Source: Alphaproteobacteria bacterium
GTDB lineage: Bacteria > Pseudomonadota > Alphaproteobacteria > Rickettsiales > 21-14-0-20-44-7
Assembly: GCA_043757405.1 (NCBI GenBank)
Contig: JAYVPI010000001.1
Coordinates: 211,437-275,436 of the forward strand
Length of the DNA stretch: 64,000 bases
Reading direction: 5' to 3'
The translations under genes and the position numbers were made by a program. Position 1 is the first letter of the stretch; each line of letters begins with the position of its first letter. This document shows, piece after piece, positions 1 to 64,000 of the stretch. Below the pieces are notes generated by a model, which saw only the letters and a list, made by a program, of their open reading frames with translations, did not search any database and had not been told where the DNA came from.

Positions 1-567
1 GAGCGCTCATATGATATTTACTCGCGCCTCTTAAAAGAGCGCATCATCTTCGTCACCGGCGAAGTGGAAGATCATATGGCGACATTAATCGTTGCCCAGC
101 TCTTGTTTTTGGAATCTGAAAGCCCAGATAAGGATATATTCATGTATATCAACTCCCCTGGCGGCGTTGTTACTTCAGGTCTCGGAATTTATGATACAAT
201 GCAATATATTAAACCAAAAGTCGCCACTCTTTGCATGGGCCAAGCCGCCTCAATGGGATCGCTCCTGCTTACAGCGGGCGAGCCTGGCATGAGATATGCA
301 TTACCAAATGCAAGGATAATGATTCACCAACCAAGTGGCGGTTTCCGCGGTCAGGCAACTGATATCGAAATCCACGCCAAGGAGATTCTCGATTTGCGCC
401 ATAGACTTAACGAGCTTTATGTAAAACACACCGGTCAAAAACTGGCAGTTGTCGAAAAAGCGATGGAACGCGATAATTTCATGCCAGCCAGCAGGGCTAA
501 GGATTTCGGTCTGATAGATGAGGTTCTGTTGCAACGCCCAGGCGCAAAAGAAGGCACAAAAAAGTAG
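1..567 (+). CDS. clpP: ATP-dependent Clp protease proteolytic subunit ClpP (5' end outside window)
   Basis: Frame 1 is open from base 1 ([17 protein letters not shown]...). Catalytic Ser/His contexts GQAASMG and MIHQPSGG are present, and clpX follows. Confidence 0.95.
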
Positions 568-620
568 TATACGATTAATTAATGGTTTCATGTGTAGGAT
601 AATTATAGTCAGTATTATAT

Positions 621-1901
621 ATGTCAAAAAACGATAAAGAACTTGAAAACACCCTCTACTGCTCATTCTGCGGCAAAAGCCAGCATGAGGTAAAAAAACT
701 TATCGCCGGTCCAACCGTTTTCATCTGTGATGAATGCGTTGAGCTTTGTGTTGAAATTATCCGCGAGGAAACCAAGGCTAATACAATCAAGCCAGTCGAA
801 GGCGTTCCGAAACCAAAAGAAATCATGGATGTGCTTGATGATTATGTCATCGGCCAGACCCGCGCTAAACGTATTCTTTCCGTAGCGGTGCACAACCATT
901 ATAAGCGCCTCGCTTTGATGGAAAAAGGCTCCGATATCGAAATCGCGAAATCAAATATCTTGCTCGTCGGCCCATCCGGCTGCGGTAAAACCTTGCTCGC
1001 GCAAACCCTCGCCCGCTTTCTCGATGTTCCGTTCACCGTTGCTGACGCCACCACATTGACCGAAGCCGGTTATGTCGGCGAAGACGTTGAAAATATCATC
1101 CTCCGCCTCCTCCAGGCCGCTGACTACAACGTCGAGCGCGCGCAAAAAGGTATCGTGTACTTGGATGAAGTAGATAAAATTTCCCGCAAAGGCGATAATC
1201 CATCAATCACCCGCGACGTTTCCGGCGAAGGCGTCCAACAAGCGCTCCTTAAACTCATGGAAGGTACAGTCGCATCTGTCCCGCCACAAGGCGGCCGTAA
1301 ACATCCACAGCAAGAATTCTTACAAGTTGACACTTCAAACATCCTCTTCATCTGCGGCGGTGCATTCTCCGGTATCGAAAAAATCATTTCCGCCCGCGGC
1401 AAAGGCACGGCAATCGGCTTCGGTGCCGACGTAAAAGGCGAAGAAACCCGCCGTGCTGGTGAAATCTTGACTAATTTGGAAACAGAAGATCTCTTGAAAT
1501 TCGGCTTAATCCCTGAATTCGTTGGCCGTCTTCCGGTTATCGCCACGCTGAATGATTTGGATGAAGACACTCTCATCCGCATCCTCACCGAACCGAAAAA
1601 CTCATTGATCAAGCAATACAAAAAAATGTTTGAATATGAAAATGTCGAGCTGAATTTTACTGATGATGCGATGAAGGCGATTGCCAAAAAAGCTATTGTC
1701 CGCAAAACCGGTGCACGCGGCCTGCGTTCAATCCTCGAAACCACGCTTGTGGATTTGATGTATGACGTACCAGGCATGGATGATTTGATCGAAGTCGTTA
1801 TCGACGGCGATGTGGTTGACGGCAAAAAAGCGCCACTCTTAATCAAAGGCGCAGAGCCAAAAGCTAAAGAGAAAAAGAAAACCATTCAGAAAAAAGCTTA
1901 A
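621..1901 (+). CDS. clpX: ATP-dependent Clp protease ATP-binding subunit ClpX
   Basis: N-terminal zinc finger CSFCGK...CDEC and Walker A GPSGCGKT are present. Length is 426 aa and the gene sits in clpP-clpX synteny. Confidence 0.97.
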
Positions 1902-1997
1902 CAGTCTTCGGACGTCAGACTTCAGTATATGAAGTACGTATAAGCAACATATTTCGTGAATTTTTCTGGCGTCTAGTGCCTGATGTCTGAAGTCTTC
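1902..1997. repeat. Imperfect hairpin element (GTCTTCGGAC/TCAGAC family), ORF-less copy; possible clpX terminator
   Basis: TCAGACTTCAG (left) and CTGATGTCTGA (right) are inverted repeats. AGTCTTC is a direct repeat at both ends. The same words recur at 28546-28594 and 47264-47655. Confidence 0.5.
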
Positions 1998-2044
1998 AAG
2001 AAAAACTAGCCATTAACCTTACCATTTGTTAAAAACTGTAATAA

Positions 2045-4264
2045 ATGCAGTTAAGACAATTATTATTCACCACGACAGCAATGGCTCTGGCGCTTTATGC
2101 AACTGCGGCGGCAGTTTCCTTACCCAAATTTGAAGAAAAAAAATTACACATCCCGGAGATGAATAAAAAAGAAGAAGTCTTCATCGAAGCCGACCGTATG
2201 GATTATGACGCTGAAAAGAAACTCGTCACCGCGAGCGGCCATGTCGAAATCCTCAAAGGCGAAAACGTACTTTTCGCTGATAATGTCACTTACAGCAAAA
2301 GCACCGATATCGTAACCGCAGATGGCAATGTCAGTGCTGTGGGCGCGGAAGGCAACGCCCTGTTCACCGATCACATACAATTAAAAGGTGATTTCAACGA
2401 AGGCGTAATCAAATATTTCCGCGCCCGCCTGGTAGATAACTCACTCCTCGCCGCTGCCAGCGCGAAACGCATTGATGCCAATAAAATCGTGCTCCATAAA
2501 GCAGTTTATTCCCCTTGCCCAATATGCTCCACGAAAAACGAAGACGGCACCAGCAAAGCCCCGCAATGGCAAATCAAGGCCAACACCGTGACGCTTGATC
2601 GCGCCGAACAGCAGGTTAAATACCGCGACGCAAAATTTGAGCTTTATGGAATACCGGTTATGTACACCCCGTATTTCGCTCACGGCACACCTGGCGCGGA
2701 TAGGGAATCTGGCTTCTTAATGCCAACATTCCGAACTGACCGCAATTTGGGCGCCACTATCACCACTCCATATTATTGGGCCGTTTCCCCAAGCATGGAT
2801 TTGACCGCCGAACCGGTTTTCGTCGCCAATGAAGGCGTTGTTTATGGCGGCCAGTTCCGCCACCTCACCCCTTATGGCGGCTATGAACTTTACGGCAGTA
2901 TAACCAATCCCGGCAAAGTCTCAGATATAGACACCGCCAATAACGATGTTAATAAATGGCGCGGGCATTTGAAGGGTGATGGCAATTTCAGCCTGTCAAC
3001 ACATTGGGATGCCGGATTTGATGGCGAAATTTCCAGCGACGATACATATCTAAAACGCTATAATTACGCCCGTCAAGATTTGCCTTCCAGCCGCGCCTAT
3101 AGCCAGGATTTGTTAACCAGCAAAGTCTATGCTGAGCGTATTGAGAATCGGGATTATAGTTCAGTGCAGGCACTGCATTTCCAAGGATTGTTGCAACAGG
3201 ATGACGACCGCAGAATCCCTCTTGCGCTCCCATATGTCCAAAATCATATCGAAAGCGGCAAAGGAATTATACCAAGCTTCACAAACTCTACAATTTGGGG
3301 TGATGTTTCCGGATTCGGCATTAATCGTGATATTGGAGAAGAAAACCAGCGCGTTTCCGCCACAACCGGCGTCACTATCCCATTAATCGCACCAGGCGGG
3401 CAGCTATTCCAGCTCGACGGCTCACTTCGCGGCGATAAATATTATTTGCAAGACACCGCCTATGGCAGAGAGGCCCACCGTGTTATCCCGGAATTAGCCG
3501 CAACCTGGCGCTATCCTCTTTTCAGCCAAATTACCCATGATGGGCATTTATTACTTGAGCCGATCGTCAAATTGGTCCTGACGCCAAACCGCGATTACAA
3601 CAAAAACATCCCCAACGAAGACAGCCAGGATATCGAGTTTTCGGATTTAAACATGTTTGAAGATAACCGTTTCCGCGGCCTTGATCGCGTGGAAAGCGGC
3701 GCCCGCCTATATTACGGCCTGCGCGGCGGATTTTATGAGAATGACTACAACGTCAGCTATTTATTAGGCCAAGATTATCGCCTCGGGCAATCTCCGACAC
3801 AAATACCTTTGAATTCCGGCATTGAGGACGATCTTTCTGATTTCGTCGGCAGGGTCAGCGCCAGTTTTGATGGCAAGCTCGATGTCTCTTACAAATTCCG
3901 TTTCGACAAAGATAACTTCCGCAGCCGCCGCAATGAGTTGGATACAACGTTGAATATAAAGCCAGTCAAGCTATCTTTGAGCTATTTCAACCTCGATTAT
4001 GACTTCACCGATCCCACCAATAACCGCGAAGAAATCAACGGTTCGGCGCAAGTTGAAGTCAGCAACCAGTGGAGCGTCCTCTTCGGCGGCGAGCGCAACC
4101 TGGCTGCGGATAAAAATATCCAAGGCAGGGTGGGCTTGCTATATGAGGGAGATTGCACTAACATTTTGACCACGGCGCGGAAAGACTTCCTTTCCGACCG
4201 TGACGCCCATTCAGGCGTTTCTGTCACCTTCCAGTTGGGCTTGAAAAATCTCGGCAATTTATAA
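2045..4264 (+). CDS. lptD: LPS-assembly outer membrane protein LptD (OstA family)
   Basis: The 739-aa product has a signal peptide (MQLRQLLFTTTAMALALYATAAA) and beta-barrel-like composition. The gene sits in conserved lptD-surA-rsmA order. Confidence 0.85.
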   Translation: MQLRQLLFTTTAMALALYATAAAVSLPKFEEKKLHIPEMNKKEEVFIEADRMDYDAEKKLVTASGHVEILKGENVLFADNVTYSKSTDIVTADGNVSAVGAEGNALFTDHIQLKGDFNEGVIKYFRARLVDNSLLAAASAKRIDANKIVLHKAVYSPCPICSTKNEDGTSKAPQWQIKANTVTLDRAEQQVKYRDAKFELYGIPVMYTPYFAHGTPGADRESGFLMPTFRTDRNLGATITTPYYWAVSPSMDLTAEPVFVANEGVVYGGQFRHLTPYGGYELYGSITNPGKVSDIDTANNDVNKWRGHLKGDGNFSLSTHWDAGFDGEISSDDTYLKRYNYARQDLPSSRAYSQDLLTSKVYAERIENRDYSSVQALHFQGLLQQDDDRRIPLALPYVQNHIESGKGIIPSFTNSTIWGDVSGFGINRDIGEENQRVSATTGVTIPLIAPGGQLFQLDGSLRGDKYYLQDTAYGREAHRVIPELAATWRYPLFSQITHDGHLLLEPIVKLVLTPNRDYNKNIPNEDSQDIEFSDLNMFEDNRFRGLDRVESGARLYYGLRGGFYENDYNVSYLLGQDYRLGQSPTQIPLNSGIEDDLSDFVGRVSASFDGKLDVSYKFRFDKDNFRSRRNELDTTLNIKPVKLSLSYFNLDYDFTDPTNNREEINGSAQVEVSNQWSVLFGGERNLAADKNIQGRVGLLYEGDCTNILTTARKDFLSDRDAHSGVSVTFQLGLKNLGNL

Positions 4265-4273
4265 ACATAAAAT

Positions 4274-5518
4274 ATGCTATCTAAAAAAACACTTTTACTC
4301 GCCGCTATAATCTCATGCCTATCACTGGGTGTATGGGCGGCTAGTACGGAAATCATTGCCACAGTCGGCGATGATGCGATTACTACCCAAGACCTGATCG
4401 CCCGCACCCGTTTGATTATAGTTTCGTCAGGATTAAAAGCGGATGAGGATACCGCCAAAAAAATCGCGCCGCAGATCTTGCAGGGATTGATCAGCGAGCG
4501 TTTGGAGGTACTGGAGGCGCAAAAATTGGAAATTCCGATAAGTAAAGAGGAAATCGCCAAAGCTATTGCCAGTATCGAACAACAAAACAAAATGGGTGCC
4601 GGTCAGCTCAAAGTCATTCTCACTAAAGCGCATATCCCAATTTCTACGCTGGAACAACAAGTAAAAGGCCAGATCGCCTGGGCAAAAATCAGGGGTAAAA
4701 AAATCCAACCAAAGATATTTGTCACCGATGAAGAAGTGGACGATTATCTGAAAGCACAAAGCCTGCAACCGGTGCAAGTGGAATTGAATGTTAATGAAAT
4801 TATACTGCCGGTTGAAACGCCTAAGGAAGATGCAAAAGTAAAAACTCTTGCCAATAAACTTACCGGTGAATTGCAGAAAGGCGGTGATTTCAAAAAGATT
4901 GCCCGCCAATTTTCACAAGCCGCATCTGCAGCAAACGGCGGCGCGGTAGGTTGGCTGGCGGAAAGCCAGATCCCGAAGGAATTGCTGGAAGAAATCAAGG
5001 CAAAAGGCCCTAACAAAATTATCGGCCCGATAAAATCAGTGGAAGGCTATTTCATATTGCGAGTTGATGGCGCTCGTGATGCGGATAAGGCTTCCGACAC
5101 GCAAATTATAACGCTACGCCATTTTGAAACCCCATTAAATGAGAAAACCCTGAAAACTTCGGTTGATAAAATCAACGCCGTCGAAGATCCGATCCGCGGC
5201 TGTAAGGATTCCCAAGCCTATGCTGATTCATTAGGCGTGGATTTACAGGATTACGGTTCGCTCCAGGTCAAGGAACTCCAGCCCGCCATCCGCAAAATGA
5301 TAACCGGATTGCCAGTTGCCCGCTATAGCCATCCGCTGAATACCGGCACCTCACTAGTGACATTTCTCATCTGCTCTAAAGTTGATACTTCCAAATTGCC
5401 GGATGAAGTCCAACGCAACAACGCCCGCGAAACCCTGTTCAAGCGTAAAGTCGAGTTGGAATCGCGCACTTACCTGCGCGGTTTACGCCGTAACACTAAT
5501 ATCGAAGTCAAGATTTAG
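4274..5518 (+). CDS. surA: Periplasmic chaperone / parvulin-type peptidyl-prolyl isomerase SurA-like
   Basis: A signal peptide and a parvulin-like segment (GGAVGWLAESQIP) are present. The gene lies between lptD and rsmA. Confidence 0.75.
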   Translation: MLSKKTLLLAAIISCLSLGVWAASTEIIATVGDDAITTQDLIARTRLIIVSSGLKADEDTAKKIAPQILQGLISERLEVLEAQKLEIPISKEEIAKAIASIEQQNKMGAGQLKVILTKAHIPISTLEQQVKGQIAWAKIRGKKIQPKIFVTDEEVDDYLKAQSLQPVQVELNVNEIILPVETPKEDAKVKTLANKLTGELQKGGDFKKIARQFSQAASAANGGAVGWLAESQIPKELLEEIKAKGPNKIIGPIKSVEGYFILRVDGARDADKASDTQIITLRHFETPLNEKTLKTSVDKINAVEDPIRGCKDSQAYADSLGVDLQDYGSLQVKELQPAIRKMITGLPVARYSHPLNTGTSLVTFLICSKVDTSKLPDEVQRNNARETLFKRKVELESRTYLRGLRRNTNIEVKI

Positions 5519-6324
5519 TGATACCCAGCCCGGCGCAAATTGCTGATAATTATGGCCTCCGCGCCATCAAAAACCTCGGTCAGCATTTCCTCTTTGACTT
5601 AAACATCACCCGCAAGATCTGCGCCCATGCCGGCAACTTGGAGGGCATGAACATAATCGAAATCGGCCCCGGCCCTGGCGGCTTGACGCAGGCGATTCTG
5701 GAGCAGAATATCAATAAACTCGTCGTCATAGAATTCGACGAACGCGCAATTGCTGGGTTGGAAGAGCTGCAAAAACATTATTCGGGCAAGCTCGAAATTA
5801 TTAACGGCGATGCCTTGGACCTGGATTTGCGTGAGATCGCGCCCAGCCCAAGAATGATCATGTCCAACCTTCCCTATAATATCTCCACCAAACTCCTAAC
5901 TAATTGGCTGGATTATGCCGATGAGTTTGAGTCCATGGTGCTGATGTTCCAAAAAGAAGTAGCCGAGCGTCTATACGCCGAGCCGCGCACCAAGGATTAT
6001 GGCCGCCTCTCTGTCATAACGCAGTGGCTGTCCAACGTCGAAAACCTCTTTGACCTCCCGCCAAGCGTTTTTACCCCGCCACCAAAAGTCACCTCCAGCG
6101 TGGTAAAAATCACCCCATATAAAACTCTGCCCTATCCCGCTAATAAAAAGAAAATGGAAAATATCCTCCGCTCCGCCTTCGGCCAACGCCGGAAAATGCT
6201 GCGTTCATCACTGAAATCCATAGTTAAGCCGGAGCAATTGGAGGCAATCGGCATAAAGCCAACCGCCCGCGCCGAAGAATTATCAGTTGAAGATTTCACC
6301 AAAATCGCCAATCTACTGGCATGA
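5518..6324 (+). CDS. rsmA: 16S rRNA (adenine1518/1519-N6)-dimethyltransferase RsmA/KsgA
   Basis: Motifs GQHFLFD and the SAM-binding EIGPGPGGLT are present. The GTG start overlaps the surA stop. Confidence 0.9.
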   Translation: MIPSPAQIADNYGLRAIKNLGQHFLFDLNITRKICAHAGNLEGMNIIEIGPGPGGLTQAILEQNINKLVVIEFDERAIAGLEELQKHYSGKLEIINGDALDLDLREIAPSPRMIMSNLPYNISTKLLTNWLDYADEFESMVLMFQKEVAERLYAEPRTKDYGRLSVITQWLSNVENLFDLPPSVFTPPPKVTSSVVKITPYKTLPYPANKKKMENILRSAFGQRRKMLRSSLKSIVKPEQLEAIGIKPTARAEELSVEDFTKIANLLA

Positions 6325-7316
6325 ATAAACTTACCATATCCCTTGACGCAATCTCTGCCAATTATCGGGATTTAAAAAATAAATTCACCGGCAATGAATG
6401 CGGCGCAGTAGTGAAAGCCAATGGCTATGGTTTGGGCGCATCTCCAATTGCGGCGCGGTTGGCGAAGGAAGGTTGCCAAAAGTTTTTTGTGGCGGCTATT
6501 GAAGAAGGAATTGAACTGCGTAAAACTATTAAAGAACAGATTTTTGTTTTTCATGGGGCGCAGAAAAATGAAGTTTTGGATTTTCAGGCTCATAACCTGA
6601 TCCCCATATTGAATAGCCCGGAACAACTGGCAGCCTGGCCGAAAGATAAGCCATGCGTTTTGCATTATGATAGCGGCATGACTCGCCTGGGTCTCACGGA
6701 GCCGGTTTTGGATCATAATCCGGTGATGATAATGAGCCACCTCGCCTGTGCGGATCATCCTGATGATCATAAAAACGCTGAGCAATTGGAGAATTTCAAA
6801 AAATTGGCCGCCGCGCATCCTAAAACTCCAAAAAGCCTGTGCAATACATATGGAATTTCGCTTTCATCCGAATATCATTTCGACATCGCCCGCCCTGGAA
6901 TCGGGCTTTATGGCGGGTTTGGCATGAAAAATGTGGTCATGCTCACCGCTCCAATTATCCAAATTCATGAAGTCAAAAAAACCAGCACTGTCGGCTATGG
7001 CGCGGAATATGAGGCAGTTCCTGGAGATATCATTGCCACTATTCCGGTTGGCTATGCTGATGGAATCATGCGCTCGCTCAACCATAAGGGCAAAACATAT
7101 TGCGGCGAATATGAGCTGCCGGTGGTGGGGCGGATTTCAATGGATTTAATTACCATAAAAATAAACAATCTGCCCCCGGAATTGCGCCGGATCGGACAGA
7201 TGGTTGAAATCTTGGGCGAAAAATATAATATCTGCGATATGGCGCGTGATGCGGGAACGATTGAATATGAAATCATCACGCGGCTCGGTAACAGGTTTGA
7301 AAGGATTTATAAATAA
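6321..7316 (+). CDS. alr: Alanine racemase
   Basis: The PLP-lysine motif VVKANGYGLG and the C-terminal EYEIITRLG context are present. At 331 aa it is somewhat short. Confidence 0.85.
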   Translation: MNKLTISLDAISANYRDLKNKFTGNECGAVVKANGYGLGASPIAARLAKEGCQKFFVAAIEEGIELRKTIKEQIFVFHGAQKNEVLDFQAHNLIPILNSPEQLAAWPKDKPCVLHYDSGMTRLGLTEPVLDHNPVMIMSHLACADHPDDHKNAEQLENFKKLAAAHPKTPKSLCNTYGISLSSEYHFDIARPGIGLYGGFGMKNVVMLTAPIIQIHEVKKTSTVGYGAEYEAVPGDIIATIPVGYADGIMRSLNHKGKTYCGEYELPVVGRISMDLITIKINNLPPELRRIGQMVEILGEKYNICDMARDAGTIEYEIITRLGNRFERIYK

Positions 7317-8107
7317 TGGCAATGGCATTGGATAATAATCCGCTCGGCAGTATCGGCAGGATTTTTAACTCCTTCCTTTCCGCTATTGGCCGGTTTTCAT
7401 TTTTCACCGGCACTGCCGTAATAAACATTTTCCGTCCCAAATTTTACTTCCGCAACCTTTTTGCACAAATGAGGGAAATCGGGTTTTATTCCCTCCCCGT
7501 GGTCGGCCTCACCGCCGTTTTCACCGGTGCGGTGCTGGCGCTGCAATCATATACCGGCTTTTCACGCTTCAATGCCGAAAGCTCCATTCCGCTGGTCGTT
7601 GTTCTGTCCATCACCCGTGAACTTGGCCCCGTTCTCGCCGGACTGATGGTGGCGGGCCGCGTTGGCGCAGCAATGGCCGCTGAAATTGGAACCATGCGCG
7701 TTACCGAGCAAATTGATGCGCTGACAACGCTTTCCACAAACCCGGTGCGATATTTGATCGTCCCGCGCGTTGTAGCGGCGCTATTGATGATGCCATGCCT
7801 GGTGCTGATCGCGGATATAATCGGTGTTTACGGCGGTTATCTTGTCAGTATCCATAAACTTGGTTTTAATCCCGGTTCATATATGAAAAATACCGTGGAT
7901 ATTCTGCAATTCCGTGATGTTTCATGCGGACTGGTCAAAGCGGCGGTGTTTGGATTCATCATTTCTATCATGGGCTGCTACCACGGCTTCAACTCCAAAG
8001 GCGGCGCACAAGGCGTCGGCGCTGCAACTACAAATGCGGTAGTGGCATCGTCGATCATGATCCTGCTTTCCAATTATCTCGTAACCGAATTATTTTTCTC
8101 CCGATGA
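7316..8107 (+). CDS. mlaE: Phospholipid ABC transporter permease MlaE
   Basis: Multi-TM protein with the ITRELGPVL motif, followed by an ATPase through an ATGA overlap. Confidence 0.85.
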   Translation: MAMALDNNPLGSIGRIFNSFLSAIGRFSFFTGTAVINIFRPKFYFRNLFAQMREIGFYSLPVVGLTAVFTGAVLALQSYTGFSRFNAESSIPLVVVLSITRELGPVLAGLMVAGRVGAAMAAEIGTMRVTEQIDALTTLSTNPVRYLIVPRVVAALLMMPCLVLIADIIGVYGGYLVSIHKLGFNPGSYMKNTVDILQFRDVSCGLVKAAVFGFIISIMGCYHGFNSKGGAQGVGAATTNAVVASSIMILLSNYLVTELFFSR

Positions 8108-8871
8108 CCGCAAAAATCAAAGTTCAGAATTTGCATAAAAAATTCGGCGATAAAGTCGTGTTGGACGGTCTTGATGTTGAGGTTGCCAAAGGCGAATCGC
8201 TGGTGGTTATCGGCGGTTCAGGTACAGGAAAATCAGTGCTTATCAAATCTATCCTCGGAATAGTCCATCCCGATTCCGGCTCAATCCTGATCGATGGCAA
8301 AGAAAGTACCAAATTCAAGCGTCATCAGCGCGATGAATTCATGAAAAAATTCGGCATGCTGTTCCAGGGCGGCGCGTTGTTTGATTCATTGCCGGTATGG
8401 CAGAATATCGCATTCCGCCTCGTCAATAATGAAAAAATGTCACCAGGTGATGCGCGTGATTTGGCGATTATAAAATTGCAGCAAGTGGGCTTGAATGCCG
8501 ATGTTGCCAATCTTTCCCCATCGGAACTTTCCGGCGGTATGCAAAAACGCGTGGCGCTGGCGAGGGCAATTGCGGCGGAGCCGGAGATCATATTTTTTGA
8601 TGAGCCCACTACGGGTTTGGATCCGATAATGGCGGATGTTATCAATGATTTGATCGTCAAATGCTCCCAGGAATTGGGCGCGACTACAATCACTATTACC
8701 CACGATATGCACTCGGCCAAGAAGATCGGCAATAAACTGGCGATGATTTATAAGGGCAAAATCATCTGGCAAGGTGACGCCAAAACCATTGATAATAGCG
8801 GCAACGAATATGTCGATCAATTCGTCCACGGCAAGGCCGACGGGCCGATCAAAATGGAGCTGCGGCGGTGA
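8104..8871 (+). CDS. mlaF: Phospholipid ABC transporter ATP-binding protein MlaF
   Basis: Walker A GGSGTGKS, signature LSGGMQKR and Walker B IIFFDEPTTGLD are present. The start is set at ATG 8104 (MTAKIKVQNL); the upstream part of ORF 7924.. lies inside mlaE. Confidence 0.85.
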   Translation: MTAKIKVQNLHKKFGDKVVLDGLDVEVAKGESLVVIGGSGTGKSVLIKSILGIVHPDSGSILIDGKESTKFKRHQRDEFMKKFGMLFQGGALFDSLPVWQNIAFRLVNNEKMSPGDARDLAIIKLQQVGLNADVANLSPSELSGGMQKRVALARAIAAEPEIIFFDEPTTGLDPIMADVINDLIVKCSQELGATTITITHDMHSAKKIGNKLAMIYKGKIIWQGDAKTIDNSGNEYVDQFVHGKADGPIKMELRR

Positions 8872-9698
8872 CGTTCGCGAAGCTTATAAAAAAGGCACTG
8901 GTTGCGATTATTATCGCATACACAACATTAGTAGCGACAGTATTTTTTATGCAAGAGCAGATGATCTATCACCCTACCCCGCCAATTGGCCTGCCTGCTG
9001 ATTACGGCCTCAAGAATTTTGAACAGGTAAATATAACTACCAGCGATAATTATAAATTAGTCGCCTGGTTCCATAAACCAGCAACCGCCAGAAAAGCTTT
9101 GATTTATTTCTATGGCAATGCAGATTCACTACAAAGCTACCCGCAATTCCTAAAAAAGTTTGCCGATCATGGCTATATGGTTTTAGCCATTAATTATCGC
9201 GGCTATGGTGGCTCTGAAGGCAAACCTTCAGAAAAAGGTTTGTATAATGACGGCCGCGCTGCAATCAACTTTGTCTCGGAATATATTAAGTCAGAAAACA
9301 TAATTGTTGTAGGCAGGTCTATGGGAACTGGCGTAACCGTACAAATGGCTACAGAATTTAATTTGAATGCAATCGTTCTGATCTCACCATATACTTCAAT
9401 TACAGATATTGCCGAGCGGCTATATCCATATTTGCCGATACGCCTAATTTCCACAAACCGCTTTGATTCGTTGAAGAAAATCAGCAACATTGCCGAGCCG
9501 GTGCTATTTATTCATGGCGACTTGGATAACTTCATTCCCCTATCAAACGCTCAAACTTTGTTTGATGCCACTAAATCTCGCAAGGCTTTAAATATTTACA
9601 AGGGGGGAAATCACGTTCAGTTGGACAAAAGCCGCATAGCCGATGATATATTCAAATTCGTGGATGGCCAAATGAAAGATAGCAATGCCGATAAATGA
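8868..9698 (+). CDS. Alpha/beta hydrolase (serine hydrolase, unknown substrate)
   Basis: N-terminal TM segment and nucleophile elbow GRSMGTG are present. The GTG start overlaps the mlaF stop. Confidence 0.7.
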   Translation: MTFAKLIKKALVAIIIAYTTLVATVFFMQEQMIYHPTPPIGLPADYGLKNFEQVNITTSDNYKLVAWFHKPATARKALIYFYGNADSLQSYPQFLKKFADHGYMVLAINYRGYGGSEGKPSEKGLYNDGRAAINFVSEYIKSENIIVVGRSMGTGVTVQMATEFNLNAIVLISPYTSITDIAERLYPYLPIRLISTNRFDSLKKISNIAEPVLFIHGDLDNFIPLSNAQTLFDATKSRKALNIYKGGNHVQLDKSRIADDIFKFVDGQMKDSNADK

Positions 9699-10452
9699 AT
9701 TTATAACCGCGCAGATGTTCGGCGTCTTCCTGGTGTTTTGCCGGGTGGGTAGTTGCTTTATGCTGATTCCAGGTTTTGGTGATGCATATGTTTCGCCGCG
9801 GGTGCGGTTGGTTTTTGGCCTGGTCTTGAGTTTGGCTTTGGCAAATGCAGTATCTAATATCCCAAAAATGCCGGTGACGTCATTTGGCACGCTCATTTTG
9901 ATTTTTCATGAAGTGATAATCGGGCTTTTGATTGGGGCGATCATTAAAATCATGACTGCGGCGGTGCATATTGCCGGCACGATTATCGCAGCGCAGTCTT
10001 CATTGGGCCAGGCCAGCCTTTTTGATCCCAGCCAGCAAAGCCAGGGCGCGGTGTTTGGTACATTTATGAATATGCTGGCGCTGGCGATGATATTCGCATT
10101 GGATTTTCACCATTTAATTATCAGTGGGATCGTATCTAGCTATGACGTATTCCCCCCCGTTTCGCCTCTGGCATGGGGAGATTTCTCGGAATTAGCAGTA
10201 AAGACTACAGCGCGGAGCTTTGATATTGGCGTTAGGATTTCGGCGCCGCTGATAGTGGTTGGAATTTTGATCAACCTCACATCCGGCATTTTGGCGCGGT
10301 TGATGCCGGCGTTTCAAGTGTTTTTTGTTATTTTACCCTTACAGATATTGGTCTCGCTATTCATTTTCATGACAACTCTTTCTGGGATTATGTTGGTGTA
10401 TATCCATTACTTGAATGACTCACTCGCCAATATTTTTCCACTAGGTGAGTAA
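9685..10452 (+). CDS. fliR: Flagellar biosynthetic (export apparatus) protein FliR
   Basis: Polytopic 255-aa protein with a FliR-like N-terminus (FLVFCRVGSCFMLIPGFG). Confidence 0.85.
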   Translation: MPINEFITAQMFGVFLVFCRVGSCFMLIPGFGDAYVSPRVRLVFGLVLSLALANAVSNIPKMPVTSFGTLILIFHEVIIGLLIGAIIKIMTAAVHIAGTIIAAQSSLGQASLFDPSQQSQGAVFGTFMNMLALAMIFALDFHHLIISGIVSSYDVFPPVSPLAWGDFSELAVKTTARSFDIGVRISAPLIVVGILINLTSGILARLMPAFQVFFVILPLQILVSLFIFMTTLSGIMLVYIHYLNDSLANIFPLGE

Positions 10453-10523
10453 AATGCTAATAAAAGTTATCGGTTAGTTAATATTTATTAGTTATCTTAG
10501 GTTATCATTCTAGGAGGGAAAGA

Positions 10524-10874
10524 ATGGATAACCTAAATACTACAAATATAACTACACAACAGATAGCAGCCGACATCTACCACAGCTACCTTGAAGAGGC
10601 GCACGGCGTCTTGGAAGATTTTAATATCGGGGCAAGGCCCGAATCACTGAATAAGATGAATATATTGTGGAACCAACTGCATATGGCAGGCGGAGCAAAA
10701 TATATTTATGCCGACGCTTTATATGATGACTTTTCGTCCCAATGGCTAAGTTCCAAAGGTAAGCAACTGATAGACGAACTCATCGAGGACGCGAAAAAGT
10801 CGAAAATGAATAAAGCTCTGAAAACTTTGAAAGAGCTGCGCCAAATTCTGGAAGATAAGCATCTTATAAACTAA
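10524..10874 (+). CDS. Hypothetical protein (116 aa)
   Basis: The ATG is preceded by GGAGGG and the ORF is followed by a hairpin plus T-run. I recognise no family. Confidence 0.5.
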   Translation: MDNLNTTNITTQQIAADIYHSYLEEAHGVLEDFNIGARPESLNKMNILWNQLHMAGGAKYIYADALYDDFSSQWLSSKGKQLIDELIEDAKKSKMNKALKTLKELRQILEDKHLIN

Positions 10875-10902
10875 GCTCACCTTCCAGTTTAATCCGAAAA
10901 CG

Positions 10903-10935
10903 CCCCGGGGCTCCGCGTCCGGGGGTTTTCTTTTT
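10903..10935 (+). terminator. Probable Rho-independent terminator
   Basis: CCCCGG...CCGGGG stem followed by TTTTCTTTTT. Confidence 0.5.
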
Positions 10936-10985
10936 AATTATGGGTTTTGTAACAAAACTGCAATGATGTTGGTGTAGAATTTCTC

Positions 10986-11285
10986 ATGTTAAAATATGGG
11001 ATATTATTAATCGTTCTTTTGATAACCGCTTGCGAAGGTCATCGCGATAATTTTCCTATGCGTAATCCAATCACAAACGAAGCCGTTAATTGTGAAAGCG
11101 GCCCTTATTGGTTTGATGAAGGCGCTCCCCAATTAGAAATTGCACAGGCCTGCATACATGCTTGCGAACTTCATGGATATAGAAGATACACCGGCAATCT
11201 GCATACCGACAAACCACGTCCACAAGTTGCAAATAAATATATGCAATTCAAAATACCGGCTCAATGTCGTGGAGATAAATTATGA
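10986..11285 (+). CDS. Putative lipoprotein (99 aa, Cys-rich)
   Basis: Signal peptide with a lipobox-like LITAC, and four further Cys residues. Confidence 0.55.
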   Translation: MLKYGILLIVLLITACEGHRDNFPMRNPITNEAVNCESGPYWFDEGAPQLEIAQACIHACELHGYRRYTGNLHTDKPRPQVANKYMQFKIPAQCRGDKL

Positions 11286-11407
11286 GCGATTTCACAGCTG
11301 ATGGTAATTGGGCATTATATTCAATGCAAAAGACACTTCCTGGTTTAGGTTATATAGGCGGTATATTGGGCGGATTAAGTGTCCAGCAAGCTATGCGTAT
11401 TGCTTAG
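11282..11407 (+). CDS. Possible 41-aa small membrane protein (Gly-zipper-like), below the ORF-track cutoff
   Basis: The ATG overlaps the lipoprotein stop (ATGA). Product is MSDFTADGNWALYSMQKTLPGLGYIGGILGGLSVQQAMRIA. Support is weak. Confidence 0.3.
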   Translation: MSDFTADGNWALYSMQKTLPGLGYIGGILGGLSVQQAMRIA

Positions 11408-11408
11408 C

Positions 11409-12035
11409 TTATGCCGCCGCTTTAAATACTTCATTACTCGCCAAATTCTTAGCCGCGAATTCCCAGTTCAATAAGTTATCGAGGAAAACTTTGATGAAAT
11501 CAGGGCGTTTGTTTTGGTAATCGAGATAATATGCGTGTTCCCAAACATCGAGTGTCAATAATGGAACATCGCCTTTGGTAAACGGGGTTTCGGCATTTGG
11601 GGTTTTGACGATTTTTAATTTGCCTGATTTGTCAGCAACTAACCATGCCCAACCTGAACCAAACTGGGTGATTGCGGCTTGGGTAAAGTCGGCTGCGAAT
11701 TTATCATAGCCGCCGAGGTCGCTATCAATTTTCTTGGCCAAATCACCGCTTGGTTTGCCGCCGCCATTTTTAGGCGTCAGGCAATTCCAGAAAAATGTGT
11801 GGTTCCAAACTTGCGCGGCGTTGTTGAAAAGGACTTTCTTGGATTCATCATCGGCAGTTTCGAGGATAATATCTTCCAGTGATTTTTTCTCAAGCGGAGT
11901 TCCGGCAGTTAACTCGTTCAATTTTGTGACATAAGCCTGGTGGTGCTTGCCATAATGGAAATCAAAAGTCTTTGCGCTCATATGCGGTTCGAGCGCGGTT
12001 TTTTCATATGGCAATGGGGGCAATGTAAAGGGCAT
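11409..12035 (-). CDS. sodB: Superoxide dismutase (Fe-type)
   Basis: Motifs DVWEHAYYLDYQN and AAQVWNHTFFW are present. The start is set at ATG 12035, preceded by GGAG; the track's 12047 start is TTG. Confidence 0.9.
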   Translation of the reverse strand: MPFTLPPLPYEKTALEPHMSAKTFDFHYGKHHQAYVTKLNELTAGTPLEKKSLEDIILETADDESKKVLFNNAAQVWNHTFFWNCLTPKNGGGKPSGDLAKKIDSDLGGYDKFAADFTQAAITQFGSGWAWLVADKSGKLKIVKTPNAETPFTKGDVPLLTLDVWEHAYYLDYQNKRPDFIKVFLDNLLNWEFAAKNLASNEVFKAAA

Positions 12036-12107
12036 GGTATTCTCCAATTCTGATTAATGGGCCAAGTTTAGTCAAATGCGATAAAAATTCAATCAGGGAA
12101 TTTTATG

Positions 12108-12572
12108 TTATCGAACTGCCTCGGCAGTTAGTTGTGGTAATTTAAAAGCTTTGTCACCTAATCCTAATTGCTGGCAAGCTGAATTGAAATATGCTGCCAT
12201 GGATAGCAACAATACCGAAGCTCCTGGCTTACCTAATTCCGCATGTGATAACTTGCCATATGTAGTTGCGCCTGCAATGTGTTTTTCTACAGCACCTCTA
12301 TCTGTGGGTTTGGGAGTAGTCCTTTCACGATCAATTAATGTCTGCGTGGAGTGATAAGGGCCTGAAAAATTTAAAGGGAATGTGCTGATGGCGCCTAGTA
12401 TATAATTCTCAAGCGCCACTGTTGTTCCGCAGCGCCGAAGCTCATCATAAATTTTCGCCTGTACTGTCGCGGTACCTGAAACTACTTCATCGCCAACGGA
12501 GTCTTTTTGCGCGGCTATTTCATCTAACATTACTAGATAAGCACTTTTATGTATTTGTGGCGTGATATTCAT
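12108..12572 (-). CDS. Hypothetical protein (154 aa)
   Basis: Long ORF in an otherwise unassigned gap. I recognise no family. Confidence 0.5.
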   Translation of the reverse strand: MNITPQIHKSAYLVMLDEIAAQKDSVGDEVVSGTATVQAKIYDELRRCGTTVALENYILGAISTFPLNFSGPYHSTQTLIDRERTTPKPTDRGAVEKHIAGATTYGKLSHAELGKPGASVLLLSMAAYFNSACQQLGLGDKAFKLPQLTAEAVR

Positions 12573-12640
12573 GACTGTCCGCTCAATTAAGATTTATTAA
12601 GCAATATATCAATTAGTCAAATATAACAAGCAAAAAAGCA

Positions 12641-13108
12641 TTAGCTGCGGAGTTTTTCCAGTAGTCCCTGTAATATATAGCTGGCCGCCAACTTATCCAC
12701 CAATTCCTTCTGCCGCGTATGCGTCATCGCCATCATATCCATACTGCGTTCAACGGCTTGGCTACTCATGCGCTCGTCTTGGAAATATATGGGGATATCA
12801 CGGATTTTCAGCATATTACGGCCAAACTGGCGTGAAGACTGGCATTTTGGGCCTTCCGTGCCGTCCATGTTGACCGGAAGGCCGATGATTACGGCACCGG
12901 CCTCATGTTCGTCAATTATGGCAAACAAGCGCCCGGCATCTGCGGTAAATTTTTTGCGCCGGATGATTACTAATGGTGAGGCGATTGTCTGTAATTTGTC
13001 ACTAAGCGCAACCCCAATTGTCTTCTCACCCAGGTCCAGGCCGATTATTCTTTGATTCTTATGGAGTTGGGAAATATCTTCTATGAACATATATTTCTTA
13101 TAAATCAT
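12641..13108 (-). CDS. ruvX: Putative pre-16S rRNA nuclease / Holliday junction resolvase-like YqgF (RuvX)
   Basis: Motif IIGLDLGEKTIGVALSD. Length is about 150 aa. Confidence 0.85.
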   Translation of the reverse strand: MIYKKYMFIEDISQLHKNQRIIGLDLGEKTIGVALSDKLQTIASPLVIIRRKKFTADAGRLFAIIDEHEAGAVIIGLPVNMDGTEGPKCQSSRQFGRNMLKIRDIPIYFQDERMSSQAVERSMDMMAMTHTRQKELVDKLAASYILQGLLEKLRS

Positions 13109-13123
13109 AAGTCATAAAAAGTA

Positions 13124-13675
13124 ATGGTTATATTTGCCAAGAAAACTGTAATCGGCTGGGAGGAATGGCTGGGCTTGCCTGAGCTGGGGCTGCCGGCGAT
13201 CAAGGCCAAGGTGGATACAGGGGCGCAGACTTCTTCGCTGCATGCGATGAATATCAAAGTCGTGCTGCGTAATGGCATTAGGTTTGTAAAATTCCGCATC
13301 AACCCAATTCATAAAAACAAAAAATTCGTTGTCCATTGTTCGGCGCCGTTAATCGACAGGCGTTATGTTGTGGATTCAGGCGGACATAGGGAAAAGCGCT
13401 ATGTAATTGAAACTGAAATGATTTTGGGACGCAAACATCACCGGATCGAGCTTACACTTACTAATAGAAAAACTATGGCTTTTCGGATGTTATTGGGCCG
13501 CCAAGCGATGGAGGTTGCAAAATTAGTGGTCGATCCGGTAGAATCCTGCCGGATGGGCAAGCTCAAGTTGGAGCAGGTCAGAGAAATTTATACAAAAAAA
13601 TTGGAGCAAGAGCAGATAGTTTATGAAGAACAGCACCCCCCGCATGAAGATAGCAATACTGGGCTCCAATCCTGA
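13124..13675 (+). CDS. RimK-associated retropepsin-like / 'ATP-dependent zinc protease' family protein
   Basis: N-terminal [32 protein letters not shown] is typical of the family usually encoded next to rimK. The gene overlaps the rimK start. Confidence 0.7.
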
Positions 13676-14552
13676 ACTCTATTCGCATACAAGAATGATC
13701 GAAGCTGCCAAAGCGCGCGGCCATAAAATCGATTTCATCAATATCAAAAATTGCTACATGAATATTTCGCGCAATAACCCGCAGGTATTTTATCGCGGCG
13801 GCGAAAAGCTAAAAAATTATGATGCCATTATCCCGCGCATCCGCCCTGCCCTGACTTTTTATGGCACCGCAGTTGTACGCCAGTTCGAGATGATGGGCGT
13901 ATTTTGTCTGAATGAATCAGTGGCGATTACACGTAGCCGCGATAAATTGCGCACGCTGCAACTGCTGTCACGCAAGGGAATCGATATGCCGATCACCGCA
14001 TTCGCGCATTCACCGGAAGATACCAAAGACATGATCAGGCTGGTTGGCGGTGCGCCGCTAATTGTGAAATTGCTGGAAGGAACGCAAGGCGTGGGCGTAG
14101 TATTGGCGGAAACTTCCAAGGCGGCGGAATCGGTAATCACCGCGTTCAAATCTTTAAAGGCTGATATTCTCGTTCAGGAATTTATCAAGGAAGCTGCTGG
14201 CCGCGATATCCGCTGCTTCGTGGTCGGTGATCGCATTATCGGTTCGATGCAGCGCGTAGCGAAAGAAGGCGAATTCCGCGCCAATGTGCATTTGGGCGGG
14301 GCAGTAATGCCGGTGGAAATTACTGCTGAGGAAAAAAAACTGGCACTCAAAGCCACCAAAGTTTTGGGCCTGCGCTGCGCAGGCGTTGATATCATACGCT
14401 CCAAAACGGGGCCAAAGGTTCTGGAAGTGAACTCATCTCCAGGTTTGGAGGGAATTGAGGAAGCTACTAAAAAGGATATAGCTTCAGAAATTATCAAGTA
14501 TCTTGAAAAGAGCGCCATCCCCAATAAAGTAAGAACCAAGGGCAAGGGATGA
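13644..14552 (+). CDS. rimK: Ribosomal protein S6 glutamate ligase RimK (ATP-grasp)
   Basis: The [14 protein letters not shown] start and ATP-grasp motifs ([26 protein letters not shown]) are present. Confidence 0.85.
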
Positions 14553-14628
14553 TATTTTATTGCTACCTCATAGTGGTGTTATAATCATGCATTATTAGTT
14601 AGCCGCCTTTACGAAACATCCCATCTCT

Positions 14629-14644
14629 TGGCACGTAGATTGCT
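14629..14644 (+). promoter_or_regulatory. Sigma-54 (RpoN) -24/-12 promoter upstream of flgL
   Basis: TGGCAC-GTAGA-TTGCT is an exact match to TGGCAC-N5-TTGCW. It lies 27 nt upstream of the flgL ATG, with GGAG at 14662 in between. Confidence 0.6.
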
Positions 14645-14670
14645 TGTATTACCCCAGAAATGGAGTAATT

Positions 14671-15576
14671 ATGGCTATTAACCGCGTATCCACAGCTTCC
14701 TTATACCAGCAAAACCTGAGTGATATCAGCAGTGTACAAGTTGAGTTGGCGAAACTGAACAAGCAGATTTCCAGCGGCTATAAGGCTAATTCATGGGATG
14801 AGCTGAATGGCAGTGTAGAGCGCGTTTCAGCTTATCAAACCAAGATTGATAGCATCAGCACTTATAATTCTAATAACACCAGCGTAATGGCGCGGTTGAA
14901 TGTTATGGACCATACTATGGGCCAGCTACAGGATATTGCTACACAATATGCCTCGCTGATTTCCCAGCGTAATAGCGGCGTGGGTGGTAACAGCCTCAAC
15001 TTTGCGACTCAGGCTAAAGCTATGCTTGACCAGATTTCACAAGATATGAACGTACAGATTGCCGGACGCTATGTTTTCAGCGGTTCTAAGACTAATACTG
15101 CCCCGGTTAATCAGCCGATTGGTATTTCAGGCTCGAGCGGAACTCCGAGCAATAGTTATTATAATGGCTCCAGCGATGCTTTAACGGCGCGGATCAGTGA
15201 CGCGCAAGTATTGCATTATGGCGTCCCCGGGGATGACCCGGCTTTCCAAAACCTTATTAGCGCTATAACCACCGGTATTGCCGGCAACGCTTCTAATGAC
15301 TCATCCCTGCTCAGCAAATCGATTGATAATATCAACTTGGCCATCCAGGGTCTGGCTGACGTAAAAACGGGAGTTGATACCAGCATAACGAATATCCAAA
15401 ACGTACAGGATCAGCACGCCACTTTAAAATTATATTGGCAACAAGCACTTAGTGACGAAACAAGCACAGATGTTGCCGAAGCCAGCATAAAACTCGCCGC
15501 CGACCAAACTACCCTGCAAGCCACATTCCAGGCGTTTGCCGGATTAACGAAATTGAAACTAACTGATTACCTCTAA
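14671..15576 (+). CDS. flgL: Flagellar hook-associated protein 3 FlgL
   Basis: Flagellin-type N-terminus (MAINRVSTASLYQQ) and C-terminus are present. fliW follows. Confidence 0.8.
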   Translation: MAINRVSTASLYQQNLSDISSVQVELAKLNKQISSGYKANSWDELNGSVERVSAYQTKIDSISTYNSNNTSVMARLNVMDHTMGQLQDIATQYASLISQRNSGVGGNSLNFATQAKAMLDQISQDMNVQIAGRYVFSGSKTNTAPVNQPIGISGSSGTPSNSYYNGSSDALTARISDAQVLHYGVPGDDPAFQNLISAITTGIAGNASNDSSLLSKSIDNINLAIQGLADVKTGVDTSITNIQNVQDQHATLKLYWQQALSDETSTDVAEASIKLAADQTTLQATFQAFAGLTKLKLTDYL

Positions 15577-15636
15577 CTTAACGAATAATTAAGACAATTA
15601 ACCCAAACTATAAAAACAACTAAAGGAACCAAGAAC

Positions 15637-16092
15637 ATGCAAGCACAAACAACGGTAAAATCCGAAACTCAATTGAAAACACGCTTCGGCGATATTTCAG
15701 CTGATACTTCAAAAGCTATCGAGTTTCCAAACGGTATTCTTGGTATGCCTAATCAGAAAAAATTCCTCATCAGCGCAATGCCAGATAAGAAAATGGAAAA
15801 ATTCCAGGTTCTGCAATCATTGAATGATTCTGACGTTTCCTTCGCAGTGGTGCCTTTGGCAACATTGGGTGCGTTGATTGACAACGAACACCTGGAAGAA
15901 ATCCGCAAAGTTCTCGAAATGAGCCAAGCTGATTTCCTCACTATGCTGATCGTATCGATCCAAAAAACACCAAGCGGCGCGAAACTTTCAGTAAATCTTC
16001 GCGCTCCATTGTTTATCGATACTGCAAACCGCGCCGGCTACCAAATCGTTTTGGCCAGCAGCAAATACCCTGTTCAGCATTATTTAGACTAG
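15637..16092 (+). CDS. fliW: Flagellar assembly factor FliW
   Basis: Contains TRFGDIS...IEFPNGILGMP...F. Length is about 150 aa. Confidence 0.85.
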   Translation: MQAQTTVKSETQLKTRFGDISADTSKAIEFPNGILGMPNQKKFLISAMPDKKMEKFQVLQSLNDSDVSFAVVPLATLGALIDNEHLEEIRKVLEMSQADFLTMLIVSIQKTPSGAKLSVNLRAPLFIDTANRAGYQIVLASSKYPVQHYLD

Positions 16093-16113
16093 TGATTGGC
16101 CTGTAATGAATTT

Positions 16114-16146
16114 AAGGCCCCGGCTATTGACCGGGGCCTTTTTTTA
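16114..16146 (+). terminator. Rho-independent terminator after fliW
   Basis: AAGGCCCCGG-ctattga-CCGGGGCCTT perfect 10-bp stem followed by a T-run. Confidence 0.75.
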
Positions 16147-16160
16147 TATAAGCTGCTGGA

Positions 16161-16925
16161 ATGAAAATAATCACCTGGAACGTCAATTCCATCGGCGCAA
16201 GGCTCCCGCATCTTTTGGTCTATTTAAAAGACCAAAGCCCCGACATTGCATTGTTGCAGGAAACCAAGACGGTGAATGAGAACTTCCCGCGGATGGAGAT
16301 CGAGGATCTGGGGTATAATTTGGCGATTCACGGGCAAAAGTCATATAACGGCGTGGCGATTTTGAGCAAATATGCGATCGAGGATGTTGTCACTACCCTG
16401 CCTGGCGATGATAATGATGTTGAGGCGCGGTATATCGAGGCGGTGGTAAAAGGCTTTCGAGTGGCCAGTGTTTATGTGCCCAACGGGATGGAAATCGGGC
16501 ATGATAAATTCCATTATAAATTGAAGTTTTTTGAACGCCTCCGCGACCACGCGCAAAATTTGCTGCAGTATAATGAAAAGCTGGTGATGGGCGGGGATTA
16601 TAATGTGGCACCGCAGGCGATAGATACGCATGATCCCAGCCGTGACGGGGTGGTTTGTTATCATCCGGCAGAGCGGTCACGTTTTCATGCTATTGAATAT
16701 TTGGGATTAACCGATGCGTTTCGGGCAGTGCATCCAGATAAGCAGAAGTTCAGCTGGTGGGATTATCGCGCTGGCGCATTCCAGCAAAATAAAGGGCTGC
16801 GTATCGACCATCTTTTGCTCTCAGCGGAAGCGGCGGATGGGTTGAGCGCATGTGATATTGATACTACGCCGCGCATATTGGAAAGACCATCAGACCATAC
16901 TCCGGTATGGTGCGATATAAATTGA
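16161..16925 (+). CDS. xthA: Exodeoxyribonuclease III
   Basis: Contains MKIITWNVNSI, LQETK and PSDHTPVW. Confidence 0.9.
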   Translation: MKIITWNVNSIGARLPHLLVYLKDQSPDIALLQETKTVNENFPRMEIEDLGYNLAIHGQKSYNGVAILSKYAIEDVVTTLPGDDNDVEARYIEAVVKGFRVASVYVPNGMEIGHDKFHYKLKFFERLRDHAQNLLQYNEKLVMGGDYNVAPQAIDTHDPSRDGVVCYHPAERSRFHAIEYLGLTDAFRAVHPDKQKFSWWDYRAGAFQQNKGLRIDHLLLSAEAADGLSACDIDTTPRILERPSDHTPVWCDIN

Positions 16926-16931
16926 GGTAAA

Positions 16932-17477
16932 ATGGGCAACCCGAAAAAAAACTTTGCTGAACGTTTCCTGGCCCTCACAGCCAAAATGCAAAAACCGCTA
17001 AGGCCCAAGGCTCCGGGCGAAGTTATTTATGGCGATATGCATAACCGCACTTTTGCGGCGCTGATCGATATAATTTTGCTTTTACCGATTATCCTAGTTC
17101 TTCCAACATTGTTGCTTTCTGATGCCGATGCCCAGAAGCGGACGATTATAATCAACTCTTATCAATTTATTGTGATCGGGATTTATAATATTTACTTCAC
17201 CCATAAATGCGGCGCAACACCGGGCAAGGTTATTGTGGGGCTGAAAGTGGTGGATATTATCACCAATGACAAACTCACTCTCAGCCAATGTGTGATTCGG
17301 TATCTGGCATATGTAACCTTCCCGCTGGGAATGCTTTTTGGCTCATTTCGACGTAATAAGCGCACTTGGCATGATCATATCGCCGATACTGTGGTGATTT
17401 TTTCGTCGAATCGGTGGTACAAGCTACAAGCCGATAGATTGAAGCAGAAGGTGAAATCGTACTTCAATATGCGTTGA
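16932..17477 (+). CDS. RDD family membrane protein
   Basis: TM segments plus an RTWHDHIADTVV C-terminal motif. Confidence 0.7.
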   Translation: MGNPKKNFAERFLALTAKMQKPLRPKAPGEVIYGDMHNRTFAALIDIILLLPIILVLPTLLLSDADAQKRTIIINSYQFIVIGIYNIYFTHKCGATPGKVIVGLKVVDIITNDKLTLSQCVIRYLAYVTFPLGMLFGSFRRNKRTWHDHIADTVVIFSSNRWYKLQADRLKQKVKSYFNMR

Positions 17478-17538
17478 TTTGTTGATTAAGTTAACAATTT
17501 GTCATAAATTGTTCAAATTCTAATGATAATGATTGTTT

Positions 17539-18378
17539 ATGACAGATGAAATAGCAGACCCGTTCAGTAGCTCGTTCACTAAAGGTGAAATTGGCAAATA
17601 TGGAATTGAGGCAATACCACAAGTGGCACTGACGCCAACTGAGGCGCTTGCGGCTACACTCCAAACTTTGGTGGTTGAAGGTAAAGGCGTAGATGTAAAA
17701 AAATTAAAATCCATGGTTGTTAATCTCAAAAACCTGGCGCCTTTGGTTGATAGTGACAATGATGGTAAAGTTACGCGCGAAGAATTTGGCGTAGCATTAC
17801 GTAAATTGCAATTAGCAGATAAAACAATAACTGCCGCGCTATCACCATCGGTAATAACGGATCTTGTTAAAACGATTCCGCCCGAAGGTCTAGGGATTGA
17901 TGAAATTAATGGGCAATTTGATTCGCTGAATGAAAAACTTGATGCCGCCGATAAAGATGGCAACGGTTATTATGATGGCAGTGAAATAATAATGCCAATT
18001 ACTAATGAAGGCGCATATAACTATGAGCAGTTTATAAAAGAAGTTTCTGAAGGTGAGCTCAGCAAGCCACTAAAAATTCCAACTGGATTCGGACAATTTA
18101 TAAGAATCACCCCTGCTCCTGAAACGCTTATTGGGGCTAAATTAGTATTGGATACAGTGCCAAAAGATATCGATAAATTGGACCTCAATGGCGATGGCGG
18201 GGTTTCCTTGAGTGAGTTAAAGCAACAATTGTTTAAAAGTATCGGTATGGATGCAGGCCAGCAAATTCTGCATAGTATTGGGCTGGATAAAATACCGGAT
18301 GGCGATCCACAGCTGACTGCGCCATTACAGGGAATAGCCAATCCGCTCCCGAATACTGAAATTGATAAAACAAGATAA
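17539..18378 (+). CDS. EF-hand calcium-binding-motif protein (3 loops), otherwise unknown
   Basis: Canonical 12-residue loops DSDNDGKVTREE, DKDGNGYYDGSE and DLNGDGGVSLSE are present. The first ATG is 17539; the track's 17533 start is TTG. Confidence 0.6.
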   Translation: MTDEIADPFSSSFTKGEIGKYGIEAIPQVALTPTEALAATLQTLVVEGKGVDVKKLKSMVVNLKNLAPLVDSDNDGKVTREEFGVALRKLQLADKTITAALSPSVITDLVKTIPPEGLGIDEINGQFDSLNEKLDAADKDGNGYYDGSEIIMPITNEGAYNYEQFIKEVSEGELSKPLKIPTGFGQFIRITPAPETLIGAKLVLDTVPKDIDKLDLNGDGGVSLSELKQQLFKSIGMDAGQQILHSIGLDKIPDGDPQLTAPLQGIANPLPNTEIDKTR

Positions 18379-18382
18379 AGCT

Positions 18383-19222
18383 TTAATCTGATTTTTTCAC
18401 AATCTCGTCAATGGCTTTCAACTGGGTCAGCAATCCTTCCATATCTTTTAACTTCACCATGCACGGCCCGTCAGATGGCGCGTTGTCCGGATCCTGATGC
18501 GTTTCCGCAAACACGCCCGCCACACCTGCCGCCACTGCGGCGCGGGAGATGTATGGAACCATATCGCGGTTACCGCCGCTGGCCGTACCCTGCCCGCCTG
18601 GTTGTTGGACTGAGTGGGTGGCGTCGATAACTACCGGATATCCTGTTTCCGCCATAATCGGCAGGGCGCGGATATCTGTCACCAATGTATTATAACCAAA
18701 TGATGCGCCGCGATCGGTGAGGATTATTTTATCGCAACCGGTGGAGGCGATTTTATCGGCGACATTTTTCATATCCCACGGTGCGAGAAATTGGCCTTTT
18801 TTGACATTGATGGCGCAGCCGTGTTTTACTGAAGCTTCCCCCGCCGCAATCAGGAGGTCGGTCTGGCGGCATAAAAACGCCGGAATTTGCATAATATCGA
18901 CAACTTGCGCCAGTTCGTCGCATTGCTGGCGTTCGTGGATATCGGTGAGGACGGGGACTTTAAATTCTTTTTTCAACGCCTCAAAAACCGCCAGTGATTT
19001 TTCAAGCCCCATCCCGCGCTGGCCTTTCAAGCTTGTGCGGTTTGCCTTGTCGAACGAGGTTTTGTAAATCAACGGGATGCCGAGCTTTTTGGTAATTTCC
19101 ACCAACTCGCCGCACATCATGAATGCATGGTCTTTCGACTCCATCTGGCATGGGCCGGCGATGAGGACGAAAGGCTTTTTATTGCTGAATTCTACGTTTT
19201 TAACTTTTACAGTTTTTTGCAT
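18383..19222 (-). CDS. kdsA: 2-dehydro-3-deoxyphosphooctonate aldolase (KDO-8-P synthase)
   Basis: The 279-aa product resembles KdsA along its full length (PFVLIAGPCQMES, ATHSVQ). Confidence 0.95.
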   Translation of the reverse strand: MQKTVKVKNVEFSNKKPFVLIAGPCQMESKDHAFMMCGELVEITKKLGIPLIYKTSFDKANRTSLKGQRGMGLEKSLAVFEALKKEFKVPVLTDIHERQQCDELAQVVDIMQIPAFLCRQTDLLIAAGEASVKHGCAINVKKGQFLAPWDMKNVADKIASTGCDKIILTDRGASFGYNTLVTDIRALPIMAETGYPVVIDATHSVQQPGGQGTASGGNRDMVPYISRAAVAAGVAGVFAETHQDPDNAPSDGPCMVKLKDMEGLLTQLKAIDEIVKKSD

Positions 19223-19231
19223 ATAGCTAAT

Positions 19232-20860
19232 TTAAGCCACCCGTTTAGGTTTTGCAACCTTGCCTTTCCCCATTGCCGCTTTCACGAAACTTACAAATAA
19301 CGGGTGCGGCTGGAACGGGCGGGATTTTAGTTCCGGATGGAACTGCACTGCTACAAACCACGGGTGGTCTTTGCGCTCTACTATTTCTGGTAATTTTCCA
19401 TCGGGGGAGATTCCGGAGATAATCAGGCCGGCTTTTTCTAATTGGGCAGCGTAATTTATGTTGGCCTCATACCGGTGGCGGTGGCGTTCGCTGATTTTGG
19501 CGGCGCCATAAATTTCGTGCGCTTTGCTGCCTTTTTTAAGTTCGCATGGATATGCACCAAGGCGCATTGTGCCGCCGATATCGCCTTTATCACCGCGTTT
19601 TTCTTTTTTCGCGCCCTTCTTCCATTCCGTCATCAAACCAACAACTGGCGATGCGCATGGGCCGAATTCTGTGGTATTGGCGTCCTTGATTTTGGCGACA
19701 TTACGCGCCGTTTCGATTACGGCCATTTGCATGCCGAAGCATATTCCGAGGAATGGGATTTTTTTCTCGCGGGCATAGCGAATAGCATCAATCTTGCCCT
19801 TGGTTCCGCGCTCGCCAAAGCCGCCGGGGACTACTATTGCATCAACGTCTTTATAATCTTTGCCGGTGGCGAATTCCGCATCCAGCCACTTTACTTTTAC
19901 TTTTGCGTTATTTACAAACCCGCCGTGGTCAAGAGCTTCGAGGAGGGATTTATAGGCATCGGCCAGGTTATATTTGCCGACAATCGCCACAGTCACCTCA
20001 CCTTTTAAACTGCGGATGGTTTTGATTATGTTGTTCCAGTTTTTCAAATCCGGCTTCTTATTACTCAGTTTAAAATAATTCGCCACGCGTGTATCGAGAC
20101 CATATTCATGATAGCTCACCGGAACTTCATAAATATTTTTTGCGTCGAGCGCCGGAATTACATCAGCCTCCGGAACATTACAAAACAATGCAATTTTCTT
20201 GAGTAAATCTTGCGGGATTACGCGGTCACTGCGGCACAAAATCATGTTTGGCTGGATACCGATCGAGCGTAGTTCTTTTACGGAGTGTTGTGTCGGTTTG
20301 GTTTTCAATTCTTTGGCTGACGGGATGTATGGCAACAATGTTAAATGGATATACATCGTTTTATCGCTGCCGAGTTGATAACCAATCTGGCGGATGGCTT
20401 CATAAAACGGCAAGCCCTCGATATCGCCGATGGTGCCGCCGATTTCACACAAAATGAAATCCGCGCCGTCAGTATCTTTCAAAACAAAGTTTTTGATTAG
20501 GTCGGTTACGTGCGGAATCACCTGCACCGTGCCGCCCAGATAATCGCCTTTGCGTTCCTTGGCGAGCAAGGTGGAATAAATTTTTCCGGCGGTGACGTTG
20601 TCGCCTTTGCGTGCATCGACACCGGTGAAGCGCTCATAGTGGCCAAGGTCGAGATCAGTTTCTGCGCCATCTTCGGTCACAAAAACTTCGCCATGCTGGA
20701 TCGGCGACATCGTGCCGGGGTCAATGTTTAAGTATGGGTCTAATTTGCGGAGACGGGTTTTATATCCGCGGGCCTGGAGCAAAGCTGCCAAACTGGCTGC
20801 CGCAAGGCCTTTCCCAAGTGATGAAGCAACCCCGCCGGTGATGAATATAAATCTGGTCAT
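19232..20860 (-). CDS. pyrG: CTP synthase
   Basis: Contains [18 protein letters not shown] and a GATase domain (GICFGMQ). Confidence 0.97.
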
Positions 20861-20924
20861 GACGGGAGACTATTTAAACTATTTATATAGCCGGGCGCAA
20901 GGATTAAGTTGCATAACCATTATC

Positions 20925-21145
20925 GTCATTGCGAGCTCTTGCGCGGTGTTGTATGGTAAGACTCCATAACATAAATAAGGACTGTCATCCTCGAACCGAA
21001 GGTTCGGGGATCCAGGGTTAAAGCCACCGGCGGAGTGTTTGATCCTGGATCCCCGCCCAAGTGGGCGAGGATGACGGTGTCTGTTTTTGGTAATCAAATA
21101 TCAATAACTTACCGAGCCATGCAACAATGCCGCTCTTGCAATGAC
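20925..21145. repeat. Composite nested palindromic element: outer GTCATTGCGAG...CTTGCAATGAC, with inner GTCATCC...GGATGAC at 20984-21075
   Basis: The outer arms are imperfect inverted repeats and the inner element has two hairpin modules. The reverse complement closely matches 23849-24119. Confidence 0.8.
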
Positions 21146-21155
21146 GGCTATCATA

Positions 21156-21911
21156 TTAACGGAAGAAGATTCTGATTGCCTCTAATCCCGCCTCACTACC
21201 ATATGGCAAATTGCACATAATCAGCCCGGAGCCGAGTGTGTTGGCGGTTTTGGAGAATATAATTTCCTGCTGCCAAAACTTCGGTAAATTATAGGTTTTT
21301 ATGGTGTCGACCATCACATCATGCGCCCCACTTTTTAAGATTGGGTACCATAGCATGATCACCGTTTCCGGCCATTTCTTGTGGAGCTTGCGGACGAATT
21401 CAGCCGTCTGGCCATATTCATCCTTTATCTCATAACTAGGATCAATCAGCACCAGCCCGCGCCGCACAATCGGCGGCGAAAGCGCCAGGGTTTGGGCGTA
21501 ACCATCTTCATTATGGGTAAATACATTACTGTAATTACCCATATTATCTTTCAAAATCCGAAATTCCTGCGGGTGCAGTTCCATCAAAAACATACGGTCA
21601 TCACGGCGTAGGATTTTATGGGCGATTGTCGGCGAGCCGGGATAAATGTTTTTGGGCAGGGAGTTTAAGATTTTTGTATATGGATGATTGGCAGGGAGTT
21701 TGTTCCGCAAAGCAATAATCCCCGCATTAGCCTCCCCGGTTTTTGTAGATTCGACACTGCTCAAATCATACAGGCCGCGACCGGCATGAGTTTCCATATA
21801 ATAAAGCGGTTTGTCTTTTTGCACCAACTGCTCCAGCACAACCGCCAGCGCCGCGTGTTTTTGGACATCAGCCAGGCATCCGGCATGGTATATATGTTGA
21901 TATGAGAGCAT
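21156..21911 (-). CDS. rlmJ: 23S rRNA (adenine2030-N6)-methyltransferase RlmJ
   Basis: N-terminus MLSYQHIYHAGCLADVQKH. Length is about 250 aa. Confidence 0.85.
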   Translation of the reverse strand: MLSYQHIYHAGCLADVQKHAALAVVLEQLVQKDKPLYYMETHAGRGLYDLSSVESTKTGEANAGIIALRNKLPANHPYTKILNSLPKNIYPGSPTIAHKILRRDDRMFLMELHPQEFRILKDNMGNYSNVFTHNEDGYAQTLALSPPIVRRGLVLIDPSYEIKDEYGQTAEFVRKLHKKWPETVIMLWYPILKSGAHDVMVDTIKTYNLPKFWQQEIIFSKTANTLGSGLIMCNLPYGSEAGLEAIRIFFR

Positions 21912-21927
21912 GAATTAGAAATTGAAT

Positions 21928-22218
21928 TTAGCGCATTATATCGGCTTTAGCTTGAGAAGCTGTAAGTGCATTAGCGTTAAAACCATTCTGCTTTGCGGTT
22001 GCCATAATAAAATCTCTTTGAGTGGCCGCAATACCTATGGGCATATTTGATATATCAATTGTGACTCTAAATCGCGGTATATCAACATCTAGCTTGAAAT
22101 ACTTTAATATATCTCTGAATGCCGGTTCTCTAAGTATCCAGAAATTAATATTTATTGCGGCAGGAGCTATTGGCTGCTGGCTTATTACTATATGCGTTAA
22201 TTCTTCTGGTTTCACCAT
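21928..22218 (-). CDS. Hypothetical protein (start uncertain)
   Basis: The track ORF extends to 22293, but that GTG lies inside the tRNA. The first ATG is at 22218. The region is AT-rich and no family is recognised. Confidence 0.35.
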   Translation of the reverse strand: MVKPEELTHIVISQQPIAPAAININFWILREPAFRDILKYFKLDVDIPRFRVTIDISNMPIGIAATQRDFIMATAKQNGFNANALTASQAKADIMR

Positions 22219-22263
22219 ATACAAAGATATATGCGATATCTTAACAAATGTCAATATTTGAAG

Positions 22264-22348
22264 TGGTGCGGTTAAAAAGACTCGAACTTTCACCCCGTGA
22301 AGGACAGCGACCTCAACGCTGCGCGTCTACCAATTCCGCCATAACCGC
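22264..22348 (-). tRNA. tRNA-Leu (anticodon GAG), class II, CCA encoded
   Basis: Manual fold: acceptor GCGGTTA/TAACCGC; anticodon stem CAGCG/CGCTG with loop TTGAGGT; long variable arm; T-loop TTCGAGT. The 3' end is ACCA. Confidence 0.85.
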
Positions 22349-22395
22349 ACACTGGAAGCGGGTTTAGCAGGGGGCAGAAAAAGAATCAACTGATT

Positions 22396-22455
22396 TCGTT
22401 TATCGTTGATCGTTGATCGTAAATTGTATAACGGTAAACGATCAACGATAAACGA
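22396..22455. repeat. TCGTTGATCG-type palindromic element (copy 1)
   Basis: TCGTTTATCGTTGATCGTT and AACGATCAACGATAAACGA are perfect 19-bp arms around AAATTGTATA. The element is related to 46953-47024. Confidence 0.7.
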
Positions 22456-22459
22456 GCTC

Positions 22460-23071
22460 ATGCAAATCATAAGATCAAACGAGCTGGTAGATTATCCTTC
22501 GGCGCTTTCCTTCATGGAAAACCGGGTGGACGCGATTATTGAGGGCACGGCGGAAAACACGCTTTGGCTGCTGGAACATCCGCCACTATACACTTCAGGT
22601 ACCTCAGCCAAAATCTCGGATTTATTGCAGCCGGAATTTCCAGTTTACAAGGCCGGGCGTGGCGGGGAATATACTTATCACGGGCCAGGGCAGCGCGTGG
22701 TTTATGTTATGCGGCGGCTGGAGAAACATGACTTGCGGGCCTATGTGCGGGATTTGGAACAGTGGATAATCAATACGCTGGCGCATTTTGGGATCATGGG
22801 TGAGCGGCGTGAGGGGCGGATTGGAATTTGGGTGGCGGCGAATGGCAGCGAAGCAAAAATCGCAGCACTGGGAATCCGCGTGCGGAAATGGGTGGCTTAT
22901 CATGGGATCGCGATCAACGTGAAACCGGATTTGCGCCATTTTGGCGGAATTGTTCCCTGTGGGATTTCAGAATTTGGGGTGACATCGTTTGAGAAACTGG
23001 GAGTGAAAGTTTCGCTGAATGAAGTGGATGAAGTTTTGATTGAGGAATTCATAAAATTATTTAAAAACTAA
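22460..23071 (+). CDS. lipB: Octanoyltransferase LipB
   Basis: Contains [11 protein letters not shown] and [17 protein letters not shown]. The start is set at MQIIRSNE; the upstream part of the track ORF runs through the palindrome. Confidence 0.9.
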
Positions 23072-23072
23072 C

Positions 23073-23119
23073 GTCATCCTGAGCATAGCGAAGGATCTTT
23101 CGCTTGCGCTCAAGATGAC
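23073..23119. repeat. 48-bp-type palindromic element (GTCATYCTGAGCGCAAGCGAAGGATC... family), intergenic copy
   Basis: GTCATCCTGAGCATAGCGAAGGATCTTTCGCTTGCGCTCAAGATGAC begins 2 nt after the lipB stop. Confidence 0.8.
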
Positions 23120-23133
23120 GTATAGATGGAATT

Positions 23134-23841
23134 ATGAAGCTAATAATCTCCCCTGCTAAAACCCTGGATTTTGAAACACCGGCGCAAACCAAAAAATTCA
23201 CGCAGCCGCTTTTTAAAGATGAGACGAAAAAACTACTTGGTAATCTGGAAAAATTCTCAGCTAAGAAAATTGGTGCGCTGATGCATATCAGCCCAAAACT
23301 TGCGGCACTGAATTATGAGCGATTTCAGAATTTTGCGGGACAGCCGAAGAAACAGGCCATCCTTGCATTTGACGGCGATGTTTATCTGGGACTGCAGGCG
23401 GGCGATTTTACGGAAGTCGAATTGTTATTTGCGCAAGAGCATTTATTTATTCTATCCGGACTTTATGGTTTGTTGCGGCCATTGGATTTGATCCAGGCCT
23501 ATCGTTTGGAAATGGGAACGGAACTAAAGCCGAACTTATATAAATTCTGGGGCGATAAGCTGACCAATACAATCGGTGATGAATTGGTCATCAACCTCGC
23601 CTCTGTCGAATATTCCAGCGCAGTGAAGCCAAAAAATATGATCAATGTGCATTTCAAAGAAATGAAAAACGGCAAGCCGGCTGTGGTTGCATTATTCGCC
23701 AAAAAAGCGCGCGGCATGATGGCGCGGTTTGTTATTAAAAATCGGGTGGCGGACGCTGAAGGATTAAAGGAGTTTGCGGATAGTGGATATAAGTTTTCCA
23801 AACAATCTTCTAACATAACTAACTTTGTATTTATTAGATAA
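23134..23841 (+). CDS. yaaA: Peroxide stress protein YaaA (UPF0246)
   Basis: N-terminus MKLIISPAKTLDF. Length is 235 aa. Confidence 0.85.
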   Translation: MKLIISPAKTLDFETPAQTKKFTQPLFKDETKKLLGNLEKFSAKKIGALMHISPKLAALNYERFQNFAGQPKKQAILAFDGDVYLGLQAGDFTEVELLFAQEHLFILSGLYGLLRPLDLIQAYRLEMGTELKPNLYKFWGDKLTNTIGDELVINLASVEYSSAVKPKNMINVHFKEMKNGKPAVVALFAKKARGMMARFVIKNRVADAEGLKEFADSGYKFSKQSSNITNFVFIR

Positions 23842-23848
23842 GTTTATT

Positions 23849-24119
23849 GTCATTGTGGGCTTAGCCAGCGTTGTTGCATGGCTCGGAAAGTTATTGATAT
23901 TTGGTCACCAAAAACAGACGCCGTCATCCTCGCCCGCTTGGGCGGGGATCCAGGGTCGAACACTCCGTAGGTGTCTGTAGCCCTGGATCCCCGAACCTTC
24001 GGTTCGAGGATGACAGTCTTTATTCGTGCTATGGAATCTTAACCATGCAACAACGCCGCTTAAAGCCGTAATCAATCTCCATGCTTGAGTTGAGATTGCG
24101 GCTCGTAGGCCGCAATGAC
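23849..24119. repeat. Composite nested palindromic element, inverted copy of 20925-21145 (inner element 23923-24014)
   Basis: Aligns base for base, with few differences, to the reverse complement of 20925-21145. It carries an extra hairpin, ATTGCGGCTCGTAGGCCGCAAT. Confidence 0.8.
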
Positions 24120-24131
24120 AGAGTTAGATAA

Positions 24132-25952
24132 TTAGTGGAAAAAATTATAAACTATCTCAGCCGTCTTGGCGTTAATCCCCTCAACCGTCTGTAAATCTTT
24201 TACACTTGCTTCTTTTATCGCGCCCACTGAACCGAAGTGATGGAGCAAAGCTTTTTTACGCACCGCCCCTACTCCGCTGATTTCATCCAGCCCGGATTTC
24301 ACAAAATCTTTTGCGCGTTTGGCGCGGTGCGTTGTGATGGCAAAGCGGTGGGCTTCGTCGCGGATGCGTTGCATGAAATAAGCGAGCTCACTGCCTTTAC
24401 GAAGGCGGAATGGGGCGCGGCCAACCATATGATATTCTTCGTTTCCAGCGTTGCGCTCAGGCCCTTTGGCGATAGCGATTAGGGTAACGGCGCTGACTCC
24501 CATATCATCGAAAACTTGTTTCGCGGCGCTCAATTGCCCTGCCCCGCCGTCGATTAACACTACATCCGGCAACACCCATTCATCCGTTTTTGCGCGTGCA
24601 AAGCGGCGGGTCAGCACTTCACGCATCATGGCGAAGTCGTCATTGCCAGCTGCGGTTTTGATGTTGAATTTACGGTATGATTTTTTGTCCATGCCATTTT
24701 CGTTGATGACAATCATCGCGCCTATGGAATTTGTGCCGGAGATGTGGCTGTTGTCATAAACCTCAATGCGTTCCGGCTGGCCGTCGAGTTTAAATTCTTC
24801 GCAAAAAAGTTTCAGCAATTTTTTCTGCGTTGCGTTTTCCGCCATGCGCCGTGCCAAAGCTTCCTGCGCATTGCGCTCGCCTTGCTTCAAAAGCACTAGT
24901 TTATCGCCCTTTTGCGGATTCTCAATTTCAACTTTGTGACCCGATTTTATAGCCAGCGCTTCTTCAATTACTGATTTATCTTCCAGTGCCGTATTAATAA
25001 TAATTACTTTTGGAATCGGATTGCTTTGATAAAATTGCATCAAAAATTCCTGCGGCATTTCGCTTTCTTGCATGCCTTCATGATAAGTTGGGAAATATGA
25101 GTTGTTGCCATAGTTAAAACCGTTCCTAATAAATGTCACCTCAACGCAAATTTTTCCGGCCTCGTTATAAAACGCAACTGCATCAAGATTTGTATCGGAT
25201 GACATATTCATCCTGCTTTCCGATTGCACGCGGGATAATGCATAAATACGATCGCGCATTGTCGCGGCCCGCTCAAAATCCATATGGTCGGAGGCTTGCT
25301 GCATTTGTTTTGACAACTCGCCTTGCACATCAGAAGTTTTGCCGGAAAGGAATTTCGCCGCCTGGCTTTCAATTTCTTTATAATCTTCCAATGAGATTTT
25401 TTCTACGCATGGAGCGGCGCAACGCTTGATTTGATATTCAAGGCATGGGCGAGTGCGTGAGGCTAAGGTTGCATCAGTGCAGGTGCGTAGCGGAAAGGCT
25501 TTTTGCAAATGATTGAGAGTTTGCATCACGATTCCAGCGGATACAAACGGGCCGAAATATTGCCCCTTGCGCGTCTGCTTGCCGCGGAATTTGAGCATCA
25601 TATTATAATCTTTATCGCCGGTAAGCAGGATATACGGAAAAGATTTACCGTCTTTGAGGAGGATATTATAACGCGGCTGCAATTCATGGACGAGGTTGGA
25701 TTCCAGCAATAACGCCTCCGCTTCGGATTTTGTGACGTTGAATTGCATCGAGCGTGTAAGCGAAATCATCACCTGCAGCCGGTATGGCAGCGCCTCAGGC
25801 CGCGTATAACTGGCCACCCGCTTAGGTAACGACTTGGCCTTGCCAATATAAAGGGGGGCGCCTTTTTCATCGAGGAAACGATAAACACCCGCCGAATCCG
25901 GCATCTTCTTGATATGCTCACGGATGATTTCGATGCTGGTTTTTAAGGACAT
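24132..25952 (-). CDS. uvrC: Excinuclease ABC subunit C
   Basis: GIY-YIG N-terminus (GVYRFLDEKGAPLYIGKAKSL) and a C-terminal HhH are present. Length is 606 aa. Confidence 0.95.
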   Translation of the reverse strand: MSLKTSIEIIREHIKKMPDSAGVYRFLDEKGAPLYIGKAKSLPKRVASYTRPEALPYRLQVMISLTRSMQFNVTKSEAEALLLESNLVHELQPRYNILLKDGKSFPYILLTGDKDYNMMLKFRGKQTRKGQYFGPFVSAGIVMQTLNHLQKAFPLRTCTDATLASRTRPCLEYQIKRCAAPCVEKISLEDYKEIESQAAKFLSGKTSDVQGELSKQMQQASDHMDFERAATMRDRIYALSRVQSESRMNMSSDTNLDAVAFYNEAGKICVEVTFIRNGFNYGNNSYFPTYHEGMQESEMPQEFLMQFYQSNPIPKVIIINTALEDKSVIEEALAIKSGHKVEIENPQKGDKLVLLKQGERNAQEALARRMAENATQKKLLKLFCEEFKLDGQPERIEVYDNSHISGTNSIGAMIVINENGMDKKSYRKFNIKTAAGNDDFAMMREVLTRRFARAKTDEWVLPDVVLIDGGAGQLSAAKQVFDDMGVSAVTLIAIAKGPERNAGNEEYHMVGRAPFRLRKGSELAYFMQRIRDEAHRFAITTHRAKRAKDFVKSGLDEISGVGAVRKKALLHHFGSVGAIKEASVKDLQTVEGINAKTAEIVYNFFH

Positions 25953-26007
25953 GCGTTAATATCTGTTAATTTACCTTGATTGCGCTTGCTGGAACTATAT
26001 AATAACT

Positions 26008-26730
26008 ATGAAACTTAATGGAATAATAAATACACCTACATCTGATATGCACAGAAGATTTTTTACTGAAGAGGATATATGCAAGTTAAGCGCTGACTTA
26101 GCTAAATATATACCTAGATTTTTATTTGAAGAAGCTTTTGGGGAGGATGATAGCAAACATATGATCACCAGCTTACCCTCAGGAGCCAGGATCATTATGC
26201 CTAAAAATCCCCGAACATTAGATCGACTATATGATGCACTATTAGAGTTTGGTCTTATCTATGGTATGGCTCGAAAGGAACATCATATTGAAATTGACGC
26301 TGCGGAAGCTAGGGAATGTTTGGACTATGCGCATAAGTTAGAAAAATACATTGGCACAAAACTAGAAGCCGCATTACATAATACAACTTACTACACGTGC
26401 TTTAGTCAAATGGTGGAATCGGGTTTTGATGTAGTTGAAGATAAAATTGATCCTATAATCCAATGGAGACCGCTCGAAACCGATATAACATTATTTTTTC
26501 CGCCAATGGATGATCAATTAATAGGTTATGCGTCAATACCTGCAATTGATAATTTTACACGTGCGACACGATCACTCAGAGATGACGTTTGTGTTAGAGA
26601 GCATATAATAGAAAAAACGGCAGTTATTATACGTATGGATTCGGAAAAGTTGCTTACTAGATTAGGTATTAATCCTAATGCAGTACAATTTATAAACGTT
26701 GCTAAGGGTATTGAAAGAAGCGCAGATTAG
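26008..26730 (+). CDS. Hypothetical protein (240 aa)
   Basis: ORF in an AT-rich spacer between uvrC and mutL. I recognise no family. Confidence 0.5.
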   Translation: MKLNGIINTPTSDMHRRFFTEEDICKLSADLAKYIPRFLFEEAFGEDDSKHMITSLPSGARIIMPKNPRTLDRLYDALLEFGLIYGMARKEHHIEIDAAEARECLDYAHKLEKYIGTKLEAALHNTTYYTCFSQMVESGFDVVEDKIDPIIQWRPLETDITLFFPPMDDQLIGYASIPAIDNFTRATRSLRDDVCVREHIIEKTAVIIRMDSEKLLTRLGINPNAVQFINVAKGIERSAD

Positions 26731-28490
26731 CCTTTTCGCCCAAACAGCTTCTCTACATCACTCAACTTTAATTCCACATATGTCGGCCGGCCGTGGTTGC
26801 ATTGGCCGGAGTGTGGCGTGGCTTCCATTTGGCGGAGCATTTCGTCCATTTCCTGGATGCTGAGTTTGCGGCCAGCGCGGATGGAATTGTGGCAGGCGGC
26901 GGTTTCCAATACATGCTCAAAAGCTTGCATCAGGCTCAAATCGGAGCCATGTTCGATGATGTCGTCGGCGATGTCTTTTAATAATTCGGAGGCGGAATGT
27001 TTGGTGAGTAAAGTAGGGATTTGCCGAACTTCGATTTCTCCCGCGCCAAATTTCTCAACTTCAAAGCCGAATTTGCTCAACACAAGTTTGAGGTTGAGGA
27101 TGATGTCTAATTGTTTTTCATTCAAGCGTATAATTTCGGGAACTAGCAAAGGCTGTTTTTGCAGACGGTTTTCGTCAATCTGGCTTTTGTAATTCTCATA
27201 AACCAGGCGCTCATGCGCTGCGTGTTGATCGACAATTACGATTGAATTTGCGGTTTCGGCTATAATATAAGTCGCATGCAATTGCGCCTTGGCGTGGCCG
27301 AGCGGATACCCTTCCCCAGCCCCTTCCTTGAGGGAAGAGGCTTCAATTATCTCCTCCTCCCTCAGGAAGGAGGTCGGGTGGAGGGTAAACGCCACGGCCT
27401 CTTCGCGCAGCGGCAGATAATTTGTTTGCGGCGCGTTGTAATAAGCGTTCTTATAAGCCGCTCCTGCATTATTGCGCGACATAGAGTGCAACGCGAAATC
27501 GGCAATCGTCGTCGAGGCTTTGTGGCCAGCAGAGCTGATGGCGCCGCGCAGGGCGGAAATTAATAAGCCGCTCATCATGCGGCCATCACGAAAACGGACT
27601 TCAGATTTGGCGGGGTGGACGTTGACATCAACTTCGGCGCTGGGAATTGTGATGAATAGCGCCAAAGCCGGAAAGCGGCCGCCGCCGAGGAAATCGGCAT
27701 AGGCGGCGCGGATCGCCCCTTGGAGGACTTTGTCTTTTACCGGACGGTTATTGACAAAGATATACTGGCTCTCGCTGGTGCGGCGGTTATAGGTTGGGAT
27801 GCCTGCGAAACCGGTGAGTTTTATGTCTCCGCGTATGGCGTCAATGGCGACGGAGTTGTCTCCGAAGTCATCACCGATAATATCAGATATTCTTTGCACT
27901 GGCGATGCGGGTAGGAAATGTAGTTTTTCTTTGCCGTCAACTTCAACTCTAAACGCAGTTTCAGGATTGGCCATAGCGATTTTGCGGATGATATCCAGGC
28001 ACTGCGATTTTTCGCTATCATCGGTTTTTAGAAATTTCAGGCGTGCGGGAGTGGCGAAGAATAAGTCACGCACATCAATTTTAGTGCCAGCGTGCGTTGG
28101 GGTTGGCTGTATCTCGCTAACATCGCCGCCGATAACTTCGATTTTCGCACCGCGGCTGCTGATTTTCAACTTTGCTACGGAGCCGATTGCGGGCAATGCC
28201 TCACCCCGGAAGCCGAAAAAGCGAATATTGAAAAGGTCATCGTCCAGTAATTTGGAAGTGGCGTGGCGTTGCACTGCCAGTTTCAATTCCTCGGCATTCA
28301 TGCCTATGCCATCGTCGGAAATGCTGATTAAGTTTTTTCCGCCAGCTTCGATTTTTATTTCGATATTTTTTGCACCGGCATCGAGGGAGTTTTCCACCAG
28401 CTCTTTAACTGCGGAACTTGGACGCTCAAGCACCTCACCGGCGGCGATGCGGTTGATTATATTTTGCGGGAGAAGGCGGATTATGGTCAT
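26727..28490 (-). CDS. mutL: DNA mismatch repair protein MutL
   Basis: Contains INRIAAGEVLERPSSAVKELVENSLDAGA. Length is 587 aa. Confidence 0.95.
   Translation of the reverse strand: MTIIRLLPQNIINRIAAGEVLERPSSAVKELVENSLDAGAKNIEIKIEAGGKNLISISDDGIGMNAEELKLAVQRHATSKLLDDDLFNIRFFGFRGEALPAIGSVAKLKISSRGAKIEVIGGDVSEIQPTPTHAGTKIDVRDLFFATPARLKFLKTDDSEKSQCLDIIRKIAMANPETAFRVEVDGKEKLHFLPASPVQRISDIIGDDFGDNSVAIDAIRGDIKLTGFAGIPTYNRRTSESQYIFVNNRPVKDKVLQGAIRAAYADFLGGGRFPALALFITIPSAEVDVNVHPAKSEVRFRDGRMMSGLLISALRGAISSAGHKASTTIADFALHSMSRNNAGAAYKNAYYNAPQTNYLPLREEAVAFTLHPTSFLREEEIIEASSLKEGAGEGYPLGHAKAQLHATYIIAETANSIVIVDQHAAHERLVYENYKSQIDENRLQKQPLLVPEIIRLNEKQLDIILNLKLVLSKFGFEVEKFGAGEIEVRQIPTLLTKHSASELLKDIADDIIEHGSDLSLMQAFEHVLETAACHNSIRAGRKLSIQEMDEMLRQMEATPHSGQCNHGRPTYVELKLSDVEKLFGRKG
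27301..27385. repeat. CCTCC/GGAGG double-hairpin element inserted in frame in the mutL linker
   Basis: The reverse complement aligns with 57667-57747 in thiC. It encodes ...PTSFLREEEIIEASSLKEGAGEGYP... Confidence 0.7.
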
Positions 28491-28545
28491 GAAGCCAGAT
28501 TAGCTTTCTCGCCTCAGTTGTGCAACTTAAATAGACTTTGGTCAT

Positions 28546-28594
28546 CAGTCTTCGGACTTCAATAATTATTTAAAAACTGACGTCTGATGTCTGG
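28546..28594. repeat. GTCTTCGGAC/TCAGAC-family element, short ORF-less copy
   Basis: The sequence is CAGTCTTCGGACTTCA...CTGACGTCTGATGTCTGG, between the mutL start and the rne stop. Confidence 0.4.
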
Positions 28595-28601
28595 CGACTA
28601 A

Positions 28602-31130
28602 CTACTCGATCATTTTCCGCCACCAGCCTTTGCGATTATCAGAAGGCTTCGCTGAGCCGCCTTCTTCACCGGCATGGGCGACTTCTTTGACCGGTTTTTC
28701 ACGGTAGCCTTGCGGGCTTTCCTCGCCGGTGCTTACCTGGGTTTGCCTGGCTGGGCGTTGCGGGCGTGCGCTTTTCTTTTTCTCCGGCGCAAAGCTCATG
28801 CGAACTGGTTTGCCTGGCTCGAAATGTGTGACGGCGGGGACATCTGCGATGACTTTACTGCTACCGCGTCTTGGTGATGCTGCCTCAACTTCGATTTTTT
28901 CACCCGGGAGTTCGTGCGCGTGGTCATGCTGCTGTTGCGGCTGGCGTTCGCCACGATCTCGGCTGCGATTGCGATTTCTGCTGCGGTTGCGGTTGCGGCG
29001 GTTGCCTCCGCGGCGTTCGCGGTTTTCGTTGAAGCCAACTTCTTCCACGTTTTGCGGACGGGTTTCGCCACCTTCGTTTTCCATGGTCTGGATTTCGTTT
29101 TCAATAAATTTATCATCAGAAACTTGTCCGCTGGACTTGCGCCCGCCGCGATCGCGGTCACGGCCTCGGTCACGCCCACCACGGCTGCGCTTGCCTTTTT
29201 CACCGCGCGATTGCGGCAAGCGGGAAGTATCCCGGTCATCGGATGAAACGGAGCGTGATTTACCGCCTGCGGAATCTTCCAATTGGATACGGAAGGCGGC
29301 TGGGCTCATTTCGGCGACGTCGAGGACTAGTTCAAAACTATATTTGGATTCCAGTTCCGCGATATGTTTCCGTTTATTGTTCAGGAAATATAGACCGAGG
29401 GAAGCCGCGGTTGTGACTATTACGCGGCCAATTTGTACTCCCTGCTCTTGCGCGACTGCCAATTCGTTTTCAATTGAACGGGCGAGTTGTATCATTGCGG
29501 AATCGTTGGAGCGGATGATGCCAGCACCTTTGCAGGTTGGGCATTCGACCATGTTGATTTCGGTGAGTGATGGGCGCAGGCGCTGGCGCGACATTTCCAT
29601 CAAACCAAATGGGGAAATTCTGCCAACTTGGATTTTGGCACGATCGGAGCGCAGCGCGTCTTTCAAATTGCGCTCGACATTGCGGCGATGGCGTGAATCC
29701 ATCATATCGATAAAGTCGATGACGATAAGTCCGGCCAAATCGCGCAGGCGGAGTTGCCTTGCAATTTCATGCGCGGCTTCGATATTAGTGCGCGTGGCAG
29801 TATCTTCGACATTACGCTCCCCAGTGGCGCGTCCGGAGTTGACGTCGATGGCGATCAAAGCTTCGGTAGTGTTGATGACGATATAACCGCCGTTTGGCAA
29901 AGTGACCATCGGATCATTCATCGAGGCAAGATGGCGTTCGATGTTATATTTGTTGAAGATCGGAACCGGCTCTTCGTATTGAACAATTTTTTTGACATGC
30001 GTGGGCATGATCAGCTTCATAAAATCGCGGGCAGTCTCGAAGGCTTTTTGGCCGGCGACTAATACTTCCTCGACATCGCTATTATAAAAATCGCGCAAGC
30101 CGCGTTTGATCATGTTGCCTTCTTCATGCACCAGTGCGGGTGCGGACGAAACAAGTGTATCTTCGCGGATTTTATTCCAGAGTTTGATGAGATAAGTATA
30201 ATCACGCGTAATATCTGCTTTAGTGCGGCCCATACCGTTGGTGCGGACGATCAGGCTCATTCCATCTTTTAACTCTAAACCTTCGATTGTTTCTTTGAGT
30301 TTCCGGCGTTCTTTGACGTCGTTGATTTTGCGCGATACGCCACCACCGCGATTTGTGTTTGGCATAAGCACGCAATAGCGTCCCGGCAATGAAATATAGC
30401 TGGTAACGGAAGCGCCTTTATTGCCGCGCTCTTCTTTGATTACTTGAATCAGGACAATTTGGTTTTTCTTGATTACTTCTTGGATTTTGTAACGGCGGAT
30501 ATTGGCGCGGCGTGGGCGCTCGTACACTTCGTCATTGCCTAAATCCTCGATACCTTCCTGGCTGCCGGATTGTAATTGCTGCTCTTCACCCTCGTGGTGA
30601 TGCTCGGAATTTTCCGCTTCTTCGGCGGAAGTTAGCGGAAGGATTTGCTCGTTTATTGAAAGTTCCTCTTCCTGCGGCAGAACTAAATCTTCCGGAACTA
30701 TATGCGCTTCGTCATCATGTTCAATTTCGCTGATTTCTTCGGATACTGCGACTTCTTCGATGCCACTATCGTTTCTTGCCTCGCGGCCACTGCGTGACTC
30801 ACGCTCGATTTCGGCTTCAACCTGGCGGTTTTCAGCTTCACGCTCTTCGGCTTGGGCGCGTAATAAATCTTGCTTATCAGCAACTGGAATCTGGTAATAA
30901 TCCGGGTGAATCTCTGAAAATGGCAAAAAGCCCTGGCGGCCGGAACCATATTCGACAAATGCGGCCTGAAGCGAAGGCTCAACCCTCGTTACTTTTGCCA
31001 GATATATATTGCCTTTATTTTGCTTCTTAAAACTGGATTCTATATCAAATTCGATTAAAGCATCATCATCCGCGATTGCCAGACGAGTTTCTTCTTCGTG
31101 GAGGCCATCCACCAGCATACGTAAAGTCAT
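28602..31130 (-). CDS. rne: Ribonuclease E (Rne/Rng family)
   Basis: The S1 domain (GNIYLAKVTRVEPSLQAAFVEYG) and catalytic core are present. The C-terminal half is Arg-rich, with an acidic insert. Confidence 0.9.
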   Translation of the reverse strand: MTLRMLVDGLHEEETRLAIADDDALIEFDIESSFKKQNKGNIYLAKVTRVEPSLQAAFVEYGSGRQGFLPFSEIHPDYYQIPVADKQDLLRAQAEEREAENRQVEAEIERESRSGREARNDSGIEEVAVSEEISEIEHDDEAHIVPEDLVLPQEEELSINEQILPLTSAEEAENSEHHHEGEEQQLQSGSQEGIEDLGNDEVYERPRRANIRRYKIQEVIKKNQIVLIQVIKEERGNKGASVTSYISLPGRYCVLMPNTNRGGGVSRKINDVKERRKLKETIEGLELKDGMSLIVRTNGMGRTKADITRDYTYLIKLWNKIREDTLVSSAPALVHEEGNMIKRGLRDFYNSDVEEVLVAGQKAFETARDFMKLIMPTHVKKIVQYEEPVPIFNKYNIERHLASMNDPMVTLPNGGYIVINTTEALIAIDVNSGRATGERNVEDTATRTNIEAAHEIARQLRLRDLAGLIVIDFIDMMDSRHRRNVERNLKDALRSDRAKIQVGRISPFGLMEMSRQRLRPSLTEINMVECPTCKGAGIIRSNDSAMIQLARSIENELAVAQEQGVQIGRVIVTTAASLGLYFLNNKRKHIAELESKYSFELVLDVAEMSPAAFRIQLEDSAGGKSRSVSSDDRDTSRLPQSRGEKGKRSRGGRDRGRDRDRGGRKSSGQVSDDKFIENEIQTMENEGGETRPQNVEEVGFNENRERRGGNRRNRNRSRNRNRSRDRGERQPQQQHDHAHELPGEKIEVEAASPRRGSSKVIADVPAVTHFEPGKPVRMSFAPEKKKSARPQRPARQTQVSTGEESPQGYREKPVKEVAHAGEEGGSAKPSDNRKGWWRKMIE

Positions 31131-31377
31131 GTTTATTCCTTAAATTGTAAAAAGGCGCAGCGGGCAAATCAATGCATATATATGTGTGAAGACCCGTCAT
31201 TTGCGACCTAAAGTTGAAATTTCCTATATTCTCCGGTTTACCGGCGGCTCTTATAATTGCAGGTTTGCCCCCCCAATTGCAAGAAGAGTTTTATATTTCT
31301 TCGTTCTGTTAACCGTTTCTTAGAAATTATGGGTCATTATAGAATAAATTTAATTAAAATTTAATTGGTAGGCCCTT

Positions 31378-31830
31378 ATGAAACAGATCCTTATTGAAAA
31401 CATCCTCTACATCGAACGCCTCCACCGCCGGTTTTTGGACGTTATCAAGGCCGAATTGGATCGCTTGCGGGTTGATGATATCAACAACGTGCAAACGCTT
31501 ATTTTATATAACATAAGCTCTGAGCGCATGACCATTTCCGAGTTGACCAATCGCGGTTATTATTTAGGCTCAAACGTATCATATAACATCAAAAAACTGG
31601 TCGAAAACGGCTATTTAATACAAGAAAAATCCCCCCACGATAAACGCGCCGTCCGCATCAAGCTTTCTGAAAAAGGCCTGGAACTGACTGGCAAAATCGA
31701 TGCTTTCCTGGAACGATCAGTAGTCGTTATGAAAGACATGGGCGTGAAGGAACAGGAAATGGGCGATACCAGCAAAGTATTACGCAAAGTTGAGCGCTTC
31801 TTGAGCGATTTGTTGGCTAATGTAGTGTAG
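31378..31830 (+). CDS. MarR-like winged-helix transcriptional regulator
   Basis: The 150-aa product has a wHTH-like centre (ISELTNRGYYLGSNVSYNIKKLVENGYL...DKRAVRIKLSEKG). Confidence 0.6.
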   Translation: MKQILIENILYIERLHRRFLDVIKAELDRLRVDDINNVQTLILYNISSERMTISELTNRGYYLGSNVSYNIKKLVENGYLIQEKSPHDKRAVRIKLSEKGLELTGKIDAFLERSVVVMKDMGVKEQEMGDTSKVLRKVERFLSDLLANVV

Positions 31831-31850
31831 TAATTTTTCTAAGAGGGTCC

Positions 31851-32603
31851 GTGTCCAGCAGAAAAGGATTTACACTTGTTGAACTGGCTATTGTATTAGT
31901 CATAGTCGGCTTACTAATTGGTGGCATACTTGCAGCACAAAGCATGTCAGGAACTGCAAAAGTTACGGCTCAGGTTAAGCAAATCCAACAGTTTGATATA
32001 GCAGTCACCAATTTTAAAACCAATTATGGCGGCCTTCCAGGAGATACAGCCAAAATCTCGCCTGGCACAGCTAATGGCGATGGATTAATAGACGTAACTA
32101 ATTGCTGCGGCGGCCAGGAGTGGATGACCAACGAAAACGGTTATTTTTGGACGCAGCTAACTACAACACAAATGTTCAACGACACCCATTCATATACAAG
32201 TGGCTGGTGTTCTACTGCTTCTTGGCCAAGCACATGCGCCCCGACTAGCCCTTTGAATCCTAAAGCCGGCACAGTTGCTTATGGTATAACATCACTGAAT
32301 AAAAATTATTACAATATAGTCTGCGGCAATTCATCCAACTACTTTGCCCAATGTCCGTCAATTAATCCGGTTGATGCGTTAGCCTTAGATAGCAAAATGG
32401 ACGATGGAGATCCGAGCGCCGGTACGGTCGTGGCTAGAAATGGCCCCGACTCGCAAACGACGACATTAGGAAACGGTTGGTGGAATGATAACTGCACCGC
32501 TGTATCAGGAAAATACAATGTTAGCGGCACAACAGGTTATATAACTGCTGCAGTTAAATGTAACATGCGGATCGAAATGCTGGCACAGACTGGGCAGCAA
32601 TAA
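31851..32603 (+). CDS. Prepilin-type N-terminal cleavage/methylation domain protein (pilin/pseudopilin-like)
   Basis: The GTG start follows AAGAGGG. The N-terminus is KGFTLVELAIVLVIVGLLIGG and the C-domain is rich in Cys and Trp. Confidence 0.65.
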   Translation: MSSRKGFTLVELAIVLVIVGLLIGGILAAQSMSGTAKVTAQVKQIQQFDIAVTNFKTNYGGLPGDTAKISPGTANGDGLIDVTNCCGGQEWMTNENGYFWTQLTTTQMFNDTHSYTSGWCSTASWPSTCAPTSPLNPKAGTVAYGITSLNKNYYNIVCGNSSNYFAQCPSINPVDALALDSKMDDGDPSAGTVVARNGPDSQTTTLGNGWWNDNCTAVSGKYNVSGTTGYITAAVKCNMRIEMLAQTGQQ

Positions 32604-32706
32604 GAAATGCATATATAAGAGGCGCTTAAAACGTCTAAATTTTACCCTCTTGCATTGCACAAAATTAGGCGTATTATGCGCGCGATTTAGTCACTTTTAA
32701 TGGCAA

Positions 32707-34683
32707 ATGATAGAATTTAAAAAATTGCGGGATCGACTTTTAGGCCCGCCGCGTGATCCTTTCAGCAAAGACACAAGACATAAGATAAGCCTTGCGATTT
32801 TCCTTGCCTGGGTCGGACTTGGCGCGGATGGTCTTTCGTCATCATGCTATGGCCCGCAGGAAGCATTTATCGCGCTGGGTGAGCATTCAAGCCTCGCCTT
32901 TTATCTGGCAGTCGCAACTGTAATTACCGTTTTCATCATTTCATTTGCCTATATGCAAGTGATCGAACTTTTCCCCAATGGCGGCGGCGGATATCAAGTG
33001 GCGACCAAATTACTTGGGCCATATGCGGGGCTACTTTCCGGCTCGGCATTAATTGTTGATTATGTCCTCACCATCTCAATTTCCATCGCCAGCGGTATCG
33101 ATGCATTGTTCAGCCTTTTTCCCGAAGTCCCCCATGTTTATAAAATTGTGCTATCGGTCGGGATAATTTTGGGCATGGTTTATCTGAACCTGCGCGGCAT
33201 TAAAGAATCGATCAAAATCCTTATGCCGATTTTCCTCGGCTTCGTGGTTACGCATGTATTCTTAATTTTATGGGGAATTTTCGCGCATCGCACGGCAGTG
33301 CCGGAGATGATTCCGAATGCGATCCACGAAACCACAACTCTCGGTGCGACGATGGGGTGGATATTTGTGGTTACATTATTGATGAAGGCGATTTCTCTCG
33401 GCGGCGGAACCTACACCGGTTTGGAAGCTGTATCTAATAATGTCGGTACAATTGAGGAGCCGCGGGTTCGTAATAGCAAGCTGACGATGCTATTAGTCGC
33501 CTGCTCATTGGCCTTTATGGCGGCGGGTATAATTACACTTTATTTAATTTGGAATGTAAAATACGTCCCCGGAGAAACGCTTAACGCAACCGTGTTCGGC
33601 GCCATCATGCAAAACTGGAATATCGGCGGTTTCGAACTCAAAACCATCCTCCTCCCGATAGTATTGTTCCTCGAAACCGGACTTTTATTCGTTGCCGCCA
33701 ATACCGGATTTATCACCGGCCCAATCGTATTGGCGAAAATGGCGACGGACAAATGGATGCCGGATTCCTTCTCTGCACTTTCCAGCCGCCTGGTTACCAA
33801 AAACGGCGTTATGCTGATGGGAGCCGCGGCAATCGGGGTGATTTTGGCGACTAATGGCCGCGTTTCGACCCTCGTCGTATTATATTCCATCAACGTATTC
33901 ATCACCTTCTCCCTCTCCTTCCTCGGACTGATGAAACACTGGCTTGGACGCCACCGCAAGAAAATCAGCATCGGTAAATGGTTCGTGAAGTTCACCTTGG
34001 CCCTACTCGGTTTTATCATGGCCACCGGCATCCTCATCATCACTATAGTCGAAAAATTCGGCACTGGCGGCTGGCTGACAATTTTGATTACTAGTTTCGT
34101 GGTTTATATCGGGTTGTCCATCCGCAAAAGTTATCGTCAACTTTCCAACCGCCTCAATAAATCGGAATGCAAGGTTGAGATCGGTGAGAAAAAAGATCCG
34201 CGCCATACTCCGCATATCCACCACGAAAAACCGACAGCAGTATTTATTCTTGATTCAAATGTCGGCAGCACGACTTACGCCGCGGAATGGGTGCACAAAA
34301 CATTCCCCGGAATTTATAAAAACTTCGTTTTCGTCGGTGTCGGCGAAGTAGATTCGGATAATTTTACCGAAGATGAAGTTTGGGAAAAGCAAAAGCGCGA
34401 TATCAAGCAGAAGCTGCGCTACTTCGTGAACCATTGGCACAATCTTGATGTTGCCTCGACTTCATATATTTCCTACGGAACGGATATCGTAGAAAAAGTC
34501 AGCGAACTCGCCGGTAAAATCGCCCATGATTTCCCGAATTCAGTTTTCTTCGCCACAAAAATGGTGATCAAGGATGAGAACTTCTTTACGCAGATGCTGT
34601 ACAACGAAACCAGCTATATCATCCAACGCCGCCTGCATAATACCGGACATACGATGATTATTATTCCGATGAATTTGCAGTAA
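32707..34683 (+). CDS. APC-superfamily permease with C-terminal soluble domain
   Basis: About 12 predicted TM segments over the first ~470 aa, then a ~180-aa hydrophilic tail. Confidence 0.6.
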   Translation: MIEFKKLRDRLLGPPRDPFSKDTRHKISLAIFLAWVGLGADGLSSSCYGPQEAFIALGEHSSLAFYLAVATVITVFIISFAYMQVIELFPNGGGGYQVATKLLGPYAGLLSGSALIVDYVLTISISIASGIDALFSLFPEVPHVYKIVLSVGIILGMVYLNLRGIKESIKILMPIFLGFVVTHVFLILWGIFAHRTAVPEMIPNAIHETTTLGATMGWIFVVTLLMKAISLGGGTYTGLEAVSNNVGTIEEPRVRNSKLTMLLVACSLAFMAAGIITLYLIWNVKYVPGETLNATVFGAIMQNWNIGGFELKTILLPIVLFLETGLLFVAANTGFITGPIVLAKMATDKWMPDSFSALSSRLVTKNGVMLMGAAAIGVILATNGRVSTLVVLYSINVFITFSLSFLGLMKHWLGRHRKKISIGKWFVKFTLALLGFIMATGILIITIVEKFGTGGWLTILITSFVVYIGLSIRKSYRQLSNRLNKSECKVEIGEKKDPRHTPHIHHEKPTAVFILDSNVGSTTYAAEWVHKTFPGIYKNFVFVGVGEVDSDNFTEDEVWEKQKRDIKQKLRYFVNHWHNLDVASTSYISYGTDIVEKVSELAGKIAHDFPNSVFFATKMVIKDENFFTQMLYNETSYIIQRRLHNTGHTMIIIPMNLQ

Positions 34684-34699
34684 TATCCCTATGCTACAT

Positions 34700-34763
34700 G
34701 TCATCCTGCGACTTGATCGCAGGATCTCTTAGAGAAGACCCTATGGTCAAGCCATAGGATGAC
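34700..34763. repeat. GTCATCC...GGATGAC palindromic element, intergenic
   Basis: GTCATCCTGCGACTTGATCGCAGGATC...CCTATGGTCAAGCCATAGGATGAC. The left module is identical to the one in dnaE (42660). Confidence 0.85.
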
Positions 34764-34769
34764 GTATAT

Positions 34770-35417
34770 TTATGATTGAGATTTAAAGCCGATCGCGACA
34801 ATAAACGTCTCCGCTGAGTCCTTACGGCTGGCTTCCGGCTTTATGAACTTTACCTTATCATAATATTTATGCAGTTCTTTGGCGAATCCCTGTTCCTCGC
34901 CGCCTTGCAGAATTTTGGTTAGGAAGATGCCGCCCGTTCTCGTGTTTTCTAGAGCGAATTGCAGCGCCGTTTCCACCAATTCCATAATGCGCAAATGGTC
35001 CGTGTTGGGATAACCGCTGGAGGCTGCGGCCATATCAGAGATTACGGCGTCATATTTGCCGGAAATTAATGGGAGGATAGCGTCGTCAAGAAAATCGCCT
35101 TTGATAAAGCGCACGCCGGTAATCGGCTCCACATCCAGGAGATCGATAGCGGTGACGAGGCAACCGAGCTTCGCCGCATATTGGCTCCAGCCGCCGGGCG
35201 CGGAGCCAAGATCCATAACTTTCATGCCTTTTTTAATGACATGGGTTTTTTCGTTTATATCGATTAGTTTATAGACTGCGCGGCTGCGATAACCATCAAT
35301 CTTAGCCTGCCGCACAAACGGATCATTAAGCTGCCGCTCGAGCCATAACTTGGAGCTCATTTTGCGGCCTTTAGCGGTTTTAACGCGGGTCTTCTCGTTG
35401 CGTCCTGAGGTTTTCAT
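34770..35417 (-). CDS. rlmE: 23S rRNA (uridine2552-2'-O)-methyltransferase RlmE/FtsJ
   Basis: Contains RSRAVYKLIDINEK and DLGSAPGGWSQ. Confidence 0.9.
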   Translation of the reverse strand: MKTSGRNEKTRVKTAKGRKMSSKLWLERQLNDPFVRQAKIDGYRSRAVYKLIDINEKTHVIKKGMKVMDLGSAPGGWSQYAAKLGCLVTAIDLLDVEPITGVRFIKGDFLDDAILPLISGKYDAVISDMAAASSGYPNTDHLRIMELVETALQFALENTRTGGIFLTKILQGGEEQGFAKELHKYYDKVKFIKPEASRKDSAETFIVAIGFKSQS

Positions 35418-35848
35418 GGCTGGCGCACCTTGCCCGCCAGTTCCGGCATGACGCGGATAAAATCTTTTTCATTCAGCGTATAGATATTATCCGCCTGCGC
35501 TTTTTGCGCCGCATACATATGTATTGCATCATAAACCGCGCCACCGCGGATACCGTTCCTGGCAGCACTGGTTATTATTGTTAGATAATCATCTCCATCC
35601 ATGGAAACCAGGGAGATATTCCGCGTAAGGTCATCAATGATTGCCAAAATTTCCGCATGGGTAAAATATGCGCTAAACCGCCGCGCGCTCAAGACATTAT
35701 AAAACTCAGCCAGGCTATGCTGGCTGATAAAAGTATTTTTCTTGTTTGCCCGGGAAATTATCAACCCGCATATTTTGGAATGCGGGTTCATTTCATCAAG
35801 CGCCGCGATCAGGATCGAGGTGTCCAAGTAATTTATCTGTTCTTTCAT
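35414..35848 (-). CDS. vapC: PIN-domain toxin VapC
   Basis: Contains YLDTSILI (Asp), AEF (Glu), VYDAIH (Asp) and TLNEKDF. The stop overlaps the rlmE ATG (ATGA). Confidence 0.8.
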   Translation of the reverse strand: MKEQINYLDTSILIAALDEMNPHSKICGLIISRANKKNTFISQHSLAEFYNVLSARRFSAYFTHAEILAIIDDLTRNISLVSMDGDDYLTIITSAARNGIRGGAVYDAIHMYAAQKAQADNIYTLNEKDFIRVMPELAGKVRQP

Positions 35849-36083
35849 CGCGGGCTTCTTTTAAATAATCCGTCATATCAGTAGGGCTGCCTGATTTACG
35901 CTTCAACAGCCACCAGTTGCCGTTCCTTACCAATTGCGTGGCTTCCTTAATCGGGCGGAGAATTATCTCCTCGCCGTTAAAAATCGTATCCAGCTTGGTA
36001 GCTTCATTAATTCCCAGCGCATCACGCATGGTTTTAGGAATCACCACCCGTCCGGCTTTATCTATATGAGTCTCAACTTGCAT
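35796..36083 (-). CDS. vapB: AbrB/SpoVT-type antitoxin VapB
   Basis: N-terminus MQVETHIDKAGRVVIPKTMRDALGI. The gene overlaps the vapC start. Confidence 0.7.
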   Translation of the reverse strand: MQVETHIDKAGRVVIPKTMRDALGINEATKLDTIFNGEEIILRPIKEATQLVRNGNWWLLKRKSGSPTDMTDYLKEARDERTDKLLGHLDPDRGA

Positions 36084-36123
36084 AATGGTATTTTACAATA
36101 CCATTTACCATTTGTCAATGGTA
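36084..36123 (-). promoter_or_regulatory. Candidate VapB operator: four AATGGTA half-sites as two adjacent palindromes
   Basis: AATGGTAT-tttaca-ATACCATT and TACCATT-tgtc-AATGGTA lie immediately upstream of the vapB ATG. Confidence 0.5.
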
Positions 36124-36158
36124 TTTAGCGTTAAGCCTGCCATAACCTTATTTAACCG

Positions 36159-38381
36159 CTAATACCCAAATTTATTATTTCGTGGAAATCCCTGCGGCGG
36201 CATTTTGCCTGCGGTGCCGCGATCGGCAACCCAGGTGGCGAGAGAGGTTTCGGTCGTGGTGCCGTTGCCGAATTTATAAGTTAAGCCCGCAGAGCGTTTG
36301 AAAGTTATAACATCAGCAAGTTTGCCGTCTTTATATTTCTGCAAAGATATACCCGTACCGCGTTTCATTTCCGGCAAGGCAGTGATCGCGAAAATCAACA
36401 TTTTGCGGTTATTTCCTATTACGGCGATATGATCATGGTCAGCGCCCATTTCCGTCGCCTTAACCGCGCGGTCCCCCTCCTTGACGTTCAAAATCTGTTT
36501 GCCGTTCTTAGTCTGCGCCACAACATCATCAGCCGGCACGATAAATCCTTTGCCGCTTTCTGCCGCAACCAGTATTTTCGTGCCTGGCTTATAAATTAAT
36601 AAATTTTGCAAATCTTCCTGCTGCGCCATATCAACTTGTACTGAAAGCGGCTCGCCGAAGCCTTTGCCTGGCGGGAGTTTGTCGCAGCCGATGGTGTAAA
36701 ATTTTCCAGTGGATGAGAAGACCAGCAACTTATCGGTGGTTTTTGCGCGGATCACGAAGCGCTCTTCGTCGCCTTCCTTATATTTGGCATCGGAAACATC
36801 TTCCTTGTGGCCCTTCAACGCGCGGATCCAGCCCTTATCGGAGCAGAGGATGGTGATCGGCTCGCTTTCCACGAAGGCTTGGATATCGACGACTACACCA
36901 ACAGGTTCCTTGCCAAGTTTGGTACGGCGTTTGCCCAGTTCGGTATCTTTGCCGAAACGATCGCGGATTCCTTGGAGTTCAGTGCTGATGAGTTTTTTGC
37001 GCTTTTTTTCATCATTGACAATTTCCTGCAATGCCGCCTGCTCTTCCATCAATGCTTTTTTCTCGGCCTTGATTTCAAATTCTTCCAAACGGCGTAAATT
37101 GCGAAGGCGTAAGTTAAGGATGCTTTCGGCCTGGAGATCAGTGATTTTGAATTTCTTCATCAATACCGGCTTCGGCTCATCCTGCTCGCGGATGATTTTG
37201 ATCAGTTCGTCAATATTCAAATATGCGACCAATAGCCCACCCAGGATTTCCAAGCGGCGGGCGATTTCGGCAAGGCGGTTATTAGAGCGGCGCAAAACTA
37301 CATTGTTGCGGTGCGCGAGGAAATCTTCCAGCGCTTCCTTGATATTCATCACGCGCGGAACGCCTTTGATGTCGATGACGTTTAGGTTTAATGATATGCG
37401 TTTCTCGAATTCGGTGAGCTTGAACACCGATTCCATCAGCATTTCCGGCTCAACCTGGCGGTTACGAGGCTCAAGTACAATGCGGATTTCCTCGGATGAT
37501 TCGTCGCGGAAGTTGCCGAGTAATGGCAGTTTTTTGGCGAAATACAATTCAGCGAATTTCTCGATCAGTTTATCTTTTTGGACTTGGTAAGGAATCTGCG
37601 TAATGACGATTTGATATGTGCCGTGTGACAATTCCTCTTTCTTCCACTTCGAGCGAATGCGGAAACCGCCGCGGCCGGTCTTATATGCTTCACGCATACT
37701 GGCGCGGCTTTCAATTATTATACCGCCTGTTGGAAGGTCAGGCCCCTGCACTATCTTGCAGATATCCTCGATCGTCGTGGCTTTGCTTTTGAGCAACGCT
37801 TGCGCGGCCTCACACAACTCGTCCAGATTATGCGGCGGAATCGAAGTCGCCATGCCCACTGCGATACCGTCGGAACCATTAGCCAAAAGATTCGGGAAAG
37901 TGGCTGGCATTACTACCGGCTCCTCTTCCGAGCCATCGTAGGTTGGAGAAAAATCCACCGTATCGCGGTGAATGTCGCGCAATAACTCCATCGCTATCGG
38001 CGTCAGCCGCGCCTCGGTATAACGCATGGCGGCGGCGTTATCACCGTCGATCGAGCCGAAATTGCCCTGTCCTTCCACCAACGGATAACGAACTGCGAAA
38101 TTTTGTGCGAGGCGAACCATCGCATCATAAACGGAAATATCGCCATGCGGGTGGTATTTACCGATTACGTCACCAACAACGCGGGCGCATTTTTTGAAGC
38201 CGGTTTCGGGGTTAAGCTTCAACTGCTGCATCGCATAAAGCAAACGGCGGTGAACGGGCTTTAGCCCGTCACGGACATCCGGCAGCGAGCGCGACATGAT
38301 TGTGGACAGAGAATATGCCAAATAGCGCTGCTCAAGAGCGCTTTTAAAACTGACGTCTTCGATGTTCTGTTTAGTTGCCAT
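36159..38381 (-). CDS. parC: DNA topoisomerase IV subunit A
   Basis: KYHPHGD and [10 protein letters not shown] (active-site Tyr) are present. The 740-aa product shows no GyrA-box. Confidence 0.85.
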
Positions 38382-38439
38382 AAAATATTAATTGTGGGCG
38401 ATTGCATTATGGGCGCCAGCGGCCCGCCTATCTTTAATT

Positions 38440-39192
38440 TCAGGCATAAATGCCAGCTTTTATGCGGGTTTGCAAGTGTTTCTTTACCGCCGAAACAAAC
38501 CGTTCGCGCTCAGCCGGAAGCTTGCGCTCGTGGGGAGTGAACAGGTTTTCGGTAATAAAATAGCCGGTGATTTCCAACGCCGCCATAATCTCCCTGTGAT
38601 CATCCATCTGCCCATCCAGCAGGAATTTTGGCAAAGCAAACAACCGCTCCTCATAACCCTTCGCCCCTTCTGCCGTTACTGCGCGGCCGGTGCGGGGGGA
38701 GATGAATTGCAGACCTTCAGTTTTTCCCGTTACTGCACAGGAGCTTAAGTCCATACCAAAGCCCAGATAACGCAACAGCGCCACTTCCATCCACACATAA
38801 CCAGTCAACCAATTATCCTCGCGGCACATCTCGCGCAAATGGTCATGCAAACAATCATACAAATCATTATACGGATTCCTGTCGATCAGGGCTTTGCGCA
38901 GGAGAGAAGTTAGGCTGAGAAGCGCTAATAACTTCATCTGGTCATGGATAAGTTTTGCGGAGATGGCATCGGTCATTTCGGCGCTGAATGTGCCTAATTG
39001 TTCTTCCAATCGGCCAAACCAGGTGGCAGTGACTACATTCCCGGGCTGATAGATGTTGAGCTTTGCTTTTGACTGGCCGCCGCGTACTAAGCCGGAATAA
39101 AGTCCTTTGGATTGGGCGAAAACTTCCACCAGCAATCCGGACTCGCCGAATTTGCGGTTGGAAAGGATGATCGCTTGCTCAGTCCACTGCAT
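38440..39192 (-). CDS. recO: DNA repair protein RecO
   Basis: The 250-aa product has an OB-fold N-terminus (AIILSNRKFGESGLLVEVF). The gene sits in era-recO synteny. Confidence 0.85.
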   Translation of the reverse strand: MQWTEQAIILSNRKFGESGLLVEVFAQSKGLYSGLVRGGQSKAKLNIYQPGNVVTATWFGRLEEQLGTFSAEMTDAISAKLIHDQMKLLALLSLTSLLRKALIDRNPYNDLYDCLHDHLREMCREDNWLTGYVWMEVALLRYLGFGMDLSSCAVTGKTEGLQFISPRTGRAVTAEGAKGYEERLFALPKFLLDGQMDDHREIMAALEITGYFITENLFTPHERKLPAERERFVSAVKKHLQTRIKAGIYA

Positions 39193-39203
39193 TAGTCACT
39201 CCC

Positions 39204-39229
39204 GTCATCCCCGCTTGCGTGAGGATGAC
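39204..39229. repeat. Minimal GTCATCC-hairpin-GGATGAC element between era and recO
   Basis: The sequence is GTCATCCCCGCTTGCGTGAGGATGAC. Its last base is the first base of the era stop-codon complement. Confidence 0.55.
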
Positions 39230-40110
39230 TAAGAAATATTTTTTTTGTCATCTGCTTTTTTCACCTTCACATGTAAAAACAAATGCACCTTATTCCCCAA
39301 CATTTTGCCAAGCTCCAGCCGCGAATTCTGGCCGATTTTTTTGATCATGCTGGCATTGTCGCCGATAATGATTTTTTTGTGACCAAGGCTGCCTGCATAA
39401 ATCGTTTGGTGGATGGTGATGCCTTTTGGACCATTGTCCTTATAAATATCAGTTTCCACATCAATCGCATATGGCAGTTCTTCGCGCAGGAGGTAGAAGA
39501 GTTTTTCCCGCGTAACTTCCGCGGCAGTAAAACGGTCATCTTTGTCGGAAAGTTGGTCTTCAGGATATGCCCAGGGCTGGTCGCCGGAGTTTTTTACTAA
39601 ATATTCCACCAATTCATCGATGCCTTTATTTTTGCTGACCGAGGTCATGAAAATTTCACCAAAAATTCCTGAGTCGAACAATTCCTGCGCCAGTTCCAAC
39701 TTGGCCTCCTGCTCGGCAATGTCGATTTTGTTGATTACCGCAACGGCCTTTACCGCGCCCTGCGCCTTGCTAATCTTGCCTCTAATACCATCAATAATCT
39801 TCTGTGATAATTCCGTCATCCCGCGTTTGGCGTCTAGCAGAAATACAATCTGCTCAACATCTCCAATCCCCTGCCAGGCATGATCCACCATCTTCTTCTG
39901 GCGGTCGTCGTGTGGATTCATGATTCCGGGAGTATCCACAAAAACCAATTGGGTTTCGCCCCTTACAACAATCCCGCGAATATTTTCGCGCGTGGTTTGT
40001 GGCCGCGGGGAAACGATACTAACTTTGGAACCGACAATATGATTCACCAACGAAGACTTGCCCGCATTTGGTGCGCCGCATATGCCGATAAATGATGATT
40101 TTTGGCTCAT
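39229..40110 (-). CDS. era: GTPase Era
   Basis: GAPNAGKSSLVN, DTPG and a KH domain are present. The start is set at MSQKSSFIG (40110); the 25 upstream codons of the track ORF are read-through of a repeat element. Confidence 0.9.
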   Translation of the reverse strand: MSQKSSFIGICGAPNAGKSSLVNHIVGSKVSIVSPRPQTTRENIRGIVVRGETQLVFVDTPGIMNPHDDRQKKMVDHAWQGIGDVEQIVFLLDAKRGMTELSQKIIDGIRGKISKAQGAVKAVAVINKIDIAEQEAKLELAQELFDSGIFGEIFMTSVSKNKGIDELVEYLVKNSGDQPWAYPEDQLSDKDDRFTAAEVTREKLFYLLREELPYAIDVETDIYKDNGPKGITIHQTIYAGSLGHKKIIIGDNASMIKKIGQNSRLELGKMLGNKVHLFLHVKVKKADDKKNIS

Positions 40111-40125
40111 GGCCACATGATATAC

Positions 40126-40173
40126 GTCATCTTGAGCGCAAGCGAAAGATCTTTCGCTCGCGCTCAAGATGAC
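40126..40173. repeat. 48-bp palindromic element at the era/dnaE junction
   Basis: GTCATCTTGAGCGCAAGCGAAAGA|TCTTTCGCTCGCGCTCAAGATGAC has one arm mismatch. It contains the dnaE stop codon (40164-40166). Confidence 0.85.
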
Positions 40174-43100
40174 GATGGAAGGCAAATGCCCTCGATGAAC
40201 ATTATCTGCTCTTTTAAATTATCATTCACCGCATAATATCCCGGCAGTTCCAGCACCACTTCGCTAACGCCCGTTTGCGCTTTTAATATTACGCGGTTTT
40301 TGAACAACATGCCGCTTTCATATATATTCGCAGCTAATAAATTTCTCAGTTTCGCCACCGCTTCCAGGTTATCTGCAACAAAATTCAAGTCCTGGACTTT
40401 TATAAAACGCAGGAAATTTGCCTTAATTGCCGCTTGCAATTCTTCTATCCTCTCTGCCAACAAACGCACACCACCTTCATCTTTCTTCGCCTCGGCCGTA
40501 ATCAATATCGGCGTATTACTCGCCAACATTTCCGCCGCGCGGGTGATTAGGTCATCTTCGTAGAGAACAATTTCAAACACCCCCATCCCATCCGAAACTT
40601 TCGCAAACGCAAACCGCCCACGCTTGCCGGAACGAATATTCAAGGTTGCCAGCACACCAGCTAAACGAACTTTGGTCGAAGCGCTCTTCAGGCGTTCTTC
40701 GATTTGTATTGATGGCAACACGCCCATTTCATCGAGGATATGCTGATAATCATTCAATGGATGGTCTGATAAATAAAACCCAAATGCCTCATATTCCGCC
40801 TTCAGACGCTCATTGGAATCCCAATCGCTGGCCTGTACTAACGAGGGTTTTGGCGCTTCGCCAATCGTTCCTTCGCCAAATAAGCTGATTTGCGAAGAGT
40901 CAATTTCTTCCTGGCAAATATTGTTATACCGGCTGAGCATCTCCGCCGATTCCAGGATCTGCCGGCGGTTGCAAGCCATGCCGTCAAACGCCCCTGCCTT
41001 CGCCAAACCTTCCAAATGCTTCTTATTAATCACCTTAACATCGCAGCGTTTGCAAAAATCAAACACATCGGCGAACTTCCCGTTCTCCTTCCTCTGCGCC
41101 GCCATTGCTTTCGCCGCTTCGATACCAACGCCTTTTAATGCACCTAGCGCATAACGGATTGAGCCGTTTTCAGGTTGGAAATAAGCCTCTGAGGAGTTGA
41201 TATCAGGAGACAAAACTTTGATACCGCGTTTGCTGGCTTCGTGTTTATAAAAGCTGAGTTTGTCGGTGTCGGCAATATCGAGGTTCATACAGGCGGTCAA
41301 AAACTCCACCGGGTAATGGCAGCTCAAATATGCTGTCTGGTAGGCAATCACCGAATAAGCCACCGCGTGGGATTTGTTGAAACCGTAACCGGCGAATTTG
41401 GCGATCAAATCAAAAATATCCGCCGCCAGTTTTTTATTGATCCCCTTCTCCGCCGCACCTTCGGCAAACATCAGGCGTTGTTCATCCATCTCCGCCTTAA
41501 TCTTCTTGCCCATCGCCCGCCGCAGCAAATCCGCTTTGCCAAGCGAATATCCGGCCAATATTTGCGCGGATTGCATAACCTGTTCTTGATAAACCAAAAT
41601 TCCATATGTCTCATTCAACAAATCCGACAATGAAATATGCGGATATTGCACCTCTTCCTTGCCGTGTTTCCGCGCATTATAACTCGGAATATTTTCCATC
41701 GGGCCGGGGCGGCAAAGCGAAGTTAGTGCCACGATATCCTCAAATTTATCAGGGCGCATTTTGCGAATTGCGTCTTTCACCAAAGTTGTATCCAACTGGA
41801 ATACACCCGCCGTTTCACCTTTGGAAAGCATATGGAAAATCTTCTCATCATCCAGCGGTAGGTTGTGGATATCAACTTTATTCCCCCCAGCCTCAACAAA
41901 CTGCCGCGCCTTATCCACCAGCGTCAATGTACGCAAACCGAGGAAATCGAACTTCACCAACCCGGCCGTTTCCGCATCTTTCATCGAATATTGCGAAACC
42001 GGCATTTCTGAGCGCGGGTCTTTATATAACGGCACCAACTCCACCAATGGCCGGTCAGCAATCAATATTCCCGCCGCATGTGTAGAAGCATGGCGATTCA
42101 ATCCTTCGAGTTTCAGCGCCACATTCAACAATCGTCCGATATTCTCATCATCACGTTGCAACCGCCGCAGTTCAGGATCCATATCTATCGCTTTGGAAAG
42201 CGTCACCGGGTCAATTGGATTGAACGGAATCATTTTAGAAATCCTATCAACTTCCATGTAGGGAATTTGCATCACCCGCCCGACATCGCGCAGCACCGCC
42301 CGCGCTTGTAGTTTTCCGAAAGTGATAATCTGGCAGACACGGTCGTGGCCATATTTATTACGCACATAATCGATCACCTCATCGCGCCGCTCCTGGCAGA
42401 AATCGATATCAAAATCCGGCATTGATACACGTTCAGGATTCAAGAACCGTTCAAACAGCAAGCCAAACCGCAACGGGTCAACATCGGTGATTTGTAGCGC
42501 CCAGGCTACTAAGGAACCTGCACCCGAACCCCGTCCCGGCCCCACCGGAATTCCCTGGCCCTTCGCCCATTTGATGAAGTCGGATACGATTAAGAAATAG
42601 CCCGGAAATTTCATCTTGATAATGACATCAAGCTCGAATTCCAGCCTAGTCCAATATTCGTCATCCTGCGACTTGATCGCAGGATCTTGTGAGTGCATCT
42701 CAGGAGGTCCTGCGGTCAAGCCGCAGGATGACGTTTTAGTATTTAAGCGCTCCTGCAAACCCTCACGCGCCTGCACCCGTAACTCATCTTCCTGCGTCCT
42801 GCCAGCCTCAGTTGGATAATCCGGCAACATCGGCTGACGTCCTTCTGCTTTAACCGAGCAACGTTTCGCAAGCTGCACCGTATTGGCAATCGCCTCCGGA
42901 ATATCCGCAAAAATCGCTATCATTTCCTCAGCTGATTTAAAATAGAATTGGTCGTTATATTTCTTGCGGTTTTCATCAACCAAATATTTGCCCTCGGCGA
43001 TACATATCAGCGCGTCATGGGCCTCGGACATATCCTGGGTTGAATAGAAGCAATTATTAGTGGCGATCAGTGGGAGATTATATTTATAGGCTATATCTAT

Positions 43101-43625
43101 CAGGCCAGGTTCAACTTTTTCCTCTTCCTCCAATCCATGCCGCGTCAATTCAACATAGAGGCGGTTCGGGAACATACCATTCAGGCGCTCGGCGAATTGT
43201 TGGGCTTTTTGGGTTTCACCCTTGGAGATGAGTTTAGCCATTTCCCCTTCCACTCCGGCGGTTAGGCATAGCAAACCTTCGGTATATTGTTCCAACTCCA
43301 CCAGATCAAGGCTCGCTTCGTGCGGGGAGCTGGAGCGGAGTATAGATTGGCTGACTAATTTGAGGAGATTTTGGAAGCCTGTTTGATTTTGCGCATATAA
43401 AACTAATTTTGAACCCTCAACTTTGACTTCGCAGCCGATAATGGGCTGCACACCTTTATAGGCCGCCGCTTTGGAAAATTCCAGGATGCCAAAAAGATTG
43501 CCGCTATCAGTAATCGCCACAGCCGGCATATCATAATGCACCGCCATCTCCACCAGTTCCCCAATCCTAATCGCGCCCTCGGAAAGCGAAAACTGGGTGT
43601 GGTTGCGGAGATGGATGAATTGCAT
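40164..43625 (-). CDS. dnaE: DNA polymerase III subunit alpha
   Basis: The PHP N-terminus (MQFIHLRNHTQFSLSEGA) and FPGYFLIV are present. Length is 1153 aa. Confidence 0.97.
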   Translation of the reverse strand: MQFIHLRNHTQFSLSEGAIRIGELVEMAVHYDMPAVAITDSGNLFGILEFSKAAAYKGVQPIIGCEVKVEGSKLVLYAQNQTGFQNLLKLVSQSILRSSSPHEASLDLVELEQYTEGLLCLTAGVEGEMAKLISKGETQKAQQFAERLNGMFPNRLYVELTRHGLEEEEKVEPGLIDIAYKYNLPLIATNNCFYSTQDMSEAHDALICIAEGKYLVDENRKKYNDQFYFKSAEEMIAIFADIPEAIANTVQLAKRCSVKAEGRQPMLPDYPTEAGRTQEDELRVQAREGLQERLNTKTSSCGLTAGPPEMHSQDPAIKSQDDEYWTRLEFELDVIIKMKFPGYFLIVSDFIKWAKGQGIPVGPGRGSGAGSLVAWALQITDVDPLRFGLLFERFLNPERVSMPDFDIDFCQERRDEVIDYVRNKYGHDRVCQIITFGKLQARAVLRDVGRVMQIPYMEVDRISKMIPFNPIDPVTLSKAIDMDPELRRLQRDDENIGRLLNVALKLEGLNRHASTHAAGILIADRPLVELVPLYKDPRSEMPVSQYSMKDAETAGLVKFDFLGLRTLTLVDKARQFVEAGGNKVDIHNLPLDDEKIFHMLSKGETAGVFQLDTTLVKDAIRKMRPDKFEDIVALTSLCRPGPMENIPSYNARKHGKEEVQYPHISLSDLLNETYGILVYQEQVMQSAQILAGYSLGKADLLRRAMGKKIKAEMDEQRLMFAEGAAEKGINKKLAADIFDLIAKFAGYGFNKSHAVAYSVIAYQTAYLSCHYPVEFLTACMNLDIADTDKLSFYKHEASKRGIKVLSPDINSSEAYFQPENGSIRYALGALKGVGIEAAKAMAAQRKENGKFADVFDFCKRCDVKVINKKHLEGLAKAGAFDGMACNRRQILESAEMLSRYNNICQEEIDSSQISLFGEGTIGEAPKPSLVQASDWDSNERLKAEYEAFGFYLSDHPLNDYQHILDEMGVLPSIQIEERLKSASTKVRLAGVLATLNIRSGKRGRFAFAKVSDGMGVFEIVLYEDDLITRAAEMLASNTPILITAEAKKDEGGVRLLAERIEELQAAIKANFLRFIKVQDLNFVADNLEAVAKLRNLLAANIYESGMLFKNRVILKAQTGVSEVVLELPGYYAVNDNLKEQIMFIEGICLPSSS
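42660..42732. repeat. GTCATCC...GGATGAC element inserted in frame in dnaE
   Basis: GTCATCCTGCGACTTGATCGCAGGATC...CCTGCGGTCAAGCCGCAGGATGAC encodes SSCGLTAGPPEMHSQDPAIKSQDD. Confidence 0.85.
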
Positions 43626-43706
43626 GGTTCATTTATAAACCATGCAGTTGCCAAATATCAAATGCCAAATGTTAGTTCTGTTATTTGATATCTGACATTT
43701 GGCATC

Positions 43707-44378
43707 CTATTCAACCTTCCCGCCATGGATCTTCAACACACGATCCATCTTATCGACCAGCGCCTGGTTATGCGTGGCGATCAACGCGCAGCAGTTGGTT
43801 TTTTTAATCATCTGGCGCAGCAAATCGAAGACTATACCGGAATTGTGCTCGTCCAGGTTTCCGGTTGGTTCATCGGCCAAAATCACCGCTGGACTATTCG
43901 CCAATGCCCGTGCAATTGCCACACGCTGCTGCTGCCCGCCGGAGAGTTGGGATGGGCGGTGAGTTTTACGGTCGGACAGGCCCATTACTTCCAAAAGTTC
44001 TTCTGCTTTTTTGAGGGCGGCGGTTTTGGCAACGCCATTTATGATTTGTGGGATGCACAGGTTTTCCAGGGCTGTAAACTCCGGGAGTAAATGATGGAAT
44101 TGATAAACGAAGCCAATATTCTTACGGCGGGCGGCGGTGCGCCTTTTATCATTCGCAGTGGCGAAATCTTCATCGCTGATTTTGATAATACCGGATTGGG
44201 GTTTGTCTAATAGTCCTGCGATTTGCAGCAATGTGGTTTTGCCGGAACCGCTTGGCCCCACGAGCGCAACAACTTCGCCAGGATTGAGGCTGATATTTAT
44301 GCCGTTAAGGACTTTGATTTCCTCGCCGCCCTGGATGAAATGCTTATGCACATTTTGCATTTCAAGTAACTTACTCAT
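43707..44378 (-). CDS. lolD: Lipoprotein-releasing system ATP-binding protein LolD
   Basis: GPSGSGKTT, LSGGQQQRVAIARA and a LolD-type motif region are present. ATG 44378 is preceded by AAGGATGGAG. Confidence 0.85.
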   Translation of the reverse strand: MSKLLEMQNVHKHFIQGGEEIKVLNGINISLNPGEVVALVGPSGSGKTTLLQIAGLLDKPQSGIIKISDEDFATANDKRRTAARRKNIGFVYQFHHLLPEFTALENLCIPQIINGVAKTAALKKAEELLEVMGLSDRKTHRPSQLSGGQQQRVAIARALANSPAVILADEPTGNLDEHNSGIVFDLLRQMIKKTNCCALIATHNQALVDKMDRVLKIHGGKVE

Positions 44379-44396
44379 AACTCCATCCTTCAACAG

Positions 44397-44476
44397 CCGT
44401 CACCCCGCACTTGTTGCGGGGTCTATTCACAAGTTCATGCCCTGTAATGGATGCCGCAACAAGTGCGGGGTGACGG
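44397..44476. repeat. GTCACCCCG...CGGGGTGAC palindromic element between lolC/E and lolD
   Basis: Perfect 23-bp inverted arms CCGTCACCCCGCACTTGTTGCGG / CCGCAACAAGTGCGGGGTGACGG flank 34 bp. Confidence 0.9.
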
Positions 44477-44485
44477 TTTTGGTGG

Positions 44486-45736
44486 CTATTCATAACGCAA
44501 CGCCTCCGCCGGATCTAGTTTGGCGGCGCGCCAGCTTGGATAGATCGTGGCGATCAGGGAAATTAATAGCGAAATTCCCGCTACTTCGAGAACTTCTTTT
44601 GGGTTCACCAGCGCTGGAAGATGATCGAGGTGATAGATCTCCGGGTTAAAAACTTGTGTTTTGGTGACATATTCAACTGCTTTTTGTATGGGGCCGATGT
44701 AGTGGCAGAATAATAAGCCAAGTAAAACTCCGCTAAGCGTTCCGACGACGCCATTAAAACTGCCAACTAGCATAAATGCGCGTTGCACGGCGCGGCGCTC
44801 CATTCCCATTGTGCGGAGGATGGCGATTGATTGGGACTTGTCTTTTACAAGCATAATCATGCCGCTGATGATGTTGAATGAGGCCACCAAAATTATCATG
44901 CTGAGGATTATGAACATCATATTGCGCTCGGTTTGCACGGCGCCAAAGAATTGGGAGTTGGCTTGCTGCCAGTCATAGACGCGGTACCTGTCGCCGTAGC
45001 GATCGTGCAGTTTATAAGCATATGGCAGCGCATCGTCTAAATTTTTGACTTCAATGCCAAGGCTTTCAACCTTACCGCCAAAATCAAAGAGCCCTTGCGC
45101 AGTTTCAAGCGGGATATAAACCATATTGCGATCATATTCCTGCATACCAAGATTAAAGATGCCGACGATTTTGAAAGTTTTCTTGCGCGGGATGGCGCCA
45201 AAGACGGTTGAGGTGGATTGAGGAGTGAGGATGGTAATTTCGTTGCCGATATATGCATCCAACGCACTGGCCAGTTTGAATCCGATGATGATGCCATCTT
45301 CGCCAAAATCTTTCCATTCGCCAACAAAATCCATATTATTGACGAGCTTATTCGCCTGTAATTTTTCCGACGGAACCCCGCGTACTTTGACGCCTTCAAC
45401 CGCACCTTTGGCATGCGGGTTGAAAATCACCGCATTGCCCTCGATAGTTGGCGTCACGGATTTAACTTCCGGATCTTTCTCAATTTCCTTTTGAAGCAAC
45501 TGCCAATCCGGCAATCCGCGCTCCAGTGAATAAACCGAAACATGCGAATTTACGCCAAGGATGCGGCCCAGCAAGTCATTACGAAAGCCGTTCATAACTG
45601 AGAGGACGATGATAAGCGTCGCCACGCCGAGGCTTATGCCGACAATCGAAAGTCCCGCCACAATCGATATCATTCCCTCCCGCTTTTTTGTGCGTAGATA
45701 GCGGGCGGCGAGTGTTAGTTCCAGTTTATTGAACAT
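44486..45736 (-). CDS. Lipoprotein-releasing system transmembrane protein, LolC/LolE family
   Basis: N-terminus [21 protein letters not shown], with MacB-like periplasmic and FtsX domains. Length is 416 aa. Confidence 0.85.
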
Positions 45737-46949
45737 TTATTACCTTATTTAAAGCCGCCTCAACCGAAACTTCCTGCTTCTCACTAGATTTGCGATTCTT
45801 CAACTCAACCATTCCATTGGCCGCGCTTCTTGGCCCCACAGCAATTTGCCACGGTAGCCCGATCAAATCCATCGTTGCAAATTTCGCACCCGCTGAACCA
45901 TCGCGGTCATCGTATAAGCAGCTTGCGACTTTGCCATAGATTTCACTGCAGATTTTATCGCAGGCAGCATCACCAGGTTTGATGTTGATTAGCCCGAGTT
46001 TATATGGCGCGACCGGTTCCGGCCAGATGATGCCATTTTCGTCGTGGCTGGCTTCGATAATCGCCCCCACCAGTCGCGAAACGCCGATGCCGTAACTGCC
46101 CATTTGCGGGATAATTTCCTTACCGTCCGGCCCTTGGACTTTGACTTTCATGGCACGCGAATATTTATCGCCGAAATAGAATATGTGGCCAACTTCAATC
46201 CCCCGCGCTTCCTTGAAACCTTGTGGCGCGGTTTTGGGATCGTGCATTTCATCGGCCATGGCATATGAAAAATCATCGGTGTAATAAAGCGCCGACTCTC
46301 CGGTCTGCGCGACGATATGGAATTCGTGGCTCAAATCTCCGCCGATTGGCCCTGTATTGGCGCGAACAGGCACGGCTTTCAATCCCATGCGGGAGAAGGC
46401 TTTTAAATATGCGCCGTGATATTTCCAATATGTTTCCTGCGCCGCTTTTTCGTCGATATCAAAGCTATAAGCATCCTTCATCAAAAATTCGCGGCCGCGC
46501 ATGACGCCGAACCGTGGGCGGACTTCGTCGCGGAATTTCCATTGGATGTTATAAAGCATTTTTGGCAGGTCTTTATATGACTTGCAGGATTGGCGGAAAA
46601 TATCGGTGACAACTTCCTCCGCTGTCGGGCCAAAGAGCAGATCGCGGTCAGAGCGGTCTTTTATACGCAGCATTTCCTTGCCATAAGCTTCATATCGCCC
46701 AGATTCCTGCCATAATTCAGCCGGTTGCATAGTCGGCATCAATAGTTCCAGCGAGCCGATCGCGTCCATTTCCTCCCGAACGATTTGTTCGATATTTTTG
46801 AGGACTTTCAAGCCCAAAGGCAGCCAATTATAGATCCCCGCCCCCACTTGGCGCACCATTCCGGCACGCAGCATCAGGCGATGTGAGGCAATTTGCGCCT
46901 CAGCCGGATTTTCTTTGATTATCGGAAGGAGATATTGGCTTAGTTTCAT
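45726..46949 (-). CDS. proS: Proline--tRNA ligase (short form without editing domain)
   Basis: N-terminus [34 protein letters not shown]. Class II motifs are present. Confidence 0.9.
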
Positions 46950-46952
46950 AAG

Positions 46953-47024
46953 TCGTTCGTTGTTAATCGTTGATCGTTCATCGCTTGTAATTCGATAAAC
47001 GATTAACGATGAACGATCAACGAA
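46953..47024. repeat. TCGTTGATCG-type palindromic element (copy 2)
   Basis: TCGTTGATCGTTCATCG...CGATGAACGATCAACGA with a TTGTAA centre, between the proS and rpmG starts. Confidence 0.65.
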
Positions 47025-47089
47025 AAAGCTTGACTTTGCTGTGGGCGATGGCTAAAAACCCTGACAAATCAAAGAATCGGATAAGAAAA

Positions 47090-47257
47090 ATGGCTAAAAA
47101 AGACGCAATGTTAATCAAGCTGGTCAGCACCGCTGGCACAGGCTTTTATTATGTAAAAAAACGCAATCCGAAGCGTTATCCTAACAAACTGGCTTTCACT
47201 AAATATGACCCAGTAGTTCGTAAGCATGTTGAGTTTAAGGAAGAAAAGCTGAAATAG
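47090..47257 (+). CDS. rpmG: 50S ribosomal protein L33
   Basis: The 55-aa product is [29 protein letters not shown]...[18 protein letters not shown]. Confidence 0.9.
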
Positions 47258-47263
47258 GCTTCA

Positions 47264-47655
47264 GTCTTTCAGACATCGGACTTCAGTGAAAAAGGGCCAC
47301 AGGGAATTAAAAGTTTGGCAAAAATCTGTGGAGTTGGTTGATAATGTATACAACCTCATAGAGAAATTTCCTAAACATGAAATTTATTCTTTATCTACCC
47401 AATTAAAAAGATCCGCGGTCTCCGTTCCCTCAAACATAGCAGAGGGCTCAGCTAGAAAATCTGACAAAGAATTCATACGTTTTTTGAATATTGCATACGG
47501 CTCATTGGTGGAAGCGGATACGCAAATTTACATAGCCGAAAAAAGAAAATATATCTCCTCTGAAGAAGCAATTTCTATTATCAATGATCTTAACGAAGTA
47601 GGCAGAATGATAAATGGCCTAAGAAACTACTTACTGAAGTCCGATGTCTGAAGAC
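47264..47655. mobile_element. IVS-like hairpin cassette: 22/23-nt inverted repeats enclosing a four-helix-bundle ORF
   Basis: The left arm is GTCTTTCAGACATCGGACTTCAG (47264-47286). The right arm is CTGAAGTCCGATGTCTGAAGAC (47634-47655). They are complementary apart from one extra T. Confidence 0.5.
47286..47651 (+). CDS. Four-helix-bundle protein ('23S rRNA intervening sequence protein' / Avd-like family)
   Basis: Family hallmarks LKVWQKS...FPKHEIYSLSTQLKRSAVSVPSNIAEGSAR...FLNIAYGSLVE are present. The GTG start lies at the last base of the left stem and the stop lies inside the right stem. Confidence 0.8.
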   Translation: MKKGHRELKVWQKSVELVDNVYNLIEKFPKHEIYSLSTQLKRSAVSVPSNIAEGSARKSDKEFIRFLNIAYGSLVEADTQIYIAEKRKYISSEEAISIINDLNEVGRMINGLRNYLLKSDV

Positions 47656-47661
47656 CGCAGT

Positions 47662-48546
47662 CTATTTTTTTGCAAAATAATAATGTTCCCCGCGTTCCGA
47701 TTTAAGGATTTTGAGCCTGCGCTCGGTTTCAATGTTTTGCTGTAACTCGTGATATAGCTTAGTTTCCTGTAACGTGAAGCCAGCCCTTTCGACTATCTTT
47801 TTAATCTCGGAAACCGGTGCGGCGAATTTGTATTTTTCTTTTTTCTTGGCCAATACCATATCCGCAGTTTTTGTTCGCGCATTGCCTTCCATCTCGGACA
47901 TCGAGCCGAAAACTATATAACTTCCCTTAGCGCTTAACGAGGAAATATCGGAGAAAAGTTTTTCCACATCTTTCCTTTCCAAATATGGCAAAACACCCTC
48001 AATCACAAAAAAGCTTTTTTGCTTTTTATCAAATTTAGTTGGCCGCAACGCTTCTTTTAGGTTCTTTTTAGAAAGGTCGGCAGCAACAAAATTCATATTA
48101 GAAGTTGTAATTCCCGGCATCCTGGCCAAAGCATCAAGCTTAATTCTTTGTGTCGCTTGCTGATCCAGTTCAAAAAATTCCATTTGCGGATGTAAGTGTG
48201 AATATTCCAGGCAAAGTGTATCAAATCCAGCACCGATCATTGTTACTTGCGTGACTTCCCCAGCCACAGCTTGCAATTGCTTACGGATATAATTTTTGCG
48301 GGCAGCATAATGTACCGGCGAGCCTTTTATGCCGAAATTATCGATGAGCCAGATAGCGGCGCCGTTCCCAATCAAGTTATGCAAAAGCTTTATGCTCAAA
48401 TCGTTTTTTGCACATTCATTGGCCATTAAACGGCTTATTTCAACCTGCTGTTTAGTCACAAGATCAAAATATTTTTTACTCGCAGCGAGTGCTGGCAGAA
48501 CTTTGGGGATCAGGAAAGCGGTAAAACTCGGCTTCTCCTTTGCCAT
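47662..48546 (-). CDS. Class I SAM-dependent methyltransferase (leucine carboxyl/O-methyltransferase-like family)
   Basis: Contains VTMIGAGFDT and FFVIEGVLPYL. Confidence 0.65.
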   Translation of the reverse strand: MAKEKPSFTAFLIPKVLPALAASKKYFDLVTKQQVEISRLMANECAKNDLSIKLLHNLIGNGAAIWLIDNFGIKGSPVHYAARKNYIRKQLQAVAGEVTQVTMIGAGFDTLCLEYSHLHPQMEFFELDQQATQRIKLDALARMPGITTSNMNFVAADLSKKNLKEALRPTKFDKKQKSFFVIEGVLPYLERKDVEKLFSDISSLSAKGSYIVFGSMSEMEGNARTKTADMVLAKKKEKYKFAAPVSEIKKIVERAGFTLQETKLYHELQQNIETERRLKILKSERGEHYYFAKK

Positions 48547-48548
48547 TT

Positions 48549-49598
48549 CTAGACCGCAGCCAATGCCGGTTTGGCTTTCAGGTTATAATCTTTAACCAAG
48601 GCCTCCGCAATCTGCACAGCATTTAACGCCGCGCCTTTACGCAGATTATCGCCAACCACCCATAAATTGATTCCGTTTTTGATAGTAAAGTCTCTACGGA
48701 TACGGGAAACGAAAACATCGTCTTCGCCAACCACCTCAACTGGGGTTGCGTAACCACCATCTTCCTGCTTATCAAAAACTCTCACGCCCGGGGCATCTTC
48801 CAAAATTTCACGCACCTGCTCAGGAGTGATTGGGTTTTCAAATTCGATATTGATCGATTCCGAGTGTCCAACAAAAACCGGCACGCGCACACAAGTGGCG
48901 CTCACAGCGATATTCGCACCCAATATTTTCTTTGTCTCATTCACCATTTTCAACTCTTCCTTGGTATAACCATCATCCGCGAATGAATCGATATGCGGGA
49001 TAACATTGAAGGAAATGCGTTTAGTAAATTTTTGCGGCGCGACTTTATCGTTCATATAAACGGCTTTCGTTTGCGAAAACAACTCATCCATCGCCTCTTT
49101 ACCGGCGCCGGAAACTGATTGGTAAGTTGAAACTACGATACGTTTGATTTTGGCAGCATCATGCAACGGTTTCAAAGCCGTGACCATTTGGATAGTCGAG
49201 CAGTTTGGGTTGGCGATGATATATTTTTTTGTATATTCGGAAATCGCCGCTGCATTAACTTCCGGCACCACCAATGGAACTTCCGGATCCATGCGGAATT
49301 GTGAAGTGTTATCAATAACAATACATTTTGCCGCCGCCGCTTTTGGCGCGTAAATCGCAGAAACTTTGCTGCCTGGTGAAAACAAGGCGATATCAGTGCC
49401 GTGGAAGTCATGTTTTTCCAAATTTTGGACTTTAACAATTTTGTGATCGCCGAAGCTAACTTCAAGGCCGGCAGAACGAGCGGATGCAAGCGCAACTAAC
49501 TCACGAACCGGGAATTTGCGCTCCGATAAAATTTTTAATATTTCACGGCCAACATTGCCCGTGGCGCCGACGACGGCGACTTTGTAACCTGAGGACAT
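48549..49598 (-). CDS. asd: Aspartate-semialdehyde dehydrogenase
   Basis: VAVVGATGNVGRE and the active-site NCST context are present. Length is 349 aa. Confidence 0.95.
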   Translation of the reverse strand: MSSGYKVAVVGATGNVGREILKILSERKFPVRELVALASARSAGLEVSFGDHKIVKVQNLEKHDFHGTDIALFSPGSKVSAIYAPKAAAAKCIVIDNTSQFRMDPEVPLVVPEVNAAAISEYTKKYIIANPNCSTIQMVTALKPLHDAAKIKRIVVSTYQSVSGAGKEAMDELFSQTKAVYMNDKVAPQKFTKRISFNVIPHIDSFADDGYTKEELKMVNETKKILGANIAVSATCVRVPVFVGHSESINIEFENPITPEQVREILEDAPGVRVFDKQEDGGYATPVEVVGEDDVFVSRIRRDFTIKNGINLWVVGDNLRKGAALNAVQIAEALVKDYNLKAKPALAAV

Positions 49599-49654
49599 AA
49601 CTAACCTTAGAATTTGATAATGGCCGATAATACAGATTTTATTGACTTATTCCA

Positions 49655-50377
49655 CTATTTTTTATCGCAAACCGCCTCAAAAAATATCGCCCGCGTGGTA
49701 TTGGCGAGGTTTTTCTTCTGATACTTAGTTTCAATATGGTCAATAGGTTGTGTTTGCCAATCTGCCCTGGAACCTGCCAACCAACGAAATTTATCGTGTT
49801 CCAGCAATTCTCTGGCGATCCATTTAGCATAATCTTCGTGATCCGTGGCAATTCTGAGCCTGGCATCCCGCTTCATAATTCGTGCAAGCAAGTCTAAAGT
49901 TTGCTTCGATATTATCCGGCGTTTATTCTGCCGTTTCTTTGGCCACGGATCGGGGAACAGTATAAATACACGATCAATAACTCCCTCCCACACGTCATCC
50001 TGCGGCTCGACCGCAGGATCTCCTATGGTCAAGCCATATGGTGACGTAATTAATTGACGAAAATCTCCGGCATAGACTCGGATATTCTTAAGCTCATTCT
50101 CTTCAATCCCACGCAATAATTTTACAGTTCCGTTTACAAACGGCTCGCAGCCAATAAAGCCAATTTTGGGATTTGCCAGCGCCTGATGCAATAAATGACC
50201 ACCATCACCAAAGCCGATCTCCAGCCAGATTTCTTTGAAATCAAACTTAGGAAAGCCGTCAACTTTCACTTTGGGCAAAACTTCCGCCAACAGCTTTTTG
50301 GAATTATCACGCAGCTTGCGCGACTTGGTACGACCAAAGCTTTGCAGGTATTTAGGCGACTGCTTTGCGTAATTCAT
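49655..50377 (-). CDS. trmB: tRNA (guanine46-N7)-methyltransferase TrmB
   Basis: Contains [14 protein letters not shown]. The start is set at ATG 50377 and overlaps the metK 3' end by 26 nt. The track's 50443 start is less likely. Confidence 0.85.
49994..50045. repeat. GTCATCC...GGTGAC element inserted in frame in trmB
   Basis: GTCATCCTGCGGCTCGACCGCAGGATCTCCTATGGTCAAGCCATATGGTGAC encodes [17 protein letters not shown]. Confidence 0.8.
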
Positions 50378-51548
50378 CCGCCAAATCCGTTTTCTCCCAC
50401 GAGAAGCCGCCGTCTTTTTCCGGTTTGCGGCCAAAGTGGCCATAAGCGCTGGTGCGGCGGTAGATTGGTTTGTTAAGCTCTAATCTGGTGCGGATTCCAC
50501 GTGGAGATAAATCCACAATCTCAAGAATTTTCTGCGCCAGTTTTTGCTCGTCTACTTTTCCAGAACCATGTGTATTCACATAAAGCGCCAATGGTTTTGA
50601 AACGCCGATTGCATAGGCAACCTGCATTGTACAGCGATCGGCAAGACCTGCGGCAACCACGTTTTTAGCAACATAACGCATTGCATATGCCGCTGAACGA
50701 TCAACTTTAGTTGGGTCTTTGCCGCTGAATGCGCCGCCGCCATGTGGGGCAGACCCGCCGTAAGTATCGACGATAATTTTACGGCCGGTCAAACCAGAAT
50801 CACCTTCCGGGCCACCGATTACGAAATTGCCGGTTGGGTTGACATAAAATTCTTCTTCACTCGGCATCCAGCCTTTTGGTAAAATACGTTCGACAACCGG
50901 ACGGATGATATCGCGTACATCTTTGGTTTTTAAACCCGCATCATGCTGGTGCGAAACTACAACTGAAGTTGCTTTGACGGCACGGCCATTGCCTTCGTCG
51001 TTGTTTTGATAAAGCAATGTAACCTGTGATTTCGCGTCCGGGCCGAGGCCTTTGATTTTGCCGGATTTGCGCAGGTCAGTCAGTTCTTTCAAAATTTTGT
51101 GCGAATAATAAATTGGAGCCGGCATTAAATCTTCAGTTTCATTACAAGCATAGCCGAACATGATACCTTGATCGCCAGCGCCTTCATCTTTAGTGTCATT
51201 AGAATTTACACCCATTGCGATATCTGGGGATTGGCTGATCATATAGTTATGGATATTCACTTTTTGCCAGTGGAAGCGCTCTTGTTCATAACCCACATCT
51301 TTCACCACACCGCGTGCGATTGCGCAGATTTCGTCCTTGGTCAGGGCTTGTTTGGCCGTTGCTTCGCCGCCGATGATGATATTATCAGGCGTAACCATGC
51401 ACTCCGCGGCAACGCGGGCATATGGGTCTTTGCTTAAATAAGCATCAACAATCGCGTCAGAAATTTGATCGCAAAGCTTGTCCGGATGGCCCTCCGCCAC
51501 TGATTCGCTGGTAAATAAAAATTCGCCGGGATGATTTTTCATGTTCAT
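50352..51548 (-). CDS. metK: S-adenosylmethionine synthase
   Basis: Contains [11 protein letters not shown] and GGGAFSGKD. Length is 398 aa. Confidence 0.97.
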
Positions 51549-51575
51549 TTGGATACCTTGAATATCTGTTATATC

Positions 51576-51659
51576 GTCACCCCGGACTCGTTCCGGGGTC
51601 TGGCATTAGACACAATCTCTTGCCTCAACTTCCGGATCGCGGAACCAGTCCGCGATGAC
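51576..51659. repeat. GTCACCCCGG...CGCGATGAC two-hairpin element in the metK leader
   Basis: The hairpins are CCCCGGACTCGTTCCGGGG and ATCGCGGAACCAGTCCGCGAT. The architecture is that of the superfamily. Confidence 0.7.
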
Positions 51660-51693
51660 GATTATTAATGATGAAGTGGGTTTAACAGAGCTC

Positions 51694-52089
51694 TTACTTA
51701 TCCGCAAGCGACTTAATTAACTCTAACGCCTTCTTGCGAACTTTTGGGTCAGTAATTTGGTAATAAGCTTTGACCAGAGCCATAGTTTCGCGATTTTTGA
51801 GGTTGTCCTCATGCTCAAATGCCGCAGTATCTTCCGCCAGGGCATATTTATTTGCACCAGCTGCACCGCTATCATATTCATCAAAAAAGAAATTAACCGG
51901 GACGCTTAACGATTTTGCAATGTCAAACAACCGGCTTGAGCCGATACGGTTCACACCTTTTTCATATTTTTGCACTTGCTGGAAGGTAATACCAAGCATG
52001 TCCGCCAATTTTTCTTGGCTGATGCCGGTAACTGTGCGGCGGAGGCGGAGGCGTTTGCCTACGTGAATATCGATCGGGTTAGCACTCAT
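51694..52089 (-). CDS. XRE-family helix-turn-helix transcriptional regulator
   Basis: Contains GKRLRLRRTVTGISQEKLADMLGITFQQVQKYEKGVNRI. The lnt-HTH-metK-trmB order is a common alphaproteobacterial arrangement (recalled from memory). Confidence 0.75.
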   Translation of the reverse strand: MSANPIDIHVGKRLRLRRTVTGISQEKLADMLGITFQQVQKYEKGVNRIGSSRLFDIAKSLSVPVNFFFDEYDSGAAGANKYALAEDTAAFEHEDNLKNRETMALVKAYYQITDPKVRKKALELIKSLADK

Positions 52090-52126
52090 TATAAAAATCT
52101 ATAATTAAAAGTAGTAATTGATAGAT

Positions 52127-52140
52127 TAGGAACATTCCTA
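52127..52140. promoter_or_regulatory. Inverted repeat TAGGAA-CA-TTCCTA upstream of the XRE regulator (candidate operator)
   Basis: Perfect 6-bp arms lie 38-51 nt upstream of ATG 52089, flanked by AGATTAG / CTAATCT. Support is weak. Confidence 0.3.
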
Positions 52141-52194
52141 TTATCTGTTATCTAATCTTAATAAGCGAAAATTCCGCGCCCTGCAAGAGAAGTT

Positions 52195-53760
52195 TTAAAC
52201 TTTTCTTCTAAAAATTAATAAAAACTCCACACTGATTATGATTAATCCAAATATTATCCAATCACCGTATAATGAATATATAGTTACCGAATTATTTAAT
52301 TCAAGATCGGCGGATAAAAATCCATGCTGATTATAAGCCAATGATTTTACAATCCGCCCATTCTTATCAATAATCGCCGAAACTCCTGTATTAGCCGCCC
52401 GCAACATTGGCACCCCTTGCTCAATTGAACGCATTTGCGACATCGCCAGATGTTGATACGGCCCCGTCGAATTTCCAAACCACCCATCATTAGTAACATT
52501 AACCAGCAAATCCGGCTTGACTGCCGAATGGGAAAATTCCGGAAATGTGACTTCATAACAAATCAACGGCAAAAACCCCGGCCCGTTTTTATATTTCATC
52601 ACCTCACGCTTGCCCCCTTGCGAAAAATCCAGCGCTCCAGGCGTAATTTTTTCCAGCGGCAAATAATTCCGGAACGGCACAAACTCCCCAAACGGCACAA
52701 GGTGAATTTTGTCATAAGACTGATAAATCCCATCTTTGCTGATAGCATAAAGCGTGTTCCAAACCTGGTAATTACTTTTGCTTTCCCCGCTAGAGCGCAA
52801 CCCGCCAGTAACCAACACCCCATTATCCGGCGCCACACGCCTCAACAAATCCGTCACTGGCTGCTGCCGGTTCAAATAATAAGGCGCTCCCGATTCCGGC
52901 CACAAAACTATATCCGCGTTTTTATAATCCAGCGTCTGCATGAAATCTATATTCTCAATAAACTGCTTCTTCGCCGCCAACGGCTCCCACTTCAACGATT
53001 GCTCAACATTGGGTTGGAAGATTATGACTTTGGCAGTTTTATCTAAATCACCCTCACCTTTGCCAAAACATAACAGGCCATACAGAATTATAATCCCTAC
53101 AAGAGCAACAACCCCAACAAGTGATTTCTTATTTTTATAATAAAGCGGCAATAGCGAAATAATTATCACTACATAGCTCAACAAATAAACTCCGCCCGCT
53201 GAAGCAAGCTGTGAAAAAATAGTTGAAACTAGTGCCGTATATCCAATCAAATTCCATGGAAACCCCGTGAACAACCATGTGCGGATTAATTCAAAAACCA
53301 CCCATAATATAGAGAAAAGGATAATATCATTCCAATTCCCGCATTTGTCATCCTCGGGCTTGACCCGAGGGTCCAGCGATGAGTATGCCGCATGGCTGGA
53401 TCCCAGCCTTCGCTGGGATGACCTAAATGCGAGAGCAAACAACCCAATATAAATCGCCAGACCAAATGGAATCCCGCATACCGCAAACGGAATCAGCCAC
53501 GCAAATTTTTCTGCATCAACAAGTAGTGAGTTAGCAATCCAATATAAGCCAAACACAAAATACCCAAAGCCGAATGCCCAGCCGATTTTGAATGCCTGTA
53601 TCTTATTTTCCGCCGCAGCAAGAATTTTAAAAAATATTGGGAATGAGATAAATAAAACCGGAAAGATATAAAACGGCGCCAATGCCAAATCCGCCAATCC
53701 GCCAGCGGCAATTAGCGTTAAATACTTCAGCTTTCCTTGCAAAAAAAATTTTATCCCCAT
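52195..53760 (-). CDS. lnt: Apolipoprotein N-acyltransferase
   Basis: An N-terminal polytopic region and a CN-hydrolase domain with the LICYEVTFPE catalytic Cys context are present. Confidence 0.9.
   Translation of the reverse strand: MGIKFFLQGKLKYLTLIAAGGLADLALAPFYIFPVLFISFPIFFKILAAAENKIQAFKIGWAFGFGYFVFGLYWIANSLLVDAEKFAWLIPFAVCGIPFGLAIYIGLFALAFRSSQRRLGSSHAAYSSLDPRVKPEDDKCGNWNDIILFSILWVVFELIRTWLFTGFPWNLIGYTALVSTIFSQLASAGGVYLLSYVVIIISLLPLYYKNKKSLVGVVALVGIIILYGLLCFGKGEGDLDKTAKVIIFQPNVEQSLKWEPLAAKKQFIENIDFMQTLDYKNADIVLWPESGAPYYLNRQQPVTDLLRRVAPDNGVLVTGGLRSSGESKSNYQVWNTLYAISKDGIYQSYDKIHLVPFGEFVPFRNYLPLEKITPGALDFSQGGKREVMKYKNGPGFLPLICYEVTFPEFSHSAVKPDLLVNVTNDGWFGNSTGPYQHLAMSQMRSIEQGVPMLRAANTGVSAIIDKNGRIVKSLAYNQHGFLSADLELNNSVTIYSLYGDWIIFGLIIISVEFLLIFRRKV
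53347..53422. repeat. GTCATCC...GGGATGAC element inserted in frame in lnt
   Basis: GTCATCCTCGGGCTTGACCCGAGG...GATCCCAGCCTTCGCTGGGATGAC encodes GSSHAAYSSLDPRVKPEDD. Confidence 0.8.
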
Positions 53761-53763
53761 AAC

Positions 53764-53834
53764 GTCATCCTGCGGCTTGACCGCAGGAACTCCTCATACA
53801 CGCACCAGACCCTGCAATCAAGTAGCAGGGTGAC
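53764..53834. repeat. GTCATCC...GGGTGAC element at the lnt start / bioF end
   Basis: GTCATCCTGCGGCTTGACCGCAGG...CCCTGCAATCAAGTAGCAGGGTGAC. It contains the bioF stop (53818-53820) and lies 3 nt upstream of the lnt ATG. Confidence 0.8.
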
Positions 53835-54951
53835 ACATATTTAGTGTTTTAAGCCAATCCGCCAATAAATCAATTTCACTTTTCGTATGCGCCGCCGTCA
53901 CCGAAATGCGGAGCCGCGCCGTCCCCTTAGGCACCGTTGGCGGCCGCATCGCCGAGACTAGTATTTTATTATCCTTAAGCAACTTCTCCGCCGCTAGCGC
54001 CTTTTCCTCGCTGCCCAAAATAATAGGAACGATACTTGAAGTTCCGTCATTACGAGCGAAGCGCGGCAATGACGATTTAAGATATTCCGTATTCTTCAAT
54101 ACTTTCAAATATAGCTCATCCCGCCCAGCAATCTCCAGCGCCTTTATCGCCGCACCAACCGCGAATGGCGGCAGCCCAGTTGAATAAATCAATGATCGCG
54201 CCTTAGTCTCCAAATACCGAATCAAAGCCCGAGAACCACAAACATACCCCCCATAACTCCCCAGCGCCTTTGACATTGTCCCGATATAAATGTGAGCTTT
54301 AAGTTTTGATTTTTGATAAATGGAGTGTGCGCCGTCAACTATTAGTGTGCAGTTGTTTTTATCGGCGATTTCCTTCAGCTCATCAACCGGAGCAAAATCC
54401 CCATCCATTGAAAAGATCTCTTCGGTGATGATGAGCCGCCTGCGCTTATCGTCATTCTGAGCGCAAGCGAAGGATCCTTCGCTTGCGCTCAGAATGACGT
54501 CTTTCTCCAAACACTTCTTCAAGTCAGCAACATCATTATGCTTAAACCGCACCAGCTTTGCGCCGGAGAGCTTTATTGCGTCGATTATAGAAGCGTGGAC
54601 TAATTTATCGGCATAAACCACTTCCGGCTCCAGCGCTGTGATAACGCCAAGATTTGCCAGATATCCGCTGCCAAATACCGTGGCGGCCTCATAACCTTTA
54701 TAAGCCGCGATTTTTTCAGCAAATTCCCCAAATAATGGATGATTTCCGCCCGCAATCCTGCTTGCCCCCGCTCCTGCGCCATATTTTTCCGCAGCTTCTA
54801 TTCCGGCAATAATCACTTCCGGATGGCGGCTTAAACCTAAATAATCATTTGATGTAAAATTGATAAATCCTTCCCCCCACTCACCCTTGGGCGTTCGCAG
54901 GAGATTTTTATCCTTCAAATCATTTAGTTTTTGCTGTAATAGACTATCCAT
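53818..54951 (-). CDS. bioF: 8-amino-7-oxononanoate synthase
   Basis: SNDYLGL and the PLP-Lys context [12 protein letters not shown] are present. The start is set at ATG 54951 (MDSLLQQKL...); the track's 55011 start is TTG. Confidence 0.85.
54451..54498. repeat. Perfect 48-bp palindrome inserted in frame in bioF
   Basis: GTCATTCTGAGCGCAAGCGAAGGA|TCCTTCGCTTGCGCTCAGAATGAC has 24+24 arms with no mismatch. It encodes [16 protein letters not shown]. Confidence 0.9.
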
Positions 54952-55900
54952 GAACATCCGACACGATTGGAAACAGTCTGAAGTTATAGATTTATTCGCC
55001 CTGCCTTTCAACGACCTAATATTTCAGGCCGCCAGCGTGCACCGCGCCAATCATGATCCAAACGCGGTTCAAATCTCGACATTACTCTCCATAAAAACCG
55101 GCGGCTGCGCGGAAGATTGTAAATATTGCCCGCAATCCGCATCATATGACACCCCCGTAAAAGCCGAAAAACTCACCACAGTTGAACATGTCCGCTCCGA
55201 GGCCACAAAAGCCAAAGCCGCCGGAGCTTCCCGCTTTTGCATGGGCGCCGCCTGGCGTTCGCCTAAGGATCGGGATTTGGATAATGTTATTGAGATGGTG
55301 AAGGTGGTGAAGGATCTGGGGTTGGAGTCGTGCTGCACATTGGGCATGTTGACGAAACCACAAGCCGAGAAATTGAAGGATGCGGGGCTGGATTATTACA
55401 ACCACAACATCGATACTTCCCCGGAATATTACGGAAATATAATCACCACCCGCACCTTCCAAGACCGCCTCGATACACTCGCGCATGTGCGCGAGGCCGG
55501 AATGAAAACCTGCTGCGGCGGCATAGTAGGAATGGGCGAATCAGTGGCCGACCGCGCCGGTATGCTGCTGACATTGGCGAATTTGCCTGAACACCCGGAA
55601 TCCGTCCCGATTAATCTGCTAGTCCCAGTCGAAGGCACCCCATTCGGCAATCGGCAATCGGCAATCGGCAATCTCGACTTCGTCCGCATGATCGCCGTGG
55701 CGCGGATATTAATGCCAAAATCCGCAATACGCCTGTCAGCAGGCCGCGAAGAAATGTCAGACGAAATGCAGGCGTTATGTTTCCTAGCGGGTGCAAATTC
55801 GATTTTTTATGGCGAAAAATTATTAACCACTCCGAATCCGGAAGCCCTTGAAGATAAGAAGCTTTTTGACCGACTGGGTCTTAAAGCTATGGCAGTTTAA
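54950..55900 (+). CDS. bioB: Biotin synthase
   Basis: The radical-SAM motif [11 protein letters not shown] is present. The start is the first ATG, at 54950 ([16 protein letters not shown]). Confidence 0.95.
55645..55673 (+). repeat. Heptanucleotide tandem repeat (CGGCAAT)x4 +1 inside bioB
   Basis: The run is perfect: cggcaat cggcaat cggcaat cggcaat c. It encodes GNRQSAIGN. Confidence 0.95.
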
Positions 55901-55934
55901 TTGACCATTAATCCCTTTCCCCTAATATCCCCCC

Positions 55935-59082
<3,148 letters not shown>

Positions 59083-59136
59083 TCCAATGCTTGCAAAGCT
59101 TTAACCTTTTATCTATAAAGGTTGAAGAGGGTTAAT

Positions 59137-59469
59137 ATGGCAAGACGTATTAAAAATGACGGCGTTTATTTTTGCAAAGCTTTAGGACGTGATTTCGTAG
59201 TTACCGAAACGGCACTCAACAATGTTTTATATGTCCGTGGCCTAAGAAGTATTCCTGGTCAAGAACGCGAGAGAGAGGAACTGGCAGAAATCGTTGGCGG
59301 CAGGAACAATACTGACAGAACAGACTTCATACATGCGATAATTAGAAGCAATCCATCAACCACCATGAATGAAAGAAGGACTTTATGGGACGAATTGATG
59401 AAAAAATCCCCAGCTTTACTAAGGGTTATATGCCCCAAAAATGAACCTCAGGAACTTTCTATTGGCTAA
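59137..59469 (+). CDS. Hypothetical protein (paralogue A)
   Basis: The ATG follows GAAGAGGG. The C-terminal segment FIHAIIRSNPSTTMNERRTLWDELMKK resembles the next ORF. Confidence 0.45.
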   Translation: MARRIKNDGVYFCKALGRDFVVTETALNNVLYVRGLRSIPGQEREREELAEIVGGRNNTDRTDFIHAIIRSNPSTTMNERRTLWDELMKKSPALLRVICPKNEPQELSIG

Positions 59470-59522
59470 ATTGTAATTTCTTACTTGCATATCACCCCAA
59501 ATAGCCTTAATAACTATTAACC

Positions 59523-59810
59523 ATGATCCGTCGAGCATTTACACATCTTGCATTAAAAACAGAGCCCTACCAATCAGCGGCCTTGCATCGCGAAATTTAT
59601 CTCTCAGCTCCAGCTATTAATGCACTAATAAAAGAAAAGGCTAGGGCAACTCCTGACATGGGAAAATTACACTTTCGCGACGCTATTGAAAAAGTAAATC
59701 CAGGAATTACAATTCCTGATAGCAGATTGTTATGTGACGAATTATTTGCCAAAACTGCTGATGATTTAACGGCATTGAAACCTATTGGCAGAGTCTCAAG
59801 CAAAGCCTGA
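59523..59810 (+). CDS. Hypothetical protein (paralogue B)
   Basis: FRDAIEKVNPGITIPDSRLLCDELFAK aligns with the preceding ORF at about 14/39 identities by eye. Confidence 0.45.
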   Translation: MIRRAFTHLALKTEPYQSAALHREIYLSAPAINALIKEKARATPDMGKLHFRDAIEKVNPGITIPDSRLLCDELFAKTADDLTALKPIGRVSSKA

Positions 59811-59818
59811 TTAGCACT

Positions 59819-60697
59819 TTAGGGCTTAGTAATATACTGATATTGCTTAAACCAAGCATCCACATCTTCCAGGACCGGTGCGCGGTTTCTGGCGATGATG
59901 GTTAATGACGCGATGATGTCTATGTGATCGACATTATCATAAAATTTTATTTTATATTCCCCGCCCCTCGCATCAAGTCCGCCTTTTAGGTGGGTGATGT
60001 TTATTTCGCCTACAACGCTGTCTTTTTTGCCCCACAGCAATAACATCGGCGCTTGTTTGCCGTCTATGAAGTTGGTTACGCGGATTAATTTATAATTATC
60101 ACCGGCGGTGGAGAACATTTTGACATAATATTCTTCCTCAGGTGTGAAGTCATAGGGGCCGGCCAATCCGGCGAATGCTTTTATCCATGAGCGATCGCCG
60201 CCGGCTCTTTTCATATATTGGTTATCGGTGGCCAATAATGCCCCGATCTGGGCACCGGCTGAATGCCCGAGCACGTTTATATGTCCGGAGTCTCCTTGAT
60301 ATTTATCGATATTATTATGCACCCATGCCACCGCCCTTGCCGATTCATCTTGCCAGACTGGAAATTTATATTGCGGGTATTTTACATAATCCGGGATCAC
60401 GACAACATAACCGCGGCTTGTAAATGCATCAGCGGTAAAGCGGTACATCTCCTTTGTCCCCATCCGCCAGCCGCCGCCATAGAAATAAATAATTACCGGG
60501 TGGTTTGGCTTATTATCATTGGGCACATAGACATCAAGTTTTGAGCCGTGCCCGCCGCCAAAGTCTATGTCGCGGGTGATTTTTTGATCGGAGAAATATG
60601 CCGGGAGGTTAGCGATAAAACCCATCGCCCTCGCGCTATTAACCGCAAAAAGCAAAACGAGACCAATAAATAGCAGTAGGCTAAGAATTATTTTCAT
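59819..60697 (-). CDS. Secreted alpha/beta-hydrolase fold-3 esterase/lipase
   Basis: Signal peptide, oxyanion motif YGGGW and nucleophile elbow GHSAG are present. The ATG overlaps the stop of the upstream gene. Confidence 0.7.
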   Translation of the reverse strand: MKIILSLLLFIGLVLLFAVNSARAMGFIANLPAYFSDQKITRDIDFGGGHGSKLDVYVPNDNKPNHPVIIYFYGGGWRMGTKEMYRFTADAFTSRGYVVVIPDYVKYPQYKFPVWQDESARAVAWVHNNIDKYQGDSGHINVLGHSAGAQIGALLATDNQYMKRAGGDRSWIKAFAGLAGPYDFTPEEEYYVKMFSTAGDNYKLIRVTNFIDGKQAPMLLLWGKKDSVVGEINITHLKGGLDARGGEYKIKFYDNVDHIDIIASLTIIARNRAPVLEDVDAWFKQYQYITKP

Positions 60698-61425
60698 TCA
60701 AAGGTTAGAATTTTTCTCTTTTTCAAGTAACGTACAGCACCCATCATAGCCACGCATAATAAAGAAGCTATTATGAGACTTATTTCGATGTTGCCGGTGG
60801 TGATGTAGAGCTTATACTGCTCAATGAATAAAATTATCAAAAATGTAGTGAAAATTGTTGGGTAATCTTTGATAATGACTTTGCGGAAGTTGAAAAACAT
60901 CCCTTTAGTCGCAGTGCGGAATTGCGTGAAATCGATAATCCAACGGTTGGTTTGCATTTCGTAAACATCATATTCGGCACCAAATTTATTGCGTAAATAT
61001 CTTTCCTCAGTGGCGATGATGCAGATATAGATAAAATAAAATAACAAGGAACCAACGACTATTGCCAGAGGCGTGCCGTAAAAGAGGAAAATGCCAACGT
61101 AGATTAGCATATTGCCATAATAAAGCGGGTTCCGGCAGATGGTGAACATGCCTTCCGTCACCAATTTATCGGCGAAGACTTGTTTATTGACTCCGCCGCG
61201 TTTGATATATGCAAAACCGATGACCAATGCACGCACCAGAAGTCCGGATAGCGAAAGAAGGATCGCTATTCCATCTTTGATGCCTTCAATGGCATTAGCG
61301 CGGAATAATGCATATGGCGGCTGGATCAGGAACAACACCCCGATAACAAGTGGAAACACTTTGTTGCGATATTTAAAAAAGAAATTGCCGATTTTGACGA
61401 TTGTATCGTTTTTATAAATGCTCAT
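60694..61425 (-). CDS. Isoprenylcysteine carboxyl methyltransferase (ICMT/PEMT) family membrane protein
   Basis: Polytopic protein with the RNPLYYGNMLIYVG motif, typical of the family. Confidence 0.7.
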   Translation of the reverse strand: MSIYKNDTIVKIGNFFFKYRNKVFPLVIGVLFLIQPPYALFRANAIEGIKDGIAILLSLSGLLVRALVIGFAYIKRGGVNKQVFADKLVTEGMFTICRNPLYYGNMLIYVGIFLFYGTPLAIVVGSLLFYFIYICIIATEERYLRNKFGAEYDVYEMQTNRWIIDFTQFRTATKGMFFNFRKVIIKDYPTIFTTFLIILFIEQYKLYITTGNIEISLIIASLLCVAMMGAVRYLKKRKILTFE

Positions 61426-61442
61426 AACTCTCCAGACTTCCT

Positions 61443-61536
61443 GTCACCCCGTCCCCAGCCTTCGCTGGGGCAAGCCTTTGTGACGGGGTCAAGCGGTTCT
61501 TGTAAACGCCAGACCCCGCAACAAGTGCGGGGTGAC
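61443..61536. repeat. Mosaic GTCACCCC...GGGGTGAC element
   Basis: The right arm CCGCAACAAGTGCGGGGTGACGG (61516-61538) is identical to 44454-44476. The internal CCCAGCCTTCGCTGGG is identical to the module in lnt (53402-53417). Confidence 0.8.
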
Positions 61537-61566
61537 GGATAATATTTGTTATTTTAAATGTATCCA

Positions 61567-62334
61567 TCACTTGATTGCGATAATTGCGCAGAAATTATAC
61601 CAGCGGAAATAAACTTCCATGCTTTTGAAGCCGACACGCTTGAGCATGTCAAAGTTTTCATCCATGCGATACGGAATCAGCACATTTTCCAGCGCTTCCC
61701 GTTTTTGTGAGATTTCGGTTTCTGAATAACCATTACGGCGCTTGAAATCATAATAATTATCGATGAACAAGCGATTAAAGATTGTATCTTCGCTAGTCAC
61801 CTTCTCAATCAAAATGAAACAACCGTCATTATTAAGTCCGTCATAAATATTCTGTACTATCCGCTCACGGTGCAAAGGCCGCGCAAATTGCAGAGTCAAA
61901 ATCATCGTGGCGACGCTTGCATTCTCAATCGAAAATGGCTGGTGCAAATCTGCCGTAACCAAATCAATATCCCGCGTAATTCCTGATTCAGCAATTTTGG
62001 TACGCGCTTTTTCAAGCATCTCCGGCGCATTGTCATAGCCAACGAATTTGACTGATTTATCAACTATATCGTCAAATAAAATCATCGTCGTCGCCGTCGA
62101 GCAGCCGATATCATATAAATTCGTGCCTGGCTTGGCGAATTCCGCCACCAGCTCCCCGGTCATGCGCTGCATCTCGGCATAATATGGGACAGAGCGCGAA
62201 ACCATATCGTCAAAGACCTTGGCCACTTTTTGATCGAATTTGAAATCATTGACGCTGGCATTGCCGTCGGCAAATACCTTGTCCGACCCTACTGGCGCCG
62301 ATAACACCAATTTGGGAGTTTTGTCATTTTTCAT
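61567..62334 (-). CDS. cmoA: Carboxy-S-adenosyl-L-methionine synthase CmoA-like methyltransferase
   Basis: FDDMVSRSVPYYAEMQRM...LYDIGCSTATT resembles E. coli CmoA (recalled from memory). Confidence 0.7.
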   Translation of the reverse strand: MKNDKTPKLVLSAPVGSDKVFADGNASVNDFKFDQKVAKVFDDMVSRSVPYYAEMQRMTGELVAEFAKPGTNLYDIGCSTATTMILFDDIVDKSVKFVGYDNAPEMLEKARTKIAESGITRDIDLVTADLHQPFSIENASVATMILTLQFARPLHRERIVQNIYDGLNNDGCFILIEKVTSEDTIFNRLFIDNYYDFKRRNGYSETEISQKREALENVLIPYRMDENFDMLKRVGFKSMEVYFRWYNFCAIIAIK

Positions 62335-62362
62335 GTGGGGGAATTTACTGTTTTAAGCCGCC

Positions 62363-63658
62363 TTAGGCAAGCTTATTCCTCAATTTGTCCCAATATGCCA
62401 TACGTTTCACAATCTCCCGCTCAAACCCGCGGTCAACGGGCTTGTAATAGGATGCACGCTGCATATTATCGGGAAAATAGTTCTGCCCTGAGAAGCCTTC
62501 CTCAGTGTCGTGGTCATATTGATAACCCTTGCCATACCCCTCCTCCTTCATCAATTTGGTCGGGGCATTCAATATATGTTTCGGCGGCATCAACGATCCG
62601 GATTTTTTAGCATCCCGATTCGCCGCCCCATATGCCGTATAAAGCGCGTTCGATTTTGGCGCAGTGGCAAGATATACGACTAATTGGGCGATATTCAACT
62701 CACCCTCAGGCGAACCCAAAGTTTCATAAGCAGTTTGCGCCGCGATTGCCTGCAGCAAGGCTTGAGGATCGGCCATGCCGATATCTTCTGAGGAAAATCT
62801 TATTAACCGGCGCACGATATATAATGGGTTCTCACCACCATCCAGCATCCTCGAAAACCAATAAAGCGCCGCATCAACATCCGAGCCGCGCAGGCTTTTA
62901 TGCAGCGCCGAAATCAAATTATAATGCCCTTCTTGCGACTTATCATATAGCGGTGCGCGTTTTTGGATCAGTTCCAGCAGGCTTTCAGAATCAAGCGGGG
63001 TTTTTATATTGAATAACTCCTCCACCATATTTAGCAAATACCGCCCATCCCCATCCGCCAGGGAACACAACAATTCCCGCGCCGCTTCGTCTAATGATAA
63101 TTTCTTGCCGGTAAAGCCCTCTGCCTGCTTCAGCATTTCCAATAATACTGATGTTTCCAGCCGCTTGAGAACCAGCACCTTGCACCGCGAAAGCAATGCG
63201 CCGTTGATTTCAAATGATGGATTTTCAGTGGTCGCGCCAATCAGCGTAATCGTCCCATTCTCCACATACGGCAAAAACAAATCCTGCTGCGAGCGGTTGA
63301 AGCGGTGAATTTCATCTACTAATAATATCGTCCGCTTACCCGCCGCTTTATCAATCTCCGCTTTCTCAAAAACCTTGCGCAAATCCGCCGTCGCCTGCTG
63401 GATTGCCGAAAACTTGATGAAATTCGCCTTCACCTTCTCCGCAATCAGCCGCGCAATCGTAGTCTTCCCGCAACCCGGCGGCCCCCAGAAAATAATCGAC
63501 GGCAAATTGCCGCTATCCAATGATTTGATAAACAACGAATCCGCAGAAAGTACATGTTCCTGCCCCAGCACTTCACCGAAATTGGTTGGCCGCATCTTAT
63601 CCGCCAGTGGGCGCAGGTCATCGGCGGGGGCAAGGTCTAATATAGGTTGTGATGGCAT
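62363..63658 (-). CDS. rarA: Replication-associated recombination protein A (AAA+ ATPase RarA/MgsA)
   Basis: GPPGCGKTT and VDEIHRFN are present. The start is set at ATG 63658 (MPSQPILDL). Confidence 0.9.
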   Translation of the reverse strand: MPSQPILDLAPADDLRPLADKMRPTNFGEVLGQEHVLSADSLFIKSLDSGNLPSIIFWGPPGCGKTTIARLIAEKVKANFIKFSAIQQATADLRKVFEKAEIDKAAGKRTILLVDEIHRFNRSQQDLFLPYVENGTITLIGATTENPSFEINGALLSRCKVLVLKRLETSVLLEMLKQAEGFTGKKLSLDEAARELLCSLADGDGRYLLNMVEELFNIKTPLDSESLLELIQKRAPLYDKSQEGHYNLISALHKSLRGSDVDAALYWFSRMLDGGENPLYIVRRLIRFSSEDIGMADPQALLQAIAAQTAYETLGSPEGELNIAQLVVYLATAPKSNALYTAYGAANRDAKKSGSLMPPKHILNAPTKLMKEEGYGKGYQYDHDTEEGFSGQNYFPDNMQRASYYKPVDRGFEREIVKRMAYWDKLRNKLA

Positions 63659-63699
63659 CTTTATAATATAATCAATAATTCTTATATTTAAAGGTAGAT

Positions 63700-64000
63700 A
63701 TGGCAATTAGCATTCCCAAAATAATCTGGCCGGATAATGCGGCTGATGCAGTTATTATTCAAAATGAATTGCGGCACAAAGTCAGCTTGAGAAATGACTT
63801 TCCTGAAATTAAAACCATCGCCGGAGTCGATTGCAGCTTCGGTGATGAGGGGCGGGTTTCCAAAGCTTTTATCGTATTAATGAAATTCCCTGAGCTGGAA
63901 GTTATCACCTCCACCCATGCCGAACTTCCCACCACTTTCCCATATATCCCCGGCTTTCTCTCCTTCCGTGAAATCCCGGTTATTTTGGAGGCGATAAAAC
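63700..64000 (+). CDS. nfi: Endonuclease V (3' end outside window)
   Basis: The ORF is open from ATG 63700 to the window end. It contains IAGVDCSF and PYIPGFLSFREIP. It is absent from the ORF track because there is no stop in the window. Confidence 0.85.
   Translation, partial: MAISIPKIIWPDNAADAVIIQNELRHKVSLRNDFPEIKTIAGVDCSFGDEGRVSKAFIVLMKFPELEVITSTHAELPTTFPYIPGFLSFREIPVILEAIK

Follow-up and report, generated by a model that had tools for sequence, protein, structure and literature searches.

What are the fifteen palindromic repeats that lie in and beside genes of an uncultured alphaproteobacterium, and how did they get there? In the 64-kb stretch analysed here (the window), the original prediction had described mobile palindromes inserted in frame in the manner of Rickettsia palindromic elements (RPEs), without deciding whether any described family includes them. 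We found all 15 copies where they had been placed. They are probably CGTC-tagged REP dimers, recent non-autonomous insertions linked to the nuclease Ssn.

Anatomy and family of the repeats

A single unit has a C/TGTC tag that stays unpaired, a stem of 8-9 bp with A-T as its first pair, a loop of 4-5 nt and a short tail. Dimers contain two units, the same or different, inverted with their tags outermost ("HH") and separated by a spacer of 0-45 nt, and several module types stand side by side in the window (Table 1). The ends are inverted (CGTCATCC...GGATGACG); their predicted conservation was borne out, with the conserved end one base longer than had been written (YGTC...GACR).

Table 1 Repeats and larger palindromes in the window
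Position	Strand	Element	Context
20925-21146		larger palindromic element	heterodimer CGTC REP dimer 20983-21076 (94 nt), central
20957-21130		one arm of a 174-nt inverted repeat	90% complementary to 23868-24041
23072-23120		spacer-less dimer, near-perfect palindrome of ~49 nt	directly after lipB stop; 13 nt to yaaA start
23852-24119		larger element, second inverted copy	contains REP dimer 23922-24015
24094-24119	minus	single REP	inside the 23852-24119 element
34699-34764		HH heterodimer, 66 nt	between convergent permease and rlmE/ftsJ, 15 nt and 5 nt from stops
39203-39230		collapsed dimer, 28 nt; two tags and outer stem bases only	overlaps era stop
40125-40174		spacer-less dimer, 50 nt	encodes final two DnaE residues; dnaE stop TGA (40164-40166) inside; 23 nt upstream of era start
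42659-42733		HH dimer, 75 nt, in frame	dnaE residues 298-322
44397-44476		HH homodimer, GTCACCCCGCA type, 8-bp stem, 5-nt loop	lolE stop to lolD start
49993-50046		HH heterodimer, 54 nt, in frame	trmB residues 133-150
51575-51660		HH heterodimer, 86 nt	HTH gene stop to metK start
53346-53423		HH heterodimer, 78 nt, in frame; left unit 9-bp stem and 5-nt loop, right unit 8-bp stem and GAAG loop	lnt residues 113-138
53763-53835		HH heterodimer, 73 nt	bioF last codons and stop inside; 2 nt to lnt start
54450-54499		spacer-less dimer, perfect 50-nt palindrome	bioF residues 172-187; 48 nt GTCA-TGAC in frame
56998-57063		HH near-homodimer, 66 nt, in frame	bioA residues 355-376
61442-61537		HH heterodimer, 96 nt	methyltransferase stop to PEMT-family gene start

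GTCAYCY occurs 43 times in the window, compared with 15.0 ± 3.5 times in shuffled sequence, and none of 100 shuffles reached 43. A strict scan for GTCA and a following perfect stem of 7 bp or longer returned 13 modules in the window and 0-1 in shuffles. When ten copies were folded as single-stranded DNA, their z-scores lay between -4.6 and -11.8; none of the shuffles folded equally well. We also ran, with filters off, a covariance model describing a single hairpin module; it recovered modules in all listed copies but one, the collapsed 26-nt copy (39204-39229), for which it gave no match at E ≤ 5. The same model found nothing in positions 1-20 kb, which had been predicted to be free of copies, and added one single unit (24094-24119) that the predicted inventory had missed.

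Every predicted instance of module sharing was present: CCCAGCCTTCGCTGGG, CCTGCGGCTCGACCGCAGG and CCTGCGACTTGATCGCAGG each occur in two copies, and an identical 23-mer lies at 44454 and 61516. At least 115 stretches, spread over many phyla, contain the 24-mer GTCATCCTGCGRCTYGAYCGCAGG, and these have the same dimer architecture as the window copies. GTCATCCTGCGRCTYGAYCGCAGG-type sequences show compensatory changes at 7 of 9 stem pairs; they were chosen for hairpin formation, which makes their pairing percentage circular.

Di Nocera, De Gregorio & Rocco (2013) described a superfamily of four families, CGTC-1 to CGTC-4, whose units have a C/TGTC tag that does not pair, a stem of 8-9 bp from A-T and a loop of 4-5 nt (PMC3733652). 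These REPs frequently carry a CCA tail, form HH homo- or heterodimers, sit just 3' of stop codons, may be nested in larger palindromes and are occasionally found in frame within genes, as in Rickettsia conorii dnaE and trmB (PMC3733652). The window copies share the tag, stem length, A-T start, loop length, a CCA-like tail, HH homo- and heterodimers, the spacer range, nesting, post-stop sites, an alphaproteobacterial host and in-frame genic copies of ~16-26 aa. The predicted shuffling of modules corresponds to the published homo- and heterodimers, and the predicted nesting, seen here at 20925-21146 and 23852-24119, to the published nesting. The encoded peptides are also of the same kinds as those in the published supplement (DGRVKPGHD, WILRSSRGMT and VIPAKAGI; R. 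conorii dnaE and trmB; PMC3733652). Because the measured features match the published definitions and the peptides are of the same kinds, the copies are members of this already described family, also known as Ssn-related motifs. The kind of element is thus not new, and the uncultured alphaproteobacterium is a new host for it. Two features differ from the published units: the GTCACCCC variant has C-G rather than T-A as its second stem pair, and in three spacer-less palindromic copies the single units pair only via tandem G-A mismatches.

The Rickettsia elements likewise hit housekeeping genes in frame. RPE-1, the classic RPE, is about 100-150 bp long. It has been described apart from CGTC units, as 'longer palindromic insertions', whereas R. 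conorii RPE-4 and RPE-6 have been assigned to CGTC-4 and CGTC-1, respectively (PMC3733652). Although R. conorii dnaE and trmB carry such units, the insertion positions differ from those in the window.

Insertion in and beside genes

Five copies lie in frame within dnaE, trmB, lnt, bioF and bioA (identities from NCBIfam), and the five proteins had no NCBIfam match beyond their host enzyme families. Three further copies reach stop codons, those of dnaE, bioF and era, which they either provide or overlap. About half of the 15 copies therefore touch coding sequence, an unusually high fraction for CGTC REPs; by comparison, only 2% of the Neisseria meningitidis repeats of this class lie inside genes (PMC11893778). 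The predicted intergenic class was accordingly too broad: 40126-40173 and 53764-53834 carry the dnaE and bioF stops, and the era stop overlaps the last base of 39204-39229. Most intergenic copies are located directly 3' of stop codons.

All genic copies keep the frame, as predicted. The predicted SSCG...KPQDD reading applies to four of them, whose lengths with the extra end base (75, 54, 78 and 66 nt) are all multiples of three, whereas the bioF copy uses the other open frame. Compared with solved structures, BioA has 22 extra residues, BioF and TrmB about 15 each, and Lnt and DnaE also contain extra segments.

The DnaE segment was missing from 13 of 13 aligned orthologues, including one 89-90% identical, and is thus an insertion. 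Two syntenic relatives (L117 and L118, with DnaE 89% and 83% identical) contained no element in 36.8 kb. The window span aligned to L118 contains 9 elements; blastn blocks stop exactly at each one and fine alignments show empty sites, among them 39203-39230 and, in both relatives, 34699-34764. Window and relatives share only ~71-82% DNA identity, so the junctions fall short of base-level resolution. Because the site of each comparable copy is empty in close relatives, these alignments indicate that the copies are lineage-specific insertions, recently spread in this uncultured alphaproteobacterial lineage, in line with the mobile, RPE-like behaviour originally proposed.

The nuclease Ssn and the proposed mobilisation of the repeats

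Chenal et al. (2025) named the same motifs NTS or Ssn-related motifs (SRM); the NTS, CGTCATTCCCGCGMAVGCGGGAATCYRG, is of the same motif class as the window repeats (PMC11893778). Ssn, a 94-aa GIY-YIG nuclease, binds NTS/SRM as single-stranded DNA and cuts just upstream, an activity published for Neisseria and Wolbachia homologues (PMC11893778). What that study demonstrated was cleavage of single strands and an influence on natural transformation; it put forward an IS-like origin only as a hypothesis (PMC11893778). The transformation role is that of Neisseria. The 64-kb window contains no ssn gene, nor a transposase of any kind, and a cognate Ssn in this organism is putative.

The association of ssn with the repeats was also reached independently in this analysis. 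Among 80 metagenome loci picked by protein homology only, 69 ssn genes had enough flank, and 40 of these were REP-bracketed, compared with 2 of 375 other ORFs. At both L048 and L077 a pair of inverted REPs encloses a GIY-YIG ORF exactly. In REP-ssn-REP units, conservation begins and stops at the tags, and the surrounding contexts are unrelated. In 25 of 40 cases, against a null mean of 14.6 and a null maximum of 21, distant REPs shared their stem type with the REPs that bracket ssn in the same locus. Cultured examples were found in A. lipoferum, N. aromaticivorans, S. meliloti and N. gonorrhoeae, and REP types of the window bracket ssn elsewhere (L048, L077, L119, S. meliloti L202 and L151).

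Other origins fit these data less well. REPINs, GTAG-type REP doublets moved by the Y1/HUH transposase RAYT, resemble the window copies, as do gammaproteobacterial BIMEs, in the hairpin unit with an unpaired tetranucleotide tag, the inverted doublets with a spacer, the mosaic make-up and the one small nuclease gene with its own repeats on either side. However, the tag here is CGTC/TGTC, the window lacks a Y1 transposase, the literature has no RAYT flanked by CGTC units, and the bracketed gene encodes a GIY-YIG nuclease, making this origin very unlikely. There is a similarly slim chance that the short, dispersed copies with inverted ends are classical MITEs, which would derive from a DDE-transposase IS that has terminal inverted repeats and makes target-site duplications. 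The copies show no visible target duplication, and those in frame reach a multiple of three with the tags included and nothing further; each end folds on itself as a hairpin with compensatory changes in the stem, and in ~1 Mb of repeat-bearing loci we saw no DDE transposase having these ends. In a metagenome-assembled genome whose intergenic copies mostly lie where terminators belong, one might suspect an artefact of assembly, or hairpins that arose in place to act as terminators or to stabilise mRNA. Both are extremely improbable, as an independent Logan assembly (run SRR23617274) matches the window at 100% identity along 4,292 nt that include the dnaE copy, identical modules recur at unrelated loci as well as in other phyla, and relatives lack the elements. 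The ends of the Logan contig lie within two repeats, as true repeats would give.

A more serious alternative, though one we consider rather unlikely, is that the repeats are mainly recognition sites of a host-domesticated Ssn controlling single-stranded DNA, for example by restricting transforming DNA as in Neisseria, and that they spread without Ssn, via another transposase or recombination. The demonstrated Ssn/NTS biology comprises only cleavage and transformation modulation, and Di Nocera et al., who found no transposase dedicated to the repeats, suggested that unrelated enzymes mobilise them (PMC3733652). Against this, the sharp REP-ssn-REP boundaries in unrelated contexts are typical of a mobile unit, and lineage-specific copies so often touching coding sequence suggest parasitic spread rather than placed sites.

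For the Ssn-linked REP dimers that we favour, we infer mobilisation by Ssn. The hairpin would form in single-stranded DNA, where the small single-domain Ssn would bind in one orientation and might, in this genome, nick a few nucleotides outside the tag. The full-length unit would be REP-ssn-REP, with insertion-sequence-like boundaries; we give roughly even weight to the short dimers being gene-less derivatives of it, mobilised in trans. For several module types to occur in one window, either multiple Ssn enzymes or a single one of relaxed specificity would be needed. On an HH dimer, Ssn would cut once per strand, on opposite sides, unlike the same-strand excision of IS200/IS605, which leaves the transposition chemistry less clear. 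Transposition by Ssn is putative, and this counts against the proposed mechanism.

Within genes, copies would persist only where they add a multiple of three, hit a variable loop and are read in a stop-free frame; the element would offer two such frames, with surviving genic copies read in one of them. Outside genes, copies would build up just past stop codons.

Lineage-specific insertion of the palindromic copies

All 15 palindromic copies of the original prediction were found in the window where it had placed them, and its statements about modules shared between copies were correct in every case. The GTCAYCY end motif occurs 43 times in the window, compared with 15.0 ± 3.5 expected from dinucleotide-preserving shuffles, and a strict scan (GTCA plus a perfect hairpin with a stem of ≥7 bp) returned 13 units, against 0–1 in shuffled sequence. 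Ten copies folded as single-stranded DNA had z-scores ranging from −4.6 to −11.8. A covariance model of one hairpin unit, run on both strands with filters off, recovered units in every listed copy but the collapsed 26-nt one, which gave no match at E ≤ 5, and located a further single unit beyond the original list. The same model returned nothing in the first 20 kb, as had been claimed for that part. Rfam at gathering thresholds matched only a tRNA, and a permissive Rfam scan of 53300–57100 gave as its sole match a spurious plant microRNA on a perfect palindrome. The observation of the copies is confirmed.

Under uniform placement, the probability of finding 0 units in positions 1–20000 but 15 copies in the following 41 kb is about 0.004; clustering of such motifs has been reported for Neisseria. 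The unit-free part carries clpP, clpX, lptD, surA, ksgA, alr, mlaEF, fliR, sodB, ruvX, rimK, a flagellin gene, fliW and an xthA-like gene.

We then compared the copies with related sequences. A DnaE protein search returned an identical protein, relatives at 89%, 83%, 81% identity and below, and best named matches that were 50–52% identical; the 25-residue DnaE segment was absent from all 13 aligned orthologues. Exact-protein searches with Lnt and YaaA gave no match. At the DNA level, not one element was found in two syntenic relatives, L117 (13.4 kb) and L118 (23.4 kb, syntenic with approximately 34–54 kb of the window), whereas the window span aligned to L118 holds nine. The blastn blocks end at each element, and fine alignments with the relatives revealed empty sites for nine copies. 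The flanks in the relatives are highly diverged and the sites fall in variable loops, which would obscure any target-site duplication. An assembly artefact is argued against by an independent Logan short-read contig (L116, run SRR23617274), which is 100% identical to the window over 4,292 nt. The ends of this contig fall inside the REP dimers starting at 40126 and 44397, indicating that short-read assemblies are broken by these repeats. Taken together, these comparisons show that the copies are lineage-specific insertions. For example, bioF and lnt overlap by 4 nt in L118 and are split by a 73-nt dimer in the window.

Alignment to solved structures placed 22 additional residues in BioA between E. 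coli residues 370 and 379, and revealed approximately 15 extra residues each in BioF and TrmB and an extra segment in Lnt. The DnaE insert lies opposite E. coli residues ~303–319, where orthologues vary in length. An AlphaFold model of DnaE, built from 14 aligned sequences, was of low quality (mean pLDDT 67.5, pTM 0.44), with pLDDT below 50 at residues 292–320 and likewise at 334–413, and is uninformative on the insert specifically.

Anatomy and reading frames of the CGTC-tagged dimers

CGTC-tagged REPs, as defined by Di Nocera et al. 2013 (PMC3733652), consist of an unpaired tag (CGTC, TGTC or CCTC), a stem of 8–9 bp whose first two bases are almost always A then T, a loop of 4–5 nt, and a tail of three unpaired bases, mostly CCA. 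They occur mostly as HH dimers, two inverted units with their tags outside, which may be homo- or heterodimers with spacers of 1–2 or 20–100 bp and are sometimes nested within longer palindromes. Intergenic REPs lie within ~20 bp of ORF 3' ends, and intragenic dimers encode 20–30 residues. The superfamily is found chiefly in Alphaproteobacteria and includes RPE-4 and RPE-6 of R. conorii and dRS3 of Neisseria (PMC3733652). In the supplement of that paper, R. conorii dnaE and trmB appear among the REP-interrupted genes, and the encoded peptides include DGRVKPGHD, WILRSSRGMT and VIPAKAGI.

The window copies share this anatomy. At 30 unit ends, the tag was CGTC in 21, TGTC in 7, and AGTC and GGTC in one each, and the tags lie outside in all 15 copies. 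Perfect stems measure 8–9 bp in ten units and 7 bp in one, starting with AT in most units and with A then C in the GTCACCCC type; in the spacer-less palindromes, nine pairs are reached only via tandem G-A mismatches. Loops are of 5 nt (CTTGA, CTCGA, CTTGT, CTCGT, CTGGT) or 4 nt (GAAG), except for one 9-nt loop caused by mismatches. The shuffled modules of the original prediction correspond to heterodimers. Intergenic copies all follow a stop codon, the unnested ones lying 0–33 nt from it or overlapping it, and genic dimers encode 16–26 amino acids. Two features match the definition less closely. The second stem pair is C-G in one variant, and the tail is only partly CCA: six units have it (the two units of each of the copies in lnt and starting at 20984 and 23923), whereas the other units have CTC, CTT, CTG and similar, with the first C after the stem nearly always kept. 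These results show that the copies belong to the CGTC REP class, also described as SRM, the generalized motif of the Ssn nucleases discussed below.

The earlier reading of the copies as mobile palindromes resembling Rickettsia palindromic elements is therefore supported, the elements being lineage-specific insertions of the CGTC REP/SRM class. RPE-1 is a separate, longer insertion according to PMC3733652; NCBIfam searches of the five insert-bearing proteins found no family besides the host enzymes at E ≤ 0.001, a result that says nothing of sequence likeness to RPE-1. The copies do not fit the REPIN/RAYT type, as their tag is CGTC and not GTAG, and scanning of window ORFs revealed no Y1 (RAYT) transposase.

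NCBIfam confirmed the identities of dnaE, trmB, lnt, bioF, bioA, era, lipB and yaaA. Five copies lie within genes and, as predicted, all keep the frame. The common SSCG...DP-type reading frame held for dnaE, trmB, lnt and bioA, which share a phase encoding SSCG...DPxVKPxDD-like peptides, but translation of the bioF copy follows the other open frame. With ends taken as YGTC...GACR, the dnaE, trmB, lnt and bioA copies measure 75, 54, 78 and 66 nt, so that no target duplication need be assumed for the frame to be kept. Intergenic copies had been described as close to start or stop codons; all lie just after a stop, although two of them contain the stops of dnaE and bioF. The era stop codon overlaps the end of another copy, and repeat ends thus supply the stops of three genes. 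A Shine-Dalgarno-like AGGA, 7 nt ahead of the lnt start, likewise comes from a repeat end.

Other palindromes and ORFs accompany the copies. The 'larger palindromes' in which two copies had been described as nested proved to be the arms of a 174-nt inverted repeat, two larger palindromic elements each containing a REP dimer. Its arms enclose 2.7 kb with rlmJ, a tRNA gene, lipB and yaaA, and it may serve as an inversion substrate. A second family of in-frame palindromic inserts, lacking the CGTC tag, occurs in thiC and mutL, each insert being a pair of small CCTCCTCCCTCAGGGAGGAGG-type hairpins. Heptamer-run palindromes unrelated to CGTC units were also found.

Repeats, associated stop codons and neighbouring features of the window
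Position (nt)	Feature	Remark
20957–21130 and 23868–24041	174-nt inverted repeat	90% complementary
22391–22460	TCGTTGA/CGATAAA heptamer-run palindrome	Between tRNA gene and lipB
24094–24119	Single CGTC unit	Found by covariance model
27318–27385	mutL insert	Between N- and C-terminal domains matched by Pfam
35414–35848	PIN-domain ORF	Absent from L118 gene order as annotated
39204–39229	Collapsed 26-nt copy	End overlaps era stop
39229–39231	Stop of era	Supplied by repeat end
40126–40173	REP dimer	Contains dnaE stop
40164–40166	Stop of dnaE	Supplied by repeat end
40129–44420	Match to Logan contig L116
44397–44476	REP dimer
46944–47025	TCGTTGA/CGATAAA heptamer-run palindrome	Upstream of tRNA-synthetase-like gene 45726–46949
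47286–47651	ORF of 23S rRNA intervening-sequence protein/bAvd-like family	Absent from L118 gene order as annotated
53760–53835	Stop of bioF and AGGA motif before lnt	Supplied by repeat end
53764–53834	Intergenic copy	Contains bioF stop
53809–53834	CGTC unit	9-nt loop
57668–57745	thiC insert	24 residues more than Caulobacter ThiC, between residues 162 and 167

The GIY-YIG nuclease Ssn and the wide occurrence of its repeats

Di Nocera et al. 2013 (PMC3733652) found no dedicated transposase for CGTC REPs. We clustered the ORFs of repeat-bearing loci. In two gammaproteobacterial genomes, a pair of inverted units exactly framed a GIY-YIG ORF (~95 amino acids), and two further genomes contained homologues. 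Scanning metagenomes with an alignment of GIY-YIG proteins yielded 80 ssn loci, picked solely by protein homology, with a unit upstream in 54, downstream in 59 and on both sides in 44. Units bracketed 40 of the 69 ssn genes with enough flank, compared with 2 of 375 other ORFs, and 160 of the 220 units in these loci adjoin the gene. Conservation of REP-ssn-REP starts and stops at the tags, while the flanks vary, and in 25 of 40 cases the stem type of distant units is also that of the units bracketing the gene at the same locus (null mean 14.6). The CCA tail is almost universal in these Ssn-flanking units. Thus, in other genomes the motif brackets a single-domain GIY-YIG gene of cd10448 type, including with module types identical to those of the window. 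CGTC-type hairpins also flank each of the ssn genes in the cultured A. lipoferum 4B, N. aromaticivorans, S. meliloti and N. gonorrhoeae, all hosts named in PMC3733652.

Two variations of this layout were observed. On Azospirillum lipoferum 4B plasmid AZO_p3 (255106–256181), an ssn-type gene between sufB and sufC is flanked on either side by a complete CGTC-1 dimer, not by single units. In the metagenome ssn loci (L133–L172 and others), left and right units often differ consistently, ATTCCTGC upstream and ATTCCCGC downstream, and this asymmetry is kept across unrelated contexts.

The association of GIY-YIG genes with these repeats had been reported before, by Chenal et al. 2025 (PMC11893778), who described the Ssn family (CDD cd10448) together with its motifs, termed NTS and generalized as SRM. 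Ssn binds the hairpin as single-stranded DNA only, on one strand only, and cuts a few nucleotides upstream. Its homologues have motifs nearby in 71% of cases and on both sides in 42%, and a homologue is encoded by 81% of the genomes in which motifs number over 200. In N. meningitidis, the Ssn/NTS system modulates natural transformation; the NTS-ssnA-NTS layout was likened to an insertion sequence, with mobility put forward solely as a hypothesis (PMC11893778). A tblastn search of the 64-kb window with Ssn protein gave no match, and neither an ssn gene nor a transposase was found within it.

We also scanned a genome collection with the 24-mer GTCATCCTGCGRCTYGAYCGCAGG and obtained at least 115 stretches, the matches listed including Alpha- and Gammaproteobacteria, Omnitrophota, Anaerolineaceae, Thermodesulfobacteriota, Muiribacteriota and others. 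These loci contain at least 254 units and at least 73 doublets (58–123 nt) with the architecture seen in the window. Compensatory stem changes are many; the percentage of paired positions is circular, as the units were selected as hairpin-forming. Near-identical 24-nt modules common to distant phyla suggest that REP-ssn units spread horizontally.

Expansion of the repeats in this lineage

Across 40 kb, CGTC REP dimers average roughly one every 3 kb, and the same sites are empty in relatives whose DnaE is 83–89% identical. A recent, possibly ongoing burst of these dimers, driven by at least one Ssn acting as a single-stranded DNA transposase, is a plausible explanation, to which we give somewhat less than even weight. 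Mechanistically, this genome may encode a cognate Ssn, and the short dimers would derive from REP-ssn-REP units, lacking the gene and being mobilized in trans. On an HH dimer, each strand would receive a single Ssn cut, the two falling on opposite sides, which suggests no obvious chemistry for transposition. Among genic copies, selection would spare only those that add 3n bases, sit in a tolerant loop and are read in a stop-free frame. The frame-neutral design of the element, in which either strand offers two open frames and lengths are often of 3n, would, if the burst model is true, explain survival in essential genes. An Ssn-driven burst would also contradict the view, put forward by Di Nocera et al. 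2013 (PMC3733652), of CGTC families as relics on their way to extinction.

The element type, the modular dimers, the in-frame genic copies (dnaE and trmB included) and the nuclease partner are already published; the window adds a new alphaproteobacterial host and a clean example of a known element, with no new principle. Particular to it are the recent dense expansion, the many copies touching coding sequence (about half) and the coexistence of several module types. In five essential or central enzymes the repeats add 16–26 residues, and three genes take their stop codons from a repeat. In practical terms, such repeats disrupt short-read assemblies and give rise to spurious small ORFs. With its filled and empty sites, the clade offers material suited to testing how the repeats move and, if the burst model is true, a natural system in which to show Ssn enzymes moving DNA. 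Overall, the dense lineage-specific expansion, set against sites that are empty in close relatives, is an argument that CGTC REPs remain able to proliferate.

Follow-up and report, generated by a model that had tools for sequence, protein, structure and literature searches.

CGTC REPs were described by Di Nocera et al. in 2013 (PMC3733652) as hairpins with an unpaired head, CGTC or one of the variants TGTC and CCTC, a stem that opens with A-T pairs, a short loop and an unpaired tail of the consensus CCA. They are mainly alphaproteobacterial and lie after gene ends with some copies within genes. Most are paired head to head, in many cases as heterodimers, around a structured spacer of 20-100 nt; the class includes Neisseria dRS3/NTS and Rickettsia RPE-4/RPE-6 (PMC3733652). 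Since 2025 they have been named Ssn-related motifs (SRMs), hairpins that Ssn, a small GIY-YIG nuclease, targets in single-strand form (PMC11893778). SsnA binding depends critically on the C that directly follows the palindrome, and cognate ssn genes (small GIY-YIG, cd10448) often have the motifs on their flanks. In REPINs the REPs are arranged as doublets, which a RAYT transposase mobilises (Bertels & Rainey 2011, PMC3116915). REPs are also documented targets for five IS families, IS5 included (PMC1525189), and the REP-targeting ISs comprise IS1397, ISKpn1, ISPsy8, ISPa11, ISPpu9/10, ISRm22 and ISNm1106 (Tobes & Pareja 2006, PMC1525189). On insertion IS903 duplicates 9 bp of target, and its end reads GGCTTTGTTGAATA (PMC13618097, PMC2577343, PMC8477213).

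In the present study we have analysed a 64,000-nt stretch (the window) of an alphaproteobacterial contig of at least 279 kb, in which four housekeeping genes (rlmJ, tRNA-Leu, lipB and yaaA) are bracketed by two diverged copies, A and B, of a MITE (a small transposon that encodes no transposase), which judging by its ends belongs to the IS903 group of the IS5 family. We consider it probable, at roughly 70%, that two MITE copies, each with a REP dimer inside and a REP hairpin outside, explain the locus, which would then be ordinary selfish-DNA litter composed of three nested repeat layers from two unrelated systems.

Results

The bracketed block lies between the genes for PyrG and UvrC and contains rlmJ (21156..21911, minus strand; Pfam RsmJ, E = 9e-47), an orphan ORF in a segment of 36% GC (21928..22218, minus strand; no Pfam or NCBIfam match), tRNA-Leu (gag) (22264..22348, minus strand; ARAGORN; Rfam, 53 bits), lipB (22460..23071, plus strand; NCBIfam NF010921, 314 bits) and, as its last gene, yaaA (23134..23841, plus strand; Pfam H2O2_YaaD, E = 5e-84). 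The products RlmJ, LipB and YaaA were assigned by Pfam/NCBIfam, and together with ARAGORN and Rfam these assignments agree with the gene content given by a first-pass annotation of this DNA. The coding content of the block and of the flanking PyrG and UvrC genes includes no site-specific recombinase gene.

The first-pass annotation had reported inverted copies on the two sides of the block, and this is borne out by two arms, 20957-21130 and 23868-24041, which are 90% complementary over 174 nt (blastn, E = 3e-55). The copies are truly inverted, as it had claimed, with the two unlike inner hairpins standing in opposite order in A and B. It had also aligned a 221-bp composite with one of 271 bp almost base for base; the similarity nevertheless stops at 189/191 nt (20943-21131 against 24057-23867, about 88% identity), and outside this span A and B match solely in the generic heads GTCATTG and CAATGAC. 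The longest perfect common run is 38 nt. Both composites fold into long single-strand hairpins (z = -6.6 and -8.9 against shuffles). The 92-bp GTCATCC...GGATGAC element reported inside the composite was found in both copies (20984-21075 and 23923-24014), but it does not lie exactly at the centre, the arms of the 221-nt palindrome being 59 and 70 nt long. The nesting described earlier is real, but the layers are three and not two.

The middle layer is the MITE. Copy A (20943..21131, plus strand, 189 nt) consists of an arm (20943-20983), the inner REP dimer (20984-21075) and a second arm (21076-21131), and copy B (23867..24057, minus strand, 191 nt) is inverted relative to A, with arms at 23867-23922 and 24015-24057 around the dimer at 23923-24014. 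Copy A has the terminal repeats GCGGTGTTGTATGG (degenerate) and CCATGCAACAATGCC, and copy B has AGCGTTGTTGCATGG and CCATGCAACAACGCC. These terminal inverted repeats of 15-20 nt (GGCGTTGTTGCATGGCTCGG) correspond to the end of IS5-family elements of ~1082 nt: the right end of copy A, CCGAGCCATGCAACAATGCC, equals the terminus of these elements, and the terminal sequence GGCGTTGTTGCATGGCTCGG of copy B agrees with their right end. The AT-rich arms beyond the 20-nt ends are unlike the GC-rich IS. Without its passenger dimer the MITE measures 97 nt; it has no coding capacity, and the short ORFs that run across the copies have no Pfam match. The 64-kb window holds two copies, and a scan with the 15-nt terminal repeat returned the four MITE ends plus three weak matches with 2-3 mismatches, about chance level. 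No transposase of the MITE's IS family is encoded in the window, nor is an IS6- or IS26-like one. With two copies, and none of its transposase in the window, the mobility of the MITE in the host genome is putative.

The link to insertion sequences comes from the MITE-end 20-mer CCGAGCCATGCAACAAYGCC, which is present in 64 metagenome contigs, in most of them behind a transposase gene whose 3' end is conserved. Metagenome elements with both ends measure ~1082 nt and have the matching left end GGCGTTGGTGCATGGCTC. Their transposase matches the NCBIfam IS5 family model NF033579 with 263 bits (cut-off 140), as well as Pfam DDE_Tnp_1_5 and DDE_Tnp_1, and aligns with the IS903/IS903B transposases over 99% of its length (E about 1e-52). 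Deletion derivatives of this IS, of 265-642 nt, were also found in metagenomes. The MITE has the same GGC..TTGTTG end motif as IS903 (GGCTTTGTTGAATA), its 20 terminal nucleotides show no difference from the right end of the ~1082-nt copies, and like other IS903-group MITEs it is small and non-coding; the flanking direct repeats come close to the expected length. However, it differs from that group in holding an internal REP dimer as a passenger and in having no autonomous partner in the window. The closest named relative is ISAli17 of Azospirillum, at 46% identity. The MITE family looks undescribed. All components of the locus are of known kinds.

Direct repeats abut the exact ends of the A/B similarity (20943/21131 and 24057/23867). 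In copy A, GCTCTTGC at 20935..20942 is identical in 8/8 positions to GCTCTTGC at 21132..21139, and in copy B, GCTTAGCC at 23859..23866 matches GCTTAAAGCC at 24058..24067 except for a 2-nt indel. The repeats are matched within each copy, whereas between A and B they differ at 4/8 positions. A perfect 8-mer is expected by chance with a probability of 1.5e-5 at a fixed register, or about 4e-4 if 25 registers are allowed. The duplication of copy A can be read as a perfect 8 bp, or as 8/9 counting one eroded position, and that of copy B as 8 against 10 nt; IS903, in comparison, duplicates 9 bp. Both duplications begin 10 nt past the G of GTCATTG, and the MITE targets, unlike those preferred by IS903, do not fit the motif WTTYA-N9-TRAAW. 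The full-length metagenome IS copies have no clear target duplications, possibly as a result of chimeric assembly.

The inner layer, at 20984..21075 in copy A, is a 92-nt head-to-head heterodimer of CGTC-tagged REPs with a structured spacer (hairpin scan; fold z = -5.7). The first hairpin reads TGTC-ATCCTCGAACC-GAA-GGTTCGGGGAT-CCAGG and the second, on the other strand, CGTC-ATCCTCGCCC-ACTT-GGGCGGGGAT-CCAGG, with the heads TGTC at 20983-20986 and CGTC at 21073-21076 (minus strand); the heads of copy B are the same. All stems start with AT, and each of the four inner hairpins has the tail -CCAGG. The core CGGGGATCCAGG..CCTGGATCCCCG recurs with the same architecture at over 110 sites across diverse genomes. 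The position of the dimer within the MITE is the same in A as in B, and its sequence is 91% identical between them, against 79-89% for the arms, and this shared position and arm-like divergence indicate that MITE and dimer were copied as a unit. The proposal that the composite was copied as a unit thus holds for the MITE plus its inner dimer; it fails for the GTCATTGCGAGC...GCAATGAC palindrome, whose outer ends are unalignable. The A/B differences within the inner element fall in loops or spacer in 8/8 cases and leave the heads and stems, 60 nt in all, unchanged, for which simple arithmetic on the alignment gives a chance of (32/92)^8, about 2e-4.

Across the 64 kb of the window the hairpin scan counted about 22 hairpins whose stems reach 8 bp or more, and no fewer than eight dimers are arranged head to head. 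The search pattern published for SRMs in the Ssn paper, HGTCWYN(0-2)YYVSBRHN(0-5)WNVSBRGN(0-2)RNCYNB, has 12 strict matches in the window, all in hairpins other than those at the MITE copies, which miss the pattern because their stems are longer. In the inner element of 92 nt as well as in the GTCATTG hairpins outside it, head, AT-first stem, loop and tail follow the design of the CGTC-tagged REPs, and NTS reads CGTCATTCCCGCGMAVGCGGGAATCYRG where an inner hairpin of this locus reads TGTCATCCTCGAACCGAAGGTTCGGGGATCCAG. The inner hairpins depart from the published form in their stems of 10-11 bp instead of 8-9 bp and loops of 3-4 instead of 4-5 nt, and the two fail the strict SRM pattern. The inner element also resembles a REPIN, being an inverted REP doublet that forms one long hairpin and has many copies. 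However, the heads of REPINs are GTAG, and a Y1 transposase (RAYT) is dedicated to them, whereas CGTC REPs have no known transposase and are associated with the GIY-YIG nuclease Ssn; neither RAYT nor Ssn was seen in the window.

The outermost layer consists at both sites of GTCATTG...CAATGAC hairpins, which by their design belong to the known CGTC-tagged REP class, alias Ssn-related motifs, and at each site the MITE occupies the loop of one of them. At site A the plus strand carries the 5' half of a short CGTC-type hairpin (GTCATTGCGA, 20925..20934) and its 3' end (AATGAC, 21140..21145). At site B a resident REP dimer starts with GTCATTGTGG (23849..23858, plus strand), and the remainder of this 70-nt dimer lies at 24068..24119, including an intact hairpin, TGTC-ATTGCGGCC-TACG-AGCCGCAAT (24092-24119, minus strand), with the tail -CTCAA. 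The outer heads are CGTC at 20924 and TGTC at 23848 and 24120; the stems, of 7-9 bp, start with AT and the loops measure 4-6 nt, sizes that also reach slightly beyond the published ones. Excising 20943-21139 yields GTCATTGCGAGCTCTTGCAATGAC, a 24-nt hairpin (-6.7 kcal/mol, z = -4.2), and rebuilding site B without the MITE and one direct repeat gives a 70-nt REP dimer (-18.3 kcal/mol, z = -6.0). The outer portions of A (18 + 14 nt) and B (18 + 62 nt) are unalignable. GTCATTG-type hairpins are scarce, the window holding four, of which two are occupied; an empty solo hairpin resembling the outer one of A lies at 54046-54075.

The breaking of a hairpin at a fixed position, with the REP rebuilt on removal of the element and one direct repeat, recalls the REP-targeting ISs, but here a MITE takes the place of a full IS, the REP that it enters is of the CGTC and not of the GTAG type, and with n=2 insertions the specificity is suggestive.

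The comparison of gene order with related genomes that the first-pass annotation had called for was carried out with two relatives that lack both MITE copies (L002; L116 plus L001). Both have pyrG, rlmJ, tRNA-Leu, lipB, yaaA and uvrC in the same order and orientation as the window. Identical synteny in relatives free of the repeats is one half of what the first-pass annotation had named as refuting its inversion proposal, and this half holds. L002 has an uninterrupted 73-nt dimer at the exact site of copy B, between yaaA and uvrC, which agrees with the rebuilt B dimer in position, size and architecture. The hairpin of site A is absent from both relatives, and so the A hairpin must have arrived separately. 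There is no net inversion in the assembled genome, because the relatives keep the order and orientation and each copy keeps its matched direct repeats; the logic by which pairs of direct repeats report on inversion is set out in PMC1525189.

Discussion

We propose that the spacers pyrG|rlmJ and yaaA|uvrC each had a GTCATTG...CAATGAC hairpin of the CGTC-tagged REP class, and that a MITE derived from an IS903-group IS5-family element, with the terminal inverted repeat GGCGTTGTTGCATGG(CTCGG), entered the hairpin loop at each site. A transposase encoded elsewhere may have acted in trans, duplicating the target by 8 (possibly 9) bp, and REP hairpins would have been preferred as targets. The 92-nt head-to-head dimer, of another CGTC-REP subtype, would have been gained by the MITE before both insertions and travelled along with it. 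In this order of events the two insertions would be independent and their opposite orientation coincidental, with the 2.7-kb block in its ancestral orientation. Given the scarcity of GTCATTG hairpins and the occupation of two of the four, the hairpin halves could also travel with the MITE.

The first-pass annotation had instead suggested that the whole 221/271-bp palindrome (GTCATTGC...GCAATGAC) is mobile by REP machinery, in a REPIN-like manner, and that its copies flip the 2.7-kb block. Both copies do end in GTCATTG...CAATGAC and fold as long hairpins, such hairpins are otherwise scarce in the window, and the pair has 174 inverted nucleotides at 90% identity. Yet the outer parts cannot be aligned, the outer dimer of B stands unbroken at this position in L002, the direct repeats form intact, matching pairs around each copy but are different in A and B, and the gene orientation is that of relatives free of the repeats. 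The copies had been considered long enough, at 220-270 bp, for homologous inversion, whereas their longest exact common run is 38 nt. We regard this model as unlikely, and as already largely refuted for the assembled genome. An intramolecular replicative transposition, which in one step creates a second, inverted copy and inverts the intervening DNA, has in its favour that an inverted element pair around a short segment is its classical product (such products are discussed in PMC1525189). That event would split the duplication between the copies, yet A has a perfect 8/8 pair and B a near-perfect one, and the gene order and orientation are as in the element-free relatives, which makes it very unlikely.

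It is also improbable that the A/B similarity reflects selection, on either side of the block, for a functional structured element such as a transcription terminator or a protein-binding site in RNA or DNA. The structures are strong, the stems are perfectly conserved and the loops variable, and copy B lies between convergent genes, a typical REP location (PMC3733652). Stem conservation is nevertheless expected for REP/Ssn motifs in any case; the elements have no Rfam match, no terminator-like site is present, close relatives lack the elements at both sites, and terminal repeats identical to IS ends, together with direct repeats, are scars of transposition. That the A/B pair is an assembly artefact or a chance resemblance is hardly credible, even though the source is a metagenome-assembled contig and an independent short-read assembly, Logan contig L115, terminates within the 38-mer common to A and B. 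L115 is 100% identical to window positions 9232-21009 and reproduces the junction of pyrG, outer hairpin, direct repeat, MITE arm and inner hairpin; with about 12% of positions differing, A and B are no collapsed or duplicated product of assembly, and the blastn E-value speaks against chance.

Within the block, the coding status of the orphan ORF is doubtful: its sole match among 5.8 billion proteins is itself, and a longer reading of it overlaps the tRNA gene. No ssn gene was found in the 64-kb window by tblastn with the GIY-YIG protein of the relative L003 as query; in L003 this 89-aa gene lies after yaaA and has CGTC hairpins on its flanks. The lipB/yaaA intergenic region of the window carries a further CGTC-type palindrome of 47 nt (23074..23120), which is old, because the relative L002 carries the same element at the same site.

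Two probable separate insertions at the inverted composites

The composites at 20925-21145 (copy A) and 23849-24119 (copy B) lie in inverted orientation on either side of a 2.7-kb block of genes. The inverted repeat described in the first-pass annotation was borne out, since a repeat search of the window gave arms at 20957-21130 and 23868-24041 (174 nt, 90% complementary) and blastn aligned the copies with 90% identity across 171 nt (E = 3e-55). No third copy was found by blastn in the 64-kb window. The single strands of both composites fold into long hairpins (z = -6.6 and -8.9 against shuffled controls). The alignment of the whole 221-bp palindrome with 23849-24119, also put forward at that stage, did not survive. 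Global alignment and exact mapping of the pieces confine the likeness to 20943-21131 against 24057-23867 (189 and 191 nt), with 91% identity in the inner part and 89% and 79% in the arms. Beyond these limits the copies share only the generic heads GTCATTG and CAATGAC, and one side of copy B carries 52 extra nt that are absent in copy A.

Direct repeats sit exactly at the limits of similarity, matched within each copy and unlike between A and B. In copy A the repeat is GCTCTTGC, at 20935-20942 and 21132-21139, a perfect 8/8 match; in copy B it reads GCTTAGCC at 23859-23866 and GCTTAAAGCC at 24058-24067. The chance of a perfect 8-mer is 1.5e-5 at a fixed register and ~4e-4 with 25 registers allowed. 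Because each copy has its own matched direct repeats at its exact similarity limits, A and B are probably the scars of two separate insertions, each of which duplicated its target. The nesting that had been noted is real, and the number of layers has to be raised from two to three, occurring twice: a REP hairpin encloses a putative IS903-group MITE (a small transposon without its own transposase), which in turn encloses a REP dimer.

Origin of the middle layer

The middle layer (20943-21131 in copy A and 23867-24057 in copy B) has the terminal inverted repeat GGCGTTGTTGCATGG, one arm of which extends to GGCGTTGTTGCATGGCTCGG. Scanning of JGI metagenome contigs showed the 20-mer CCGAGCCATGCAACAAYGCC in 64 of them, frequently at an end of the contig; most matches lie after a conserved gene 3' end, and the sequence downstream varies by match. 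Full insertion sequence (IS) copies of ~1082 nt, with the matching left end GGCGTTGGTGCATGGCTC, are present in 18 contigs. The protein encoded by this IS is an IS5-family transposase (NCBIfam NF033579, 263 bits with a cut-off of 140), which also matches Pfam DDE_Tnp_1_5 and DDE_Tnp_1 and aligns with the IS903/IS903B transposases over 99% of its length (E ~1e-52), its nearest named kin being that of ISAli17 of Azospirillum (46% identity). The end of IS903 is GGCTTTGTTGAATA (PMC8477213), and duplications made by IS903 are of 9 bp (PMC13618097; PMC2577343, Table 1). Internal-deletion derivatives of the metagenome IS that keep both ends have lengths of 265, 473, 491 and 642 nt (contigs L134 722-986, L175 74-338, L159, L163 and L127). 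Because its ends match those of an IS with an IS903-like transposase, and such deletion derivatives exist, the middle layer is probably a MITE derived from an insertion sequence of the IS903 group. An IS6/IS26 origin was also considered, in view of the resemblance of GGCGTTGTTGCATGG to GGCACTGTTGCAAA and of the 8-bp repeat, IS26 duplications being of 8 bp, and was overruled by the IS5-family, IS903-group transposase matches.

No clear target duplications were seen round the metagenome IS copies, full or deleted, and none was evident round ISAli17. A transposase for the MITE was not found within the 64-kb window, its 24-nt arm pattern had no match in the metagenome contig scan, and blastn of the composite against plasmids gave no match. 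Each component is of a known kind. Within the IS903 group, neither the MITE nor its parent IS appears to have been described before; they add a hitherto unnamed MITE and a parent IS family that is common in metagenomes.

REP hairpins as resident elements and probable targets

In CGTC-tagged REPs an unpaired CGTC/TGTC head is followed by an AT-first stem with a short loop and then by a CCA tail; they are largely alphaproteobacterial, occur mainly as head-to-head dimers, in which the partners often differ and the spacer is often structured, and include dRS3 of Neisseria and RPE-4/RPE-6 of Rickettsia (PMC3733652). Work from 2025 showed that the small GIY-YIG nuclease Ssn has NTS, and more generally the Ssn-related motifs (SRM), as its single-strand targets (PMC11893778). 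Both the outer hairpins and the inner 92-nt element are members of the CGTC class, the inner element reading TGTC-ATCCTCGAACC-GAA-GGTTCGGGGAT-CCAGG on one strand and CGTC-ATCCTCGCCC-ACTT-GGGCGGGGAT-CCAGG on the other. Its core CGGGGATCCAGG...CCTGGATCCCCG was found at no fewer than 110 loci when one genome per species was scanned, with Azospirillum, Sphingomonas, Micavibrio and Caulobacterales hosts among the matches listed, mostly as GTCATCC...GGATGAC dimers. The 60 nt that make up the heads and stems are identical in the inner elements of A and B, all 8 differences lying in loops or spacer, an outcome with a chance of (32/92)^8, or ~2e-4, by our own arithmetic. The window contains ~22 CGTC-type hairpins, and the strict SRM pattern, as published, matches it 12 times; the A/B hairpins differ from that pattern by their longer stems and are absent from the 12. 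No ssn gene was found in the 64-kb window.

Removal of the MITE and one direct repeat restores at site A the 24-nt hairpin GTCATTGCGAGCTCTTGCAATGAC (z = -4.2) and at site B a 70-nt element formed by two inverted hairpins (z = -6.0). In L002, the closest available relative with a yaaA|uvrC spacer (YaaA 79% identical), site B is occupied by an unbroken 73-nt element of the same design, which reaches from 5 nt past the stop of yaaA to 3 nt short of that of uvrC. From this uninterrupted element at the same place we infer that the outer element at B is probably an old resident, split by the MITE. A TTAA duplication flanking the entire ~250-nt segment by which site A exceeds L002 was dropped as a candidate, 4 nt being indistinguishable from chance.

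GTCATTG-type hairpins exist independently of the MITE, as in the solo hairpin CGTCATTACGAGCGAAGCGCGGCAATGACG at 54046-54075, which is empty of MITE and lies inside a long ORF. In both targets the duplication begins where the loop does, 10 nt past the G of GTCATTG. The targets at A and B differ from the preferred motif of IS903, WTTYA-N9-TRAAW (PMC2577343). The MITE occupies two of the four hairpins of this type in the window, which suggests hairpin targeting, two events being no proof of it. The CGTC-type REP hairpins, now tied to the Ssn single-strand nucleases, probably act in this uncultured alphaproteobacterium as landing pads for a DDE transposon; if the targeting is true genome-wide, the rule that REPs attract insertion sequences would be extended to the CGTC/Ssn class. 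A further reading, which we regard as rather unlikely, is that the MITE may be a true seeker of the loops of GTCATTG-type CGTC-REP hairpins and its REP dimer no passive passenger, with two unrelated selfish-DNA systems being functionally coupled. Such a link could conceivably run through the MITE-borne dimer in either of two ways: the REP/Ssn system would ride the DDE transposon to new sites, or the MITE would borrow hairpin-binding machinery for its targeting.

Orientation of the enclosed block

The gene names assigned earlier to the block (RlmJ, LipB, YaaA and tRNA-Leu(gag)) were confirmed; the block lies between PyrG and UvrC. Named relatives of PyrG at 65-70% identity come from Magnetospirillum, Rhodospirillales, Rickettsiales and "Alphaproteobacteria bacterium"; the source, an uncultured alphaproteobacterium, has 47% GC. 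The orphan ORF gave no family match and found only itself among 5.8 billion proteins; it lies, without homologue, in a segment of 36% GC in the rlmJ/tRNA-Leu spacer (21912-22263). An Rfam search returned the tRNA alone, and a promoter and terminator scan gave nothing above chance.

The first-pass annotation had proposed that the repeats are long enough to mediate homologous inversion of the block. Future recombination of this kind is possible in principle, but the copies make a poor substrate, as their divergence is ~12% and their longest exact common run 38 nt, values at which low rates of RecA-dependent recombination are expected. The order in L002 is pyrG(-), rlmJ(-), tRNA-Leu(-), lipB(+), yaaA(+), uvrC(-), with a pyrG/rlmJ spacer of 45 nt and the MITE absent at both sites. 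A second relative, whose PyrG is 92% identical to that of the window, is represented by a pair of Logan contigs (DRR438521) sharing a 21-nt overlap within the tRNA gene; here a 32-nt spacer separates rlmJ from the pyrG that follows it, and yaaA overlaps uvrC. Gene order and orientation in the window are those of both relatives, and this synteny in relatives without the MITE argues against inversion. After recombination between A and B, or after intramolecular replicative transposition, the flanks of each copy would no longer match (logic as in PMC1525189). Matched pairs of direct repeats are retained at both A and B; accordingly, no net inversion since the insertions is seen in the assembled genome. 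An independent Logan assembly of the same organism (SRR22198271), a contig of 20 kb, is 100% identical to the window over 9232-21009 and ends inside the shared 38-mer, its evidence being limited to the junction on the pyrG side, which it confirms. The invertible housekeeping block thus finds no support here and a false lead is removed; the locus also offers a worked example of how repeat layers can be separated by similarity limits, direct repeats and relatives in which the sites are empty.

Other palindromes and intragenic elements

The rlmJ/tRNA-Leu spacer differs by lineage, holding in the second relative (L116 74-556) an unrelated ORF of 160 aa whose start resembles a signal peptide, and in L002 (1040-1150) a ~100-nt palindrome. 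The tRNA-Leu/lipB spacer is filled by a 70-nt palindrome of another type (22391-22460; no GTCAT head, arms 87% complementary), which replaces a 35-nt stretch common to L002 and the second relative (L001). Between lipB and yaaA, a 47-nt GTCATC palindrome (23074-23120) is found at the same site in L002 (1915-1965) and is absent in L001; the palindrome has two nearly identical copies elsewhere in the window, at 40126-40173 and 54451-54498.

In a farther relative (L003, GCA_964545245.1) an 89-aa GIY-YIG (Ssn-like) gene lies immediately 3' of yaaA (10219-10640), between CCGTCATCGCGCACTTGATGCGCGATCCGG CGTC hairpins, the motif-gene-motif layout described for ssn. The nearest kin of the inner hairpin (GTCATCCTCGACCGAAGGTCGGGGATCCAGG) among the matches listed form arrays in L083 (3750-4300) and L028 (3090-3220) of the MAG Proteobacteria bacterium BP9.bin76, where a third hairpin stands ahead of the dimer in a constant layout that recurs several times within 500 nt. 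Candidatus Kaiserbacteria (CPR; L011, L020, L023, L037, L045, L065, L077, L084 and others) carry numerous instances of the same core, CCGGGGATCCAGG...CCTGGATCCCCGG, without GTCAT heads and set in a different, longer palindromic repeat.

A head-to-head CGTC-REP dimer (42660-42732) lies in frame within dnaE (40164-43625, minus strand), encoding Pol III alpha, and codes for 24 residues; this region has ~13 extra residues (gaps) relative to E. coli Pol III alpha (2hnh), and the Pfam domain match continues across it without a break. For Rickettsia conorii, too, a REP within dnaE has been reported (PMC3733652). Further CGTC hairpins or dimers lie in long ORFs at 56999-57062, 54451-54498, 54046-54075 and 49994-50022, with Pfam domains spanning the insertion points; their host genes are a class-III aminotransferase, a class-I/II aminotransferase (two elements) and a TrmB-like methyltransferase. 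Counting the one in dnaE, the 64 kb contain five elements inside genes, a density like that of Rickettsia.

Follow-up and report, generated by a model that had tools for sequence, protein, structure and literature searches.

The mutL gene of this uncultured alphaproteobacterium carries, in the region encoding its interdomain linker, an old and partly decayed member of a family of short palindromic repeats. The best explanation, which we regard as very probable, is that this copy is a lineage-specific, non-autonomous palindromic repeat of about 76–79 nt that is tolerated in coding DNA. A second, better preserved copy lies in thiC, elsewhere in the window (the whole stretch of 64,000 nucleotides analysed).

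The mutL copy occupies positions 27308–27386 on the minus strand, as delimited by the conserved ends of the repeat. Its host gene (587 aa, 26727–28490, minus strand) reads through it as one long open frame with no stop codon, so that the repeat is translated in frame as MutL residues 369–395 (TLHPTSFLREEEIIEASSLKEGAGEG), and its last base is the first base of the Tyr395 codon. In thiC (625 aa, 57205–59082, plus strand), likewise a long frame without a stop in the repeat, a near-consensus copy at 57667–57742 of the plus strand is read as residues 155–179. The earlier note had recognized both segments, and its boundaries (27301–27385 and 57667–57747) were essentially right; the sequences that it quoted are present.

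The idea that the two segments belong to one repeat family is based on several lines of evidence. They align with a mean column identity of 79%, and nhmmer, given the thiC copy as its sole query, recovers the mutL copy at E=5e-7. A profile built solely from three copies of a different genome matches the thiC copy at E=4e-22 and the mutL copy at E=2e-10; beyond these two it gives no match below E=50 in the 64 kb. The motif CCTCCYTSAGGGAGG, with up to two mismatches allowed, occurs seven times in the window, always within the mutL and thiC copies, where shuffled sequences lead one to expect 0.10 matches. The repeat is unrelated in sequence to the other palindromic families of the window, which have mixed-sequence stems and are not matched by the profile. 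A stretch of 3,764 bp that includes the mutL copy is 100% identical in a second, independent assembly (Logan, SRR23617274), which makes an assembly artefact unlikely.

Both copies are indeed read in frame, as had been claimed, but not in the same frame throughout. Their reading phase agrees in the first hairpin and in the 3′ arm, whereas the left arm is read as ACC CTC CAC in mutL and AAC CCT CCT in thiC, and the second hairpin as SSLKEG and SPLPQGG, respectively; small indels account for these differences. The claim that the copies have the same orientation relative to their host genes can be upheld only loosely, since the element is a nearly perfect palindrome and the two strands of the mutL copy score 36.6 and 35.3 bits.

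The repeat, GC-rich within a 47% GC genome, consists of a C-rich arm, a hairpin, a variable spacer, a second hairpin and a G-rich arm, between the conserved ends AACCCTCC...GGAGGGTT. The double hairpin noted earlier is real but incomplete as a description: each hairpin and its flanking arm together make a three-block mirror motif, in which a pyrimidine stem is followed by a purine stem and a mirror-repeat purine arm. By its sequence, each half could form an intrastrand triplex and belongs to the BoxC/PIT/TM class of motifs; stem and arm co-vary across four subfamilies. Because the halves are inverted, they can also pair with each other, so that the element forms a single long hairpin, which is the minimum-energy fold of the thiC copy (–26.2 kcal/mol, z=–4.2; –20.5 kcal/mol and z=–2.7 for the mutL copy).

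Triplex motifs were sought by the criteria of PMC4666352 for class II purine motifs, that is, three consecutive blocks (pyrimidine stem, complementary purine stem, mirror-repeat purine arm) with a minimum stem length of 8 nt, loops of 1–6 nt and at most one mismatch. The window contains exactly three such motifs, and 200 dinucleotide shuffles of it contain none. Two are the halves of the thiC copy: CCTCCTCCCT-G-AGGGAGGAGG-TT-GGAGGAGGGT at 57668–57700, on the strand opposite to the gene (minus), and CCCCTCCC-TCA-GGGAGGGG-TTG-GGGGCGGG at 57712–57741 on the plus strand. The third is the right half of the mutL copy, CCTCTTCC-CTCAA-GGAAGGGG-CT-GGGGAAGG (27310–27340), which, like the other parts of that copy, lies on the minus strand. 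Compared with the family consensus it has a matching TT/AA/AA change in all three blocks, and DNA structure could thus still be under some constraint in this decayed copy. The left half of the mutL copy fails the triplex test because it has decayed; its C-rich arm ACCCTCCACCCGA (27374–27386) is degenerate relative to the consensus AACCCTCCTCCAA and is followed by the first hairpin, CCTCCTTCC-TGA-GGGAGGAGG (27353–27373). The central spacer AGATAATTGAAGC (27340–27352) differs between copies.

Further members of the family are found in a related "Rickettsiales" metagenome-assembled genome (MAG), GCA_964545245.1, which has six more copies at five sites, with conserved termini. Four of the sites are in frame in the genes for PrmA, a class I tRNA synthetase, BioB and BioF, and the fifth holds a pair of copies that flank a DUF559 open reading frame in a CysG-like gene. 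Eight copies are therefore known in two genomes, and the two of the window and the six canonical ones of the MAG all lie in frame within coding sequences. In at least two related genomes of uncultured alphaproteobacteria, copies of the family have come to occupy housekeeping genes that are unrelated to one another. Exclusive residence in coding sequence was considered as a sign of targeting and dropped, as eight of eight is not significant by itself at a coding density of about 90%. Insertion specific to one codon phase was also dropped, since the left end is read in three phases (NPPP, EPSP and TL).

At the protein level the mutL copy lies, as the earlier note had placed it, between DNA_mis_repair (residues 201–318, where the HATPase and DNA_mis_repair part ends) and MutL_C (402–543). 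AlphaFold2 assigns residues 324–394, repeat included, pLDDT values below 50; this low model confidence is as expected for a linker and fits a disordered region. The endonuclease motifs of MutL appear intact on inspection by eye. In ThiC, the alignment to the Caulobacter protein (3EPM) is interrupted at the repeat, between chain residues 162 and 167, and ThiC residues 153–189 have pLDDT below 50.

Comparison with orthologues, which the earlier note had recommended for MutL, indicates that the event in mutL was not a plain insertion. The MutL genes nearest to that of the window, at 83% and 73% identity, have a native linker of 51 or 48 bp between GCGTTT and TATCC, the exact place of the repeat. 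The repeat thus appears to replace 48–51 bp of native linker, the last 16–17 residues of the interdomain linker being missing, although replacement is judged here against relatives that are only 73–87% identical and within variable loops. All 21 aligned MutL orthologues, that of the family-carrying MAG among them, lack the repeat and keep the native segment. None of the ThiC orthologues examined carries the repeat; the closest (87% identical) has AAAQAAP in its place. The sites that are filled in BioB and BioF of the MAG are empty in the corresponding proteins of the window and of L016. For thiC or bioB a shorter ancestral loop is conceivable. With 21 orthologues free of the repeat, further copies in hand and significant similarity to the thiC segment, neither of the two outcomes named beforehand as contrary to the proposal was obtained, namely the same segment in MutL linkers of unrelated taxa, or similarity to thiC that is not significant together with a lack of other copies.

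The census of copies is small and biased, consisting of two copies in the 64 kb of the window plus loci selected for containing a copy. There are no copies in 21.8 kb of unselected MAG sequence plus some 100 kb from five relatives, and 85 kb of sequence taken from the MAG and from three relatives contain no copies, no triplex motifs and no DUF559. An exact-pattern scan of 185,579 species genomes matched one MAG, which is not a Rickettsia. The two element peptides yielded ten word-sharing candidates in a database of 5.8 billion proteins, none of which scored; the peptide is probably too low in complexity. The 33-residue ThiC segment found no match to E 0.001 among 1.84 billion representatives with HMMER, a search of low power, as the query is short and sequences chosen to represent 50% clusters rarely contain the insert. 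A metagenome scan for the double-hairpin core returned seven loci with loosely similar GC-rich motifs and no family members, and a scan of viral contigs gave no matches. Against Rfam the only hit at gathering thresholds was one tRNA, with sub-threshold generic miRNA hairpins at the elements. Plasmid blastn gave partial matches only, to intergenic motifs of Sphingomonas and Novosphingobium, and it was these that led to the BoxC/PIT class.

The junctions offer a glimpse of how the repeat may have arrived. No target-site duplication of 2 bp or more is present at the junctions of seven copies; host sequence has been lost there instead of duplicated. The copy probably arrived by a break-and-repair or copy-in event with ragged junctions, and not by cut-and-paste transposition. 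The copies that survive would be only those from events that restored the reading frame in a permissive loop, where the peptide is probably a neutral passenger now serving as linker. The length of the repeat is not a multiple of three, and the copies measure 76–79 or 110–111 nt. Three to four of the six frames are open in the repeat, because its sequence is rich in C/T or G/A and the only possible stop is the TGA from the CTGAGG loop; survival in coding DNA should therefore be easy. A trans-acting enzyme would be encoded outside the window, with a DUF559 (Vsr-like) nuclease as the best candidate: tblastn finds no DUF559 in the window, and no transposase is present among ten open reading frames scanned.

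Against this picture of a tolerated repeat stand several others. That a native linker of low complexity resembles the repeat by chance, or that the segment is an artefact of assembly or a chimera, might be suggested by the variability and low complexity of MutL linkers and by the metagenomic origin of the contig, yet this reading is refuted by the match to a profile from another genome, the lack of triplex motifs in shuffled sequence, the 21 orthologues and the identical independent assembly, and is extremely improbable. A function for the segment, as a role-specific linker peptide, as a triplex or hairpin in DNA or RNA at which replication, transcription or translation pauses, or as a fragile site that toggles mutL and with it the mutation rate, would account for the three-block symmetry and the matched change kept in the decayed mutL copy. 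Loss of MutL yields a mutator phenotype. Motifs of this type block polymerases in vitro and have been linked to local instability (PMC4666352), but earlier work, to the extent that it is summarised in the same paper, found no effect of PIT in vivo. A function is moreover hard to reconcile with the presence of the same repeat in enzymes that have none in common (ThiC, PrmA, BioB, BioF and an aminoacyl-tRNA synthetase), with its absence from all orthologues and the loss of the motif in the left half of the mutL copy, and with a low-confidence peptide whose sequence varies with reading phase between copies; we consider it decidedly unlikely. Somewhat less so, though still unlikely, is movement by a transposase, either of a MITE by that of an insertion sequence or of a REPIN by a REP-associated tyrosine transposase from another part of the genome. 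The family has the terminal inverted repeats, the small size, the several copies and the lack of an open reading frame of its own that this predicts, and two inverted hairpin units fit the architecture of a REPIN. The junctions of the seven copies and the ten frames free of transposase argue otherwise, as does the lack, in any fetched locus, of a cognate insertion sequence with the ends of the repeat; REP and REPIN are extragenic, unlike these copies, and in E. coli Holder et al. saw no genes for mobility in the neighbourhood of the related motifs (PMC4666352).

The repeat may, more tentatively than its identity as a tolerated palindrome, be the non-autonomous partner of a DUF559 nuclease gene (Vsr/EDxHD clade of PD-(D/E)XK), a possibility that concerns movement and is compatible with that identity. 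Such a nuclease would recognize or cut either the hairpin-plus-arm motif or the target site, and spread would be homing-like, through break repair, which would explain why target-site duplications are missing and why the junctions are ragged and replace host sequence. In GCA_964545245.1 the full-length DUF559 frame (Pfam E=1e-37) lies in frame inside the CysG-like gene, bracketed by perfect 32-nt inverted arms that equal the right half of solo elements, and a second DUF559 is in frame from the TrpD N-terminal domain. At six of nine inspected loci (two in Sphingomonas, and those of Azospirillum, E. coli ycjD, Deinococcus and the MAG) the end of the DUF559 gene has a triplex motif no more than 40 nt away, a link that appears suggestive at this sample size and with a formal control for one genome: in a 50-kb control region of Sphingomonas, two of the four motifs are the flanks of the DUF559 gene. 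The loci of Sinorhizobium, Picosynechococcus and Neisseria have other GC-hairpin repeats nearby. In Deinococcus the order arm-hairpin-[DUF559]-hairpin-arm is that of a solo element whose spacer has given way to the gene, and the clade contains a proven intron homing endonuclease (PMC3424549; PMC9403480). On the other hand, DUF559 is absent from the window and from the 85 kb mentioned above, and triplex motifs are far commoner than DUF559 genes. The association could also run in reverse, selfish genes landing at triplex motifs, which are reported rearrangement hot spots (PMC4666352). The arms point toward the gene, not away from it, both in the MAG and in Sphingomonas, and the solo element is therefore not a simple internal-deletion derivative; derivation from the MAG unit in this way was dropped, its arms being inside-out, whereas the topology in Deinococcus is the expected one. 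An intein around the in-frame DUF559 was rejected as well, since splicing motifs were not seen by eye.

The repeat, most likely a tolerated passenger, has counterparts among known systems. In-frame palindromic elements are known from Rickettsia (Ogata 2000 and 2002, by way of PMC10969869). As far as the account in PMC10969869 extends, the Rickettsia palindromic elements (RPE) are likewise non-autonomous palindromic repeats, with no known transposase on either side of the comparison, and occur in frame in many unrelated alphaproteobacterial housekeeping genes with their peptides at sites compatible with folding; the hosts here are MutL, ThiC, PrmA, an aminoacyl-tRNA synthetase, BioB, BioF and a CysG-like gene. 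The repeat is about half the size (76–79 nt against the roughly 100–150 given in that account), is GC-rich and made of purine/pyrimidine triplex motifs, and deletes host codons at its junctions. The comparison with RPE is one of descriptions, and within it there is no evidence of sequence homology. Nor is the host a Rickettsia: it has retained genes for the synthesis of thiamine and biotin, and its MutL is about 50% identical to those of named Rickettsiales MAGs. The window also holds at least two other in-frame palindromic families, in DnaE, TrmB, BioA, Era and BioF.

BoxC/PIT/TM motifs, including inverted pairs (five in E. coli), are described by Holder et al. 2015 (PMC4666352) and in work cited there. 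Like each half of the repeat, they have three blocks: a C-rich stem, its G-rich complement and, beyond a loop of 2–3 nt, a G-rich arm in mirror repeat. Wide distribution, variable loops and the lack of a known mobility gene are shared as well (PMC4666352). The TMECO consensus CCCTCNCCC-N3-6-GGGNGAGGG-N3-GGGNGAGGG does not match the stems here, CCCCTCCC/GGGAGGGG and CCTCCTCCC/GGGAGGAGG; to judge from these motifs, the repeat is of the same class but not of the E. coli family. In E. coli K-12 the motifs are "always intergenic" (PMC4666352), whereas here every canonical copy is inside a translated coding sequence, and an inverted pair with fixed ends behaves as a spreading unit. REP/REPIN elements resemble the repeat in that two inverted units form a long hairpin, in their many copies and in the lack of target-site duplications, but they are extragenic and have a RAYT gene flanked by REPs; no Y1 (IS200/IS605-like) transposase or RAYT is present among 19 window frames scanned. 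MITEs that make in-frame fusions (ERIC, Correia/NEMIS and Coxiella QMITE; PMC10969869, PMC5896051) are small, with terminal inverted repeats and occasional in-frame intragenic copies, and the present family has such repeats, lengths of 76–111 nt, no transposase frame and eight copies in two genomes. As a rule, MITEs are flanked by target-site duplications and accompanied by a related insertion sequence, neither of which was found here: no autonomous element with the same ends is present in the window or the fetched loci, where the sole arm-flanked gene is DUF559, with its arms inward.

The repeat is, then, a new family of known kinds, selfish in-frame palindromes and triplex-motif repeats, in an uncultured alphaproteobacterium. 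Protein-coding palindromes were at first held to be peculiar to Rickettsia; they now appear in an uncultured alphaproteobacterial lineage of free-living-like character, with at least three unrelated families in one 64-kb window. The BoxC/PIT triplex-motif class, described only outside genes, is found here within coding DNA. The swap of a disordered MutL linker for selfish DNA, and a BioF loop hit independently by two families, provide natural cases for the study of insertion tolerance in proteins. To our knowledge the origin and spread of BoxC/PIT repeats have had no explanation since the 1990s. It is conceivable, if rather doubtful, that DUF559 nucleases are their trans-acting partner, that in this lineage the nuclease gene and a gene-less double-motif derivative spread in a homing-like manner, through break repair that can place them in frame even in essential genes, and that the mutL and thiC copies are the footprints. 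If general, the link between DUF559 and triplex motifs would offer a candidate mechanism, open to test, for the movement of these orphan repeats, which have long been known.

The palindromic repeat is present in two genes of the window, mutL and thiC, and the similarity of the copies far exceeds chance. With limits set by their conserved ends, they span 27308–27386 (mutL, minus strand) and 57667–57742 (thiC, plus strand) and show a mean column identity of 79% on pairwise alignment. The core CCTCCYTSAGGGAGG, allowing up to two mismatches, gives seven matches (both strands counted) against 0.10 expected, all confined to these two elements. With the thiC copy as sole query, nhmmer recovers its mutL counterpart (E=5e-7). 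A profile derived only from three copies of another genome detects both (E=4e-22 for thiC, E=2e-10 for mutL), with no further match in the window below E=50. In an independent Logan assembly, 3,764 bp that include the mutL copy are identical. The sequences quoted in the earlier note are found in the window, and its finding is real and, in outline, read correctly. Both copies are in frame, each within a long ORF without stop codons, identified by homologue searches and Pfam as MutL (587 residues; 26727–28490, minus strand) and ThiC (625 residues; 57205–59082, plus strand). The first 14 nt of thiC (57205–57218) are shared with the end of bioA, and no TPP riboswitch reaches the Rfam gathering score anywhere in the window.

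Description of the element as two hairpins is incomplete, as each half also has a mirror G-rich arm. The consensus of eight copies from two genomes is AACCCTCCTCCAA-CCTCCTCCCTSAGGGAGGAGG-(variable spacer, about 11 nt)-CCCCTCCCTSAGGGAGGGG-WTGGGGGAGGGTT. Taken as a whole, the element is imperfectly palindromic and is computed to fold as single-stranded DNA into one long hairpin (thiC, −26.2 kcal/mol, z=−4.2; mutL, −20.5 kcal/mol, z=−2.7). In both halves the outer G-rich arm mirrors the G-rich stem of its hairpin (CCTCCTCCCT / AGGGAGGAGG / GGAGGAGGGT in one, CCCCTCCCT / AGGGAGGGG / GGGGAGGGT in the other), which marks a potential intrastrand triplex. When stems of at least 8 nt, loops of 1–6 nt, and at most one mismatch are demanded (PMC4666352), exactly three triplex motifs occur in the 64-kb window, both thiC halves and the mutL right half, and none in 200 dinucleotide-preserving shuffles. 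Stem and arm change together across four subfamilies, one of which is the mutL right half (CCTCTTCC / GGAAGGGG / GGGGAAGG), with a TT/AA/AA change matched across the blocks. Since the mutL left half no longer qualifies as a triplex motif, the mutL copy is decayed; its profile score is 36 bits, versus 74–88 bits in intact copies.

An exact-pattern scan of 185,579 species, one genome each, returned four loci, all in a single assembly from an uncultured Rickettsiales bacterium (GCA_964545245.1, here the MAG), and profile searches of these loci recovered extra copies. PrmA, a class I aminoacyl-tRNA synthetase (read from its sequence as IleRS), BioB, and BioF of the MAG each carry a canonical copy in frame, and a CysG-like gene carries two, which bracket a DUF559 ORF; one diverged relative is intergenic. 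Copies occur in both orientations, and three codon phases are in use at the left end (NPPP..., EPSP..., TL...). The encoded peptides abound in P, S, G, E, R, and L. With a C/T- or G/A-rich composition, the repeat can form no stop but TGA, from a CTGAGG loop, which leaves three to four of the six frames open. No copies occur in an unselected stretch of the MAG (21.8 kb), nor in some 100 kb drawn from five related genomes; a metagenome scan gave nothing beyond loosely similar GC-rich motifs, and a viral scan no matches. The distribution of the family is thus narrow and patchy. Sphingomonas has related intergenic hairpin-plus-arm motifs with the same G-arm (GATGGGGGAGGG).

The repeat has spread to unrelated genes and is absent from their orthologues. 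Alignment of MutL orthologues, the check proposed in the earlier note, revealed the segment in 0 of 21, among them MutL of the MAG itself (P0005, 68% identical). In the DNA of the closest mutL relatives (83% and 73% identical), the stretch from GCGTTT (Ala-Phe) to TATCC (Tyr-Pro) is filled exactly by 51 and 48 bp that encode MPQAYEAIPEAAADTQT and SPQAYDERPQITETID; in the window the repeat occupies this interval and the native segment is wholly missing. Thus the end of the linker has been replaced, with a net gain of nine codons. The thiC of the closest relative (87% identical) encodes AAAQAAP at the position of M-(repeat)-S in the window, and in MAG bioB F-(repeat) appears to stand in place of AANEK. 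The corresponding loop of bioF is empty in a relative (L016), holds the repeat in the MAG, and in the window holds a different palindromic family, CGTCATTCTGAGCGCAAGCGAAGGATC..., read as 18 residues; one permissive loop has thus been struck twice independently.

The repeat forms MutL residues 369–395, between DNA_mis_repair (201–318) and MutL_C (402–543), and these Pfam limits bear out its earlier assignment to the interdomain linker. In the AlphaFold2 model the entire linker, residues 324–394, has pLDDT below 50. Aligned to its Caulobacter counterpart (3EPM), ThiC shows a break at the repeat, between chain residues 162 and 167; ThiC residues 153–189 have pLDDT below 50. Conserved motifs are retained in both host proteins. 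We infer that the peptide is a tolerated passenger that in MutL is now linker; there the copy, old and decayed, has taken the place of part of the linker.

Other repeats also occur in the window. The ACGTCATCCTGCGG...CCGCAGGATGACGT family, likewise arm-hairpin-spacer-hairpin-arm, is in frame in DnaE, TrmB, and BioA (coding copies at 42657–42737, 49990–50050, and 56996–57066; intergenic copies at 34698–34768 and 53760–53838); the 24-residue BioA insertion is confirmed by a ~90% identical orthologue without it. The CGTCATTCTGAGCGCAAGCGAAGGATC... family is in frame at the N-terminus of Era and in BioF (40123–40176 and 54448–54501; intergenic copy at 23070–23124), and its peptide ends (D/N)D. A further hairpin family, CCGTCACCCCGCACTTGTTGCGGGGT (44396–44478, 51573–51625, 61488–61540), appears mostly intergenic, and arrays of TCGTTGATCG-like palindromic units occupy two intergenic regions (22391–22460 and 46953–47027). 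Two inverted copies of a 174-nt repeat, 90% complementary (20957–21130 and 23868–24041), each hold a CGGGGATCCAGGG...CCCTGGATCCCCG palindrome and flank housekeeping genes (RlmJ-like, a tRNA at 22267–22348, LipB-like, YaaA), not a transposase. The BioB loop that carries the repeat in the MAG contains in the window a perfect heptamer tandem, (TCGGCAA) × 4.3, encoding GNRQSAIGN (55644–55673); a change in copy number of this 7-nt unit would shift the frame.

Host codons are lost at the junctions of the repeat, none of seven copies has a target-site duplication (2 bp or longer), and the end-to-end length (76–79 nt, or 110–111 nt in three-hairpin forms) is not a multiple of three. Copies may arrive through a break-and-repair or copy-in event that leaves ragged junctions, with selection retaining only frame-restoring events in permissive loops; such events would be common because the composition is stop-poor.

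The best lead for a mobilising enzyme is DUF559, a Vsr-like nuclease family. The MAG CysG-like gene (L003 421–1428, minus strand) contains a full-length in-frame DUF559 ORF (Pfam E=1e-37; closest structure 3HRL, E=1e-25), flanked by perfect 32-nt inverted arms that equal the right half of the solo element. A second complete ORF (L002 7538–8000) runs in frame from a TrpD N-terminal domain; neither fusion has intervening stop codons or intein motifs visible by eye. In a small sample of nine DUF559 loci (the MAG and eight plasmid-collection records from alpha-, beta-, and gammaproteobacteria, Deinococcus, and a cyanobacterium), six have a triplex motif within 40 nt of the gene end and three have other GC-hairpin repeats nearby; in a 50-kb Sphingomonas control, two of four triplex motifs are the flanks of a DUF559 gene. 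The Deinococcus layout is arm-hairpin-(DUF559)-hairpin-arm. DUF559 genes are wedged into conserved operons and directly flanked by BoxC/PIT-type motifs at Sphingomonas sufB-sufC and yqeY-dnaG (L018, L020), E. coli ycjD (L024), and Deinococcus paaD-paaZ (L025); a motif of the E. coli triplex-motif consensus (TMECO) lies 13 nt past ycjD. The association could just mean that selfish genes land at fragile triplex sites. DUF559 belongs to a clade that contains a proven homing endonuclease (PMC3424549, PMC9403480). The window contains no DUF559, and a literature search found no paper connecting it with these repeats. Elsewhere in the MAG, a 23S_rRNA_IVP/bAvd-family gene (L027 16791–17168) that may be another small selfish insert lies between the genes of two carboxylase subunits, one combining biotin carboxylase and biotinyl domains and one bearing a carboxyltransferase domain.

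Rickettsia palindromic elements, described in a summary of Ogata 2000 and 2002 (PMC10969869) as in frame within many housekeeping genes, behave as this repeat does but differ in size and composition; the likeness shown is one of behaviour. The BoxC/PIT/TM class is abundant in >260 proteobacterial genomes, sometimes as inverted pairs, and in E. coli is "always intergenic," with no nearby mobility function found (PMC4666352). The building blocks of the repeat belong to this class, although its stems mismatch TMECO. It is not a MITE, lacking target-site duplications, nor a REPIN, its canonical copies being located within genes; no RAYT was seen among the 19 window ORFs scanned. Fitting no named family, it is therefore filed as a new family within known kinds. 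What gives it broader interest is how densely coding palindromes occur in this lineage, together with the DUF559 lead.

Follow-up and report, generated by a model that had tools for sequence, protein, structure and literature searches.

The junction between dnaE and era in this alphaproteobacterial DNA is occupied by a near-perfect palindrome, and it raises the question of what kind of element this is and how far it has reshaped the ends of the two genes. The analysis covered the window (the whole stretch of 64,000 nucleotides), related junctions and loci from other genomes. The first-pass annotation had described a 48-bp palindrome at 40126-40173, which is indeed present and amounts to 50 bp (40125..40174) once the flanking C and G are counted. 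Its two 25-nt arms are 96% complementary, with one mismatch and no spacer, and chance alone would give about 4e-9 such palindromes in 64 kb. On the minus strand, the letters across the junction run GAG GGC ATT TGC CTT CCA TCG TCA TCT TGA GCGCGAGCGAAAGATCTTTCGCTTGCGCTCAAGATGACG TATATCATGTGGCC ATG AGC CAA AAA.

Each 24-26-nt arm is a hairpin behind a fixed tag (CGTC, then ATCTT GA GC, GCAA, GC GA AAGAT), and the palindrome can be described as a spacerless head-to-head dimer of two such tagged units that overlap by 2 nt at the central GATC. Unit 1 (40149..40174, minus strand, which is the mRNA strand) reads CGTC / ATCTTGAGC / GCGA / GCGAAAGAT; behind its CGTC tag lies a stem that begins A-T/T-A, contains two G·A mismatches and closes on a 4-nt loop. 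Unit 2 lies in inverted orientation (40125..40150, plus strand) and reads CGTC / ATCTTGAGC / GCAA / GCGAAAGAT. On either strand, the 50-bp copies have one open frame (VILSASE.SFACAQ.D), one frame that closes at SS* or SF*, and a third that closes at its last codon. Because only one of the three frames is open, an internal copy can survive only in that frame, as exemplified in bioF (see below), and a copy that lands among a gene's final codons will usually terminate it with a stop of its own.

This last situation is found in dnaE (40164..43625, minus strand), which encodes the 1153-aa alpha subunit of DNA polymerase III; an identical 1153-aa protein is public as P0001. The dnaE stop codon TGA (40166-40164, minus strand) occupies positions 9-11 of the 5' arm of the repeat, just as had been proposed from the letters of the window, and the dnaE frame of the element is closed, reading SS* here and SF* as the alternative among the 50-bp copies. 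The protein ends ...ICLPSSS*; the stop, the second and third of the Ser codons and two bases of the first are repeat sequence. When DnaE C-termini are aligned, the tails differ in every relative and none ends LPSSS: the six closest orthologues carry KAC, AINQ, KIA, SAITA and others after a conserved KEQIMFIEG(I/V), and more distant orthologues end ..GVWAV or ..GVWVA. The C-terminal tail of DnaE is thus short and variable. Reading Ser-Ser-stop, the dimer ends the protein after a short non-conserved tail, and the insertion was presumably tolerated because this tail is variable. The further proposal that the element replaced the native 3' end of dnaE is plausible, and it stands only to that extent, since the exact ancestral junction cannot be reconstructed from the available relatives.

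On the other side of the junction, era (39229..40110, minus strand) encodes the 293-aa GTPase Era. The longest open reading frame for this gene is 318 aa (39229-40185) and begins with TTG 40185, not with an ATG. The additional 25 codons (40111..40185, minus strand), 16 of which derive from the repeat, form an open extension that is most likely untranslated. The element and era are joined through the frame that had been pointed out earlier, opening at TTG 40185, and the same-frame peptide ILSASE.SFACAQ.D is encoded by the copy in bioF. In three relatives whose DnaE is 81-89% identical (L001-L003), Era is 291-293 aa long and begins MSQKSSF, MTQKSSF or MNQKASF, in alignment with ATG 40110, and the 25 extra residues have no counterpart in any of them. 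The GTPase domain begins at residue 33 of the 318-aa frame, and in the public collection the gene is called as the 293-aa Era; the 318-aa form is absent there. On the strength of these alignments and the gene call, the true start of Era is ATG 40110, which lies 14 nt downstream of the foot of the hairpin. The first-pass annotation was right that the N-terminal extension is false, in that no orthologue has the 25 codons, but the extension arises solely in a longest-ORF reading, because the public gene call is the 293-aa form.

The first-pass annotation did not place the element in a described repeat superfamily. We assign it, with a probability of roughly 0.85, to the CGTC-tagged REPs, as one copy of a short, non-coding, multi-copy palindromic repeat made of two head-to-head CGTC-tagged units; the superfamily includes the Rickettsia elements RPE-4 and RPE-6. 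CGTC-tagged REPs were divided into families CGTC-1 to CGTC-4 by Di Nocera, De Gregorio & Rocco (2013, BMC Genomics 14:522; PMC3733652), who describe a CGTC tag, stems of 8-9 bp starting with A-T and T-A, and loops of 4-5 nt. According to the same paper, these REPs occur mainly as head-to-head dimers in predominantly alphaproteobacterial hosts and lack an associated transposase, and CGTC-1 equals Rickettsia RPE-6 and CGTC-4 equals RPE-4. Also described there are stop codons that come from REP ends, annotated N-termini whose REPs probably reflect misannotation, and a REP within R. conorii dnaE. All of the behaviours noticed at the present junction, namely the repeat-borne stop and the false N-terminus, are therefore already known for the class.

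The features of the junction copy agree with this assignment in most respects. Both units begin with CGTC outside their own stem (40174-40171 on the minus strand and 40125-40128 on the plus strand), and each of the 20 units located in the window has CGTC, TGTC or GGTC, where the tag of the superfamily is CGTC (or TGTC/CCTC). The stem ATCTT...AAGAT starts with A-T and then T-A, as do those of the sister copies, and the loops, GCAA and GCGA, have 4 nt. Units are arranged head to head, with the tags outward, at the junction and at 9 or more other loci in the window, and the repeat is multi-copy within 64 kb, with at least 20 units at 13 loci versus 1.8 in shuffled sequence. Two traits depart from the published description. 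The stem is not fully paired over 8-9 bp, having instead 9 positions with 7 Watson-Crick pairs and two adjacent G·A mismatches (ATCTT-GA-GC / GC-GA-AAGAT), whereas other dimers in the window (at 42659, 44398, 49993 and 57037) have perfect stems of 8-9 bp. Secondly, the unpaired tail with a CCA consensus is absent: the junction units directly adjoin, with 2 nt of the central GATC common to both, and the subfamily lacks a CCA-like tail because its units overlap. A similar loss of the spacer and adjacent bases is described for CGTC-4 dimers of Wolbachia (PMC3733652).

The likeness to CGTC REPs thus consists in the outer CGTC tag, the A-T/T-A start of the stem and head-to-head dimers that can fold as one long hairpin, and extends to sites near gene 3' ends, in-frame intragenic copies that include replication genes, and the lack of a linked transposase. 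Other dimers in the window match the published 8-bp and 9-bp stem types with 5-nt loops, whereas the junction subfamily differs in its two mid-stem G·A mismatches and in having no tail or spacer. [quoted passage not shown] The host lineage is different (DnaE is about 50% identical to the named Rickettsiales matches), as is the stem sequence, and the link to RPEs is drawn through the equation of CGTC-4 and CGTC-1 with these elements in the 2013 paper (PMC3733652). In-frame insertion of the RPE kind is seen for sister copies in DnaE, BioF, BioA and TrmB; the copy at 40125 is terminal, not internal. The GTAG REPs (REPINs) and their RAYT proteins in E. coli and Pseudomonas offer a further parallel, with a 4-nt tag, an imperfect hairpin, inverted doublets and hundreds of copies per genome beside stop codons, and GTAG ends are known to supply TAG stops. 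They differ from the present repeats in that the tag here is CGTC and no RAYT gene is flanked by CGTC units; no RAYT-like open reading frame occurs in the 64-kb window. A search of Rfam gave no family at the gathering or E-value threshold for the junction element, with generic hairpin matches far below the gathering threshold, and a literature match by the sequence strings of the element and its encoded peptides returned only chance matches to primers. A hammerhead ribozyme, suggested by CUGA...GAA in the arm, was rejected on inspection, the required CUGANGA core being absent.

The window contains many further copies, found by a scan for tag plus hairpin that yielded at least 20 units (1.8 expected in shuffles) at the 13 loci and in several subfamilies. 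Two sister copies belong to the junction subfamily. One (23072..23120) directly follows the lipB stop codon and reaches to 13 nt before the ATG of yaaA; the other (54450..54499) lies in frame within bioF, where it encodes 16 residues. The earlier statement that the bioF copy really encodes the open-frame peptide is borne out, in that the copy is in frame and corresponds to an insertion of about 15 residues relative to solved BioF structures. Four repeats in all are in frame within genes. Besides bioF, these genes are dnaE itself, which holds a dimer of another subfamily with a 9-bp stem and a CTTGA loop (42659..42733); trmB, with a dimer of 18 codons (~49975-50028); and bioA, with a dimer at 56998-57063. 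The dnaE-internal dimer appears as a 24-aa insert in the linker after the PHP domain and is absent from 12 of 12 aligned orthologues, and the bioA dimer is an insert of about 22 aa that is absent from solved BioA structures. At the 3' end of bioF, a CGTC/TGTC dimer (53762..53835) ends 2 nt before the ATG of the next gene (53760) and gives bioF its last five codons (CHPAT) and its TGA, the latter within the CTTGA loop of unit 53809-53835. A dimer of the 8-bp stem subfamily occupies the lolC/lolD junction (44397..44476). The remaining loci are between genes, at 20983-21076 (rlmJ and pyrG), at 23922-24015 and 24095-24120 (between convergent genes), at 34699-34725 (again between convergent genes), at 51575-51660 and at 61513-61537.

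Comparison with relatives argues that the repeats have arrived recently. The element is absent from the dnaE/era junction of all three relatives with 81-89% DnaE identity, and 30 kb of syntenic DNA of relatives at this identity contains no CGTC repeats. The corresponding 10.8-kb block of the source genome holds 4 REP units, and expansion in the source lineage is therefore recent. The junction itself appears to have changed in a second respect. In L001 (6805-7269; DnaE 89% identical), L003 (3717-4184; 81%) and L124 (6360-6773; 71%), dnaE and era are separated by a small Ion_trans_2 (K+-channel-like) gene, which is missing from this position in the source genome and in L002. This gene is probably ancestral and was probably lost in the source lineage; its presence in three relatives and absence here argue that the present junction is derived and that the repeat sits at the scar. 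Removal of the 48 bp would leave ...CLPSYIMWP*, with the TGA overlapping the ATG of era. The sequence TATATCATG agrees with GATATCAGG at the end of the L001 channel gene in 7 of 9 bases, counted by eye (estimated p ~0.03), with the same ATGA overlap. This is suggestive, and no more than that, of the 14 nt between repeat and era ATG (40111-40124) being a remnant of the channel gene 3' end.

The lolC/lolD junction also differs from its state in relatives. There the two genes overlap (cgttATGAATAAgctt), and the source genome has at this place a 107-bp insert that contains the dimer and is flanked by a 10-bp duplication, GTTATGAATA / GTTATGAGTA (flanks 44386-44500). The duplication preserves both the stop and the start codon, the former overlap site is single in two relatives, and the right end of the insert supplies a GGAG ahead of the new lolD ATG. 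The dnaE-internal copy offers no clean empty site, because the insertion lies in a variable loop. Separately, a relative with 72% identity (L123, GCA_964545245.1) has at 6599-6656 a CGTC-1-like head-to-head heterodimer, TGTC ATTCCCGC GCAG GCGGGAAT ..., which lies 13 nt beyond the stop of the preceding gene, with era following about 70 nt later. Being a different CGTC dimer, it argues that REPs upstream of era recur in this clade by separate insertions.

The arm of the junction subfamily is distributed far beyond this clade. When one genome of each species was scanned with the arm pattern GTCATYYTGAGCGCRAGCGAARGA, the 24-nt arm was found nearly unchanged at 118 or more loci (L004-L121), against about 0.07 expected by chance, in at least 12 phyla. 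Among the matches listed are Alpha-, Beta- and Deltaproteobacteria, Clostridia, Verrucomicrobiota, Acidobacteriota, Chloroflexota, Bacteroidota, Gemmatimonadota, Cyanobacteriota, Patescibacteria, Omnitrophota, Nitrospirota, Planctomycetota, Bdellovibrionota and Actinomycetota, and these matches include cultured isolates. An inverted partner lies within 260 nt of 84 of the 129 arms (again among the matches listed), which gives elements of 55-209 bp with variable centres. Covariation was assessed in a set of 73 partner arms on which the search pattern had placed no constraint. Of 72 independent arms, 57 have a perfect outer 4-bp stem (shuffle mean 0.6), and five outer stems covary (TCCT/AGGA, TTCT/AGAA, TCCC/GGGA, TGCT/AGCA and TGTT/AACA); the inner stem of the arms is free to vary, and the flanking GA...GA, i.e. 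the two G·A mismatches, is retained. None of 18 loci from other phyla matched an Rfam family at threshold. A common inner sequence, GCGAAGC, forms a very stable DNA mini-hairpin, and this stability is a hint that the arm is recognised as single-stranded DNA.

The text and intragenic list of the 2013 paper contain only fully paired CGTC stems (e.g. VIPAKAGI, VIAGLDPAI) from five phyla (PMC3733652), whereas the arm found here occurs in many more. The junction subfamily (CGTC-AT-YYT-GA-[short GC hairpin]-GA-ARRAT-C) may for this reason be a subfamily of wider range that has escaped cataloguing. That it is a fifth CGTC-REP family, nearly unchanged across phyla, is a tentative suggestion that we think somewhat doubtful; the distinction from CGTC-1 to CGTC-4 is drawn from the text and intragenic list of that paper. 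If the suggestion is true, it would point to an unknown enzyme of very wide distribution that recognises the single-stranded hairpin form and mobilises the elements, both within a genome and from one genome to another, or alternatively to a universal host factor that constrains the sequence of the arm. The cross-phylum identity of the arm, if it holds, is the part that a specialist might find surprising.

No mobility gene linked to these elements was found at the 118 motif-bearing loci, in agreement with the statement in the 2013 paper that CGTC REPs have no dedicated transposase (PMC3733652). Clustering of the open reading frames of at least 100 aa in the 118 motif-bearing loci revealed no recurrent transposase-like family, the largest cluster covering 11 loci and carrying no annotation, and an IS200 transposase query had no match near the 118 loci. 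Across 0.9 Mb of motif-bearing loci, the RAYT/TIRYT queries of Additional file 5 of the 2013 paper gave a single match, a RAYT-like tyrosine transposase gene in L101 (2656-3123). GTAG-tagged hairpins (GTAGGGCGT...) stand on either side of this gene, and there is a CGTC dimer at a distance of 1.7 kb, so that genome contains both REP superfamilies.

The consequences of the junction copy for expression of the dnaE-era-recO genes are a separate matter. In RNA of the coding strand the repeat forms a 23-bp hairpin, the single mismatch becoming G·U, and the 101-nt stretch around it has a minimum free energy of -55 kcal/mol with z = -8.4 (DNA z-score -10.6). Long perfect stems are typical substrates of double-strand RNases. 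An intrinsic (rho-independent) terminator was considered and rejected: the terminator scan did not call the hairpin, which is followed by GUAUAUCAUG, and there is no T/U run. A terminating dnaE ribosome would have to melt most of the 23-bp hairpin to reach the stop codon, and a hairpin whose foot lies 14 nt before the era AUG would probably alter the relative expression of DnaE and Era, through stalling, mRNA processing or coupling. By analogy, the junction copy may lower DnaE output, or may separate or couple the expression of dnaE and era. In E. coli, ribosomes stall where a REP lies no more than 15 nt from a stop codon (Liang, Rudd & Deutscher 2015, cited in PMC12306157). The likeness is a stable hairpin located either at the stop of the upstream gene or no more than 15 nt from it; the difference is that here the stop lies inside the hairpin arm, not upstream of the hairpin.

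Four other explanations have been weighed against the reading of the palindrome as a tolerated CGTC REP insertion. The junction might be an artefact of assembly or sequencing at a contig join, for which the argument is that an independent assembly of public reads (Logan SRR23617274, L122) breaks within the palindrome. That assembly nonetheless shows the same junction, identical base for base to the deposited one up to the break, which argues that the repeat is not an artefact, and the many copies in varied contexts, some in frame within conserved enzymes, leave this idea with virtually no likelihood. It is also very unlikely that the 318-aa Era is real, i.e. that it is made from TTG 40185 with a repeat-encoded N-terminal tag in the manner of some RPE-1-decorated Rickettsia proteins. 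The frame is open, a GAGG precedes TTG 40185 by 4 nt, and N-terminally RPE-decorated proteins are expressed in R. conorii according to the 2013 paper (PMC3733652). However, the GAGG falls within the conserved dnaE codons for I-E-G, and a ribosome using it would have to load within the translated 3' end of dnaE and then read through the hairpin; in addition, the orthologues all begin at the aligned Met without the extension, and the deposited gene call is 293 aa.

The two remaining explanations concern how the repeats spread and why they stay. They could be MITEs, that is, cut-down insertion sequences moved by a target-duplicating DDE transposase, rather than REP-type single-stranded DNA hairpins. 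The 10-bp duplication GTTATGAATA versus GTTATGAGTA at the lolC/lolD copy, at a site that is single in two relatives, is what such an enzyme would leave, and the conserved arms, like terminal inverted repeats, enclose a variable centre (0-160 bp across phyla). Against this, the copies at dnaE/era, in bioF and within dnaE (40125, 54450 and 42659) have no convincing flanking duplication, and no recurrent transposase was found near the 118 loci. Moreover, each arm has its own conserved hairpin, whose stem covaries even where the two arms no longer match, which is a property of REPs and not of terminal inverted repeats. A MITE origin is thus improbable. Less unlikely, though still the weaker reading, is that selection maintains the hairpin for intercistronic control, serving as an RNase III-type processing site, as a stabiliser at the 3' side of the dnaE segment of the transcript, or as a device that couples or limits translation at the dnaE stop. 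In its favour are the perfect 23-bp RNA stem, which encloses the stop codon and is followed 14 nt later by the era AUG, the absence of a Shine-Dalgarno-like sequence from era, similar close dimers at the co-directional junctions of lipB/yaaA, bioF and its next gene, and lolC/lolD, the different CGTC dimer upstream of era in the 72% relative, and the stalling of ribosomes by REPs near stops in E. coli (PMC12306157). Yet the nearest relatives (81-89% DnaE identity) do without the repeat, and copies also lie within coding regions and between convergent genes, as selfish spread predicts. Simple tolerance of a selfish insertion is therefore more likely than a selected regulatory role.

With the palindrome read as a tolerated CGTC REP, its significance is mainly a point of annotation: DnaE ends ...LPSSS at a repeat-borne TGA, and Era starts at ATG 40110. 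Similarly, the repeat-encoded segments of bioF, bioA, trmB and dnaE should not be taken for domain novelties. The window is also a clear case of CGTC REPs reshaping gene ends and compact junctions outside Rickettsia, and the recent expansion, combined with closest relatives that are repeat-free over the 10.8 kb, makes this lineage a good place to look for pairs of empty and filled sites and for the mobilising activity.

Two additional kinds of repeated sequence were noticed in the window. An AT-rich cluster of inverted repeats (CCAAATATCAAATGCCA...) lies directly upstream of the dnaE start (43618-43705) and is conserved in the 89% relative (L001 3350-3408); it could be an operator or a promoter-region element. 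A palindromic family of TCGTTGATCG-like units has one copy at 22391-22460, beside tRNA-Leu(GAG) and the lipB start, and a second at 46944-47025, upstream of a 407-aa tRNA-synthetase-like gene (45726-46949).
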